Shown in pieces: positions 1-64,000 of a stretch of 64,000 nucleotides of DNA. How positions within the stretch are numbered: the stretch's first letter is position 1; the number at the start of each line of letters is the position of its first letter. The stretch covers positions 66,684,481 to 66,748,480 of the forward strand of contig NC_057718.1 in NCBI RefSeq assembly GCF_004010195.1. Direction: 5' to 3'. This stretch comes from Chiloscyllium plagiosum. Taxonomy: Eukaryota. Position numbers and translations under genes: made by a program. Below the pieces are notes generated by a model. It ran no database searches. It saw only the letters and a list, made by a program, of their open reading frames with translations, and was not told the origin of the DNA.

Positions 1-140
1 TATGCTTCCTTCTTTTTCTTAACTAAACCCTCAATTTCTTTATTCATCCAGCATTCCCTATACCTGCCAGCCTTCCCTTTCACCCTGACAGGAATATATT
101 TTCTCTGGATTCTTGTTATCTCATTTCTGAAGGCTTCCCA
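1..140 (-). mobile_element. CR1 LINE ORF2 fragment
   Basis: Near-identical to 60960-61100 of the long CR1 copy. Confidence 0.85.
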
Positions 141-149
141 TATGTAAGG

Positions 150-950
150 ATCTTTGGCAAATTTCTGCAGTGCATAGTGCACACTGCTGCTACTGAATGT
201 TGGTAATGGAGGGAGAGAATGTTTGTGGATGTGATGTCAATCAAGTGGGCTGCTTTGACCTGAATGACGTCAAGCTTCTTGAATGTTGTCGGAGCTGCAT
301 TCATCCAGGTGAGTGTGGATTTTCAATAATGTTGCAGGGTTTGGGGAGTCAGGGAATGAGCTACTAACAGCAGCATTTCTAGCCTCTGATCTGCTCTTAC
401 AACCACAGTATTTATATGCGAGTCCAGTTGAGTTAAGTTTTCAGTCATGGTAACCCCAGGATGCTGATAGTGGGCAATTCAGTGTTGGTAACACCATTGA
501 ATGTTAAGGAGTGGTGGTTAGATATTCTCATATTGGAGATGGTCATTGCCTGGCATTTATGTGACATGAATGTTACTTGCCACTTTTCAGCCCAAGCCTG
601 AATGTTGTCCAGGTCTTGTTGCGTTTGGACAAGGACTGCTTCAGTATTAGAGGAGTCGCAAATGGTGCTGATCATTTTGCTATCATTGGTGACCTACTTC
701 TGACTTTAATACAGAGCTGCAAGAAGCAGCTGAAGATAATCAGTCCTAGGACAGTATTCTGAGCAACTCCTGCAGAGACCTTCTGGAGCTGATCTGACTG
801 ACCTCCAAAATCCACAACCATACTCCTGAGTGCCAGGTATGACTTCAGCTAGTGGAGAGTTTGCCCTCTGATTCCCATTCATGACAATTTGGCTAGGGTT
901 CCTTGATGTTACACTTGGTCAAATGCAGCCTTGATGTCAAGGGGTGTCAG
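150..950 (-). mobile_element. Old LINE (CR1/L2 group) RT fragment
   Basis: QQDLDNIQAWAEKWQVTFMSHKCQAMTISN motif. Related pieces at ~4030-5330, 33130-34270 and 56560-57140. Confidence 0.8.
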
Positions 951-1479
951 CCCACAGTGAAAGTACCTTCTGTGGCGATGTCACAGCATCCACAAAGCCA
1001 TGATACCCATAATACATAGTCAGTACTGCTGACAATGCCTCGCACATTTATTCCTATGCTCTCACCCAAGTTGCACCTTAACTGCCATGCCACAGATTTT
1101 ACTGCCTCTAGCACAGCTCATCTAAACACCCTTCATCAGCAGTACCCTGTCATCAATGCCCAGCTTGTCATTGTCCTGTGGAGGAACATAACATACCAGC
1201 AAGCAACTGGACGAATCCAAACATGAGCTTTAATTTACAGAAAGCGAAAGCAAACACAAACAAAATTAACAGAGGTTGAAGTTTGCCCCCACAAATCAAA
1301 TCTGACTTCAGCATCATAATCAAAACTATTTTGTGGCCCACATTATCTTGCTTTCATCTATTGGAATTGGTTTTCAATAAGAGCCAATCTGCCTTGGAGA
1401 ACCCAATGCAGTTAAATTATGTCATGGACAAGGACAACTTTCTTCTCCCTAATATCCTTGTCCTCCTACTTGGGAGACT

Positions 1480-1950
1480 GCTCCTGCTCCCCCAGTTCCT
1501 TAGCATCCAGAACATCTTCAATTGCACAGTGCACAATCTGGACTATACTGGACTCAACACACCAGATCAGGCGCCCTTTCAGAAAGGGGCAAAAATGATC
1601 ATATATCACCTGAACATTAATTAAATGGAACCATTTCCTAATGATAAATTCTGCAGCTTTGTAATACAGCCTTCTGTGTCACATGTATGCAGGCGATGGC
1701 ACCCAGTACCTGGAGAAATCCAGCTCTGTTCCCAAATCCTACTGCTCAGGCTGTAGCACTAACTTTGTCTTGGGGGAACAAAATGAACTGGTGTGATCTT
1801 GCACATATGGCATCAGTCACTACCTGATGCATTTGTGGGTGCACAGCTGAGAGATCCCACACAGATCACCTGTTGCTCCCTGGAAGAAGCCAGTTACATA
1901 GGAGTTCTGTATAATAATGATCTACTCAGCCATGGGGAGAGAATGGCTTT
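1480..1950 (-). mobile_element. PIF/Harbinger transposase (HARBI1-like DDE) remnant
   Basis: GFFQGATGDLCGISQLCTHKCIR / VTDAICARSHQFILFPQD / GFLQVLGAIACIHV / RKWFHLINVQVIYDH, with stops and frameshifts. Confidence 0.85.
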
Positions 1951-4029
1951 CCATTCCTGCAGCTCTTAGAACCTGCTCCAGCATCTTGAAAATTTCTGTC
2001 ATATTGTCCTCGTTCATCCCCAATAAATGGAATTGGGGTCACTAAACTCTAGGCCTCCTGTGAACCCCATGCATCCTGATAGACCCTGCAGCAGTGATCT
2101 CATTCTGAAATGTATGCTCCTTGTCCTCCATTGTTCCTAGCTTTGACATTAACTCTGCCCCTCATGCATCCCCATCGCTTTCTTATATTGGTACCATAGT
2201 GACTAACATCCCGCTGGCGGAAGGTCCCAGGACTCTAGTGGAAATAGGAACAGAAGGATCAAAAGAGATTCTTAGATCAGTCATTGGTGACAAACCTTGC
2301 AGATGAAGGCTGAGCACACTTTTCCACACAGTGAGACAGGTAGCACTCTGACAATGAGGGATCGGTCTCCATCATCCGGCCACATTTATATTCAGTATGT
2401 GCAGCAATTTGGTTGAAAGTGCTGCATCGGCTAGGTGACCTAATGGCATTGAGAAGGGTGTGCCTGCAGCATGTCCACACCTTTCCTATCCTAGACCCAC
2501 ATCAAATGGTCAACTTCTCACTACATTTAGTATAGACCATTGTCACACTTACATGACAGATGGTCAAGTGATGATATGCAGCAACCTTGGAAGTTACATA
2601 CATAATGGTTCCTCTTCGGCCAGTATTGACCTTTTGTAAATTCTTTCAAGTTCAATTTGCAAGCACCAATGGAATGTTCCAAATTGTCTTTGACATGCAT
2701 CTGACCCTGAGGCACCTTCACTTTGCATACATAGCAAATCGGTAATTGCAAATGAAATATAGCAGTGCTTTACAAATGATTGTAGCAACAAATATATGAA
2801 GCAATGTCCTAAATCCAACAAATGTGCATCCTGCACTTTTGTCCATCAAATGAACACTGACTCTGCCCACACTGGGCATTGGTCCAGCCATGTTCTAGTA
2901 GCATTTCATATCAGAGTGCAGAAAGTGATGGCAGGGAATACTGCTCATGGTGGACACCATCAGTACAGGGCCCTGCCTGGTTGTCAGATACCCCCCTCCA
3001 AGGCCCACATGTCTCTGCTTATTTCACAATACCGTAACAGCCCATTTTCACCCAAACTGCTCAATGTCGGGACCCAGCACATTGAGCTTGGCCTACAACT
3101 ATTCTTCTTGCCCCTGAACAGTATAATTATATCTCATGATGCCTGATCTTCAGTCCTGTTCCTGTGGAGGCTGGGGTAGTGGTCAGTGATAATAACACCC
3201 TCTCCTGTAGTCTAACATGCCCTCCAATGCTGATTTGCATATCCCAGATTCCCCATCACTGTCCCCACCTCTGTAAATACCTGTTTCCCCACTACCCCCT
3301 CAGTATTATAGCACCCCCCCCCCCCCCCAAATCTTCCTGAAAAATTGATGCAAAGTCTCAGGATGGTATTCACCCAAGCCTCTGAATGACTTCGACAAGT
3401 CATGAATGGTCAGACCTCTGATTGCTGTATTTACAACTCCCAATTTAAAGTTTACATTCCCCTGACTGTTAATGATGGCCCCACTGGATTTACAGCTGAA
3501 CATCCCCTGAAACCACCTGAAATGCACTGAAAAGAACATCCCAAACACATGATTGAGTGGTTAAGCCCTAGAATGTGTGCAGACTGTGCCTGCGACTGAA
3601 TGTACTCAGCCTCCCTGACTGACAGTGAACCGTTCCCTGTGCCCCCAACTGTACTAAGAAGTAGCCCTGACCAGTTTCCAAAATGATTACTTATTTAAAT
3701 GTACATTCAGTGTGTTTTCCCACTTGATGTCTTGGTGTACAGTAAGGCAAGATGTTTCCCCCTGCTGCAGACAGGTTCCTACTGGCAAGAATGATGAGCA
3801 GCATGTCTGTGTGCTTGTCCTAAAGAGCACTTCATTATGGCAGTACTGATAACAGGCATACCATGCAAAGGCAAGACATGGATGTTGAGAGCTTGCAGTT
3901 AAATGCTAAGTAAGCAAGCACTAAGAAAACAAGAAAGATACAGCCTGGTCTGATTCTTGAGCTGGATGTTAGTCCATTGGGTCAAAAGCTACTTAGAAGT
4001 CAAGGTCAGTCACTCTTACCTTATCTTTG

Positions 4030-5330
4030 AATTTTGCCATTTTTGGATTAAGACCGTCAGGAGCTGAACAGCCCGAGCAGAACCCTAATTGAGCATCACT
4101 AAACATGTTGGTGAGCAAATGCTATTTTGGTCACAGATTCAGCATCTACTTCCATCACCTTACTAATGATGAGAAAGTGAGGACTGCAGATGCTGGAGAT
4201 CAGAGCTGAAAAATGTGTTGCTGGAAAAGCGCAGCATCCAAGGAGCAGGGGAATCGACGTTTTGGGCATAAGCCCTTCTTCAGGAATGACGAAGGTGTGC
4301 CAAGCAGGCTAAGATAAAATGTAGGGAGGAGGGACTTGGGGGAGAGGTCGGGAAGAAGATTGCAGGTCAAGAAGGCGGTGCTGAGTCCGAGGGTTGGGAC
4401 TGAGATAAGGTGGGGGGAGAGGAAATGAGGAAGCTGGAGAAATCTGCATTCATCCCTTGTGGTTGGAGGGTTCCTAGGCGGAAGATGAGGCGCTCTTCCT
4501 CCAAGCATCATGTTGCCATGGTTTGGCAATGGAGGAGGCCAAGGACCTGCATGTCCTTGGCGGAGTGGGAGGGGGAGTTAAAGTGTTCAGCCACGGGGCA
4601 GATGGGTTGGTTGGTGCGGGTGTCCCAGAGGTGTTCTCTGATGATGAGACCAGATTGACAACAGGCTAATTGGCCAGGTGGATTTGTCCTGCACTTGTGA
4701 ACAGGAGATACCAAAACAATTTTCTTGTAGGTTACTGGAACAGCAGTGCAAAATGTGTGACAACTTCTGAAGCACATGTCTTCTGTATTAGTGACAAATT
4801 TTGTTTTGGATTGTAGCCTTTGTAGAATTCAATACATTCTGTTATTCCTTAATATCATATGGTGAATCAAATCAGCTGAAGACTGACATCTGTGACGCTA
4901 GAGATGGTGACCTCAGGAGGAGGTTGAGATGAATCAACCATTTGACACCTTTATCTGATGTAAACAAATGCTTCAGTTTGGTCTTATGCACTGATGAGCT
5001 TGTCTTCCCCATTTCTGAAGATGGAGATAGTTGTGGACCCTCTTCCATCGGTTAATTTTTCAAATGTACACAATCTTTCAAGATTGGATGTGACAGGACT
5101 GCAGAGTTTAAAACTGATTCGTTGGTTGTGGGATTGTTTGCTCCTGTCTATTGCATGCTGTTTTCCTGTTTGGCATGCAAGTGTTGTAGCTCCACCAGGT
5201 TGACACTTCATTTTTAGATATGCTGGTATTGCTGTTACCTCCTGCTCTCTCAGTTGTACTGGGTTGAGTTCCATTGCTTGATGGTAATTGTAAAGTGCGA
5301 AGAGGCCATGATGTGAAGTTACAGATTGTA
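4030..5330 (-). mobile_element. Old LINE ORF2 fragment interrupted by the Penelope fragment
   Basis: Host sequence resumes across the duplication (PVHKCRTNPPGQLACCQS..I). Same family as 150-950. Confidence 0.6.
4175..4640 (-). mobile_element. Penelope-like element 3' fragment (GIY-YIG C-terminus plus terminal repeat)
   Basis: REHLWDTRTNQPICPVAEHFNSPSHS...LEEERLIFRLGTLQP. 9-bp duplication ATGATGAGA at 4166-74 and 4641-49. Inserted in an older LINE. Confidence 0.85.
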
Positions 5331-6214
5331 GCTGAGTATAATTCTGCCGTGCTGAATGCCCACAGCATTACATGGATATCTGGAATTGAGGTGCGATATA
5401 GTGGAGCATTCTTCTACTGTTACGTTAATTGTTCACCATCATTCAGGAGTGCATTAGAATAACCAAGTTTAGAGTTAACATGAATAAAGATTTCAATAGC
5501 AGAAGACCTATGGTTGGATGTGGACAGTTTAACAGAGGTGAAAATCGCTGGTCTTAATGTGAATAATTGGCATTAACCATGATCCTTGATTTAATTGCAT
5601 GGTGGAACAAGCTTGAGGGGCTAAATAACCTACTCCTGTACACTTGTTTTTATCAGCAAGAGGAATGTAAATAAGGGAAAGGTCACCAATATTAGATCTG
5701 AGAATTCGGAATGATCGCTGAATCTTATAAAAATGTCATCACCAATTCATTTTGGTCGTGCAAAAAAAATTGCCAGCAAAGGTCCATTCTGGCAGATTCA
5801 GTCAAATACAGTGTCAATTACTTGACTGTGAAACAAAGCCTACTATTCACTCTTATATCTTGCTTACAAATGCAGGGGAAATAGATACAAATAATTACAT
5901 TTGTGTGCTTGCCAAAAGAGAAAATGCATTTGATAAAATTCCTTCTTTTTCAAAACTTTTGGCAAGTGTCATAGAATCATCTGTCCAACTGCCAGCTGAT
6001 AGTTACACTTGTACTTGTACAGAGGAGTACAGAACACACCACTGCAAGTACTGGACAAGACTGTCTGGCATTTGTATACTGCCTTTGGTGCTGTTTAACC
6101 TTCAGGGTCTTCAGCACACATTGAAACCAAAATTGTACACTTTTCTGTCAGTGGTATGATAGGTGGGGTGATTGTGAAATGTGTCCCATACTAACAGAAA
6201 CATGGCCATCACTA

Positions 6215-6371
6215 GATCGTAGAATCTCTACAGTGTGGAAACAGGCCATTTGGCCCAACGAGTCCATGCTGACCCTCCGAAGAGTAACCCATCCAGACCC
6301 ACTCCCCATTACTCGATATTTACCTCTGACTAATGCACCTAACCTACACATCCCTCAACACGATGGGCAAT
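6215..6371 (-). mobile_element. HE1-like tRNA-derived V-SINE, 3' half
   Basis: Matches the SINE at 45228-45520. Continues at 7661 after a CR1 insertion. Confidence 0.85.
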
Positions 6372-7660
6372 ATAGAGTCATAGAGATGTACAACACGGAA
6401 ACGGACCCTTCAGTCCGACCCGTCCATGCCAACCTGATATCCCAACCCAAAGAGGTCCCATCTGCCAGCACCTGACCCATATCTCTCTAAATCCTTCCCA
6501 TTCATATACCCATCCAAATGCCTTTTAAATGTTGCAATTGTACTAGCATCCTGTATAGCTGCAACATGACCTCCCAACTCCTGTACTCAATACTCTGACC
6601 AATAAAGGAAAGCATGCCAAATGCCTTCTTCACTATCCACGACTCCACTTTCAAGGGAGCTATGAACCTGCACTCCAAGGTCTCTTTGTTCAGCAACACT
6701 CCCATAGGACCTTATCATTAAGTGTATAAAGTCCTCCTAAGATTTGCTTTCCCAAAATGCAGCATCTCACATTTATCTAAATTAAACTCCATCTGCCACT
6801 TCTCAGCCCATTGGCCCATCTGATCAAGATCCCGTTGTAATCTGCAGTAATCTTCTTCGCTGTCCGCTACACCTCCAACTTTAGTGTCATCTGCAAACTT
6901 ACTAACTATACTTCTTATGCTCACATCCAAATCATTTATATAAATGACGAAAAGTAGTGGACCCAGCACAGATCCTTGTGGCACTCCACTGGTCACAGGC
7001 CACCAGTCTGAAAAACAACCCTCCACCACCACCCTCTGTCTTCTACCTTTGAGTCAGTTCTGTATCCATGTATTCCGTGAGATCTATCCTTGCTAACCAG
7101 TCTCCTATGGGGAACCTTGTTAAACGCCTTACTGAAGTCCATATAGATCACGTCCACTGCTCTGCCCTCATCAATCCTTTCTCTTACTTCTTCAATGAAC
7201 TCAATCAAGTTTGTGAGACATGATTTCTCATGCACAAAGCCATGTTGACTATCCTTAATCAGTCCTTGCCTTTCCAAATGCATATACATCCTGTCTCTCA
7301 GGTTTCTCTCCAACAACTTGCCCACAACCGATGTCAGGCTCACTGGTCTAGTCAGTTCCCTGGCTTGTCCTTATCACCCTTCTTAAACAGTGGCAGCACG
7401 TTAGCCAACCTCTAGTCTTCCGGCACCTCACCTGTGACTATCGATGATAGAAATATTTCAGTAAGAGGCCCAGCAATCACTTCCCTAGCTTCCCAGAGAG
7501 TTCTAGGGTACAGCTGATCAGGTCCTGGGGATGTATCCACTTGTCTGCATTTCAAGACATCCAGCACTTCCTCCTCTGTAATATGGACATTTTTCAAGAT
7601 GTCACCATCTATTTCCCTACATCCTATATCTTCCATGTCCTTTTCCACAGTAAATACTGA
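6372..7660 (-). mobile_element. 5'-truncated, internally deleted CR1 LINE inserted into a SINE
   Basis: RT motifs YMDFSKAF, GVPQGSVLGPLLFVIYINDL, KFADDTK. Splits the SINE at gggcaat|tagcatggcc. Confidence 0.93.
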
Positions 7661-7835
7661 TAGCATGGCCAATTCACCTAACCTGCACATCTTTGGATTG
7701 TGGGAGGAAACCGGAGCATCTAGAGGAAACCCACGCAGACACGAGGAGACTGTGCAAACTCTACATAGACAGCCACCCAAGGCTGGAATCAAAACTGGGT
7801 TCCTGGACCTGTGAGGTTAACCACTGAGCCACCAT
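7661..7835 (-). mobile_element. HE1-like V-SINE, 5' half
   Basis: V-domain core tgtgtagagtttgcac...gggtttcctc and tRNA-like head ggtggctcagtggtta. Confidence 0.88.
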
Positions 7836-8940
7836 TCCTACTTAAGGGCCTCCTGCTGCTATCACTGGAGAGGCCCATGCAGAGATGCAGTCTTCAGTTA
7901 TAAGTGCCAAGGGGATGGTCCGTCTCAACCTCCTCCTTGGAGGTCCCCATCCCAAGCATCACAAATGCCTTCCTTCAGATAATTTGATACAGCTGAAAGC
8001 ACTGGATACTGCAAACTCCATGGATGCTGATAACATTCTGGCAATATTACTGAAGACGTGATCCAGAAACTGCTGCATCCCGAAACAAGCCATTCCAATA
8101 TGAAGAAAAGCAATAGTTTGATCAGGGGACTTTGGAGGTGTTTCCTTGTTGGGCATCATTGGGTGAAACTCCTCCAAAGTGTTTCCTCCTTTTGACCTGG
8201 CAGCCTCTACAGTCCCCAAATATCCTCCTTTCCTCCCCTCAAAGGATCTGCCAGCATGGTCATTGTCACCTCACAGTCTGGGCTCTTACTTTCAAGTTGG
8301 GATGGTGGTAGCGCAGATACTGTTGCAGTCCTAATACACGCCACTTCTAGTAACACTGCTTGAATGCAAGAGTTGCCAGCTGTTTGACCAGCTGAGAGCT
8401 TTCTCTGAGAAGCTGAAACTCTAACCGTGAGTCAATTGTTATCACACATGTTAAAATTGATTGCGATGTTGTGTTAAATTACCACAAGCTGTTTTTAATT
8501 TGGATACTTGTTAAGAAATCTTTCAGACATTCAAATAGTGAAACAATTATTTAAACTTTATTGCATCTAGCAATCAAAATGAGACCTCTCAAGTAAGCAG
8601 GTTAAGCCTCACAGCCCAACTTGGCTATTACCAAATTAAAGTGGACTCTAGCTATGATTCCAAAAAACAGTGACTGTCCCTAGATATCCAGGGTTTGATC
8701 CTTGTGCAGTGTAGTTCTTCAGTTCCGCTGCTGAGGATTCCTGAAGTTGGATTCTTACACAATGTTCTGTCTTTCAAGCTTGTGGTGTGACATTATTAAT
8801 TACCCTTTCATTCTTTCATCCACAATATTGCAAGTCTGCAGTCTATGTTCCTTGAAAACACAGCTTTTCCTGTCATTAACTCCTTAGATTTTTCAATCAT
8901 TTGTCTTTGGAGCATAAGACAGCCAGTTATCAATGAGTTG

Positions 8941-9008
8941 TTAAAATAGTTTTGATGATGTAACTTTGACTCCTTCTTTTCCCAGGCATGAATAATTGCT
9001 TTGAGTCC
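8941..9008 (-). CDS. Hypothetical 96-aa protein, candidate last coding exon
   Basis: Acceptor cttttttacAG. In the phase set by the previous exon it reads (R)TQSNYSCLGKEGVKVTSSKLF*. Confidence 0.27.
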
Positions 9009-9528
9009 CTGTAAAAAAGTTGTCCTTGTCCCATAACAATTTATTCCAGACAGAATTATTGCTGCTTTCTTTTAATCCATGAACAGTTGTTAGAGTTCTG
9101 AAGTTGACAGTATCACAGTCACTCCTTTTTGTTCATTATTTTTAATATGATCAACAAACACTAATGTAATTAACTATCTTCCACTACATTGGTTTATATC
9201 CAAGTTGAGTTGGTACACCATGCACAATTTAAAATGCACCATTTCACTATGCAGTACAGATATATGCAAATCTATAATCAATAAATGAATTACAGAATAA
9301 TGATTTGTAAATAAATCACAAAACAAAATAGGGTAATAAGCATGCCAAAAAAATGACAATAAACAATTGATGTGAAATAACACGATGGGGTACCTATCAT
9401 AGTTTTAATATTATCATGTCTTAACAGAAGTGATTCCATTTTCAACTACTGCTAACAGCAAAACGAGGTAGTAACAAAAACAAGATGGATCCAAAATAAT
9501 AACAAGATCTGAAACAATACAAACTCAC

Positions 9529-9743
9529 GTGGCTCTGTGTGTATTATTTCCCAAATTTCTGACGTTAGCCCAGCAAGTATGTTCCTCACTGTCTTAATCT
9601 CTATCTCAGTTCTCTGATTGTTCTGCTTAATCTTAATGTGTAACCTGCGTGCCTTTCTCAAAATCCCTTTTATTTCTTCCCAAGAAGACATAACCATCGG
9701 TCTAGGCAAGTCAGTCATATGAAAAGTCACAGATTTTCTCTTC
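9529..9743 (-). CDS. Hypothetical 96-aa protein, candidate main exon with RVxF-like (RKSVTF) and SILK-like (GILR) motifs
   Basis: 215 nt open: KRKSVTFHMTDLPRPMVMSSWEEIKGILRKARRLHIKIKQNNQRTEIEIKTVRNILAGLTSEIWEIIHTEP. catcAG acceptor and GTGAGT donor. I recognise no repeat family here. Confidence 0.35.
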
Positions 9744-9878
9744 CTGATGTTAAACAGTTCAATTGTTCTTATGTGCATGAGCATTTGAGAGTGAATGCAA
9801 AATGTCAAATCAGAGACGGAACATGACAAGTTATGATGATATTCTTTTAAAGTATTGTGATACAGTATGCTCCTTTAC

Positions 9879-9886
9879 CTACACAT
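9879..9886 (-). CDS. Hypothetical 96-aa protein, candidate first coding exon (ATG TGT AG|gtaaag)
   Basis: ATG at 9886-9884, in-frame stop upstream, AG|GTAAAG donor phase-compatible with the next exon. Confidence 0.25.
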
Positions 9887-10169
9887 CCAATTCTGATTAT
9901 ATTTACTCAAGTAGTACTTGAAATTTCGCGGACCTTACAGGTCTCCCACCACCTTTTCTATTGTATAAGGTTCACATCCAGATGATGTTTTGCATCACTC
10001 TAATATTTTGTACTGTTGTAACACTTAACAGTTTTTTTATCCTCAGACAATTTTTCATCCCTAACTCAAGACCTATTCTGTTCCCTCCAATATGCGAATC
10101 ATTAGTTCATACTTTTGTTAATCTCCTTAACTCACAGAGATTTTAGGATTCCTGTCCCATCAGCTAAAT

Positions 10170-10945
10170 TTGGGCTTAACCCTTCATCAGCACTGGGAAG
10201 GGGGAAGGAGGCTGAAAAAGAAATGGGACGAGAGGGTAGGGCTAGGGGAAAGGTAGTTGGGATGGTGATAGGTGGGTGAAGGTAGGACATGATTTTGATA
10301 GGTTGGTGGGAAGTGTGGAGCAGATAGGTGGGAAGGAAGATGGACTAGTAGGTCAGGTCAGGAGGGTGGATTCCTGATGAAGGGCTTTTGCCCGAAACGT
10401 CGATTCTGCTGCTCCTTGGATGCTGCTTGAACTGCTGTGCTCTTCCAGCACCACTAATCCAAAATCAGGAGGGTGGAGCCAAGTCGGAGGGTTGGATCTA
10501 GGATGTGGTGGAGGAAGGGGTGACTTGAAAACTGGTGAATTCAATGTTGGGACCGTGTGGTTATCGGCTCTCGAGGTGGAAGCTGATGTGTTCTCCTCCA
10601 GTTTGCAAAAAGCCATTTTTAGACAGTGGAGGAGACCCAGAATGGACATGTCATGGGGGAGTGGGTGGGGGAGTTGAAATGAATGGCTGCAGAAGCTGGA
10701 GTTGTTGGTATATGCGGAACAAGGATGTTCTCTGAACCGTTTCACGAGTTTATGCTCAGTCTCTCCAATGTATCGGAGACCACATCAAGAGCAAATGAGT
10801 TTCGAGGTTATGCAAGTAAATCTCTGATAGGTGTGGAATGACCCTTTTGGGCTTTGGACAGAGAGAGGGGGGAGATGTGGCCGCAAGTTTTGCACCTTCT
10901 GTGGGGGCAAGGGAAGGTGTCAGATGTGGAGAGGTGATTGGTCAG
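10170..10945 (-). mobile_element. Degenerate Penelope-like GIY-YIG fragment with a nested plus-strand terminal-repeat piece (10370-10466)
   Basis: RFREH...HDMSILGLLHC...KLEE motifs and hammerhead-bearing terminal repeat. Confidence 0.75.
10372..10406 (+). ncRNA. Minimal hammerhead ribozyme core (Penelope-type)
   Basis: CTGATGA-a-gggc-tttt-gccc-GAAAC-GTC: both catalytic boxes, stem II and palindromic stem III region. Confidence 0.75.
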
Positions 10946-11044
10946 AAGTAACTTCTTTGTTCCCTTGTTATATTTGGCATGAACCATCTATTTGAAGACA
11001 CAGCTTATCGTGTCATTAACTCATTAAATTCTTCTCAGAATAGT

Positions 11045-11872
11045 TGGGGATATTTCCCTTCCCACTCCTTTCCACCTTCTGCAAAGACCGTTCCCTCTGT
11101 GACTGTCTGGTCAGGTCCACGTCCTCCCTCCCGTCCTGGCACCTTCCCCTGCCACTGCAGGAATTGCAAAACCTGTGCCCACACCTCCTCCCTCACATCC
11201 ATCAAAGTTTTACCTGCACATCCACGAATATCATTTATTGTATCCGTTGCTCACGATGCAGTCTCCTCTACATTGGAGAGACTGGACGCCTCCTAGCAGA
11301 GTGCTTTAGGGAACATCTCCAGGACACCCGCACCAATCAACCACACCGCCTTGTGGCCCAATATTTCAACTCCCCCTCGCATTCTGCCGAGGATATGGAG
11401 GTCCTGGGCCTCCTTCACCGCGGCTCCCTCACCACCAGACGCCTGGAGGAAGAATGCCTCATCTTCTGCCTCAAAACACTTCAACCCCAGGGCATCAATG
11501 TGGACTTCAACAGTTTCCTCATTTCCCCTTCCCCCACCTCACCCTAGTTCCAAACTTCCAGCTCAGCACTGTCCCCATGACTTGTCCAACCTGCCTATCT
11601 TCTTTTCCACCTATCCACTCCACCTTCCTCCCTGACCTATCCCCTTCATCCCCTCCTCCACTCACCTATTGTACTCTATGCTACTTTCTCCCCACCCCAA
11701 CCTCCTCTAGCTTATCTCTTCACCCTTCAGGCTCTCTGCCTGTATTCCTGATGAAGGGCTTTTGCCCGAAATGTTGATTTTACTGCTCCTTGGAAGCTCC
11801 CTGAACTGCTGTGAGCTTCCAGCACCACTAATCCAGAATCTGGTTTCCAGCATTTGCAGTCATTGTTTTTAC
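11045..11872 (+). mobile_element. Penelope-like element 3' part (GIY-YIG endonuclease plus terminal repeat)
   Basis: FTCTSTNIIYCIRCSRCSLLYIGETGRLLAECFREHL...VAQYFNSPSH...LEEECLIFCLKTLQPQGIN. Confidence 0.92.
11746..11780 (+). ncRNA. Minimal hammerhead ribozyme core (Penelope-type)
   Basis: CTGATGA-agggcttttgccc-GAAA, stem III region mutated. Confidence 0.6.
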
Positions 11873-11935
11873 CCTCTGTATCCAAATGGCTAGTTCTCCC
11901 GCTATTCCATGAGAAGTACAATTACAATTCCTGCA

Positions 11936-11941
11936 TTTATT
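11936..11941 (-). terminator. Candidate poly(A) signal of the NOX3-like mRNA
   Basis: First AATAAA I found on the minus strand after the stop codon (~800 nt downstream). No transcript evidence. Confidence 0.3.
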
Positions 11942-12737
11942 TGTCCAAGTGTCTTATATTGGCTGAGGCCAAGGGCCTGCTTACAGCTGGAGATTTGGCC
12001 AGCAACGAGTAGCTGATTAGTCTGTGAATGGTGACTGATTATCAATAACAAAGGTCCTCTGCCTACCTATAATTATGTGATTGGTTCCCAAATAGCTACA
12101 CAGTTTACGGGTGTAAATGTTTGCAAGAAGCCATCAGATCTTCAAAAGGGAGAGAGCTATCCTCACACCTGAAGACAAACAGTCAATTTTTCCCACATCA
12201 ACTGTTGTATGTTATGACATTTTAGCAATTAAATCAAAACTTTATAAATGTGAACCAGCTGACCTGTACCTCCTGCAAACAAGTGAAAGTACCTAGAAAA
12301 GGAAGATGAAAGAGCAGTGCACTGACAAACCGAAAGGTTCACCTGAGCAAACACTGAACAGGGATCATTGAACTGCCCTTAACGTTTTTTTTTGTAGTTC
12401 CAGTTCACTATCCTAGTGAGGCAGATGAAATCACTTTTGTCAGACAGGTATAAACTTTAGAAATCTCTGCCTTCATCAAAATGTTCTTTTTTAAAACAAG
12501 AAAGCGTTAACACTGAAGTAAAAGAAAATATTAGTGTATTGGGATATGAAAAAAATCATTGCATGCTCACATTGCATACACAATCCATTGTAAAGCAGTA
12601 TGCATAAAATATTCTTGATTACTATATATTGTTACTTTTGTTGCTAGTTGTTGCAAACAATACAACTGCAGGAATAAAATGATTACACCCTATGCATTAC
12701 AATTCACCCCCTGGCATTTCTAGAAGTTGCACAGATT

Positions 12738-12864
12738 TTACATATTTTCTTTGTTGTAGTGGAACTGAACACCTTGGGGATTAGCAGATGAGTAAAGATT
12801 GCACATTGTGTGAAGAACATGCGAGAGGTCATTAGGTCCACAGAAGAACACACCAATGTTGGCC
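12738..12864 (-). CDS. NOX3: NADPH oxidase 3-like, last coding exon (exon 13 equivalent)
   Basis: Manual translation: (G)[41 protein letters not shown]. Acceptor ttcattttcattAG at 12865-66, TAA at 12738-40. 127 coding nt and phase match NOX2/NOX3 last exon. GVFFCGP and MC.LYSSA.P resemble NOX3 as I recall it. Confidence 0.93.
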
Positions 12865-15800
12865 CTAATGAAAATGAAAGGTTAGAGGCAATTCAGGGCA
12901 AGGCATCTTTTACTTCCCATACTGTTAGCATTCTAATTTGTATGTTCATACCACAGATTGGCATTCAATTGCGCAAAGAGGTCGAGCACATCACTGCACT
13001 CAGCTGCCATCAGCTTGCGGTCACTTCTTCGATACAAAATTGGATCATTTACTGATGAATCCTGTTTCTACAATTATGAAAATTAACATATTCTGGTCTT
13101 CTCTGCATTAAATGGGAAACATACTGTGAATGAATTATATGACTGAATGTATGACATTCAATTTATATTATGGATGACCCATGTAAACACTCTTGATATG
13201 TATCAGTTGCAACTCACTGCAAGTAGTTTTTGGATGTTAGTACAAGGTAAAGGTAACTAAAGGGGGAAAAAAGCAATGTATCATGCTTAAAATATAATTT
13301 GCAAGAAATTTGATTGTTTTCTGTGCAAAAGAATTACTTGATGCAATAATTTTTTTGCCATACCTGAGTTGGTTGAGTTTCATCAAGTATATAACAGAGA
13401 AAATACGTTATTTAAGCCAACTAATCTGTTGCTTAAGTTCCACACAAGACTTCATCTAACACTATGGGCATTCCTCACCAATGTTGTCTCTGAACTGTGT
13501 GGCTATGTGGCCATTCCCAGGATTTATGCATGCTGATCTGGGAGTTATTCCTGTGACACATTCACTTCCAGTTTCTTCAGCCATTACCATGCATGGACCC
13601 TGGAGGCCCTTTTATGGAGAAATTAGAAGGAATGTAGTTTCCTCTTTTTTCATGTACTAACTCTTCAATGCATCTAAATACCTCAACTACTCTATGTGGT
13701 GGCATAAATCAGAATAGTGCAGATACTATAAATCTAAAGAAGCATAGAAAATGCTGGAAATATCCAAAAGGCAGCATCACGAAAACAGAAATAGAGTTAA
13801 CCTTAGATTCTGCTGAATTGTCATCACCCTATGTGCTTATATGCCCCAAATTCTTACCACTTGCCTCAGTAATGATGTTTCTCCTGAAAATTAAATTTAT
13901 TGGTAACTGTCTAATATGTATTGCTTCTAGATTTGAATTCCCTTACAAGTGGAAACATTTTACTGTTCCTTGTGAATCCTTTCTACATCTCCTACAATTC
14001 CTCAATAACTATCCTTTTAATCATGTGAATGCCAGAACTGACTAGTCATCAAAGTCTGCTGTAACAAAATTTACCATAACTTCTCTGCTTTTCAGTTCTA
14101 TCCATCTAGAAATGAACCCTGGGTGCTTGGTTTGCCTTTTTAAATTGCCTTCTGAAGCCAATTTTTTTACACTTGCAGTATGTGCAACATGTTTTCTTCT
14201 GAGCAAATATTGGTTAAATACAGAATTTAAAAAAAAACTAAATTATTGGAAGCTGAGGCAGCAGGTTTTTAAAGATGTAAAACATGTAAAACCCCTAAAC
14301 GTGTAAGCTACTGTGAAGGAAGAGAAGCACATTTACAGTATTTTAATAACTAGATAAAATAGTATTATTCACTTATCCTAAGGTAAAAGTAAAAAAAATC
14401 AGCACAGTTTCTATTTTGGAGTACAGTATATAGGAGCTGGTAGACAATGAAATCTGCATTAGAAGTCTCCATCTTGAACCTCGCAAATTCAAAATCACTG
14501 AGTTGATGTGCGAGTTGGAGAGAAGGGCATATGAAGGAAGGGTATCATTTATTCCATGTATTGGTCACACCTTGTACCAGGGACAGGTTCCATATAGGTT
14601 TGTGTAAATAAAAGTGCACAGTTAGGTGAACCCAAGTAAGATAGAGAATGAGAAACCATGCAAAGTTATCATATCGTATCTGAACCATGTACTTGAAAAA
14701 AGTCTGTTAGAAGGTAACCAGACTGCAAACCATGGCAAGAGATATAGTCCAAAGGGAGGAGGGAGAGGAGGAGAAGGAGACATGATATGGTAATTGTAGG
14801 AACTAAAAATCGCAGGACCTCAAGGATTACCATCCTTGGATTATCAACTGTGCCATATGCAAATTTATATGGAGATAAACATGTGTTCAGGAGTGGTGTG
14901 GCTGAGTATAATTCCAGTCTATGGGACACTGGAAGAGGAATAATATATCATAGAAATGGGCTTCACCTAAACTGGCTCTGACCAGGGCAAATTGAGCAGT
15001 CACAATGACCTGAAACCAGTAAATATTGCGAGGTGATGTGGGGGAGTGGGAGTGCTCAGATGGAAAAAAATACAAATGATAGTTCACAAAATAACAAAAG
15101 AGAGTCAAGTATAGGTTGGGATAAGGAAAAGGGACAAACTAAATCAATTCTTGGCACAAATTCAATTATAACTTTAATTTACATTTAAGTCTAGCCTGAC
15201 AATGGTAGTAGGGAAGATGCCAGTATCCATTATAAAAGATTTAATTGCAAAACACTTGGAAAACAATGACAGGGCCAGTCACAGTCAGGATGGATTTACA
15301 ATAGGGAAATAATGCTAATGCTACTGGAACTTTATTTGAACTTTCAGTAAGGTCCCATATAACAGTAAGCAAAAGTCCCATTTAAACATGTAAAATTAAA
15401 GTGCATGGGATTGGGGGTAGTTTATGGAAATGAATAGAGAATGGTTGGTGGACAGGAAACAACGAGTAGTAGTAAATGGTCTTTTTCTGAGTGACCAGCA
15501 ATAACTAGGGAGGTGCTACAAAGATCAGTATTTGGACCCCAGCTATTCACAATGTACATTCATGATTTAGATGAGGAAACTAAATAGAATATCTCCAAAT
15601 TTGCAAACGACACAAACTTAGTGGGTAAACTGTGAGGAAGATGCAGAAATGTTTCAGTGTGATTTAGATAGGTTGAGTGAGTAGGCAAATGCATGGCAGA
15701 TGAAGTATAATGTGAAGTATACTGTGAAGTTATTCACTTTGGTATCAAAAACAGGAAGAGAGATTATTATCTGAAATGCGACAGATTGCAACAAAACCTG

Positions 15801-15934
15801 GATGATACGTACACAAGTCACTGAGAGTAAGCTTGCATACAACAGGAGGCAAATGGTATGTTGGCCTTCGTAGAGATAGGATTCAAGTATAGGAGCAGGG
15901 ATATCTTCCTGCAACTGTACAGGACCTTGGTGAG

Positions 15935-16065
15935 GAGAAAGTGAGGTCTGCAGATGCTGGAGATCAGAGCTGAAAAATGTGTTGCTGGAACAGCGCAGCA
16001 GGTCAGGCAGCATCCAGGGAACAGGAGAATCGATGTTTCGGGCATAAGCCCTTCTTCAGGAATCA
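15935..16065 (-). mobile_element. Penelope terminal-repeat fragment with hammerhead core
   Basis: Same as 4175-4287. Flanked by TGGTGAG duplication. Confidence 0.85.
16028..16062 (-). ncRNA. Minimal hammerhead ribozyme core (Penelope-type)
   Basis: CTGAAGA-agggcttatgccc-GAAAC. Confidence 0.65.
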
Positions 16066-16182
16066 TGGTGAGACCATACTTGGAATGATATTCTGGCTTT
16101 GGAGAAAATGCGATGAACGTATACTATACTGGTTCCTACGATGGCAGAACTGAAGTACAAATATAAACTGCATTGGTTAAGA

Positions 16183-16399
16183 CTAGACAACGCCAGGTTA
16201 TAGTCCAACAGGTTTAATTGGAAGCACACTAGCTTTCGGAGCGTCGCTCCTTCATCAGGTGGTAGCGGCCACTACCACCTGATGAAGGAGCGACGCTCCG
16301 AAAGCTAGTGTGCTTCCAATTAAACCTGTTGGACTATAACCTGGTTTTGGGTGATTTTTAACTTTGTACACCCCAGTCCAACACCAGCATCTCCAAATC
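16183..16399. mobile_element. Palindromic MITE-like Penelope-derived element
   Basis: Perfect 73-bp arms 16193-16265 and 16272-16344. 10-bp duplication TTGGTTAAGA at 16173-82 and 16400-09. Confidence 0.9.
16277..16310 (+). ncRNA. Hammerhead core in the palindromic element (mirror copy on the minus strand at 16227-16260)
   Basis: CTGATGA-a-ggagc-gac-gctcc-GAAA-gctag. Confidence 0.65.
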
Positions 16400-17811
16400 T
16401 TGGTTAAGATTGTATTCATTGGAGTTTAGAAGAATGAGGGGAGATGTTATAGAAGTGTACAAAATTTTAACAGGACTAGACAGAGTAAACACAGGAAGGA
16501 AGTTCCCAAAGATTATGGAGTCCAGAACCCGGAGTCACAGTTTAAGGATGTGGGGTAGGTCATTTAGGTCTGAGTTGAGGAGAAATTTCTTCATTCAAAG
16601 ATGATGAACCTGTCGAATTCTCTACCACAGAAAGCAGTTGAGGCAAAAAATATTGAATGTTTTCAAGAAAAACTGGATAAATTTAGCATAGAGCTAAAGG
16701 AGTCAAAGGAAGAAAATGAGAACTGGAATGATAGGCCATGAGCATAGTGAATAGTGAAGCAGGTTCAAATGGCCTACTCTTGCTCTGATTTTCCATTTTT
16801 ATATATTTGGAAGTATTTGCACATAGTTGCCAAACATTTAGGAATGGAAACCAAATTTGACAGTTTTTGGTTCCTTAGGAAGGATAAGGAAAATTGTTGG
16901 AGGGGATGGAGTGGCCTGAATGAAAAAGGATAAAATCACTTCAATGGTAATTCAGGATATAATGAAAGTTAAAAAAAACACGGACAGGGAAATGTCTGTG
17001 TATGTTATTGTCGTGCACTTCCAGAACCATTTGATAAAGTCCCCTAGGAATTGAAATTTATGGAATTGGAGAGAAATTATAGATCAGGTTAGTAAATTAG
17101 CTGAGTGGAATGAGACTGAGAGAAGTGTGCAGGTAGTTAGCATCGGTATTAAGTGGATTGGGAGCAGTGTGCAGCGAGTGAGCATTGCAGTGAAGCAGAC
17201 TGAGCACGAAAGATGATGGGGCCTTTGTTCCTGAAACAGCAAGACAGAGATAAGTAACAGCAACGTCATGAAGATTTGTGAGAGCAGGGCAGCAGTTCTA
17301 TAAAAAAAAAGGTGAGAGAGAGCAGAGTTATCAGTTTCTCAAACATCATGAGTGATAAAAATTAGCAGCAGAGTCCCTTCAACTTGTTTCACTTCAAAGA
17401 GCTAAAGAGTTACATTGTAGAAAAAACAGGTAGGCGGTTGGTGAATAGTTCTGTGTTTTTTGATTTATTACAGCTGAAGAGCACATATACTAAGCCCATG
17501 GTTTTGAATATTATGAACTTTACATGTTTATTCAGTACTTTCTAAAGGTTGAGGTTACTATTTCAACCCTGCCAGGCAGTGTATTGCAGACCACCACTAC
17601 CTTCTGGGTGAAAAAAAATCATTCCTCAAATCCACTGCAAACCAGAGCCTTTCACTTTACAAGGCTGTGCCCTTGTTCGTGACATTTCAACAAAGGGGAA
17701 CAGCTGCTTTGTATCTACCCTAGCCACGGCCTCTTAATATTATAGACCTCAATCAGATCCTTACCTCACCTCTCTGCTCCAAGTAAAAATACCTGACCAT
17801 ACTCAGTCTCT

Positions 17812-19685
17812 GCGATTTTTGAGAAGATTTGAGAAAACTTTATATACTAATGTGACAGACCATAAATGGACAGACACACTAGAATGGTCCATAAGCATCA
17901 AATTGCAGCAAACACAGAAAATGAAAAAACTACCCCTACAGGAATAAACTGGACAAGCTCACAAAAAAGAACAACGCAGACAACACAGAGGCTTGGATAA
18001 AAAACCTATCAGACCAACCACTAACAGCTACAGAAAAAGCCGTCCTGGTAAGAGGGTTAGACTACAACTACAGGTATGCAGACAAAAAGGACTTTCTAGT
18101 GGCATTAGAATCAACACTGAAGGACAACGGACTCACAGAAGAAACCCAGTAGACCAGAGAGACCAGTGGCACCAACACTAAGCAGGAAAAAGGAAAGAAA
18201 CACACTCAACACACAGGAAAGGAAAGCCCTAGAAAGACTCAAAAAAGACAAAAATACTGTAATGCTACCTGCAGACAAAGGTGCATGAGCATCTTTCTAA
18301 ACAGAACGGAGTACATTGAAAAAGCGAACTCACTGCCTGCAGATACTGATACTTACTAACAGGTGGTGATAGACCTGACCCCACAACTAAAAAAACCATG
18401 TCACAGCCACATTGAAAAGGCTTCAGAAATCAGGACAAATAAACAAGACAGACTTCCAAAAATGAAACCGAATGGATCTAACACACCCTGCTTCTATGGA
18501 CTACCTAAAGTACACAAACCAGGGGCCCTCCTCAGACCCACAGTCTCACTTCCTGGAACACTGACTTATAGACTAGCCAAAGAACTCCACCAAAAACAAA
18601 TACCTAATGGAAGTCATGCCACTCCATTTACTCCACCAAGAATTCCTGAGCACCATCAAATACATCAAGATAGAAGAGGATGAAATAATGGTCTCCTTTG
18701 ATGTAACAGCCCTGTTCACATCAATTAACGACAACCTCGCCAAAGAAACACTGACTGCACTACTAGAGAAATCAAAGACACAAACACCAGATAGCACCAA
18801 CTTCATCAGCAAAGATAACATCCCCAAGTTAGTAGACCTGTGCCTCATAACCCACTTCACATTCAATAACAAGACCTACAAATAAATCAACGGAACACCC
18901 ATGGGATCACCAATATCTGGATTCCTAGCAGAAGCAGTAATGCAGAAACTCGAACAAACAGCCCTCCCAAATACCTAACCTAAACTTTTGGTCCACACCT
19001 TTGTCATCACAAAATGGAACAAATTAGGGGAAACCTACAACACCATCAACAATATCCTTACTGGCATAAAATTCACTAAAGGGGAGGAGAACACCAACAG
19101 ACTCCCATTCCGAGCTGTCACAATAGAACAAACAGTTAATGGAGAACTTCAAACCAGCATCTACAGGAAAACAATACACACAGACCAAATACTTAACCAC
19201 TGAAGCAATCATTCCAACACCCATAAACAGAGCTTAATTAGGACATTATTTCAGCAAGCCACCACACACTGCAGCACCCACGAACTATGAACAGCTGAAG
19301 AAAAATAACTATACAGCGTATCCAAGAAGAACAAGTATCCAATAAACACAGTCTGCCAATTTCCCAACAACAAACCCAAACAAGCAGACACAACATGCTT
19401 AGAAACTCTGACCACATTACCTTACATCAAAGACATCTCTGAATGACTGCCAGACTACTCAGATTGGAACCCCATCAGTAAATGCATCGATTTGGACCCT
19501 GTCTACTATCCTCTGAGAAGAAGAACCAGAAATGATATCACCCACCCAAAGAAACAAGACGCCTAAATAGAAAGCAGAACATAACATGAGCACTTTGCCA
19601 GAGGCTCACTGATGATGTTACTTTGTATGGTGATGAAATGTCTGAAATCAAACCTATCAGCTCAGCAAGCAAACTTACAACCAGT
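17812..19685 (+). mobile_element. Penelope-like retroelement, degenerate RT
   Basis: FYGLPKVHKPGALLRPTVS, MVSFDVTALFTSI, GTPMGSPISGFLAEAVMQKLE, IYRKTIHTDQILN. 12-bp duplication TACTCAGTCTCT at 17800-11 and 19686-97. Inserted in a minus-strand CR1 fragment (~17560-19980). Confidence 0.93.
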
Positions 19686-19999
19686 TACTCAGTCTCTCTT
19701 CATGGGTAAAATGCTTTACCCCAAACAACCTCCAGTTGAATCTACTCTGCATCCCTCCATCGCAATCACACCCTTCATATCGTGTATACCCAGGACTGCA
19801 CAGTTCTCCAGATGTGCCCTAACCAAAGTTCTGTACAGCTCCAACACAACCTTCTTGCTCCGATAGTGTATGCCTTGACTGATAAAGGTAAGCATTCCAT
19901 ATCTCTTATTAACTATCCTTATAACCTTGTCCTGCTATCTTCAGGGATCCCTGAAGATCACTTTGCTCCTCTGAGCTTCTTAGTCTCCTGACACTAATG

Positions 20000-21510
20000 C
20001 CGACTGCCTTGAAATTTCGTACAGAGCTGATGAGTTGGAATCAGAGCTGCAGACATTTTAACACATCAGGGAGTAGGGGAGAGTTTCTGGATACAGTCAC
20101 ACCCCTCAGATTTATTATATCAAGTTTGATCAGTGGTCAGAGACACGAGAGTCTGTGACTAAGAGCAGGTATGCTGGTCCAGAATTAAGCTTTTGAAGAG
20201 CCTCAGTTACTGCCCTTACCCAATAGCTACAATGTTCTTGTTCCCAGTATAGATAAGAGCACAGCTTAGACAGAAGATGAACACACTGACCACTGCATCA
20301 TGATCCAGAGAGCCATTCAAATGGGGGAAGAATAGTTCAAGGAATAGATGCATGTTCTTTGCAGCAAAGTCAGAGAGTCCCAAAGACTGTGGTGCTTACT
20401 TGGTGCCAAAGTTCAGGACATCTCTCCTGGGCTGGAAAGGAACTTAGAGTGGGAGGGGAAGCATCCAGTTGTCTTGGCTTACACAGATACCGATAAAGGT
20501 GGGACTAGAAAAGGAGTTCTGCTGAGGGATTAAGAGTGGATAAATTGAAAAGCCGACCACAAGTATAGTAATTGCCAGTCCTCTACCTGGGCCTAGTTAA
20601 AATTAGCATATAGCAATAAGATTGCACTGGTAAATGCATTACTCAAAGATCAGTGTGGATAAAATGAGTTCTGATTCATGGGGCACTGGCAGTAGTATTG
20701 GATAAAAAGAGAGCTGTTTCATTAGGTTGGGCTTTATTTGAGTCATGCTAGAACCAGTATCCTCTTGAGTTGTAGAACTGTGTTTAGAGATATGGCTTTA
20801 AACTAATTAGTGGAGGGGAGGATTCAGAGTGGATGTGCAGGGTAATGAAGAGGCAAATGGTGTTTAACATGTAACAGGAAGCTGTAGAAAATATACACAA
20901 AAACATGTAACGGAAATAAGAATCAAAACAGCCACAGTACTGAAAATAATTTGACAGATTAAATAGAATGTTAGCCTAATTAGAGAAATTGAATACCAGG
21001 AGGTCGAAGCCATGCTTCAGCTCTGCAATGTCCTATTCATGCCACAATTGAGCAAATCTGGGCATGACACTTCAGAAAGAATGTACTGGCATTGAAAGAA
21101 ATTCAGTCTAGATTCACCAGAATAATGATCAGACCTTAAGGTTTACATTTCAGAGTGATATTGCAAAAAGTTCAAACATATCCATTGTGATTCAAAAGGT
21201 TAAAAGGTGATTTGATCTAATATTTTCAAGACATTAAGGAGAAAGAAAGAGTGAATAGGGATATGGGTTTTTCATTGGATGGGGAGACTAGAATTAGAGG
21301 ATATAGCCTAAAGATTAGAACCAAACCTTTCAATAAGGAAAGCAGGAATACTTTACTGCACACAAAGGAGGAAGTTTGGAACTTACTTCAGTAAAAAGCT
21401 GTTGATGCTAGATTTAATTGTTAATTTTAAAACTGATTGAAAGCATTTCTTTAGCCAAAGGCACCAAAGATATAAGGCAAGATAAGTAAATTAAATTAGG
21501 TCACAGACCA
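20000..21510 (+). mobile_element. Old, deleted CR1 LINE (ORF1 esterase-like remnant and 3' end)
   Basis: CLLGAKVQDISPGLERNLEWEGKHPVV resembles the ORF1 at 62167-62916. CR1 3' motifs at 21000-21510. Confidence 0.7.
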
Positions 21511-23267
21511 GTCATGTTTAAAAGGTCTGCCTCAGTGCTCTGGGATTCTATCCAAGTAATCAAAGCAGACAAGCCCTCTACCCCTCATTTGTCACACCTC
21601 TTCACACTCCTCACACACTGTCCATATCCCATCCGTACAAACCTATGTCCCTACCCACACCCATGGCCCCACATATCTCAATCTGTGCCAATCTACCTAT
21701 CCCCAATGACTCTTCATACATTCCATGGCAATCCATTCCCTGCTACTAACCCCAATTGTTCTTTGTAGCCTAATGTTAACTTAATACCACCTTATGCCAA
21801 GTCATATATTCTATTGCTTTCTATCTTTATACTTTCCATGCCTACTAACCCAGTATCTACCATAGCTGACCTCTGGAGCCCTCCTGAGATGTAATAAAAT
21901 TAAATTATAAGTATCACTTTACAAAATATATAAAATTAAAAACACTCATGGATAAAAGCCAGTTCAATACATCTAAATGCCTTCAAAATTATAATACTTC
22001 TTAAAAGGTACAAAATGCATTTGTAATTCTACATCAAAGACAGATAGTCCCTTAATAAGCTCTTCATGGTAACAAACCCTCACTACTCCACCTCCCCACT
22101 ATGATAATTATGGGTTATGCAGGCAGTCAAAAAATACTCATCGAATAAAGGTATTTTCAGTTTTATGTCAACAAACAACTATTGAAATGGTAGGCACACC
22201 AGATTCTTTTTCAATTCAGGGGTGATGTAGGCTGGTTTATGTTTTCAAAATTTAAAAACATAGGGATTTAATAACTTGACAGTTCCATGGGCCTTATCCA
22301 TCTTACACAAGTTCATATTTCTACTTAAAAATCCTAAGTTGCACACTGCAAGAGGAGTTACCAGCAAAAATGGGATCTGTTTGAACTCTGCAGTTTTCCA
22401 AATGAATCATATCCTGCTGCTTCCCCCTACAAATAGGATCTATCAGAAATAGAGGCAGGTCTTCCTGATCCAGGTTCCCTTGTAGCATTTTCAATAGGGC
22501 ACAGAGTCTCCTTGACTCTGAATATCCAGGGCAGGGTGACATTTTGTGATCTGTTCTCCACCCATCCCCAACCTCGCCACACCAATCAGTTTGGATCAGG
22601 ACATTGGGGAATTTCAGATTGGATGCCGTGGCATTGGTGCCATGCCTGTTACCCATTCATTTCTACTGGTACTTTACTCATGGTGAAGAAGAACTGGGAG
22701 GCCTGCTTGCTCTTGAACCAATTAAGGCCCTTAATGGCCAATTTGTTTTCCCAAAATGAGAGGGTGGAAAGAGTATGTGCTGAATGCTGTTATTTCTGAC
22801 CCCACTCAGTGTCCCTCTATTTTCTTGATTGGTCTTGCATCCTCCCAAATCAAGTCTATGATGATAGGATTTAATGCATATGTGGATGAGCCTCTGGTTA
22901 GCTGTGATCTCAGTAGTCTTGTGCAAGTATAATCTCTGGTAGGATGTTGATTCCTGTACAGCACAGCTCAGTAGCCTCACTATCATGTATAGTACATTAA
23001 AATCATTGTTTAATGGTAACCTAAAAGTCTGGTTGATTACAAAGTGCTAAATAATAAATGCTACATTTCCAGCTCTCCATCATACTTGTCAGGGCCTATT
23101 GCACTCACCTTCTAATCTGGCTGCAAAGCTCCTCAGTCCCAGCATTGGCCACTATGCTTAGTAACACTGCTGTGACTAGAAAGGGATATATTCAAATGGT
23201 AGTCTGATTTTAGAGACAAGATTTCCTCAAAATCATTCTTAGGCAATTAATGGCTAAGAATACCGTG

Positions 23268-23580
23268 GGGTGCCATGGTGGCTCAGTGCTTAGCACTGCT
23301 GCCTCACAGCACCAGGGACCCGAGTTCAATTCCTGTATTGGGTGACTGTCTGTGTGGAGTTTGCACGTTCTCCTCGTGTCTACGTGGGTTTCCTCCGGGT
23401 ACTCCGGTTTCCTTCCACAGTCCAAAGGTGTGCTGGTTAGGTGAATTGGCCATGCTAAATTGCCCATAGTGTTAGGTGCATTAGTCAGGGGTAAATGTAG
23501 AGGAATGGGCCTGGGTGGGTTACTCTTCGGACGGTTGGGCCGAAGGCCCTGTTTCCATACCATAGGGAATCTAGTCTAGT
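23268..23580 (+). mobile_element. HE1-like tRNA-derived V-SINE, full length
   Basis: A box ggtggctcagtgcttag, B box gagttcaattcc, V-core, (atcta)-type tail. Confidence 0.93.
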
Positions 23581-23756
23581 GGTCTGATGGACTTACAATA
23601 GACTTAGAACTTCCAGCAGAAATAGCTTACTCCTGACTTTTAAGCTCAGGAGAAAAATCATTACCACCACATAAAATCCAGGACATTCATGCAGATCTGC
23701 ATTCCACAAACTTTTCTATATTTTAACATTTTTTGTACCTGTTGTGTGATGTACGT

Positions 23757-23821
23757 TTGTGTCTGTGTGTGTGTGTGTGTGCGCACATGTGTTTGTGTGT
23801 GTGCGCGCACACGTGCATGTG
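23757..23821. repeat. (TG)n/(CG) imperfect microsatellite
   Basis: Seen directly. Confidence 0.9.
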
Positions 23822-23845
23822 AGGTATTGACAGTAATATTACATA

Positions 23846-24660
23846 CAGTCATAGAGATGTACAGCATAGAAACAGACCCTTCGGTCCAACCCGTCCATGC
23901 CAACCAGATATCCCAACCAAATCTAGTCCCACCTGCCAGCACCCAGCCCATATCCCTCCAGCCCATATCCCTCCAAACCCTTCCTATTCATACACCCATC
24001 CAAATGCCTTTTAAAATGTTGCAATTGTACCAGCCTCCACCACATCCTCTGGCAGCTCATTCCATACACGTACCACCCTCTGCCTGAAAAGGTTGCTCCT
24101 TAGGTTTCTTTTATATCTTTCCCCTCTCATCCTAAACACATGCCCTCTAGTTCTGGACTCCCCAACCCCAGGAAAATGACTTTGTCTATTTATCCTATCC
24201 ATGCTCCTCATAATTTTATAAACCTCAATAAGGTCACCCCTCAGCCTCTGACACTCCAGGGAAGAAAGCCCCAGCCTGTTCAGCCTCTCCCTATAGCTCA
24301 AATCCTCCAACCCTGACAACATCCTTGTAAATCTTTTCTGAACCCTTTCAAGTTTCACAACATCTTTCTGATAGGAAGGAGACCAGAATTGCACGCAATA
24401 TTCCAACACTGGCCTAACCAATGTCCTGTACAGCCACAACATGACCTCCCAACTCCTGTACTTAATACTCTGACCATGTTACAGGTCCTTTTAAACAATT
24501 TCTCTAGCAATGCATAGCTTAAATAGGCCCACTTAAGTCACAATTTGCACTGGATCTGTTATTCCATGCTCATTCAGCTCCTGTACTCAGTACTCTGACC
24601 AATAAAGGAAAGCATACCAAATGCCTTCTTCACTATCTTATCTACCTGCGACTCCACTTG
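23846..24660 (-). mobile_element. CR1 LINE 3' fragment
   Basis: LYRTLVRPVLEYCVQFWSP...LERVQKRFTRM...RLRGDLIEVYKIM...RVVRVWNELP. Confidence 0.93.
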
Positions 24661-25119
24661 TTGTTAATTTATGGGGTTAATATTGCGTTATACAAGTCTT
24701 GTGTTATACAACCATGAGAAACCGCGTTCAGAATGCTATGCATATTTCTCAGGACCTCCACAATGAATGAGGAAGACCTCCACCCCAACGACAAGCCCAG
24801 TGTACTGGCTTTTTTTAACTGAACACTGCAAATCAGAGATCAGTTGTTGCATACATACTCTATTCCTAAAATTTTGCATGTCAGTAATAACAGTAATAAA
24901 TAAGTGAATTCTAAGTATTATGTGTAAACAATATTTGAATACAAAATACTCAAACTCAACAATAAATTACGACAATTAATGGGCTTTAAATATTTTTGTG
25001 GCTGCAAGTTCTCAAGAAACTGTAAAAAGGATTAAAATTGAGACTTTCAAATCAGAAATTTTGCCCTGTCTATTTAATTTTGATATTTAATTTATCTCTT
25101 ATTTAGCTCTGTTGTAATA

Positions 25120-26940
25120 TGGTGAACTATGCTCAACTGAAGTATGTAAGGAGAGAGAAAATAAGTTTTGTGGGTAAACTTGCAAGGAATATGAAAATGG
25201 ACAGCAAGAGTTTCTTTAAATACCTAAAAAGGAAGAAAGAAGCCAAATTGAACATGGGTACCTTCAGGAATGAGGCTAGGGAAATTATTAAGGGAAACCA
25301 GAAAATTTCAGAGGAGTCGAATAACTGTTTTGCATCAGTCGACACAAATAGCATTCCAAAAGTAATAAACATTCAAGTGAAAAATGAAGGAGAGGAAATA
25401 ATTACAATAACTACTACTAGGTAAAATATTAGGGAAACTAATTGGACTAAAGACCTGATGGAATTTATCTTAGGATATTAAGGAAGTAGCTACAGATTTG
25501 GTGGATGTACTGGTGGTAATCTTCTAGGAATCCTTAGATTCCGGTAAAGTCCCAGAGAATTGGAAAATTGACAATGTCAGACCTTTATTTAGAAAGAGAA
25601 GAAGGCAAAAGTCAATTAACTGTTAGCTAGCTTACTGCCTGTTATTGGAAAAATGTTAGAGTCTATTATAAAGTATGTAAAAGTGGATCATCTAGAATGC
25701 ATAATATAATTAAACAGTGTCAGTATGGCTTTGTGAAGGGGAAATCATGCCTCACAGTTTACTAGAATTTTTGACGAAGTTATAAACAAGATAGATAAAG
25801 GGAAAACTGCAGATGTAATATGTTTGGACTTTCAAAAGGCATTTGATGAGGTGCCACACATTAGGCTACTCAATAAAATGAAAGCCCATGATGATGGATA
25901 GAGGATTGGCTAACTAATAGAAGACAGAGAGTTGGGATAAGTGGGGCATTTTCAGGATGGCAACCTGTAACTAGTGGTGTGCCATATGATTCAGTGCTGG
26001 TGCCACAATTATTTTCAATATATATTAATGACTTGGATGAGAAAATACTTTAGCCAAGTTTGCAGATTACACAAAACTAGGTGAGAAAGCAAGTATATCT
26101 AAACCGCAGAATCTGCAGAGTGATATAGACAGATATGAATGGGCAAAAACTTGACAGATGCAGTTCAATGTGGGGAAATGTGAGGTGATGCATTGTGGCA
26201 GGAAGACAGGAATTGAAATCTATTTAATTGGTTGAAAACAATGCAGAGAGGTACAGAATAATGGAATTTGAGATCCCCATTCAGGAATCACAAAAAGCTA
26301 GCAGCCAAGTTCAGCAGAAAATAGGGAAGCCAAATGGAATGCTGGCTTTTAATTTCAAAGGGAATGGAATGTATAAGTAAGAAGGTTTTGCTAAACTATG
26401 CAAGACACCAGTCACACAATGGCTGGAATACTGTGAACAGTTTAGGTCTTCAGTTATGGAAAGGTATACTGGCATTTGAGGCAGCCTGGAGAATGGTTCC
26501 CTTGGCTGATAACAGTTATGGAGGGACTGTCGTATGAGGAAAGGTTGGGTAGATTGGGCCTGTATTTGTTGGAATATAGAAGAAAGAGGCCTTATTGAAT
26601 GACAGTAAATTTTTAGAGGACTTCATAGGGTAGATGCAGTTACCCCTCATGGGAGAGTCTAGGACCAGAGGGAACAATCACATTTAAGACAGAAAGGAGG
26701 AGGAATTTCTTCCCTTGGGGTTGTGAATCTAAAGAAGTGTTTACCACAGAGGGCTTTTGATGTTGAGTCATTAAGTTTATTCAAGGCTGAGATTTTTAAT
26801 CTATAAAGGAATCAAACGTTATGAGGAAAAGGCAGAAAAGTAGGGTTGAAGATTATTACATCAGCCATGATCACATTAAATGGTGGAGCAGGGTCAATGG
26901 GCTGACTGGCCTACTATTGCTCCTTCATCTTACGGTCTAA
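25120..26940 (+). mobile_element. Degenerate CR1 LINE ORF2 and 3' UTR
   Basis: [55 protein letters not shown]. Confidence 0.9.
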
Positions 26941-27304
26941 TCTGATCATATTCAAAAGTCAATTACACTCTTGGTTTCAGAGTCATGATGAATTGTAGAA
27001 AAGATACAATAAATTTACCGTCTTACCCTTCTCATTATGAAAATGCAGTTTCCACTGCTTCAAATAGTTTGAATAGGGCTAGCATCAGAAAGGAGTTAAC
27101 AAGGGTAAATGTTCAGTGTTGCTTTGTTAGTGATCATGTTGACTAGTTATAATTTATAACATTATTTTGGTCAAGCTCCAAAATCTCTGAAATGTTTGTC
27201 ATTTATTATAAGGTGGATTATGGACTGTGGCCTGAATCTTTTACAAAAATACATTAATGACTGATTGATTAATCACTAATCCATTAAAGCATCAAAGGCC
27301 TTAC

Positions 27305-27429
27305 CCAGGGTGATCATCAGCTATGCGTTTGAACTCCTTGTTCCAATCTGGCCTGCCGTAAAAAGTCTTCTGTTTCAGCCCGGTGATAACATCTTTGTTT
27401 TCTTCATAATGCAAGGCAATATGAGCAGC
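27305..27429 (-). CDS. NOX3: NADPH oxidase 3-like, exon 12 equivalent
   Basis: [41 protein letters not shown](G). 125 nt, acceptor tttttctgcAG, donor GTaagg. HIALH and KTFYGRP are NOX3-type. Missed by the ORF track. Confidence 0.95.
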
Positions 27430-27929
27430 CTGCAGAAAAACAAGTCTCAGTCTATCATCAATTGGCTACAAGTCTACAGTATTACAAATTGCACATAAAA
27501 CCTTTTCTTAACCCCTTAATTGGGTTTCTCAGAAAGAGATTTCAAGACCTATTGGGGTTGTGTGCTGGAAATCAAATCCCATTATTCTCAGAGTCATCAC
27601 TGTGAGTATCTGATGAAACCAGATATTTTGTTGAATTGCCCAATTCAGTTTAAAAATATTCACACATTTTTCATAAACAATGAATCAACTTAATCCTTTA
27701 ATTACAACAATGGCAAGACAGATATGGATTCCACAACTTCAACTCTACCATTTGCTTAAAATTCCAATACAGAAACCAATTTACTCAGAAAGAGACAGGA
27801 CACAAGTATTATAAGTGGGGAAGGAAGGAAAGTCAGGTATGTGCCGTTTCAACACTAATTTGGACGAAAAAGGTCAATGAGTTTTCTTTCAGTTCATCCT
27901 GATTCCTTTTGACTCTGAGGTCACAATAG

Positions 27930-28560
27930 TTTGATTTGATTTATTTATTGTTGCATGAATTCCATTATAAAATACAGTGAAAAGCGTTGTATAGTGTCAC
28001 CTCTCTCCAATAACAGAAAAATAAACCAAAATATAGAATATAAAGGAAAGAGAATAAAGAAACAAAGGAATTGTTCAACTATACAGTCCTTCTTATTACG
28101 TGCTCCACTACGGGCCTGATACGAGTCCTTTTGCCATGCTGACGTTGCTGGAACGAATGTCTCTACTCTTCGGTGCCCTTTCGCTTCCGCCAATGCCTTC
28201 AGAACTAGGAGTCATCACTGGATATTGCCAACGCAGACACCACTAATACTGCCAGGTACTGCATTGGCCCAAACTTCCCACCACTGCTGCAATGAGTTTG
28301 CTTCAGGCCCAATTCGCTGATGCAACGGCTGCCAATCCCACAGGGTCTCGTATTGTGCCCAAACACACCTTCACCATCGCCTCTATGAATCTGTGCTGGA
28401 CACAGACGCTGCCGGGAACACAAACTCACCTCTGCCACGGCACGCATGAATTGGCTCAAGGGCCGCCCTTGAATCTGTCAGGAACCCAAACTCAACTTCA
28501 ACGCCGCTATCAGGAGTTCAAACTGAGCCCACTTGCCGACGGTCATGAGTCCACGATGGG
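27930..28560 (-). repeat. Unclassified interspersed repeat with AATAAA(TCAAA)n tail and GC-rich internal subrepeats
   Basis: Tail at 27930-27950, recurrent caaactcacc-like subunits. A similar tail structure occurs at 58860-58960 (+). Confidence 0.5.
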
Positions 28561-29749
28561 CATGTTGATTCAGTGTCTTTTATTCACTGGTTGAAAATTC
28601 ACCCTTTCAGTCTGACTTTTTTTTGCCTTTTCCATTCAATGAGAGAATTTGCAATGAATGCAGCTTAAGGTAAATGGTAAATGAGAATTGGCAGTTTTGT
28701 TACTTTTCTGCAAAATAGCTATTACGCAGTCAAATAGCTATTACAAAGCTGAGCCTACAACTGTACAATTGAAAACAAAACGGAAGGACTGTCTCAGAGC
28801 AAAACTACTTAGTGTGCACACGCCATGAATAAGGCATCATAATAGATGAAACTCACAATGAGTTCCAGTCACTTGTTCTTAAAGCTACAACACCTTCTTC
28901 TGCAGTTTCCCTACTGATGCACTGGATTCCACCATCAATACAGATGGGGATTTTTGTGGAGCCTCTTCCTTGGATAAGTTGTGTAACTTGCATGGTAATC
29001 CATGGTTGGATTTGGTTGGATTGTAGAGTTTTGATCTGATACACTGTGGGATCGCTGATTTCCATTTATTGCATTCATCTATAGGTTAGTATGCATTCAG
29101 TCCTATGTTCCTGTTCCATTTGGTCGGCACCTCATTTTTAAATATGCCTGGCATGCTCTCCTGACTCCTCATTGTATTATGATGATATTGTACTGAATTA
29201 AGTGGCAGCAAAGGACATTATAGAATCACAGTACTGTCAAATTTAGATTCAGGCCAGTAATCTGGTACATATTGAATTTCCAATCCCAGGAACATTATCA
29301 TGAGAAAGTTTCATTGAAAGCCAAATAATTTTCACATGGAGAGAAACATTGTCACATTCATTTTAATCAGCTCTAATGCATTGTAGAACAGTTGTGTGTA
29401 CAATAACACTGGTAGACGTCTGGGAAAATTTAACCATTGATAGTCTAAACTGGTGATATGACAAAATAGACAGCAAACCATGGAGAGATATATCTTCAAA
29501 AGGTTTATCAGAAGGTTTGTACCAATTATATTAAGTTCAACTCGATAAATGGTACAGCAATATATCAAAAATGTATGCCTGCGCTGATCCATGATGCATC
29601 TTTGTCAAAGGTTTTAAACCACATTAATATGGCATGTGCTTCCAAGATAAAATCAGAAAATAAGAAGCATATTCTAATTTACAAAATATCTCAACCAGAC
29701 AATTAAACTCTAGATGTCTCAAAAGACTGTTTACTTACCAGATGTAAGT

Positions 29750-29960
29750 AAACAGAAAAAAACTGCAGATGCTGTAAATCAGAAACGAAAACAGAAATTG
29801 CTGTAAAAGCTCAGCAGGTCTGGCAGCATCTGCGGAGAGAAAACAGAGTTAGCATTTCGAGTCGAGTAACTCCTTCTCCAAGAAAGAGTCACTCAACTCG
29901 AAATGCTAACTCTAATGCTGCCAGACCTGTTAAGCTTCTACAGAAATTTCTGTTTTTGTT
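29750..29960. mobile_element. Imperfect palindromic Penelope-terminal-repeat-derived MITE-like element
   Basis: Inverted arms agagttagcatttcgagt...actcgaaatgctaactct and caggtctggcagcat...atgctgccagacctg. Confidence 0.75.
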
Positions 29961-30074
29961 CACTTATCAGTTAAGGTTCAAATCAAAGGAACACAGCTCC
30001 ACCTAATCAGCATAAAGCTCATTGCATTATATAATAATCCTGTCCTTTCCAATGCTGGCATTGAATTTCACAGA

Positions 30075-30740
30075 AAATAAGAGCAGGAAGAGGCATTCAG
30101 AACTTTGAGCCTGCTCTCCCATTCAATATGATCAGGGCTGATCATCCAACTCAGTAACCTGTTCCAGCTTTCTTCCTGTAGTGTTTGAACTCTTTAGCCT
30201 TAAGGACAATATCTAACACCCACTTGAAAACACTCAATGCTTTGACCTCAACTGTCTCCCATGACAGAGAAGTCCACAGGCTCACCACTGTCTTGGTAAA
30301 GACATTTCTCTTCATCTCAGTCATTAGACTTTCACCTCAGGTTCTGGACTCCCTGCTCATGGGGAGCATCCTTCCTGCATTTATCCTTCCTAATCCTGTT
30401 AGGATTGTATTGACTTATGTGCGTTCTCCCCAGCCCCACCCTCTTGTTCTTTTAAACTCCAGTGGAAGATCTAATCTCTCTTCATCCTTCAGTTCTGCCA
30501 TCCCAGGAATCATCTGGTAAATCTTTGTTACACTGCCTCCATGGCCACAGCATCCTTCCTCAGGTAAGGAGAATAAAACAGCACACAAAACTCCTTGGTC
30601 TCACCAAGGCCTGCAGCAAGACATTCCAGATCCTGTACTCAAATCCTCTCATTATAAATGCCAACATATCATTTGCCTTCTTTACCATCTGCTTCACCTG
30701 CATTCTTACTTTCAGTGACTAGTGTACAAAGACATTCATG
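30075..30740 (-). mobile_element. Old CR1 3' fragment
   Basis: Complement of the CR1 3' motifs seen at 16400-16790. Confidence 0.75.
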
Positions 30741-31099
30741 TCCTCCCATTGGATTCCTTGTTGAGTTTTCCCATTTAGCTTGTTTGGTGGGTTTAGTAAA
30801 ATGGGATATTGAATATTGATGCAGTGAGTTTGGGCTGATAACAAGCATTTTACAAGTAATAATCACCACCAATTGACAACTTGTTGTTGTTGCCTTGTGA
30901 AAATCTCACTCCAAAGCTTGTGAAAAGCTCAAAAAATGCCACAAGTTGCTTCCAACATGAGATTGGCCTCATCAAGTTTATCATCCATTCTACCACACAT
31001 CTTGCCATTGACCATGTTGCTCAGGTTTTATCCCTATACTTTTCACCAAAAAAAAAACACATTTCAATCTTAACATTCTATATTTTATTCTATGTTCTA

Positions 31100-31590
31100 T
31101 GTAACCTCAACCAGCAGAGAACACCAATGACAGTGATAATTGAAAGTCTAATCAACAAGGAGAAGACTTTACAGGTCTCAGGTGAGAATGTAACTTCTTC
31201 AGCAACCATGCACAGAAACATAGAGAAGGAATAGGCATGCTCTCAGCTCACATTGCAATCTCCAACTGATAACTTCTCATTGCTTTGCTTACCAAAAAAC
31301 TACTGCCTTAAAGATATTCAAAGCTACCACTTTTACTGCTTTTTCAGAAGAAAGCTAGGAAATTGCTTGAAAATTGAAATTACAAGAGGGTGGAATAGCT
31401 TTCTATGAATTGTTACAAGCAAATTCAGGATGGTTCGAGTATTTCAAGACAAATGCAAGTTTACATGATCTGAGATTTATTACTGAGGTAGCAAGTGCTA
31501 ATCTAAGAGCTGCAGATGCATATCCTGTAACTTTAAAGGCTACATTGAGGAGAGAAGTTAGTTATTCTGTTTTATATTAATTGTGTGGGG
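31100..31590 (+). mobile_element. Tigger/pogo (Tc1-mariner superfamily) transposase remnant
   Basis: ANSGWFEYFKTNASLHDLRFITEVASANLRAADAYPVTLKATL matches the CENP-B/Tigger pattern ASxGWFxxFK...GExASADxxAAxxFP. Confidence 0.75.
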
Positions 31591-32452
31591 GACATATGGC
31601 TGACACCCCAGACTGCCACCAAAATAGGTCCCCTGAGAGCCACCAGATGTACAACAAGCCTGCCCTACAGCTGTAAAGTGTTGAAGGTGGGCAAAATTAT
31701 TACAGGGCTGGATATTGTATGCCACAGTAAATGTGGCACCCACCTTTCATCTGTAAGGTAGGGTGAGTCTGGGAGTTGGTGGGAAGATAATGGGCTGGAC
31801 ACTTGTCTTATTTCATATGCTCAGCTGTACAAAATGCACCTAAAGGGATATATAATATCCAGTCCATGGTAAATTGCAGCACCGGGATGTGCTATGACTT
31901 GGATAAATCCATTTAATGTTACAGGATACTCAAGAGGGTAAGGCAGAAATTTTGCAAGCAATCTAGGATGGACCCATTTTAAAGAAACGTCAATGATGAA
32001 ATTCAAGCACAATGGACCCTTCAAAATGCCCTGCTCCATCACCTCTCTCTCTATTAACTGTCCCTCCATAAGCCCTCCCTCCATTAGCTCATTCAGTTGC
32101 AGCTATCAAATCAGTTATCTTCCACAGGCTCACTCAACAAATCTTCAATCTCCAACAAACTACAGTATTTTAAATGCCGAAATAAAGATTTTCATCACAT
32201 TTTGATACTTATTCGTGATTAATTAATACATTAAATATATAAAAATGATTTTTTTCATCTAAAACTTGAAGGTCTGGAACATAAATCTATCTTTATTACA
32301 TGCTTTCTGTGGGAAAGTGATTATTATTTGGTGTGTTTTTGTTTAGCTCACCATTTTCAGGAATACATTAGGAGTGTATATGCAAATTTTATTCTTTAAC
32401 ATGCAACATAAGTAAAAAAATGTCCAGAGTAAAGCAATAAATTCTCACTCAC

Positions 32453-32599
32453 CTGGTATTCATCCCAGGCAGTGAGGAAAATGTGATAACTCAGAAAGCG
32501 ACTCCTTCCTCTCTCCATCAATTGTACTTCCAGAGATTGCAAGAGATCTGCAAACCATTCAAAAGAATGGGTATCCCGGCATATCCAATAGAAGTAAAC
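32453..32599 (-). CDS. NOX3: NADPH oxidase 3-like, exon 11 equivalent (NADPH-binding domain)
   Basis: [49 protein letters not shown]. 147 nt, AG/GTgagt borders. Confidence 0.95.
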
Positions 32600-33129
32600 C
32601 TTTACATGTAAACAAAAATGTTTCAGAAATTCCATCACATTCATGAAAACATACAAGTTGAAAAAAAGTTAAAATGACAATGGAAATAAAATTTGGTGAG
32701 GAATGGTATCATCATTTTTTGGGCAATTAAGGAAAAGCAGTAAGCCAAAGGGATTCTTTAATACACATGAGGAAACAAAACAACTATTGTGACTTTTCAA
32801 ACTTAATTTTTCTTTCACATTTTGTTGTATTTTCTCTCGGTCCACATCCAAGATTTTACAATTTCCTAAACAAAGCTAAAGTGAATGCATTAAGTTTTCC
32901 TCTATTAATTGATGTACCTACCTAATCCATCTTGTTCCTTATGTAGCAGCACCTGGTCTAACACTGCAACATATTTTAAAATTGGTAAAGCTCATATTGC
33001 ACTTGCAAAAGATTTCTCTATGCAATGTGTTTCTAAAGGAATTAATCAACATAGTTTCCTTTTAGAATCTGATCATTGTGTAGCATCTGTGGGAAAGCCA
33101 ATATTTATTCTTAAAAGGTAACAGTGAAC

Positions 33130-34270
33130 CTCTCCACTCCAATGTGGTACAGGTACATCCACAGGGCTGTTGGTTAGAGAGTTCTGAGGTTTTTATCTCC
33201 AAGTTAGAATAGGGTGTAACATGGAAAAGTTGGAGATGGTCACGTTTCCTTAAATTTCGTCTCTTTGACCTTGATGATCAAAATTGTATTTTTGGGAGGT
33301 GGTGTTTTTGAAGAAATTAGTTTTGTAGTGCAGCTTGGAGGTAGTGTATATATATCATAGTTACGGTTCACTGGTGATGAAGGGCATGAATGTTTAAGGT
33401 GTTGGTTTAGGTGTGAAATAATTGAGCTACTTTATTGTCGGAAATTCACTCAATAGGCTAGTGGACAATATTCCTTCATATTCCTGACTTATGCCTTGTG
33501 CATGGTGAAAAGCTTCAGGGGAGCCATAAACTGAGGTGCTAGCTGGAAAGTGTGCAAGTTTTGACCATACTATTTACAATTAAATTTCTGTCAACAGTGA
33601 CCACTAGAGTGTTGATGTAGAAGAGTCAGTGATGATAATTGCACTGAATGTCAAGGGCAGGTAGTTACATGGTCAATTAGGAGATTTTGCATATCTTTTT
33701 CATGACTGCTATTTATCATTTACCAGCTTGAGCCAAATTATTGCCAAGGTGTTGTGCATGAAGGCAGGAGCTACTCCATGACTGAGGAGTTGCAGATGGA
33801 ACTTATCATAAAATTACCTTCAAATGTCCTCATATCTGATCTTATAAAGATTGAAACACATTGATGAAATAGCTCATGCTGCCTGGGCCTAGCACATTAT
33901 CTTGAAAACCATCCGCAGCAAAGTCCTGGGTCTGAGATGATTAACATTCAGTAATCACACCATTTTTTGTATTCAGTATGATTCCTGATAATGAAAAGGT
34001 TTCCTCCTGATTCTAATTTAATTTCAAATTGACAAAGAAGCTTTTATGGCCCATACTGTCAAACACAGCCTTGATGTAAAAGTCATCACACTCCTCTCAA
34101 TTCTGACATTTTATCCATGGTTGGACCAAGTCTGTATTGAAGTGTGGAACTAAGTGATCCTAGAAGCAACCAAAGTGTGTATCATCAGTAAGCATAGTGA
34201 GTGAGTGCCACTTGATTGAAGTCTTTGTAACATCTTGAGAATAGACTGATGGGGTAGTAATGGGCCAGAT
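33130..34270 (-). mobile_element. Very degenerate LINE RT fragment (family of 150-950)
   Basis: Shared tracts such as cagccttgatgt and cactgaatgtcaaggg. Confidence 0.6.
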
Positions 34271-35369
34271 TAAAAATAGGTAGAGTTTTCAACCACATAG
34301 AGTGGTTGTGAAAACAGACTGTTTCAGGGACCAAGACTATTACCAGGACTCTGGTACAAATAATATCTCACTAATAACCATTGCTCAGGCTGTAATTCAA
34401 ATTAACAATCAGACTTTGACATTTTCTTAAAACTGTAAAAGGAAGTTCGAGAAAATTAAGATACCTTGGTAATGAAAACACGTGCTGCATTTTGCCAATC
34501 ATGTAAATGACCCAATATTGGCCAGGAAGAGTACATCCCCTCAATTTTACAAACAAGTTAATTAAATGGCTCCGCCAAGGTTGCTGAACTGTTTAGTATG
34601 GGTGTTGACTAGGAATAGCGAGGTAACAAATATTGATGGCCGTAGTTTATAGGACCCAAGAGTAATTAAATCATTATACAGAGCCTTAAACAAGAACTGA
34701 TTGGAGTTTGTAACAAAACAATGTAAAAATTGTACAGACTTCTAACGCTTACTGACTGGACTTATCAAAATGATAAAAATGATCTGGAAGATGAATTTGT
34801 AGAATACTCTTGTAATCATTTTCTGGTGAAATATGTTTTAGAACCATTAGGATAAATCTAATTTAGATTTAACGGCTCAAAATCTCCAACAATGACAGAC
34901 CTGCCCTTCCACTTACCTGAATATATTTAAAAAGGTCAAACTTTTGATGCAGTGTCCAGAAGTCCTTCAGCACAAGGTTCCATGAGAAAAACAGCAGTGC
35001 AGAAGACGTATTCTCTTTTTTGGCAGTAACTGATAATTTAAAGGTCCAGTCTTTTCATGAATGATTTGGTGAAACGATAATTGGATAATAAATGGGTGAC
35101 TGACTGAATAAATAGATGGATGAGGTGGTTGCTGGATGTGTGGGTAGGTGGATGAGTGGGAACATCTACCATTGTATATGTGGCTTAGATGATCCAGAGA
35201 CTGAAAGATGTGGGCCAGTATTGTGCAATGAGGTAGAGTTAATTAGTAATCTCATAACATACCACCACTGGGAAATAGTCATCTAAATCGAGTTGAATTC
35301 CATATGAATTTTCAAAGTGACATACTCCAATACTACAAACAAAACTCTTATATTTAAAACCAATTCCAT

Positions 35370-36460
35370 AAGCTTGAGGGGAGAGCTGGCTAAGGTTGAT
35401 TGAATAAATAAACTAAAGGGTATAGTTGTAAGTGAACAATGAAAAACACTAAGTAACAGTTCAGAACGTTAAAGAAAAATACACTCTATTCAAAAAAAGG
35501 ACCTCAGAAAAAAATGTTTCCTTGGTTTACTAAGGAATTTAACATAGCATTAGATTAAGAGTAGAGGTTTATAATGTTACAAGGAATAGTAGTAAGCCTG
35601 AGAATTTAGAATATTTCAGAATCAGCAAAGGGCCTCAAAAAAGTTGATAAAATGAACATAGAATGAGAGTAACCCAGCCAGGAAGATAGATTAGATTATA
35701 ATAGCTTTTACAAAACATAAAACAGTTTTAAAGAGTGAGAGGTGACCTCATTGAAATCTACAAGATTCTGAAGGGACTTGACAGGGTAGACACCAGAAAA
35801 AGGGCCACACTTTGACAACATCCTAGGGGATGCCACTGGCCAGAAACTGAACTAGACCGGCCTATAAATACAGTGGCACAAGAGCAGATCAGAGGCTAGG
35901 AATCCTGCAGCAATTCTGGTCTCCTTACTTGAGAAAAAATAAACTGGCACTGGACAGGGTGCAGAGGAGTTTTACCAGGTTGATGCTAGAGTTGAAAGAG
36001 TTGGCTTATGAGGACAGATTGACTAGAGCGGTACTATACTCATTGGAACTTAGAACAATAAGGGGGGAATCTTACAGAAACATATAAAATTATGAAAGGA
36101 ATAGATAAGACAGAAGCAGGGAGGTTGTTTCCACTGGTAGGTGGAACTAGAACTAGGGGGAATAGCCTCAAAATAAGGGGGAGCAGATTAAGGACTGAGT
36201 TGAGGAGTAACTTATTCTTCAAAAGGATTCTGAATCTGTGGAATTCCCTGCTCCAATGAAACAGTTGAGGCTACCTCATTGAATGTTTTTAAGGGAAAGA
36301 TAGATTCTTGAATAGTAAAGAAATTAAAGGTTATGGTGAGTGGGCAGGTAAGTGGAGCTGAGTCCACAAAAAGATCAGCCATGATCTTGTGGAATGGCTG
36401 AGTAGGCTGTCCAGGCCAGATGGCCTACTCCTGATCCTACTTCTTATGTTCTTATGTTAA
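35370..36460 (+). mobile_element. Composite of CR1 fragments ending in (ttcttatg)n tail
   Basis: RGDLIEIYKIL and RGNLTETYKIMKGIDK motifs, CR1 3' UTR. Confidence 0.8.
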
Positions 36461-36575
36461 CTCATCTCTTCGCTCCTCAAAGCATCCCTTGTTAAATGTC
36501 TTATTATGTCTTAGTTTGTGTAATATCCTTTGTTCATTTTCAGGATAAAATAATACAATGACTTACATTACCTAC

Positions 36576-36738
36576 CCTTTCTACTTTCATTGTTGTTGCT
36601 GGTTGATTGTATTTATACCAAATAGATTTCAATACAGAAGCAAAGGGGGTCACTCCAATTCCTGTAGCAATCAACACACTAACTTCATAATAGAATACGT
36701 CTATACAGGCAGTTCCAAAAGGACCATCAACTGCAACT
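36576..36738 (-). CDS. NOX3: NADPH oxidase 3-like, exon 10 equivalent (VDGPFG and GIGVTPF NADPH motifs)
   Basis: (R)[54 protein letters not shown]. 163 nt, tgttacAG / GTaggt. Confidence 0.95.
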
Positions 36739-37754
36739 CTGTAACACATAGGAAAATGTGCACTATGGCTTAAAGTGAACAGACATGTAACTACATAAGG
36801 CACCCAATATTCATCATTACTAACAAAGTCACTTCACAGTTACAGTTTTGCAATTTTCAGTTACTTTAACCAGTGTGAGGTTTACAGGATAATAATATTG
36901 AAATATTATTATGTACCCCTAGTCATAATGTTTACACAAGATATGCAGGGAGGGGTATGTAGCATTTGCCATTTTTAATCTTTCTTCCTGATTGCCTTGA
37001 TATGATTCCATCTGTGCTCAAAACTTTATCCTCCATGTCTTAGTGTTAATAAGCTACTTCATCATGGAGAGCATCACAGTTCAACCTAAACATTTATATA
37101 CCTGATATTAAACCAATACAGTTTTCAATAAAGTCATAGAGTCATACAGCACGGAAACAGACCCTTCGGTCCAACCCATCCGAGCAGATCACACTGACCT
37201 AGCCCCATATGCCAGCATTTGGCCCATATCCCTCTAAATCCTTCCTATTCATAAAGCCATCCAGATGCCTTTTATAGAGACATATCAGTAACAAAAAATT
37301 AAAGGATTGAATCATAACAAAGGTCCCTAAATTTGACTCCCAAATCTGATACTAACCCCTAAATTTAAATTTTGTAATTCAGGGCTGGTGGTGTTGTAAA
37401 AAGGTACTACATCATTATTGATTATAGAAGATAACTACATTGTCAACTGTCAAACTGTTTTCAAGAACAGTTACAAACATAGGGTTACTATAGGTTTACC
37501 AGTAAAAACTTACAGGTGATCAGAACATCAAAGATCATCACCTGGAGGAATTCACTCTGCTCCAGGAACATTGAGACCAATTGTAGTCCTCCAATTGTTA
37601 TCATAGCTATGATTACTTAATTCAGCATGCATCAGTAATTAAATCAGGGACTTCATAACAAACCATATTGCTATATCAGGCAGCACTGAGACTGCAGAAC
37701 AGTATTGTATCTGGTTTATTTATCAGGGTCAAACAGGCAACACATATTGTATGA

Positions 37755-38450
37755 TAAGAACACAAAGAATTGTAATGGACCATTTGGCCCATCAAACCTG
37801 CCTTGCTCTTCAGTAAGATCATTGGTGATTGCCTCAGGCCTCAATTTCTGTTTTATACGTCATAAATCTCAACCCCAGATAGTTCAAAAATCTACCCACC
37901 TCCTCTTTAAATATTTTCAGAGATTAACTCCACAAAACTCTTTGGAGTAGGGAATTCCAGACATTCACTGCTCTCAGGGAAGTAATGCCTTTACATCTCA
38001 GTTTTTAATGAGTGTCCTCTAATTCTGTAACTAATTCCCCTAATTTGAGGATTCCCCACTTTTGAAGAATCTTTGTAACATCTACCTTGTCCACCCCTCA
38101 GAATTGTTTATATTTCAATGAGGTCACCTCTCATTTTCTGAACTCTAAAGAAACAAGGCCTAACCTATTTACCCATTTTAGATCAGTGAAACCCTTCATC
38201 CCGGAAAAAGCCTAGTGATTTTTTTTGATCTGCCTCCTTATACCTTTCTTAAATCCAGGAACCCAATCTGTACACAATATTCCAGGGGTGGCCTCCACAA
38301 CACCATAAATGGTTATAACAAGACTTCCCTGTTTTTATTCCCCCAGCAATGAAGGCCAAAATTCTTTTTTGCCTCCTTAATTAATTGTGGCACCTGCATA
38401 CTAACTTTTTATGTGTTATGTACATGAACATCCAGATCCCTTTGTGCTGC
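37755..38450 (-). mobile_element. Old CR1 3' fragment
   Basis: Complement of RGDLIEI.. and EYCVQ motifs. Confidence 0.75.
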
Positions 38451-38616
38451 ACTTAAATAAAAGCAAAATACTGCATACTCTGGAAATGTAAAGCAAACTC
38501 ATTAAACTCATCATGTCTGGCGGCAACTGCAAAGAGAGTAAGATAAGATTAAATCTTCTGAATCGAATAATAGTTCTAAAGAAGTCATATCAGATTCAAA
38601 ATATTAACTCTGTTGC

Positions 38617-39000
38617 AAGGTTTGTGAAGGTTTGTAGCTCAGGTTGAGGTTTAGGGTGTAGGTTTGCTCGCTGAGTTGTAGGTTTGATATCCAGACGTTT
38701 CATTACCTGGCTAGGTAACATTATCAGTGGCGGCCTCCAAGTGAAGCGAAGCTGTTGTCTCCTCCTTTCTATTTATATCTTTCTCCTGAATGGAGTTCCT
38801 GGGGTTTGTGGCAATGTCATTTCCTGATCGTTTTTCTGAGGGGTTGATAGATGGCATCTAGTTCTATGTGTTTGTTTATGGCATTGTGGTTGGAGTGCCA
38901 GGCCTCTAGGAATTCTCTGGCATGTCTTTGCTTAGCCTGTCCCAGGATAGATGTATTGTCCCAGTCGAAATGGTGGGTTTTTTTCATCCGTGTGTACGGC
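38617..39000 (-). mobile_element. Penelope-like 3' end (family related to 17812-19685), runs into gap
   Basis: FDWDNTSILGQAKQRHAREFLEAWHSNHNAINKHIELDAIY reading and terminal repeat. A short copy lies at 55321-55396. Confidence 0.85.
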
Positions 39001-39674
39001 NNNNNNNNNNNNNNNNNNNNNNNNNNNNNNNNNNNNNNNNNNNNNNNNNNNNNNNNNNNNNNNNNNNNNNNNNNNNNNNNNNNNNNNNNNNNNNNNNNNN
39101 NNNNNNNNNNNNNNNNNNNNNNNNNNNNNNNNNNNNNNNNNNNNNNNNNNNNNNNNNNNNNNNNNNNNNNNNNNNNNNNNNNNNNNNNNNNNNNNNNNNN
39201 NNNNNNNNNNNNNNNNNNNNNNNNNNNNNNNNNNNNNNNNNNNNNNNNNNNNNNNNNNNNNNNNNNNNNNNNNNNNNNNNNNNNNNNNNNNNNNNNNNNN
39301 NNNNNNNNNNNNNNNNNNNNNNNNNNNNNNNNNNNNNNNNNNNNNNNNNNNNNNNNNNNNNNNNNNNNNNNNNNNNNNNNNNNNNNNNNNNNNNNNNNNN
39401 NNNNNNNNNNNNNNNNNNNNNNNNNNNNNNNNNNNNNNNNNNNNNNNNNNNNNNNNNNNNNNNNNNNNNNNNNNNNNNNNNNNNNNNNNNNNNNNNNNNN
39501 NNNNNNNNNNNNNNNNNNNNNNNNNNNNNNNNNNNNNNNNNNNNNNNNNNNNNNNNNNNNNNNNNNNNNNNNNNNNNNNNNNNNNNNNNNNNNNNNNNNN
39601 NNNNNNNNNNNNNNNNNNNNNNNNNNNNNNNNNNNNNNNNNNNNNNNNNNNNNNNNNNNNNNNNNNNNNNNNNN
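39001..39674. other. Assembly gap
   Basis: Run of N. Confidence 1.
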
Positions 39675-40415
39675 TCGGAGGCTGAGGGGTGACCTTATAG
39701 AGGTTTACAAAATTATGAGGGGCATGGATAGGATAAATAGACAAAGTCTTTTCCCTGGGGTGGGGAAGTCCAGAACTAGAGGGCATAGGTTTAGAGTGAG
39801 AGGGGAAAGATATAAAAGAGACCTAAGGGGCAACGTTTTCATGCAGAGGGTGGTACGTGTATGGAATGAGCTGCCAGAGGATGTGGTGAAGGCTGGTAAA
39901 ATTGCAACATTTAAGAGGCATTTGGATGTGTATATGAATTGGAAGGGTTTGGAGGGATATGGGCCGGGTGCTGGCAGGTGGGATTAGGTTGGGTTGGGAT
40001 ATCTGGTCGGCATGGACGGGTTGGACCGAAGGGTTTGTTTCCATGCGGTACATCTCTATGACGCTATAAGAGGCATGGATGGGGTGAATGCACTGAGTCT
40101 TTTTCCCAGAGTTGGAGAATCAAGGACTAGAGGACATCAGTTTAAGGTTAGAGGGGAAAGAATAAAAGGGAACCTGAGGGGCAACTGTTTTATACAGGGT
40201 GGCATGCATATGGAATAAGCTGTCAACAGAAGTGGTTGAGGCAGGTACATTAACAACATTTAAAAGGCATTTGGACAAATACATGGATAGGAAAGGATTT
40301 GAAGGATATGGGCCAAGTGCAGGGAAATGGGGTTAGCCTGGACAGCCATTTTGGTTGGCATGGACCAGTTTGGGCCAAAGGGCCTGTCTCTGTGCTGTAA
40401 GACTCTATGACTCTA
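39675..40415 (+). mobile_element. Two tandem CR1 3' ends
   Basis: RRLRGDLIEVYKIMRGMDR...RVWNELP, followed by a second diverged copy with ctctatgactct tail. Confidence 0.92.
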
Positions 40416-41259
40416 GAATACAAAATGTTGCTTGACTGTCCCATGGATTGAAGCATTAGGCACAAAGATAAGCCGTTTGAATTATGAAATGGCTAACTTT
40501 GCGCTGGTTAAGATTAAAGTGAACCATGGGAAATTTGCAACTACAATAAATTGGATATAAATATTCAATTCTTTGCAGCATGGTCCCATCAAAGAAGACT
40601 CAGTCAAAGATGTCTTGCCTTGGAAATGTATCCCATTATACAACTCTAAAAGTGAAAATCACCATTGTCCCAGAAGACCACAGGCTTCTCTCCAATTGGA
40701 GAGACTTGACTGATTACAAGTTGATCCTGAAGGTGACCACTCTGCAGATGATGGACGAGGTTGAGAAGGCAAGATCCTCATAGTGACTTCAAGCAGTATA
40801 GGAATATGTGGCTAACAGAAGATAGAGCACTGAATACATGAAATCGTATTATGATGAATTGTACTAGCAGATAAATTCCACGATTGGTATGGAATTTTCC
40901 TTCCTTCTGCATTAAATTGAATTTCTTAGAACTAAGATTTGCTGTCTTTCTGAAATATCAAATCAAAGGTAGTAAGGTTAATTGAATAAACTTTCTTAAA
41001 AGCTTGCAGATCTTCTGATAAGATGTACATGTGATATACACTTTTGATCTTATTTTACTTATATTTATCCCATAATAACTAAGCTGAATTACGATTTTGG
41101 TGTGCTGAAAGGGCTGCATTGGGTTAGTCTGAACATACTCTCCAATTTCTCATGCGCGACTGAAATTTAAAATGCGCTAAAACCCCCAATACTAAAGATT
41201 ATAAAAAACTTTTGACCAATGTGGAACTGAACTATACAAGGTTCATCCCTGTGTAAAAA

Positions 41260-41372
41260 GGAGAAAGTGAGGACTGCAGATGCTGGAGATCAGATCTGAA
41301 AAATGTGTTGCTAGAAAAGAGCAGCAGGTCAGGCAGCATCAAAGGAGCAGGAGAATCGACTTTTTGGGCATA
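41260..41372 (-). mobile_element. Penelope terminal-repeat fragment
   Basis: Same as 4172-4270. Confidence 0.85.
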
Positions 41373-41876
41373 GGTCTGGAGGTCTTTGCTTTAATTTCTC
41401 CTCTGAACTGATATTGTCTCTAGTGAGGGAAACATCAGTTGAATTTGCTGTCACAACTGCACCAGCACATCTGGATATACAAGGAGCTAAATCGTTACCA
41501 CTCATGACCCTCAGCTAATGATTTGCACATGAAAGTGCACTTGTAGGTAAATTACATGAAGGGCAGAGGCGATGCTTCTATTGTCTAAATAGCCTGGTTG
41601 CATTTACAGTTTAGGAACCTTCAGGAAGAATGGAATTTGAATGAAATGAAACTGCAGAATTGTTAGCATTATTTTAAACAGAGGAAAGGGAAAGCAGCAG
41701 TTCCGCCAGTTTCTGATTTTTTTTTTGGTGCACACGGCTCGTTTGCATACTTAAACCTTCTACTTGCTGTATATCCAGAATATGAATATCCATAACAGAA
41801 ACAAAGTACGAACACTTTCATTATTCAATGATATAAAACTAGCAAGATATGTATGTATCAGTCTCAAATTATAAAC

Positions 41877-42130
41877 CTTGGCATCTTCCATGCTTCCCGA
41901 AATCCCCTTAAATGAGCTCCACAGGCCTCATAGAGAGCACTTGTCCAGTCTCCCATGGCTCTCATATGAATGCTAAAGTGGTCTTCTTCAGAGGCAGAAG
42001 TTAATGTGAATGGATGCCATTCATATCGAGATATTGAAGGACAGTGCAGGAAGATGTACTGACCAGCTTTCATTTTAAAGCCTTGTTTTTTCATTTGAAG
42101 CTCAAGTACCCTGGAGGGATGTACAATCAC
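41877..42130 (-). CDS. NOX3: NADPH oxidase 3-like, exon 9 equivalent (FAD-binding HPFTLTS)
   Basis: VIVHPSRVLELQMKKQGFKMKAGQYIFLHCPSISRYEWHPFTLTSASEEDHFSIHMRAMGDWTSALYEACGAHLRGFREAWKMP(R). 254 nt, gacAG / GTttat, phase 2 joins exon 10. Confidence 0.95.
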
Positions 42131-42822
42131 CTGTCCGTCAAAAGAAAGGTTCTTAATATAAGTAGTCTTGTAAGGTATTGTACATAGTTCTTATATTTAC
42201 AGTAAAGTCAAAATTTCATCAGTTCTTAGGAGATATTGCTGAATCTGAACTTGGGAAAAGTATAATGATAAATGCTCACTTTTAATTAAGTTAAACATTT
42301 AACCAAGTCTTTAAAACCCATGCTTAGTATAGCCATCATTACTTCCTGATTTACTTTATCTTCATTTTTTTCTCTTTAGTGACTTGTGCGATAGAGTCTC
42401 CCTGATCATCTATAATATTGATGTGCAAATTATTTGTTCACTGTTTTTATATTTATTATGCTGACTATAATACAGCTCTGCTTTATTCATCAGAGTATAA
42501 GGAAACACGACAAACTAAATGTTTAAATGTAAATGACCTTCCTGTGACATTTGATAGAACAGCAACAGGTTCATTGATTCAGAACTCAGAGGCCACATGC
42601 ATCACTCATGGTACTACTTGACACCCAGTTAGATTGGGGTTTATCACTTCTTAATCTGGCTGATAGGTCAGATAAATTTTAAAAATGCATATAGCTGTTC
42701 ACCAAAGAGGAAGGGAAATGCTAAACTGTCAGGTGAAATAATTTCTGAGCACAAAACAAGTAAGATATAGGTATGTAAAGAAATACTTCAGTCAGAGTAA
42801 GATGTTACCAAGTAGTTTTTAC

Positions 42823-42915
42823 CTTTGTAATCACGACTTTTTGCAGAGATCTATAATATCGAATCAATCTTTCACAAATGTACAGAAAAACAGGACCCAA
42901 AACCCATTTCCAAGT
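42823..42915 (-). CDS. NOX3: NADPH oxidase 3-like, exon 8 equivalent (sixth TM helix)
   Basis: [31 protein letters not shown]. 93 nt, ttttcttttcAG / GTaaaa. Confidence 0.94.
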
Positions 42916-44454
42916 CTGAAAAGAAAAAGTATAACAATTGTTGAAACAAGCTCAGTATAAATTGGCACTAGAGAGATTGCCTCACTGTTGGCTAATACAT
43001 TAAAGTTGCTTCTGAGCTGTATTAATTTTTATAACTTTAATGAATAAGTAGTCATGCTATACAATTTACAATTGAAATGCAGGTATTGCTCCAAGCATTC
43101 GTGCAAAGGCAATTTGGAAGAGAAATAGAAATAGAGAGATAGAGAAAGAAACGGAATTCGTGATGGGAAAGAATTAGAATACAAATTTGAAATAGACAGA
43201 GATATATTGAGAATTATAGGAAGAGAAGAGAAACAGGAAAAATAAAGAAGAAAGATCAAACAGAAAAAGAGAACAAGTTATATTTGGAAATGGTTGCAAA
43301 AGTCCTCGAGAATTTATTCAATGAATGAAAGTGTAGGTATGTGAAATGACAAACATTCTCCACCTATGAAGTTATAAACAATAGTTTAATTGATTATAGA
43401 CAAGAATAGTGAAATACTAAGTGGATATGCCATTGCACTGCTTTCATAGAAATACAGGAATTGCTCGAAGAAAAAAAGGACTACAATCAATCTAGATGAT
43501 TTTCAAACATCCTGGTAGTTATTTAATAACATGATCATGGATTTGTTGACTAATCATAGGAGTTAGTCTCAATGCATTAATGAACATCAGACCCAGGCTT
43601 GAGACAAGGAAGGCCATGGTAGTGCAGAACTTTGAGAATCATAGTCATCTTCAATTATCATGTGATAATCAAATTTTCCATGTCATAGACTTCTTTCAGA
43701 AAACAACATTCTATATCATTTAAATTTGTGAGTGTTGAAATGGCTTTTCATCCTTAAAATATGATTGCTTTCTGACACCAACTGGAGTGATGATGATCAG
43801 GCTGACAGAAAAACTCATCTGAAATGCAGAAAAATTATTTAAAGATATACCTGCAGGAATGAGACAAATTTCTGGGCCTTTCAGGCTGAGTCAGAACCAT
43901 GAACCACATTGTGACCAGGGTCCTCTAAGACATTAATTACCGTCACTAAATGGCTGCGGCAGGAAATGTTCATTTATAATGTGTCATAAAGGTCAAGCTT
44001 AATATTAGGTTCAATGGTACAGGCACTGCGAGGAAACAAAAATATCAGTTTTGGAAACTAGTGAAGGAATGTTGGATTTGCAGAGAATTTGAACTTACAT
44101 GGTTGGATTTTCACCGTTCACATGAGTAGCTCAACTCAGGAAATTTCCTGGCTCAGCTTCCCTGTCTCAGGAAAATGTGCTCTAAGCAGGATGACATTTG
44201 GTCTGGGAAATGGGTGTAAGATGAAGTTGGGTGCCTTGTCTCCAGCTGCAGGTTGAAGGTAGCCATAGCACTTGCCACATGCATTGCCAAGCAGCAAAGC
44301 TAGTTATTTATAAAGTCTGCTTTGGTTCTCTGCAATGTTGTCCCAATTGTTTGACAACTGTGTTATTTAACCTCACAACTCCTTATACCCCACCACTCCC
44401 TATTCTACAGGCATGCTAAATCACGTCAACCCATTAAAGATCTGCGTCCCCTCA

Positions 44455-45068
44455 AGAGGAGCCTCTTGGTTCGAGATCGACAAATGTGGTCTATTCAAAA
44501 AGCAAGGTTCATTAGTTTATTGAACTAATGAACCTTGACGCAATTCTATTCAGCAACACAGAGATTGAAGTTTCTGTGTTCTGTGATGAAGTTGTTCAAT
44601 TACATTTGAAAATTAGACATTATTTATATGTTTTTTAAGAAATAGTACAGCCTTAATTACAAGAAAGACCAATTACATATAATAAGGTGACATGATTTAC
44701 AGCAAATTATTCCAATGATATTTCCTGGGAAAGGGTTCTTAATTACAAGAAAGGTCCAAACAACTGTAATAAGGTGACATGATTGAAGACAGGCTAATCC
44801 AATGGTATTCTATGCTAAAAGATACCTTATTTACGTAAATTATCATGCCATGTACTGGTTTAAGGTTTGTTGAAACGGTCAATTAATATGTCAGTATTCA
44901 GCTTTTGAAAACTCTATTGTCCTCTTATCTTTGAACTGCAACTTAATTCTGCAAATCAGCAGTATGGTTCACAGGCCATTTTATAGTATTCTTTTAAATC
45001 GAGAAACCATTTTGTTCTAATAAAAAATCTACATATTTTGTTGCCTAAATTCAAATTTTATATCCTCA
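44455..45068 (-). promoter_or_regulatory. ERV 3' LTR (U3 repeats, TATA box, poly(A) signal)
   Basis: Starts TGAGGA directly after PPT AAAGTGGGGAA and ends near TCCTCT (imperfect inverted terminus). ~86-bp direct repeat (44652 and 44738: cttaattacaagaaag...taataaggtgacatgatt), TATAAATA 44628-44621, AATAAA 44521-44516. Confidence 0.75.
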
Positions 45069-45227
45069 TTCCCCACTTTGGTCATTCTATGACCACACCA
45101 TAAAGGCATGGATCAAATTAATCCAATTCAATGGCAGGAAAAGACTGCCATACTTCCTTTTCCTCCGAAGGGGAACCAAGGGCAGGCAATGATGTTTCCT
45201 CATCATGATTAGATTAGATTAGATTAG

Positions 45228-45520
45228 ATTAGATTACTTACAGTGTGGAAACAGGCCCTTCGGCCCAACAAGTCCACACCGACCCGCCGAAGCGCAACCC
45301 ACCCATACCCTTACATTTACCCCCTTTAACCTAACACTATGGGCAATTTAGCATGGCCAATTCACCTAACCCGCACATCTTTGTGACTGTGGGAGGAAAC
45401 CGGAGCACCCGGAGGAAACCCACGCAGACACGGGGAGAATGTGCAAACTCCACACAGTCAGTCGCCTGAGTCGGGAATTGAACCCGGGTCTCTGGCGCTG
45501 TGAGGCAGCAGTGCTAACCA
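45228..45520 (-). mobile_element. Young HE1-like V-SINE inserted between ERV env and PPT
   Basis: CpG-rich copy with (ATCTA)n tail. Confidence 0.93.
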
Positions 45521-45559
45521 TGTAGATTTAAATATCTAAATATGTAGATTTAAGTAAAG

Positions 45560-46300
45560 AAAAAGCATGTTCAGGTTGGAACCAATATTGTCAATAGAAG
45601 TTAATATCTTAGCAATAATATGCTTAACTATAGCAATACCAACAAAAAGACCAATTAAAACAATAGTACCATACAAAGACATATTAATTAATCAGTTGTA
45701 CCATGAGCAAAACCCCAATCTTCACATCCCGCACTTTCATTCATTTGGTTGACAAAAGTGTGAATATTATCTATATGTCTAGTAATGTTATCAAAAAAAG
45801 CAGTGACCCTCATAATGCATTTTCCTTTAATTATAACGCAAAATCCACCTTTCTTCGCAAGTATGTAATCGGTTTTGTTGGGCAAATAGGCACAATTCAG
45901 AAAGCATTTCTAATTTCTATTAAGGTATCAGTTGTCTCATTTCCCAAAATTATGAGTCCACCAATGAGATAATTATGGTTTTGATGACTAATAAATCTTA
46001 AGGACTCTCCTAATGAAAGAACACTAAGAGCTGCATATGTCAATGAGTGTGTTTTACTTCTTGATATGGTCTTTGAATTCTTCCATTCTGCACAGAAGTC
46101 AGGAGAATCTGTATGTTTAAAAGGGGAATTATGATTTCATTGCCAGGTAATTGGAGAGGGAACAGAAGTTGGAAATAATGTTCCTACAGCTACGAAATGA
46201 GGACTACTTGCTGTATTCAGGACAAGGTAGTTAGCTGCCTTATTATAACTGAAAAAAATAATATCCTTTTAATCATAGTACAAAAAAAATTTAGGCACTC
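45560..46300 (-). pseudogene. env: Retroviral env remnant (end of SU plus TM)
   Basis: With frameshifts: LGNETTDTL..EMLSEL.LFAQQNR / DYILAKKGGFCVIIKGKCI (ISD plus C-X6-C) ...DNIT..IDNI... WYN*LINMSLYGTIVLIGLFVGIAIVK (membrane anchor). Confidence 0.85.
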
Positions 46301-48139
46301 TAACATAAGCGCACCCCCATTCCTTATTCTTGTAGTAATTTGGATAGGATATTACGGATTTATTGAAGGAAGTCCATAAACAAGTAGCAGGTGGAGATAG
46401 GTAATAACTAAAAAAGATATTATGTCATGTAAATACTTTAGTACTATTCCATTACCCCATGTTAGGATTTGGAAGGATAAAACGGGTCAGGGAGTCTCTT
46501 ACTGAAGTAAACGCATAACAAATTACTTCATCCTCTCCAAAAATTTTATTATGGGTTTCTAGAAACATCCCCCCTTTGTCTCTTTTACTATGTGATCTAT
46601 CTGAAAGGGAATAAGGCTTATCAGGGATGCCCATAGTACAAATGTAATCAAATTGGCACATGACAGTTTTACATGGTAAATACTATTTTCTTGTTCTAAA
46701 TGGTCTTTACCATGAACTGCGAATTTTTTATGCAGTTGACCACTGCAAAAGTCTTTCTTGGAAACATTCAGTCTTTTGGCACACAAGAACTGATCCACAG
46801 TCTCTGTTTGCTCAGGATCGCACAGGCAAACTGTCCCTTCTTATGCACCAATGCTGGCAATGGCAAGTCCACACAGCAGGTCAAGTTCGACCTTTATCAT
46901 CTCCCCCTTTGCAAGGTTGGAGACCGTGAAGTGTCCATTGTAATAAAGTATAAACCATTTCCTCTTTGTATGTAAGTATATACAATATACATATATTCAA
47001 TTAAAATAGGCAGTAGCAAAGAAGTAACACAAACTAATCTGGTAGAGGTCACCCATATTCTGGTTTGAGTATTGCGGGAGTAGTATATTTGATGTCATAA
47101 TTTGTGCCTTTCAGCAGGCTAGAAGCCCTAAGAGCAATTTTGAAATAAATAATTCTCAAATTGATCAAACTCACATCGCCCGTGGGGTAAATATATTGCC
47201 TATACTGGCAAAAAGTTCGTTCATTTAAAATTATGCACTAGCATTCCCTTCCTTCCCATTATTTTCTTATTTTATATGGAAAAACCCAGGCATGGGCCAA
47301 TTAAGCAAATCTATTTTTATAAATCCAGCTTTGCTGGGATGTAATGCTCTTTGAAGTTTTGCTACTAAAAAAAACTATATTATCTAAAATTTAGATTAGT
47401 TCTGCAATATATTGTTTTTTTTTAAAAAAAATTAACATTGTGCCCAATTAAATGGCCTAATCTACAGCTTTGGTTAGTAGTAACTAGAATTAAATGTAGA
47501 AATCTGATGATGACTTTGAGAAAAGTCGGTAATAAATATTGGCTAGAGGGCAATGCTGTCCCCAAATTATGGTAACATGACACAAAGATTTCAAACCACA
47601 CTGAAATTTTTCTAATATTGAGCTAACCCTAGAATATAGATATTGGTATAGTCTTAAAATTATAAACCATCACTGTTCAGTTATAAATATCTAAGTGAAC
47701 ATAATAGCTTAGCCAGACACCCCTTCTTAGATCTAACAGCCCAATCCAAAAATAAATCAAATCAACCAGTGTGTATTCTTACAAACTCCATACACAAAGC
47801 AAAGATATTTAGGCTTAGCGTCCATGTATGAAATCAAATCACTTGATAATTCAGTCAGTAGTATATTGTAGTATAAAGTGCCTGTAAATATTTCAGAAAT
47901 GGAAATTTGCAAATTACTTCCAAATTTCAAAACAATATTGAAAATAATCCAAACACTAAACCTGTATGATTACAGTCAGTGAGCAACAGAGAAATCAACC
48001 TCTACATTGTGAATTTTCACTGAACAGACAGTATCATTCACCCGTGATTTTGCACCTTACCCAGGTCTGGCATACCCATCCTTGTATTGTGTCTAAATGG
48101 GTTTTGCGAGGGACCCAATGGGATCCGAAGTTTGGGGTG

Positions 48140-48415
48140 TAAGGCTACCTGCTTGGCAGCTGAATCTCCTTGCCCTTTACTCTAGAAACAGTATCAGTTT
48201 CATCAGGATGAGCCAGATATCTTGATAAGTGTCAGATTGATTGGACAAAATAGCATTACTATAATGCTGCCCCCTTTGAAGTTAAAAATCTTCAATGTTC
48301 CCACAAGGCTCCAAAATCATGGATCATATTAAAAGCACAATGAAGAGTCAGTGTATATTAGTAGATTTTCCTTTTGATGCGATGAAAGCCTGTCAATTCC
48401 CAACGTCAGCTCCGA
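48140..48415 (-). pseudogene. pol: Retroviral pol RNase H remnant
   Basis: With frameshifts: IYTDS / AFNMIHDFGALWEH*RFLTSKG / AHPDETDTVSR / DSAAKQVAL, the gamma/epsilon-retroviral RNase H pattern. Confidence 0.85.
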
Positions 48416-48429
48416 GGTAACATTAAAGA

Positions 48430-49200
48430 CACATTACTCCATATTGGCCACATTTCAACAGTTAAAGCAAGGGCCAGGCATTTGCCCCTGGGTTTTGATG
48501 TCTTGTTGCCAGTCACAAAGGTTAAATGTTGGGGCCTGCCTGTCCCCATTTTCAGGATCCCCTCGAGAAAGCGTTGTCCAGCAGTGGTCGTCGGGTAGGT
48601 ACATGAGGTAGGTTCCGCCCCCAGTGGGTATCCTGGTTCCAATCAACCCTATCATGGCTGGCATATGGTATTCGGAATCGTGAGGATGCTGAATATAATT
48701 TGTTTAACCTGTAACTTGCATCATGGTTCCGTCTGGTTCTGGCCATCCCATAGGAAAACCACCACTCACCTCATTTGCGACTGGAAATTCCTGGACTGGT
48801 TTGTACTGTTGGTCTGGATCATGTCAGTGACTCCAGCCAGAAAGCATTGCAAAAGCATAGGGTCAAATACAGGTAATTGAGTGTCTTGATTATTGTTCAT
48901 TTGTTTGTCACTTCCATCAGACAGATAGACTCATCTTTCAGACTTGTAACACAAGCCATTCGTATTCAGGCTACTCCTAGAATTTTACTGCATTTGCATC
49001 CGTATCACACTTGGACATACTGAGCAAATTTGGCCGTTTGGTCTTGTAGTCAGGAGCATGCTTCATTAACATTACTCTAGTCCCTAGGATGGGACCCAGT
49101 TTAGGATGGTGCAAGTCACTCATCCCCATGATATCGACTACGAAGACTGAATGCTTCATTTTCAAAAGAAGGAAAAGTTTCAACAAGTGGATGCTTTAAA
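48430..49200 (-). pseudogene. gag: Probable gag C-terminal (CA/NC) remnant
   Basis: Broken ORFs ending in PGPCFNC followed by CGQYG-like sequence, lying immediately before the RNase H remnant. Confidence 0.45.
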
Positions 49201-49231
49201 TTAATGCTGGAGACAATCAGGAGATGATTCA

Positions 49232-49490
49232 ATTCCCTACAGTGTGGAAACAGGCCCATGTCCACACCAATCCTACAAAGAATAAACCATCTAGACCCAT
49301 AATGCACCTAACACAATGGGCAATTTAGCATGGCCAATTCACCTGACATGCACATCTTTGGACTGTGGGAAGAAACCGGAGCACCTGGAGGAAACCCATA
49401 CAGACACAGGGAGAATATGCAAATTCCACACAGACAAGTCGGACCCTGGTATCGCAAGGCAGCAGTGCCAACCACATAGCCACAGGGCTC
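49232..49490 (-). mobile_element. HE1-like V-SINE (partly deleted)
   Basis: V-core and tail similarity to the other copies. Confidence 0.88.
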
Positions 49491-49690
49491 AGCATGTATA
49501 CAGGAACAAAATCCCAATTCTCAAAAAGGGTCAGTGTGCCAGACATAGGCTCAGGATTCCGAGTAGAATCTAAGTTTTTTTTTATTTTACAGTATTGTTG
49601 CTTTAACTTTGTTTATATATTCCTCAATCTTAGTGGCCTTACATTGTTTTCTCATGTCATTTCTAATTTTTTTATACACATATATATAAA

Positions 49691-49713
49691 TGAATGGGAA
49701 TGGTTTTATATAG

Positions 49714-49744
<31 letters not shown>

Positions 49745-49756
49745 CATTCCCATTCA
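49691..49756. repeat. Palindrome centred on (TA)n
   Basis: tgaatgggaatggtttt-(ta)n-aaaaccattcccattca. Confidence 0.9.
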
Positions 49757-52079
49757 CCTCCCCAACTTTTGGGAGTTTCATCTGCCATATATATCTATCC
49801 CTATTCCCCCAATCATCTGCAAAATTTCTTCAACTGGCCAGTAATGTAGCTTTCCATTCTTTAATTAACAATGAATTAATGCAGTCATGTTTTAAATTAG
49901 CCATTAATCAATATGACAGGTCACTGAGAATGTGTGATGGAGTCCTGCCAATTAATATTGATTCAGGCTAATACAATTGATTTATTATAAATATTAATAA
50001 TATAAATAATAATATATAATTAATAATGAATCTTTATAATAATAAATAAAATAACCATTATCTTTAATTCAAGGTGGAAACCCAACAAGTGACTAAAACA
50101 TTTTTAAAACTGTACTCTGCTGCTTTTCCCTCTTATTGCATCATTCTCTTCCCTTCTGTAGTTGATCTCCTTGCCTCTATTTTCATTTTAGCCTCATTTA
50201 ACCAATTTATTAATTTATGCTTGTATAACTTTAAAGCCTGTTCCTAACTATACATTTTGGAATCTTACTTGTCATAATCTGAAAGCTAATTTTAGGCTTT
50301 GAATTTTCAGCGAATCAAAAATTGCAAGAGGAGAATAACTAAATAGGTGATTTGTCTCATTCACTTGTCCTAGTCATTGTATCACATAGCTGTGACATTA
50401 TGGAGCTTGCCAACTCCATGAAATGGGGCAGTGATGCTACAAAAGAAATAATGATTGATATACCACCCTATTCCTCGATATGTTTGGCTGACCCTAATTT
50501 CCAAAGGTTGGAATACTGGGTGACAGCAGTGCCTGCTTAAGTCAGGCAGTAGTCCTTTTTCATTATTAAGGACACCTAATGATATGGATAGAATTCAGCT
50601 TGAATTTTGGAGAGAGCACTGAGTGGAGTGGTACCAAGCATACTTTATGCATTACTGAATGTGGATACATCTGAAGAAGGTTATGGAATATAAATAAGTT
50701 TTCAATTATTTTTGTGGACATTGGAGGATCAACAGAGCTTAGTTCTCATTGTCTTGTTTTGAGAGCGGATCTCCTCTTTGGTAATATATCAATGGTCATT
50801 TTTTAAATAATATATCTGAGTAACATCCAACATTTTATTTTCTTATATAATTTATAAATATATATTTATATATTATATATAAATTGGAAATTCATTTATT
50901 CAGTGTTTAATATTTAAAATGTAAAATGCATCCAGTTCCCAACTTTGAAATCCACTATAATTACACGGTTTTAGTCCCTTAATTTAAATCCAAAATTAGT
51001 TTTCTTAAGTAGTCCTGTCCAGTCATTGCTCAATTACAATGCTATAGGTCGTGAAATAACTGGAGCTGCCTTAAAAGGATTTGTCTATTCAAGTTAAAAA
51101 AAACTACTAATGCATGAATAATGGATGAATCCAAGGACACAGATACTAACCATAAGATTTTTTTTGATGATTTATTACAATCTAATGTTGAACTGAAACT
51201 TCAACTGTCAGTGAGGGAGGGGACTTTCTAAACAAAGCTACGGCTGGCACATCATAATCACCAATGAAACACATCAGTCTTAAAATTAAGTGGAAACAAA
51301 TAAGTCTGAAACACAATATAAAGGTTATAATGTTGTTTTCCTCCGTATTCAATTTCAAATCAGCTTAATAAGGTTGGCTTTTATGTAAGGATAAAAGAGA
51401 TTAGTTAGAAACTAATAGTAAGGCAGTCATGACCTGTAAAAAGAACAGGAGTTAATATTTTATTTCATAATCACTGTAAAATCCTTAATCTTAAAATTAA
51501 TCATGTTAAATTTCCATAATAGAAATCAGATTCAAAACCGTCCCGGATCTCAAGCTCCAGGGAACAAAGTACAAACATTCAATCACCAACAAACAAATGT
51601 GCATTCAAACCGAATCACAAAAGGTTAAACTTTCTATTAGCTGTACAACTTTTTTTTTCTCTCTCTCTCACACACACACACACACCGTATCTCAGTTTTT
51701 AGCTTGGGAGTTTAGTCTGATAGATCCTGGCTGTGGCATCATTGCTTAACCAAGTGTGGAAGAATTGTTACCGCTGGCCAGCCTTATCTTTTAACACATC
51801 AGGAAAGAATAATGGCCACCCTCCATATTCCATAAACAAAGAACAATCACCAAAACGAATAAAAAGCAATAAAGCAAGACAAGCCAAGCTAAACAGATGC
51901 AACAGGTACAACAACATCAATACAGCAGATACATCAGCGAAATTATTATCTTGTCAATGTTGTTGCTGGACTATAGCAGTAAAGTTATTGAGAATTAAGT
52001 GAAACAGCTGTACATTTCAAAGACCAATCAGTCTGTAAGGAAGAGTCTGAAATGGGAGCTGCAAAAAAAATTATATAAT

Positions 52080-52566
52080 TTTTTTTAAAAAGCGCCATTC
52101 GTCTAAATCCGAATTATCATTGTCTTCCTCATTAAAACTAAGGCCAACCATCGAATTGCGCAGTTCTGTTTGTTTACCAGTCACTTGTGACTTCTCCTTT
52201 AGTTTCTGTAATTGTTTTGCTCGAGCACTTCACTTTTAAGAACTTCAACAGACTTCATAGCACCATTTGCAGTTAATTCAATCCCCAATTTGGTGGCAGT
52301 ATCCTGCCACGAGCGCAAAACTGAATCTTTGTGCCTCTCATCACAAAACTGTCGCCATAATCCAATTAACTCTTTCGTTCTCGCTCCCATGTTATGTTGC
52401 CAAATCAATGGCTGAGATTGAGGGATGCCTAATGATATTCTTCATCAGCCAATGTTTTGTTTAGGCCTCCATACAGTTTTCTAAAGGCCTCAAACCTTTC
52501 GGGAAATTTTTCACATAATTTCACTAACGATGATGAATCATCTGTTCTATCTATGTAATTACCCAT
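52080..52566 (-). pseudogene. gag: Probable gag N-terminal (matrix-like) remnant
   Basis: aaaATGG start, MGNYIDRTDDSSSLVKLCEKFPERFEAFRKLYGGLNKTLADEEYH*, continued after frameshifts by LIWQHNMGARTKELIGLWRQFCDERH... and KQLQKLKEK... Assigned by position and the Gly2 start only. Confidence 0.4.
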
Positions 52567-52757
52567 TTTAAAATTACTTCAGTTTTATGGCAACTAATTT
52601 AAAAAAAATTACCCACTGATCAGACTTCCACAAATGCTAATTAATTTCACAAACCTTTTTATTAAACAATAACTTTAATTATAAAATATTGTGATATTTC
52701 TTTTCTTTTTTTAAATTTTTTTTTATTATATTAATAATAACCTATAAATAAGTATCA

Positions 52758-53049
52758 GGAACCTCTTGCTCCCTGTAACTTCAAATACCAGGGGCCTCTT
52801 GTGCCTGTAACCTCAAATACCAGGGGTCTCTTGCCCCCTGTAACTTCAAATGCCAGGGGCCTCTTGCCCCCGTAACTTCAAATGCCAGGAGCCTCTTGCC
52901 CCCCGTAACCTCAAATACTAGGGGCCTCTTGCCCCCTGTAACCTCAAATAACAGGGCCTCGTGCCCCTGTTACATCAAATACCAGGGGCTTCTTGTTCCC
53001 TGTAACTTCAAATGCCAGGGATCTCTTGCCCCTATAATTTCAAATGCCA
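52758..53049. repeat. Minisatellite, 9 copies of a ~32-bp unit (ggggcctcttgcccctgtaacttcaaatacca)
   Basis: Head-to-tail copies counted by eye, no spacers. Confidence 0.95.
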
Positions 53050-56047
53050 TTACCTCACACACCCATAGTAGGACTCATACACACAATACCAGCCCATAGA
53101 ACTTCTGTGTTTATACGCGGAGAGCATTAAATACTATTAGTGGTGGGCAGAGTTCATAGGTTGACATTGAGGATATGAGGAACCAATGAAAAAAGTGTTG
53201 GCATGAATTGAATAGGTAAGAGCTTTTGAAGCAATCATTTAAAATGTTTCCACAGCTAGACCTTATTTCACAACCCTTTATGAACTACCAGCCCGAGAAA
53301 AGCTAGCCTGACTCTAGTATAATAGCTGGGACTAGAAGCTATCTACTCCTGCATAGGAGCCAGTCAAGCCAGAGGATGCATGCCAATGAAAATTGGATGT
53401 GTTGGGAGTAGGGCAAGAATCCTGAAATGGGGCCCCATTCACCATTCAAAAACAAAATCCAGCCCATCATTTTCTTTTAAGTCTAACAATTGTTGAATGT
53501 TTTTGTTTACGAATTACTAACAGAAAAAGCCATTCATAAACCCAAAATTTGAATCGCAAGTATGACTGAATGTGTCAGCAGAGATGGTAGGTCTCACATG
53601 CAGCTTCATAAAAAAAATTCCAAACATTACTCAACAACTGAAAGAAAAACACAAATAAATATTAGAGAGTTTCAAAGTATTATATTTGTGCTGTAAGACT
53701 TTAATGGGGCTAATCTAAAAAAAATGGACAGGTTTGGGTTGGGTGGGGATTAAACTCTTAAAGAGCTTCATGATATAAACCTATCTCTAACCCAACACTT
53801 CAGGCTTTAACTGAGATGGTATGGTGGATAGAAGTCTAAATTGATTCAAGGAGGCTGGTCAGTTCTTAAACACTGAGACTATGAGCCTCATGTATCAATA
53901 GGCTTTTGAATTTTATTCCTGTTGATTGTCCTAATGCACAAGCTCCAACTTGCTGCTCCACTCTGTGTTCAAACTCCCACTCGTTCGATTTGCATCTGTC
54001 TCCTCACTTGGAGAGTGTTCCACTTCCCATCTTCAACATATTTCATCCTGCAGACTCCATTGTCTGATTTTCCACACAAATGGAATCTCAACCTGATTTC
54101 TGGGAATGGAACCAATTAGTATTGAGTTAAAATTTCACAAACTTTGGGAAATATTGACCTCTGTGTTCCTGCAGATTTCGGATTCACCTGTTCCATGTGT
54201 AAAATGGCTATTACCCAAAACCTTTATTTACATCTTATGACTTATTCAGCAAACCACTGTGAACAATAGTATTTACTTAAAAACCCTTTTTCCATAAGAA
54301 AATGAAAAATGTTGGAAGTTACTTAACATACATGGTCTGTGAATAAAATGATCATGTGTAACCAAAATAATTGTTCTTTCTGGTCTGTCCAATTTTGTCC
54401 CATTTAGACACACATTGCACAAATAATCTTTAAAGTATTTAGGTCTTTGTATGAGATTGTTGTCTGTTGTCTGTTAATATTGTGCCTGTTAGTTCCTGGG
54501 GTGATGCTGCTTCTCTGCAGAATATTTTTGCCATATCATTAGTGCTGCAAATTTTGCAGCATTTATTGGAGAGCAGTTCACTTCTGAGACTGATGATAAT
54601 TCAGTCCCTTACTTCCTTGGCAAACTCCCATCTGCTTCATCAGCTGTCTGCTGTGAAGAACAGCCTCTCCAGTTGCATGTAGATATATACAGCTGTGATG
54701 ATAGCTCTGGCTGTCATCTTTCATCTGTTTGTTTGAGGTGACAACTTCTGTACACAGGGCCAAAGTTCAAAATAGGCTAACTATGTTGAATGTTTACATC
54801 TGACTAGCAGTCCAACTTTTAACTCTGGCAAATATTTGGCAGCTTATCAAAGTGAAGTTGGGCTTCCTGTCATTTCACTTTGGTTTTGTCATTTAGTTTT
54901 GTTAATACTTCTGGTCTCAGTAACTTCTTAGAGTTGGAAATGTAGTCTGGATGTGGCATATCATTTGTCACTACACTGGACTGTTTTCCCAAGCTTTGGA
55001 TTATATATTTTTCCACTCTGCCACTTGCCTTGTAGCATTTGTGTTGGATCTAACTGACTTTTTTTTTGGTTATCCCTTTAGCATTTTCATTGCTACCCCC
55101 ACCTTTCTATTTGACTGGGGATTGTGTGGAGATTTGTGTGCAGTGCCACATTTCTCAATTGTGATCTCAAGCACTTCCTGTATTTATTACAAACAATTCT
55201 AACATTGCTGCTAAAGTCTATCTCTCTCTGTGTGATGACGCACCTTAAGCTTTTGAAAAAAAGTTTACTATACATGGTTTTCCAGCAAAGGTATATTCCT
55301 TTCTAATTCCATCTTATTTCAAGGTTTGTGAAGATTTGTAGCTCAGGTTGAGGTTTAGGGTATAGGTTTGCTCGCTGAGCTGTAGGTTTGATATCCATAT
55401 ATGGTATCCATACATCTTATTCTATTCACTAACTCCCCAGGGCTCTGTGTACACGCTTACTTGTCCATTCTTCATTTCAATGATTTCATTCATTTATTTA
55501 ATTCTAACTAACATTTACTTGATACTTTGATTTTATTTTATCAAGTTCATTCAAACTGCATGCCCCACATCTGCAATTTCGCCTCCTTGCACAGCAAACA
55601 ATATATCTCGACTGTGATAATATATTGGGCAATAGATTTTTTTTAAAAAATCATTAATAGTTCTTTATGTCTTTTGCAGGTCTAACTATATTCTTCATAG
55701 TTCTATCCTTAACCCTTCTTACATTGACCTCAAGTTCAACTCTCAGTGATCTGGCAATGCTAACATTCCAAGACACTTTTTCATGCTTATTTTCATCAAA
55801 AGAATCATCATTCTCCATACAGACCACATCATTCAAAATATTATAAACAGCTTTAATATCTCTAAAAGTAGCTTAAAACCTTGTATCTTTCAACCTCGTT
55901 ATGTTGCAGCATTTGTTAAATCAATTTGGCCATTCGCCTCTGAAATTTCCTTTCTTCTTCTTCCTAATACTTACGACTATTTTTTCTCGTACTTATGTTC
56001 CCACTCTTTTTAAACCAAGACATCTACATGCTGTCATTTTTTTTTTC

Positions 56048-56270
56048 ATGATTTGGAGATGCCAGTGTTGGACTGGGGTTTACAAAGTTAAAAATCACAC
56101 AACACCAGGTTATAGTCCAACAGGTTTAATTGGAAGCACTAGCGTTCGGAGCGTTGCTCCTTCATCAAGTGATCACCTTCATCACCTGATGAAGGAGCAG
56201 CGCTCTGAAAGCTAGTGCTTCCAATTAAACCCGTTGGACTATAACCTGCTGTTGTGTGATTTTTAAATTT
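56048..56270. mobile_element. Second copy of the palindromic MITE-like element (opposite orientation to 16183-16399)
   Basis: Same arms caggttatagtccaac...ggactataacctg, with several mismatches. Confidence 0.9.
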
Positions 56271-56559
56271 TTTTCAGGAGTCCAACTTCCTCATACAATT
56301 AATTGACCATTAAAATTCAAATCTTGGTGGAATCTAATCAGAATCTCTTGTTTTTAAATTTTCATTTTACAGTTTTTGATCTTGAAGGTACCCCACAGTG
56401 TCTCCCTTCATCTTAGCTTCTTAAATTTAATAACTTGTTCCAAATCAATACAGGCCATATTTGATATATAATGAATATAAATTATTAGTTAATCTAGCAG
56501 TCGGGGGGAACCTAGTGTTAGTGACCATAGCATGAATGAATTTCTAGGAATGTTCTTTG

Positions 56560-57140
56560 ATGATTGCAGATTTCATTATCATTCACAACTCCTCAGATAC
56601 TGAAGTTCACGCAGCAAGAACTGGACAACATTCAATGCTGGAATAGTAAGTTGCAATTAACAATCATGCCACACAAGTATCAGACAGTGATAATTTCCAC
56701 CAAGAGAGAATGTGACCACCTTCTCTTGGTATTCAAAGTGTTACCATTGTTTATTTTCCCACTATCAATATTCTGGGGATATACAACTGAATAGAAATTT
56801 AACTGGACCATCCATACAGATATTGTGGCCACGAGAGCAGGTCAGAGGCTATGGGAATTCTACAGCGAACAACTCACCTCCAGACTCCTCAATACCTGTC
56901 CATCATTTACAAGCACAAGTCAGGAGCGTGATAGAATACTCTTCACTTGTCTGAAAGAGTACAGCTGCAACATCACTCAAGCTTGTCACTACAAGGGCAA
57001 CACAGTCCACTTGAATGGCACCCAAACCCCCACCTTAACTACCTCTAATACTGATACACAGTTGTAGTGGCATGAACCATCTCCAAAATGCACTGCAGCA
57101 ATTTGCTAAATCTCCTTCACAGCAACTTCTAAACCAATGA
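56560..57140 (+). mobile_element. Old LINE RT 3' fragment (family of 150-950)
   Basis: QQELDNIQCWNSKLQLTIMPHKYQTVIIS and AQVRSVIEYSSL. Confidence 0.75.
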
Positions 57141-59202
57141 CATACGCAATAGATTCCTTGGGTGTTGCCACAAGAAACCCCATCAACGAGACAAGAAGTA
57201 CTGTATTGATAATGACATGTGTCATAGAACAAACCATCACAATGTTGAAGATGAGTTTCAAAGTGAACAATAGGCTTTGAGATTCCCTTCGGTGTCACTA
57301 ATGTGAGTATCCAGAATGATAGGAGAGTGTTAGTGTCTTGCAACACACTGCGCAGTTGAGAAAATAGCAGGTAGAATAGAATGGAATTTGCTGATTAAAC
57401 ACGTAAGGAAGAGGAAGAGTTGGAAGACAGAGAAGAAGAGGATTCATTGCCATATCAACCATTTACATCTGTCTCTAAGATACAAAAGGTATCCTACAAA
57501 ACAAAGGTTCAATTTATATAAAACCAAAGACTGAAATTCTGCAGCCTCCTCCCACTAGCTAGAAATTCGGGTGGGCAGAAGAAATGTTAAAGAAAACTTA
57601 AAAATGATATTGGGAGAGGAAACCCTCTGAACTAATCACTAAATTTTGAGTAACCAGTCCACTACTGGTGGAATACCAATGATGATGGAATGATGCCTGC
57701 AATTTCCCACTTAAGGACCTAATTGGCAGCAGGGCAGGAAAGCGTCTTCTTACCTCAGACCTAAGCAGCATAGAGTCCTCAGCTTTCATCCTCACATCCA
57801 CTTAAATGCCTCGACCATCAAACTGGTCACAGAGCAGGGATCAAATTCCATCCATAATATGCAAAAATGTGGAACTATTTTTAGGTAGGTAGAATGGAAA
57901 AGCAAAATATTTCTTAAAAGGTGAAATAATATAAATGTTAGGATCCAGAGGAATTTGGGGGTCCTTATGTCCAAACTACAAAAAGTTATCATGCAGGAAA
58001 AATAAGCAATTAGGAAAGAAAACTGGACATTAACTTTTATTACAAGTAGATAGGAATAGGAGATTCAAGAGCTTCTGCTGTAGTTAAATGTGACTTTGGT
58101 GAGACCACAGCCTGTGTAATGTGTATAGATTGGTCTTTTTATTTAAGAAAGAATATAGTTGCCTTCAAAAAGAGATTGTCTAGGTTAATTCCTGCATTGA
58201 GATCTCTTCATTGAGTAGAATGGTTCTCCATTCACTGATAGAAAGATGATTTCTTTAAAATGTATATAACTCTTATTTTCTATTTTCACTGCAGATGATG
58301 CAGAGGAGTGAGTCCTAGGCTCACATGTGTCCATCTGCTTTCTTTGTTGTTTTTAAAAAGGTTTTGCTCTTTTTCTTCATTTTTTTCCTTGTTTTAAAAC
58401 AAAAGTCTTTGTGACGGGTTAATTGGCAGCTTCTCCTGGCATTCGGGGTAAGTGACAGTGGCAAATCTCCTCTAACGGTCAGAGGTGGTGGCGGAAGTGG
58501 TAGCAAGATCCTCCTAGTAATCGATGTGAGGCTTGCAGGCTGACCGAGACTTTAAGCTGTAGCTAAGTCTGGGTGCCTGCATTGGTGATTCCAAACTCCA
58601 TTATGGAGATAAGACTTAGACTTTAAAATACAAAATGAACAGTAATTCCTGTCGTTCTTAGTTACTTTTAAAAAGGACTTCCATTGAGCTCACAACTGCA
58701 ATGAAATAGCTAACACACACAACATTTCTGTATGATACTATTCATTAAGCAAACTCAAAATACAGAAATGAAACAGATAAAACACCAGACATTGCACTGC
58801 AATGTTTTTCTTACCTTCTGGCTTTTATTTCGACTGTGTTTTTTTAAATTCTGGTTTTGTCACCAAGACGGCACCAGAGAATGGTGACTTTGTAAACTTT
58901 CCACTCCATTAATATATTCCGATACTTGAACACATAATAATAAAATCTAATTCTAATTCTTATGGGGCTGACAAAATGACTGCAAAAGGCAGTTTTCTCT
59001 GGCTGGAGTGTCATGAGTGAAAGGTTACATATTGAGGAGAAAGGGTCAACTATTTAGGATTAAAGTTAGGAAAAATCCCTTTACTCTGGAGGTTTTAAGA
59101 CTTTGGAATGTTCTGCCATAGAGAGCTCTGGATGATGAGATCGATAGACATTTTTTGGGACTAAAGTAAGTGAATAATATGAGGTTAGGGCATGAAAGTG
59201 GA

Positions 59203-62200
59203 GTTAGAGTCATAGAGACGTATAGCATGGAAACAGACCCTTCAACCCATCCGTGTCGACCAGATATCCCAACCCAATCTAGTCCCACCTGCCAGCACCC
59301 GGCCCATATCCCTCCAAACCCTTCTTATTCATATACCCATCTAATGCCTTTTAAATGTTGCAACTGTACCAGCCTCCACCACTTCCTCTGGCAGCTCATT
59401 CCATATACGTACCACTCTCCACGTGAAAACGTTGCCCCTCAGGTCTCTTTTATATCTTTCCCCTCTCACCCTAAACCTATGCCTCTAGTTCTGGACTCCC
59501 CCACCCCAGGGAAAAGACTTTGTCTATTTACCCTTTCACTATTCTATCTACCTGCAACTCCACTTTCAAGGAGCTATGAACCTGCAGTCCAAGGTCTCTT
59601 TCTTCAACAAAACTCCCTAGGACCTTACCATTAAGTGTATAAGTCCTGCTAAGATTTGCTTTCCCAAAATGCAGCACCTCGCATTTATTTGAATTAAACT
59701 CCATCTGCCATCTCTCAGCCCATTGGCCCATCTGATCAAGATCCTGTTGTAATCTGAGTGCTAAGATTTGCTTTCCCAAAATGCAGCACCTCGCATTTAT
59801 CTGAATTAAACTCCCATCTCTCAGCCCATTGGCCCATCTGATCAAGATCCTGTTGTAATCTGAGATAACCTTCTTCGCTGTTAACTATACCTCCTATTTT
59901 GTTGTCATCTTCAAACTTACTAACTATACCTCTTATGTTCATATCCAAATCATTTATGTAAATGACGAAATGTAGAGGACCAAGCACCGATCCTTGTGGG
60001 ACTCCACTGGTCACAGGCCTCCAGTCTGAAAAACAACCCTCCACCACCACCCTCTGTCTTCTACCTTTGAGCCAGTTCTGTATCCAAATGGCTAGTTCTC
60101 CCTGTATTCCACGAGATGTAACCTTGCTAACCAGTATCCCATGGGGAATCTTGTTGAACACCTTATTGATGTCCATATAGATCACATCTACTGCTCTGCC
60201 CTCATCAATCCTCTTTGTTATTTCTTCAAAAAACTCAATCAAGTTTGTGAGATATGATTTCCCATGCACAAAACCATGTTGATTATCCCTAATCAGTTCT
60301 TGTCTTTCCAAATACATGTACATCCTGTCCCTCAGGATTCCCTCCAACAACTTGCTCACCATCAACATCAGGCTCACTGGTCCAGTCTGTTCCCTGGCTT
60401 GTCCTTACCACCCTTCTTAAACAGTGGCACCATGTTAGCCAACCTCCAGTCTTCCGGCACCTCACCTGTAACTATCGATAATACAAGTATCTCAGGAAGA
60501 GGCCCAGCAATCACCTCCCTATCTTCCCACAGAATTGAAAGGTACACCTGATCAGGTCCTGGGGATTTATCCCCTTTTATGTGTTTCAAGATATCCAGCA
60601 CTTCCTTCTCTGTAATATGGACATTTTTCAAGATGTCACCATCTATTTCCCTACATTCTATATCTTCCATGTCTTTTTCCACAGTAAATACTAATGCAAA
60701 ATACTTGTTTAGTATCTCCCCCATTTCCTGTGCCTCCACACAAAGGCCGCTTTGCTGATCTTTGAGGGGTCCTATTCTCTCCCTAGTTACCCTTTTGTCC
60801 TGAATGTATTTGTAAAAACCCTTTGGATTCTCCTTAATTTTATTTGCCAAAGTTATCTCATGTCCCCTTTTTGCCCTCCTGATTTCTCTCTTAAGTATAC
60901 TCCTATTGCCTTTATACTCTTCTAAGGATTCACTTGATCTATCCTGTTTATACCTTACATATGCTTCCTTCTTTTTCTTAACCAAAGCCTCAATTTCTTT
61001 AGTCATCCAGCATTCCCTGTACCAACCAGCCTTTCCTTTCACCCTAACAGTAATATACTTTCACTGGATTCTCGTTATCTCATTTCTGAAGGCTTCCCAT
61101 TTTCCAGCCATCCCTTTACCTGTGAACATCTGCCCTCAATCAGCTTTTGAANNNNNNNNNNNNNNNNNNNNNNNNNNNNNNNNNNNNNNNNNNNNNNNNN
61201 NNNNNNNNNNNNNNNNNNNNNNNNNNNNNNNNNNNNNNNNNNNNNNNNNNNNNNNNNNNNNNNNNNNNNNNNNNNNNNNNNNNNNNNNNNNNNNNNNNNN
61301 NNNNNNNNNNNNNNNNNNNNNNNNNNNNNNNNNNNNNNNNNNNNNNNNNNNNNNNNNNNNNNNNNNNNNNNNNNNNNNNNNNNNNNNNNNNNNNNNNNNN
61401 NNNNNNNNNNNNNNNNNNNNNNNNNNNNNNNNNNNNNNNNNNNNNNNNNNNNNNNNNNNNNNNNNNNNNNNNNNNNNNNNNNNNNNNNNNNNNNNNNNNN
61501 NNNNNNNNNNNNNNNNNNNNNNNNNNNNNNNNNNNNNNNNNNNNNNNNNNNNNNNGTAGGTACATCCACATACTGAATCAGAATACTTTCTTGTACACAT
61601 TTAACAAATTCCTCTCCATCTAAACCCTTAACACTATGGCAGTCCCAGTCTATGTTTGGAAAGTTAAAATCCCCTACCATAACCACCCTATTATTCTTAC
61701 AGATAGCTGAGATCTCCTTACAAATTTGTTTCTCAATTTCCCTCTGACTATTAGGGGGTCTATAATACAGTCCCAAAAAGGTGATCATCCCTTTCTTATT
61801 TCTCAGTTCTACCCAAATACTTTCCCTGGATGTATTTCCAGTAATATCCTCCCTGAGTACAGTTGTAATGCTATCCCTTATCAAAAATGCCACTCCCCCT
61901 CCTCTCTTGCCTCCCTTTCTATCCTTCCTGTAGCATTTGTATCCTGGAACATTAAGCTGCCAGTCCTGCCCATCCCTGAGCCATGGTATGATATCCCAGT
62001 CCCATGTTCCTAACCTTGCCCTGAGTTCATCTCCCTTTCCTGTTAGGCCCCTGGCATTGAAATAAATACGGTTTAGTTTATTAGTCCTACCTGTCCCTGC
62101 CTGCCCTGACTGTTTGACTCACTTCTGTTCTCAATTATACTAGTCTCAGATTGATCTCTTTCCTCACTATCTCCCTGGGTCCCAACCCCTCACCTTACTG

Positions 62201-63330
62201 AAACGGTTGTCTATACCTCTGATTAGAGAGTCCCCCAACACAATTGATTTCTTTGAACCCAGCGTACCCCTCAGTGCATCCCGAGCAGCTCTAGCAAATC
62301 TCCCTGCCAGTATATTAGTCCCCTTCCAATTTTGGTGTAATCCGTCTTTCTTGTACAGGTCACTTCTACCCCAAAAGAGATTCCAATGATCCAAAAATGT
62401 GAATCGTCCTCCCATACACCAGCTCCTCAGCCATGCATGCCTATTCCTTCCCTCACTAGCTCGTAGCACCGGGAGTAATCCAGATATTACTACTCTCAAA
62501 GACCTCCTTTTTAAATTCCTGCCTAACTCTATGTAATCTCCCTTCAAAATCTCAACCATTTCCCTTCCTATGTCTTTGGTTCCAATGTGGACAATGACCT
62601 CTTGGTGGTCCCTCTCCCCCTTGAGAACATTCTGCACCCTCTCTGAGACATCCTTGATTCTGGCACTAGGGAAGCAACATACCATTCTGATTTTTCGCTG
62701 CTGGCCACAGAAACTTTTGTCTATACCTCTGATTAGGGAGTCCCCCAACACAATCGATTTCTTTGAACCTAACGTACCCCTCAGTGCATTATAGGCAGTC
62801 TCAATACCAGAAACATGACTGTTTGTGCTATGTTCCCCTGTGAATTGATCACCCCCTACATTTTCCAAAACAGCATATTTGTTTGAAATGGGGATAGCCA
62901 CAGAAGACGCCTGCATTAACTGCCTACCTCTCTTACCTTTCCTGGAGTTAACCCATCTATGTGGGTATAACTACGATATTTCCCCCTTGATATATCTGCC
63001 ATCCATCATGTTCCGTTGCTGTTGCAAATTCCTCATTGCTTCTAATTGTCTCTCCAACTGATCCATTTGATCTGATAGGATTCGCAACCAACAGCATTTA
63101 TTGCAGATATAATCCACAGTAACCTGTACACTCTCCTTAAACCCCCTCATTTGACAAGAAGCACATATCACTCTACTAAAGGCCATTTTTGCTCCTTCAC
63201 AATCTACAGACCCAGAAAATAACACCATCTTATTCCTCCACAAAACACTGCTCCAGGTTAAATTAATAGTTATGGCTTATATTTTAAGTTTAATCAAGAG
63301 ACATATCTCAAAAAACATATAATCAAGAGT
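59203..63330 (-). mobile_element. Near full-length CR1 LINE (ORF1 zinc finger plus SGNH esterase; ORF2 APE plus RT), disrupted
   Basis: ORF1 CASCQM...YICNKC, IVLGDSLIRG, HIGTKDI, DGLH. ORF2 GLYYRPP, GDFNFPNIDW, GVPQGSVLGP, KFEDDNK. Contains frameshifts, internal duplications and a gap. Confidence 0.96.
61152..61555. other. Assembly gap inside the CR1 element
   Basis: Run of N. Confidence 1.
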
Positions 63331-63337
63331 TTTTACA

Positions 63338-63616
63338 TTAGATTAGATTCCCTACAGTACAGAAACAGGCCCTTCAGCCCAACAAGTCCACACCAACCCT
63401 CTGAAGACTAACCTAATCCCTACTAATGCACCTGTCACTATGGGCAATTTAGCATGGCCAATTCACCTGACCTGCACATGTTTCGACTGTGGGAGGAAAC
63501 ACACACACACACAGGGAGAATGTGCAAACTCCACGCAGTCAGTTGCCCGAGGCTGGAATTGAACCCAGGTCTCTGGTGCCATGAGGCAGCAGTGCTAACC
63601 ACTGAGCCACTGTGCC
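63338..63616 (-). mobile_element. HE1-like V-SINE
   Basis: tRNA head, V-core and tail. Confidence 0.9.
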
Positions 63617-63635
63617 TCCTTAAACCTTGTAGCAC

Positions 63636-64000
63636 GGGGATCCAAGATGGCGGCGACCCAGCAAGACTGAGTCTACAGTGCTCCTCCCAAGACTTGGGTA
63701 CAGTGGGTCACCCACCCCCTACCACGCTCACCAAATCAGTTGTGTAATTTAATTAGTTGTGTAATATTACATTTAAACAATTTAATCCTAAGTATAAATG
63801 ACTAAAGGGAAGGGAGCCCACAGCGCTCAGCAAGCAGGAACCCCTCCCCCACCCTCTCCAGCTGCAACAGAGGCGTCCACAGCCACCCCGGGGGACTTAC
63901 CTAAAGTGACAAGCCTTGCAGAAATGATTTCCAAGCTGGATTCGAAGATAGATGCCTTTATTGCAGAATCCAGAAATAGTTGGGACTCGCTCTCGGCCGC
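63636..64000 (+). mobile_element. Probable L1-clade LINE 5' end (5' UTR and start of ORF1)
   Basis: ggggatCCAAGATGGCGGCG (YY1-type motif typical of L1 5' ends). ATG at 63798 open to the window end (MTKGKGAHSAQQAGTPPPPSPAATEASTATPGDLPKVTSLAEMISKLDSKIDAFIAESRNSWDSLSA). Confidence 0.65.

Follow-up and report, generated by a model that had tools for sequence, protein, structure and literature searches.

A bamboo shark orthologue of NADPH oxidase 3 and the age of the NOX3 lineage

Exons of a NOX gene in Chiloscyllium plagiosum

We analyzed a 64,000-nucleotide stretch of contig NC_057718.1 of Chiloscyllium plagiosum (positions 66,684,481 to 66,748,480), which is referred to here as the window. Splicing of six minus-strand exons spanning positions 42915 to 12738 yielded 909 nt, corresponding to 302 amino acids followed by a stop codon, with zero internal stops. 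All six acceptors were AG, and all five donors were GT. The same six blocks were recovered by tblastn when six full-length NOX proteins were compared with the window. The encoded part corresponds to NOX residues 266 to 567 (302 of approximately 567), which form the FAD/NADPH half of the protein. The lengths of the six exons are presumably those of exons 8 to 13 of CYBB.

The first of these coding exons (42823..42915, minus strand, as are all the features described below) is 93 nt long, is flanked by AG and GT, and encodes orthologue residues 266 to 296, being identical to a Hemiscyllium NOX3-like protein across the exon. By analogy with NOX2, it would carry the last membrane helix and the linker. 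The second exon (41877..42130; 254 nt) contains HPFTLTS and GDWT and encodes the FAD-binding subdomain, as indicated by a Pfam match to FAD_binding_8 (PF08022, E 1.5e-19) with its HPFT motif present. This single exon is shared with human NOX2/CYBB (gp91phox; solved structures 8gz3 and 8kei) at an E value of 2e-35, far beyond chance. The third exon (36576..36738; 163 nt) carries VDGPFG and the NADPH-binding motif GIGVTPF. The fourth (32453..32599; 147 nt), with FEWF and FLSYHIFLT, has an atypical AAG acceptor; its junctions match those of the C. plagiosum RefSeq model described below. HIALH and KTFYGRP are encoded by the fifth exon (27305..27429; 125 nt), in which read-through of the donor leads to an immediate stop. 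Exons 3 to 5 matched NAD_binding_6 (PF08030) above the cut-off, which indicates that the NADPH-binding domain is present. After an intron of 14,440 nt, the terminal coding exon (12738..12864; 127 nt) supplies GVFFCGP, the C-terminal KEN, and a TAA stop codon. In the Pfam scan of exons 2 to 6, this exon gave no NOX-domain match by itself; it is covered by contigs of the DNA-like run X1. The first AATAAA 3' of the stop (11936..11941), found by sequence scan, is a candidate poly(A) signal that would define a 3' untranslated region of about 800 nt.

By alignment, the window protein contains GIGVTPF, FEWF, CGP, the terminal Glu, and VxGPFG. It also keeps 89 of the 92 columns whose conservation reaches 95% or more among 38 other NOX1/2/3 proteins of vertebrates; the three departures replace V by I, K by R, and, right after HPFTLTSA, P by S.

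The gene is not new to the databases. Over five exons, the window protein was identical at 261/261 residues to the C. plagiosum "NADPH oxidase 3-like" model (XP_043552756.1; P0091), and it matched the 567-aa C. punctatum model of the same name (XP_072436223.1; P0101) at 301/302 residues, last exon included, the sole substitution being A/T at window residue 221. This near-complete identity to both Chiloscyllium models identifies the host as a bamboo shark and the gene as one already annotated. The locus is therefore no discovery; it is an ordinary known gene that carries a modest evolutionary correction. A sequence-only reading of this DNA had described six in-frame, stop-free exons with FAD/NADPH motifs in an apparent cartilaginous-fish genome, and it had cautioned that automated annotation might already record the gene. 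Splicing, Pfam, and the motif alignment bore out the description for the 302 residues encoded here, the two models agreed with a shark host, and the caution was justified, since RefSeq already uses the name NOX3-like. This is also all that the NCBI label says of most shark copies.

The RefSeq model of C. plagiosum is 526 aa long and ends at exon 27305..27429, where the donor read-through meets a stop. Its missing C-terminal 41 residues are supplied by the window, from the exon 14.4 kb further on; a small practical gain is this last exon of the gene model. Could the gene instead be decaying or truncated, with the 3' half alone surviving or the protein stopping before the last exon, as modelled? 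Besides the end of the model at the fifth of six exons, the Ser that it carries in CLNFNC, where relatives have Cys, would fit such decay. So would the region upstream: positions 42916 to 64000 gave only chance matches to NOX exons, both by tblastn with six full proteins and when four N-terminal halves were searched with PAM30, and no 5' exon was found within 21 kb. However, the 909 nt contain neither a stop nor a frameshift, and the same RefSeq model has an entire N-terminal half. With no upstream exon found in 42916 to 64000, the haem-binding half lies outside the window; the two Chiloscyllium database models both contain the four haem histidines of that region (His 101, 115, 206, and 219). 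The last exon, moreover, has a good acceptor, matches C. punctatum residue for residue, and is included in 23 of the 27 distinct cartilaginous-fish models checked. We consider decay or truncation extremely improbable.

Kawahara 2007 (PMC1940245) names TFB1M, CLDN20, and TIAM2 as the synteny partners of NOX3. No neighbor gene was found in positions 1 to 12737 by Pfam or by TFB1M and claudin motifs, a scan that short exons would escape. This region holds 99 frames of at least 55 aa; 98 of them gave three reverse transcriptase matches and one zinc finger below the cut-off, and the remaining frame gave a weak GIY-YIG match. Rfam returned zero matches. Positions 11870 to 15600 were also compared with one contig set guessed to be RNA and with about 2% and 6% of the reads of two single-cell RNA runs. 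Only repeat-edge matches near 11875 to 11914 and 15385 to 15416 were obtained, which count neither for nor against expression.

Phylogenetic placement and diagnostic residues

In an initial tree of 61 rows, obtained by a quick search, the window fell within NOX3 (SH-aLRT 93), as did a lamprey row. For the window region, we retained 41 of the 61 rows, leaving out the lamprey, a canary NOX1 with a faulty gene model, and 18 more rows that were for the most part close relatives. The resulting tree recovered a NOX3 clade including the window at 97/93 and NOX1 plus NOX2 at 100/97. A full-length tree was built from 33 of 60 rows with the C. punctatum protein as a proxy for the window gene. Here, the shark, ray-finned, and lobe-finned NOX3 proteins formed one clade at 100/100, sister to NOX1 plus NOX2, which supports the branching of NOX3 before the NOX1/NOX2 split. 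Within the clade, the branching was that of the species tree (cartilaginous fish, ray-fins, coelacanth, lungfish, amphibians, amniotes), with the deeper forks at 89 to 93 bootstrap. The half-length tree wrongly puts the ray-fins beside the coelacanth and lungfish.

Approximately unbiased (AU) tests were applied to four alternatives. With the full-length proxy, joining the shark gene to NOX2 (p 8e-82), to NOX1 (1.5e-4), or to NOX1 plus NOX2 (1.3e-4) was rejected, as was placing it outside every one of the bony paralogues (2.6e-4). On the 302 columns of the window, only the NOX2 grouping was rejected (p 0.017), leaving NOX1 (0.051), NOX1 plus NOX2 (0.205), and the outside position (0.177) standing. 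Since the half-length test rejects one alternative of four, the firm placement rests on the C. punctatum proxy. Identity as NOX2/CYBB was rejected on these values and on the absence of GTASED; identity as NOX1 was rejected on the full-length proxy, with NOX1 represented in the trees by coelacanth and birds and by no shark, teleost, amphibian, or mammal sequence.

Diagnostic residues were scored next to the trees. The window has 4/4 derived bony-NOX3 residues and 1/9 derived NOX2 residues; over all diagnostic columns, it matches six of nine NOX3 states and six of 20 NOX2 states. The sequence-only reading had assigned the gene to NOX3 on a set of motifs, part of which held. HIALH (15/19 bony NOX3, 0/20 NOX1/2, 0/9 invertebrates), KTFYGRP (15/19, 1/20, and 0/9), and FLSYHIFLT (9/19, 0/20, and 0/9) discriminate well. 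Conversely, GVFFCGP is ancestral, being found in six of nine invertebrate outgroups, and MC.LYSSA.P is rare (3/19 bony NOX3). GTASED, present in 16/16 NOX2, is absent from the window and equally from six of nine outgroups. Mammalian NOX3 (human NP_056533.1; P0135) belongs to the same clade and length class and shares the three discriminating motifs; the window half is about two-thirds identical to it (67% to a primate NOX3). Chiloscyllium also has its own NOX2, which shares 64% identity with the window and in which GTASED is found.

Because part of the "NOX3" motifs are ancestral, the gene could be a fourth paralogue, or a slow-evolving NOX1-like copy that resembles NOX3 through ancestral residues. 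Over the window region, an amphioxus NOX shows 68% identity, which makes it as similar as human-type NOX3; most shark copies are named only NOX3-like, and this explanation survives the half-length AU tests, with no shark NOX1 sampled. On the other hand, the full-length test rejects all four alternatives, the clade tracks the species tree, and every derived NOX3 residue is in place. We therefore regard a fourth paralogue or a NOX1-like copy as very unlikely. The assignment made by the sequence-only reading, together with its dating of NOX3 to the jawed-vertebrate ancestor, was upheld by the tree comparison against NOX1 and NOX2. We put at roughly 95% the probability that these exons make up the 3' half of the NOX3 orthologue of a bamboo shark most like C. 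plagiosum, and that NOX3 is at least as old as the ancestor of jawed vertebrates. NOX3 would then have split from the NOX1 plus NOX2 lineage before cartilaginous and bony fishes diverged.

Distribution among fishes and the published view

Among the matches listed, NOX3-labelled proteins came from 22 cartilaginous fishes, sturgeon, paddlefish, bichirs, bowfin, lungfish, and amphibians. Teleosts were missing from the best 120 matches of a sturgeon plus reedfish NOX3 profile to annotated proteins, in which the first NOX2 row had rank 118, and all 24 teleost matches listed in the homologue search were NOX2. Gar was likewise absent among the matches listed for annotated proteins. NOX3 was probably lost in teleosts; chimaeras, sharks, rays, bichirs, sturgeons, bowfin, coelacanth, lungfish, and tetrapods have kept it.

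Kawahara 2007 (PMC1940245) describes Nox3 as the most recent to emerge, along with a fully terrestrial way of life. The same idea recurs in a 2024 Nox3 review (PMC10886416), which dates the gene to after fish and amphibians. Our trees contradict this view and place NOX3 at or before the jawed-vertebrate ancestor, rather than making it an invention of land animals. No literature was found on nox3 in Callorhinchus, chondrichthyans, coelacanth, or lamprey, or on its evolution across teleosts and cartilaginous fishes, and nothing relevant to shark nox3 appeared among the matches listed, as judged by title and the start of the abstract. The question is thereby reversed, from a gain in land animals to how teleosts mineralize otoliths without NOX3, and the fish models for Nox3 become egg-laying sharks, bichirs, and sturgeons rather than zebrafish.

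Otoconia and the candidate role of shark NOX3

From what is established for the family, the full protein would be a six-helix membrane flavocytochrome with p22phox and NOXO1 as partners. Electrons would pass from cytosolic NADPH to FAD, through two haems, and on to oxygen on the far side, producing superoxide. In the literature drawn on here (Kawahara 2007, PMC1940245; Front Neurosci 2022 review, PMC9361852), a role of NOX3 in otoconia is demonstrated in mice only. By analogy with mice alone, we think it reasonably likely that shark NOX3 acts in the vestibular ear and seeds otoconia; searches for otoconia literature on elasmobranchs or sturgeon found none.

A true NOX3 orthologue could also do a non-otoconial job in sharks, with superoxide made elsewhere, e.g., in the kidney, gonad, or gill, and the ear role acquired later. 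Fish without Nox3 build otoliths, according to Kawahara 2007 (PMC1940245), a point that would be in keeping with such a role. The elasmobranch protein also has lineage-specific changes, such as the P to S after HPFTLTSA, common to nine of 11 cartilaginous-fish NOX3 proteins. Against this, NOX3 is kept in those non-teleost fish lineages that have otoconia, and no teleost copy appeared among the matches listed. The teleost ear contains three large otoliths and lacks an otoconial membrane (Deans 2010). A non-otoconial job is a serious possibility, if not the one we favor.

A wider scenario extends the otoconial role of NOX3 backward in time. When the lamprey row was included under a mixture model (26 of 60 rows), support for jawed-vertebrate NOX3 dropped to 87/85. 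The lamprey copy was sister to NOX3 at only 78/58, with alternative placements not rejected. This copy has 3/13 derived NOX3 residues and 1/10 derived NOX1/2 residues. It is conceivable, if rather unlikely, that NOX3, as the first-branching of the vertebrate NOX1/2/3 proteins, reaches lampreys, has seeded otoconia ever since the vertebrate ear arose, persists in lineages that form crystal masses, and disappeared from teleosts when they turned to solid otoliths. The loss may be tied to crystal type, a link drawn from anatomy and reasoning that leaves gar unaccounted for. If true, the transition from otoconia to otoliths would have a molecular marker in the loss of NOX3, which may also be among its causes. 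In the sharks themselves, identity across species was 87 to 100%, a degree of conservation that suggests purifying selection on NOX3.

Exons and annotation of the NOX3-like gene

A six-frame motif scan revealed NOX motifs on the minus strand only, in five blocks from 42 kb to 12.7 kb; a sixth block forms the upper edge of the span that the sequence-only reading had assigned to the gene. Coding exon 1 (42915-42823) is followed by exon 2 (42130-41877), with the Pfam FAD-binding domain, by exons 3 (36738-36576), 4 (32599-32453) and 5 (27429-27305), each with the Pfam NADPH-binding domain, and by the last exon (12864-12738), which contains the stop codon; all lie on the minus strand. AG is present at every acceptor and GT at all five donors, the phases agree, and the introns measure 692, 5138, 3976, 5023 and 14,440 nt. 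Once spliced, the 909 nt encode 302 residues plus the stop. We take the six exon lengths to be those of human CYBB exons 8 to 13. The claim of six in-frame exons with FAD/NADPH motifs was thus borne out by junctions, phases, open frame and Pfam domains. No further upstream NOX3 exon was found in 21 kb when full-length shark, ray, chimaera and coelacanth proteins were used as queries, so the description of the gene as intact is demonstrated for 302 of about 567 residues; the remainder, the transmembrane, haem-binding half, lies outside the window. Two N runs (39001-39674 and 61152-61555) each have retroelement sequence on both sides, and an exon is unlikely to be concealed in them.

The best match to the FAD exon was a Hemiscyllium "NADPH oxidase 3-like" protein (96%). 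Its cluster spans 13 shark species with 15 members, of which 13 are called NOX3-like and the other 2 hypothetical. Rays and skates (8) and the elephant shark appear in further clusters. The window protein is identical to the C. plagiosum model XP_043552756.1 at 261/261 residues and to the C. punctatum model at 301/302. The suspected shark host is therefore a bamboo shark, nearest C. plagiosum, and automated annotation does, as had been anticipated, already record the gene. Translation continued past the donor at 27304 runs into a stop where XP_043552756.1 terminates, which leaves that model without the last exon, 14.4 kb further on. This exon is absent from 4 of the 27 distinct cartilaginous-fish NOX3 models examined, P0103, P0111 and P0112 among them, which suggests a recurrent annotation slip at the long last intron. 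In one DNA-like run, contigs span this exon and show no listed difference inside its coding part, which lends it slight support. At residue 64, outside the window, XP_043552756.1 carries Ser in place of the Cys that its relatives have in the CLNFNC motif; this may be a polymorphism, an assembly error or a real change.

Orthology and age of NOX3

The window carries 6 of 9 residues diagnostic of bony-vertebrate NOX3, including 4/4 of those derived relative to invertebrates, and 6 of 20 diagnostic of NOX2 (derived, 1/9). Of the 92 columns that other vertebrate NOX1/2/3 conserve, it retains 89, and NOX3 identity among sharks is 87-100%. Among the NOX3 motifs named in the sequence-only reading, three discriminate well, while the GVFFCGP motif is an ancestral one and, even within NOX3, few proteins carry MC.LYSSA.P. 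Residue 78 (exon 41877-42130), following HPFTLTSA, is Pro in 38/38 other vertebrate NOX1/2/3. Every shark model has Ser here, as do those checked from stingray, sawfish and devil ray, while skates and chimaera have Pro; the Ser may have arisen once and reverted in skates, or arisen twice.

Certain mammal proteins that score among NOX3 bear the UniRef name "NADPH oxidase 2" (P0050, P0163). These are probably misnamed and were excluded from the trees, which we built because database names are no proof of orthology. In the tree of the window half (302 columns, 41 rows, LG+G4), the window grouped with cartilaginous fishes (100/99) within the NOX3 clade (97/93) and away from a NOX1+NOX2 clade (100/97) that includes distinct shark, ray and chimaera NOX2. 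For this half, the AU test rejected only union with NOX2 (p 0.017), retaining placement outside all (0.177), with NOX1+NOX2 (0.205) or with NOX1 (0.051), the last sampled from coelacanth and birds only, the main gap of the trees. In the full-length tree (33 rows, 567 columns), where C. punctatum stands in for the window gene, NOX3 received 100/100, its internal branching matched the species tree, and all four rival placements were rejected (p <= 2.6e-4). The proposed NOX3 identity and the proposed origin by the jawed-vertebrate ancestor are supported. The window gene is an ordinary, already annotated NOX3 orthologue, and on the proteins compared NOX3 is best read as an ancient paralogue, sister to NOX1+NOX2.

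The Petromyzon marinus "NADPH oxidase 3-like" protein XP_075909329.1 (P0289; near-identical unnamed model, P0317) is highly diverged: the HIALH signature is present, HPFT is absent and the GPFG motif is altered. Its position as sister to NOX3 has 78/58 support and alternative placements are not rejected; it may be a degenerate NOX3 orthologue. Under a mixture model that included this long branch, jawed-vertebrate NOX3 received 87/85.

Distribution across vertebrates and a possible ear role

NOX3-labelled proteins occur in coelacanth, lungfish, frogs, one salamander, caecilians and amniotes, and also in sturgeon, paddlefish, bichir, reedfish and bowfin; all those entered in trees fell in the NOX3 clade. 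With a sturgeon and reedfish profile (7,998 candidates scored), the best 120 of 3,410 matches, the first NOX2 standing at rank 118, included no teleost or gar. Bowfin was present among these 120; the absence of gar may reflect loss, a short model or missing annotation. All 24 teleost matches of the database search with the FAD exon were NOX2. Of 150 representatives at 50% clustering, 5 have an HIALH-type motif. Two are NOX3 proteins, from horse and turtle, one is a mammal-like fragment, and the remaining two model a single lamprey gene. The simplest reading of the annotated proteins, among the matches listed, is that NOX3 was probably lost in teleosts.

In the part available to us, Kawahara, Quinn and Lambeth (2007; PMC1940245) did not find Nox3 in Xenopus or teleosts, named no cartilaginous or non-teleost fish, and concluded that Nox3 arose last, with life on land. 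The accessible part of a 2024 Nox3 review restates this late origin, and "shark" is absent from the first 300,000 of its 520,645 characters (PMC10886416); that of PMC9013928 contains nothing further on NOX3 species range. A search of the open-access literature turned up no paper that assigns NOX3 to cartilaginous fish; genome-paper gene lists or public gene trees may well already show it. The value of the finding lies partly in the correction: NOX3 is best read as an old paralogue that branches beside NOX1+NOX2 and that teleosts have probably lost.

Otoconia are borne by sharks and other non-teleost fishes. PMC2939893 describes teleosts as lacking an otoconial membrane and as having three large otoliths, and credits "primitive jawfish" with an otoconin of their own. 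The four haem histidine positions are present in both Chiloscyllium database models. As in the NOX family, electrons would pass from NADPH to FAD, two haems and oxygen, yielding superoxide. NOX3 requires p22phox and is aided by NOXO1 (PMC3591440, PMC2121648), and the same would hold for the shark enzyme. If mice are a guide, the oxidant would seed crystals in the endolymph by acting on calcium-rich vesicles that bear Oc90; the review that makes this proposal itself calls it unclear (PMC9361852). By analogy, we lean towards an ear role for NOX3 in sharks. The finding also draws value from a testable idea, that teleost NOX3 loss accompanies solid otoliths.

Surrounding sequence

The 12.7 kb downstream of NOX3 contain retroelement frames only. 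A broken LINE copy at 59500-63300 (minus strand), in which ORF1-like GDSL/OSK frames accompany endonuclease and reverse transcriptase frames, is presumably CR1-like, consistent with a shark genome; fragments lie at 6400-7900, 23900-24500 and 39700-40100. A Penelope-like GIY-YIG fragment was weakly matched near 11044-11547. The last NOX3 intron holds, in a repeat-rich stretch, a near-perfect (98.7%) palindrome of 152 nt (16193-16344), and a tandem array at 52762-53049 consists of about 9 copies of a 33-nt unit, 84% alike.
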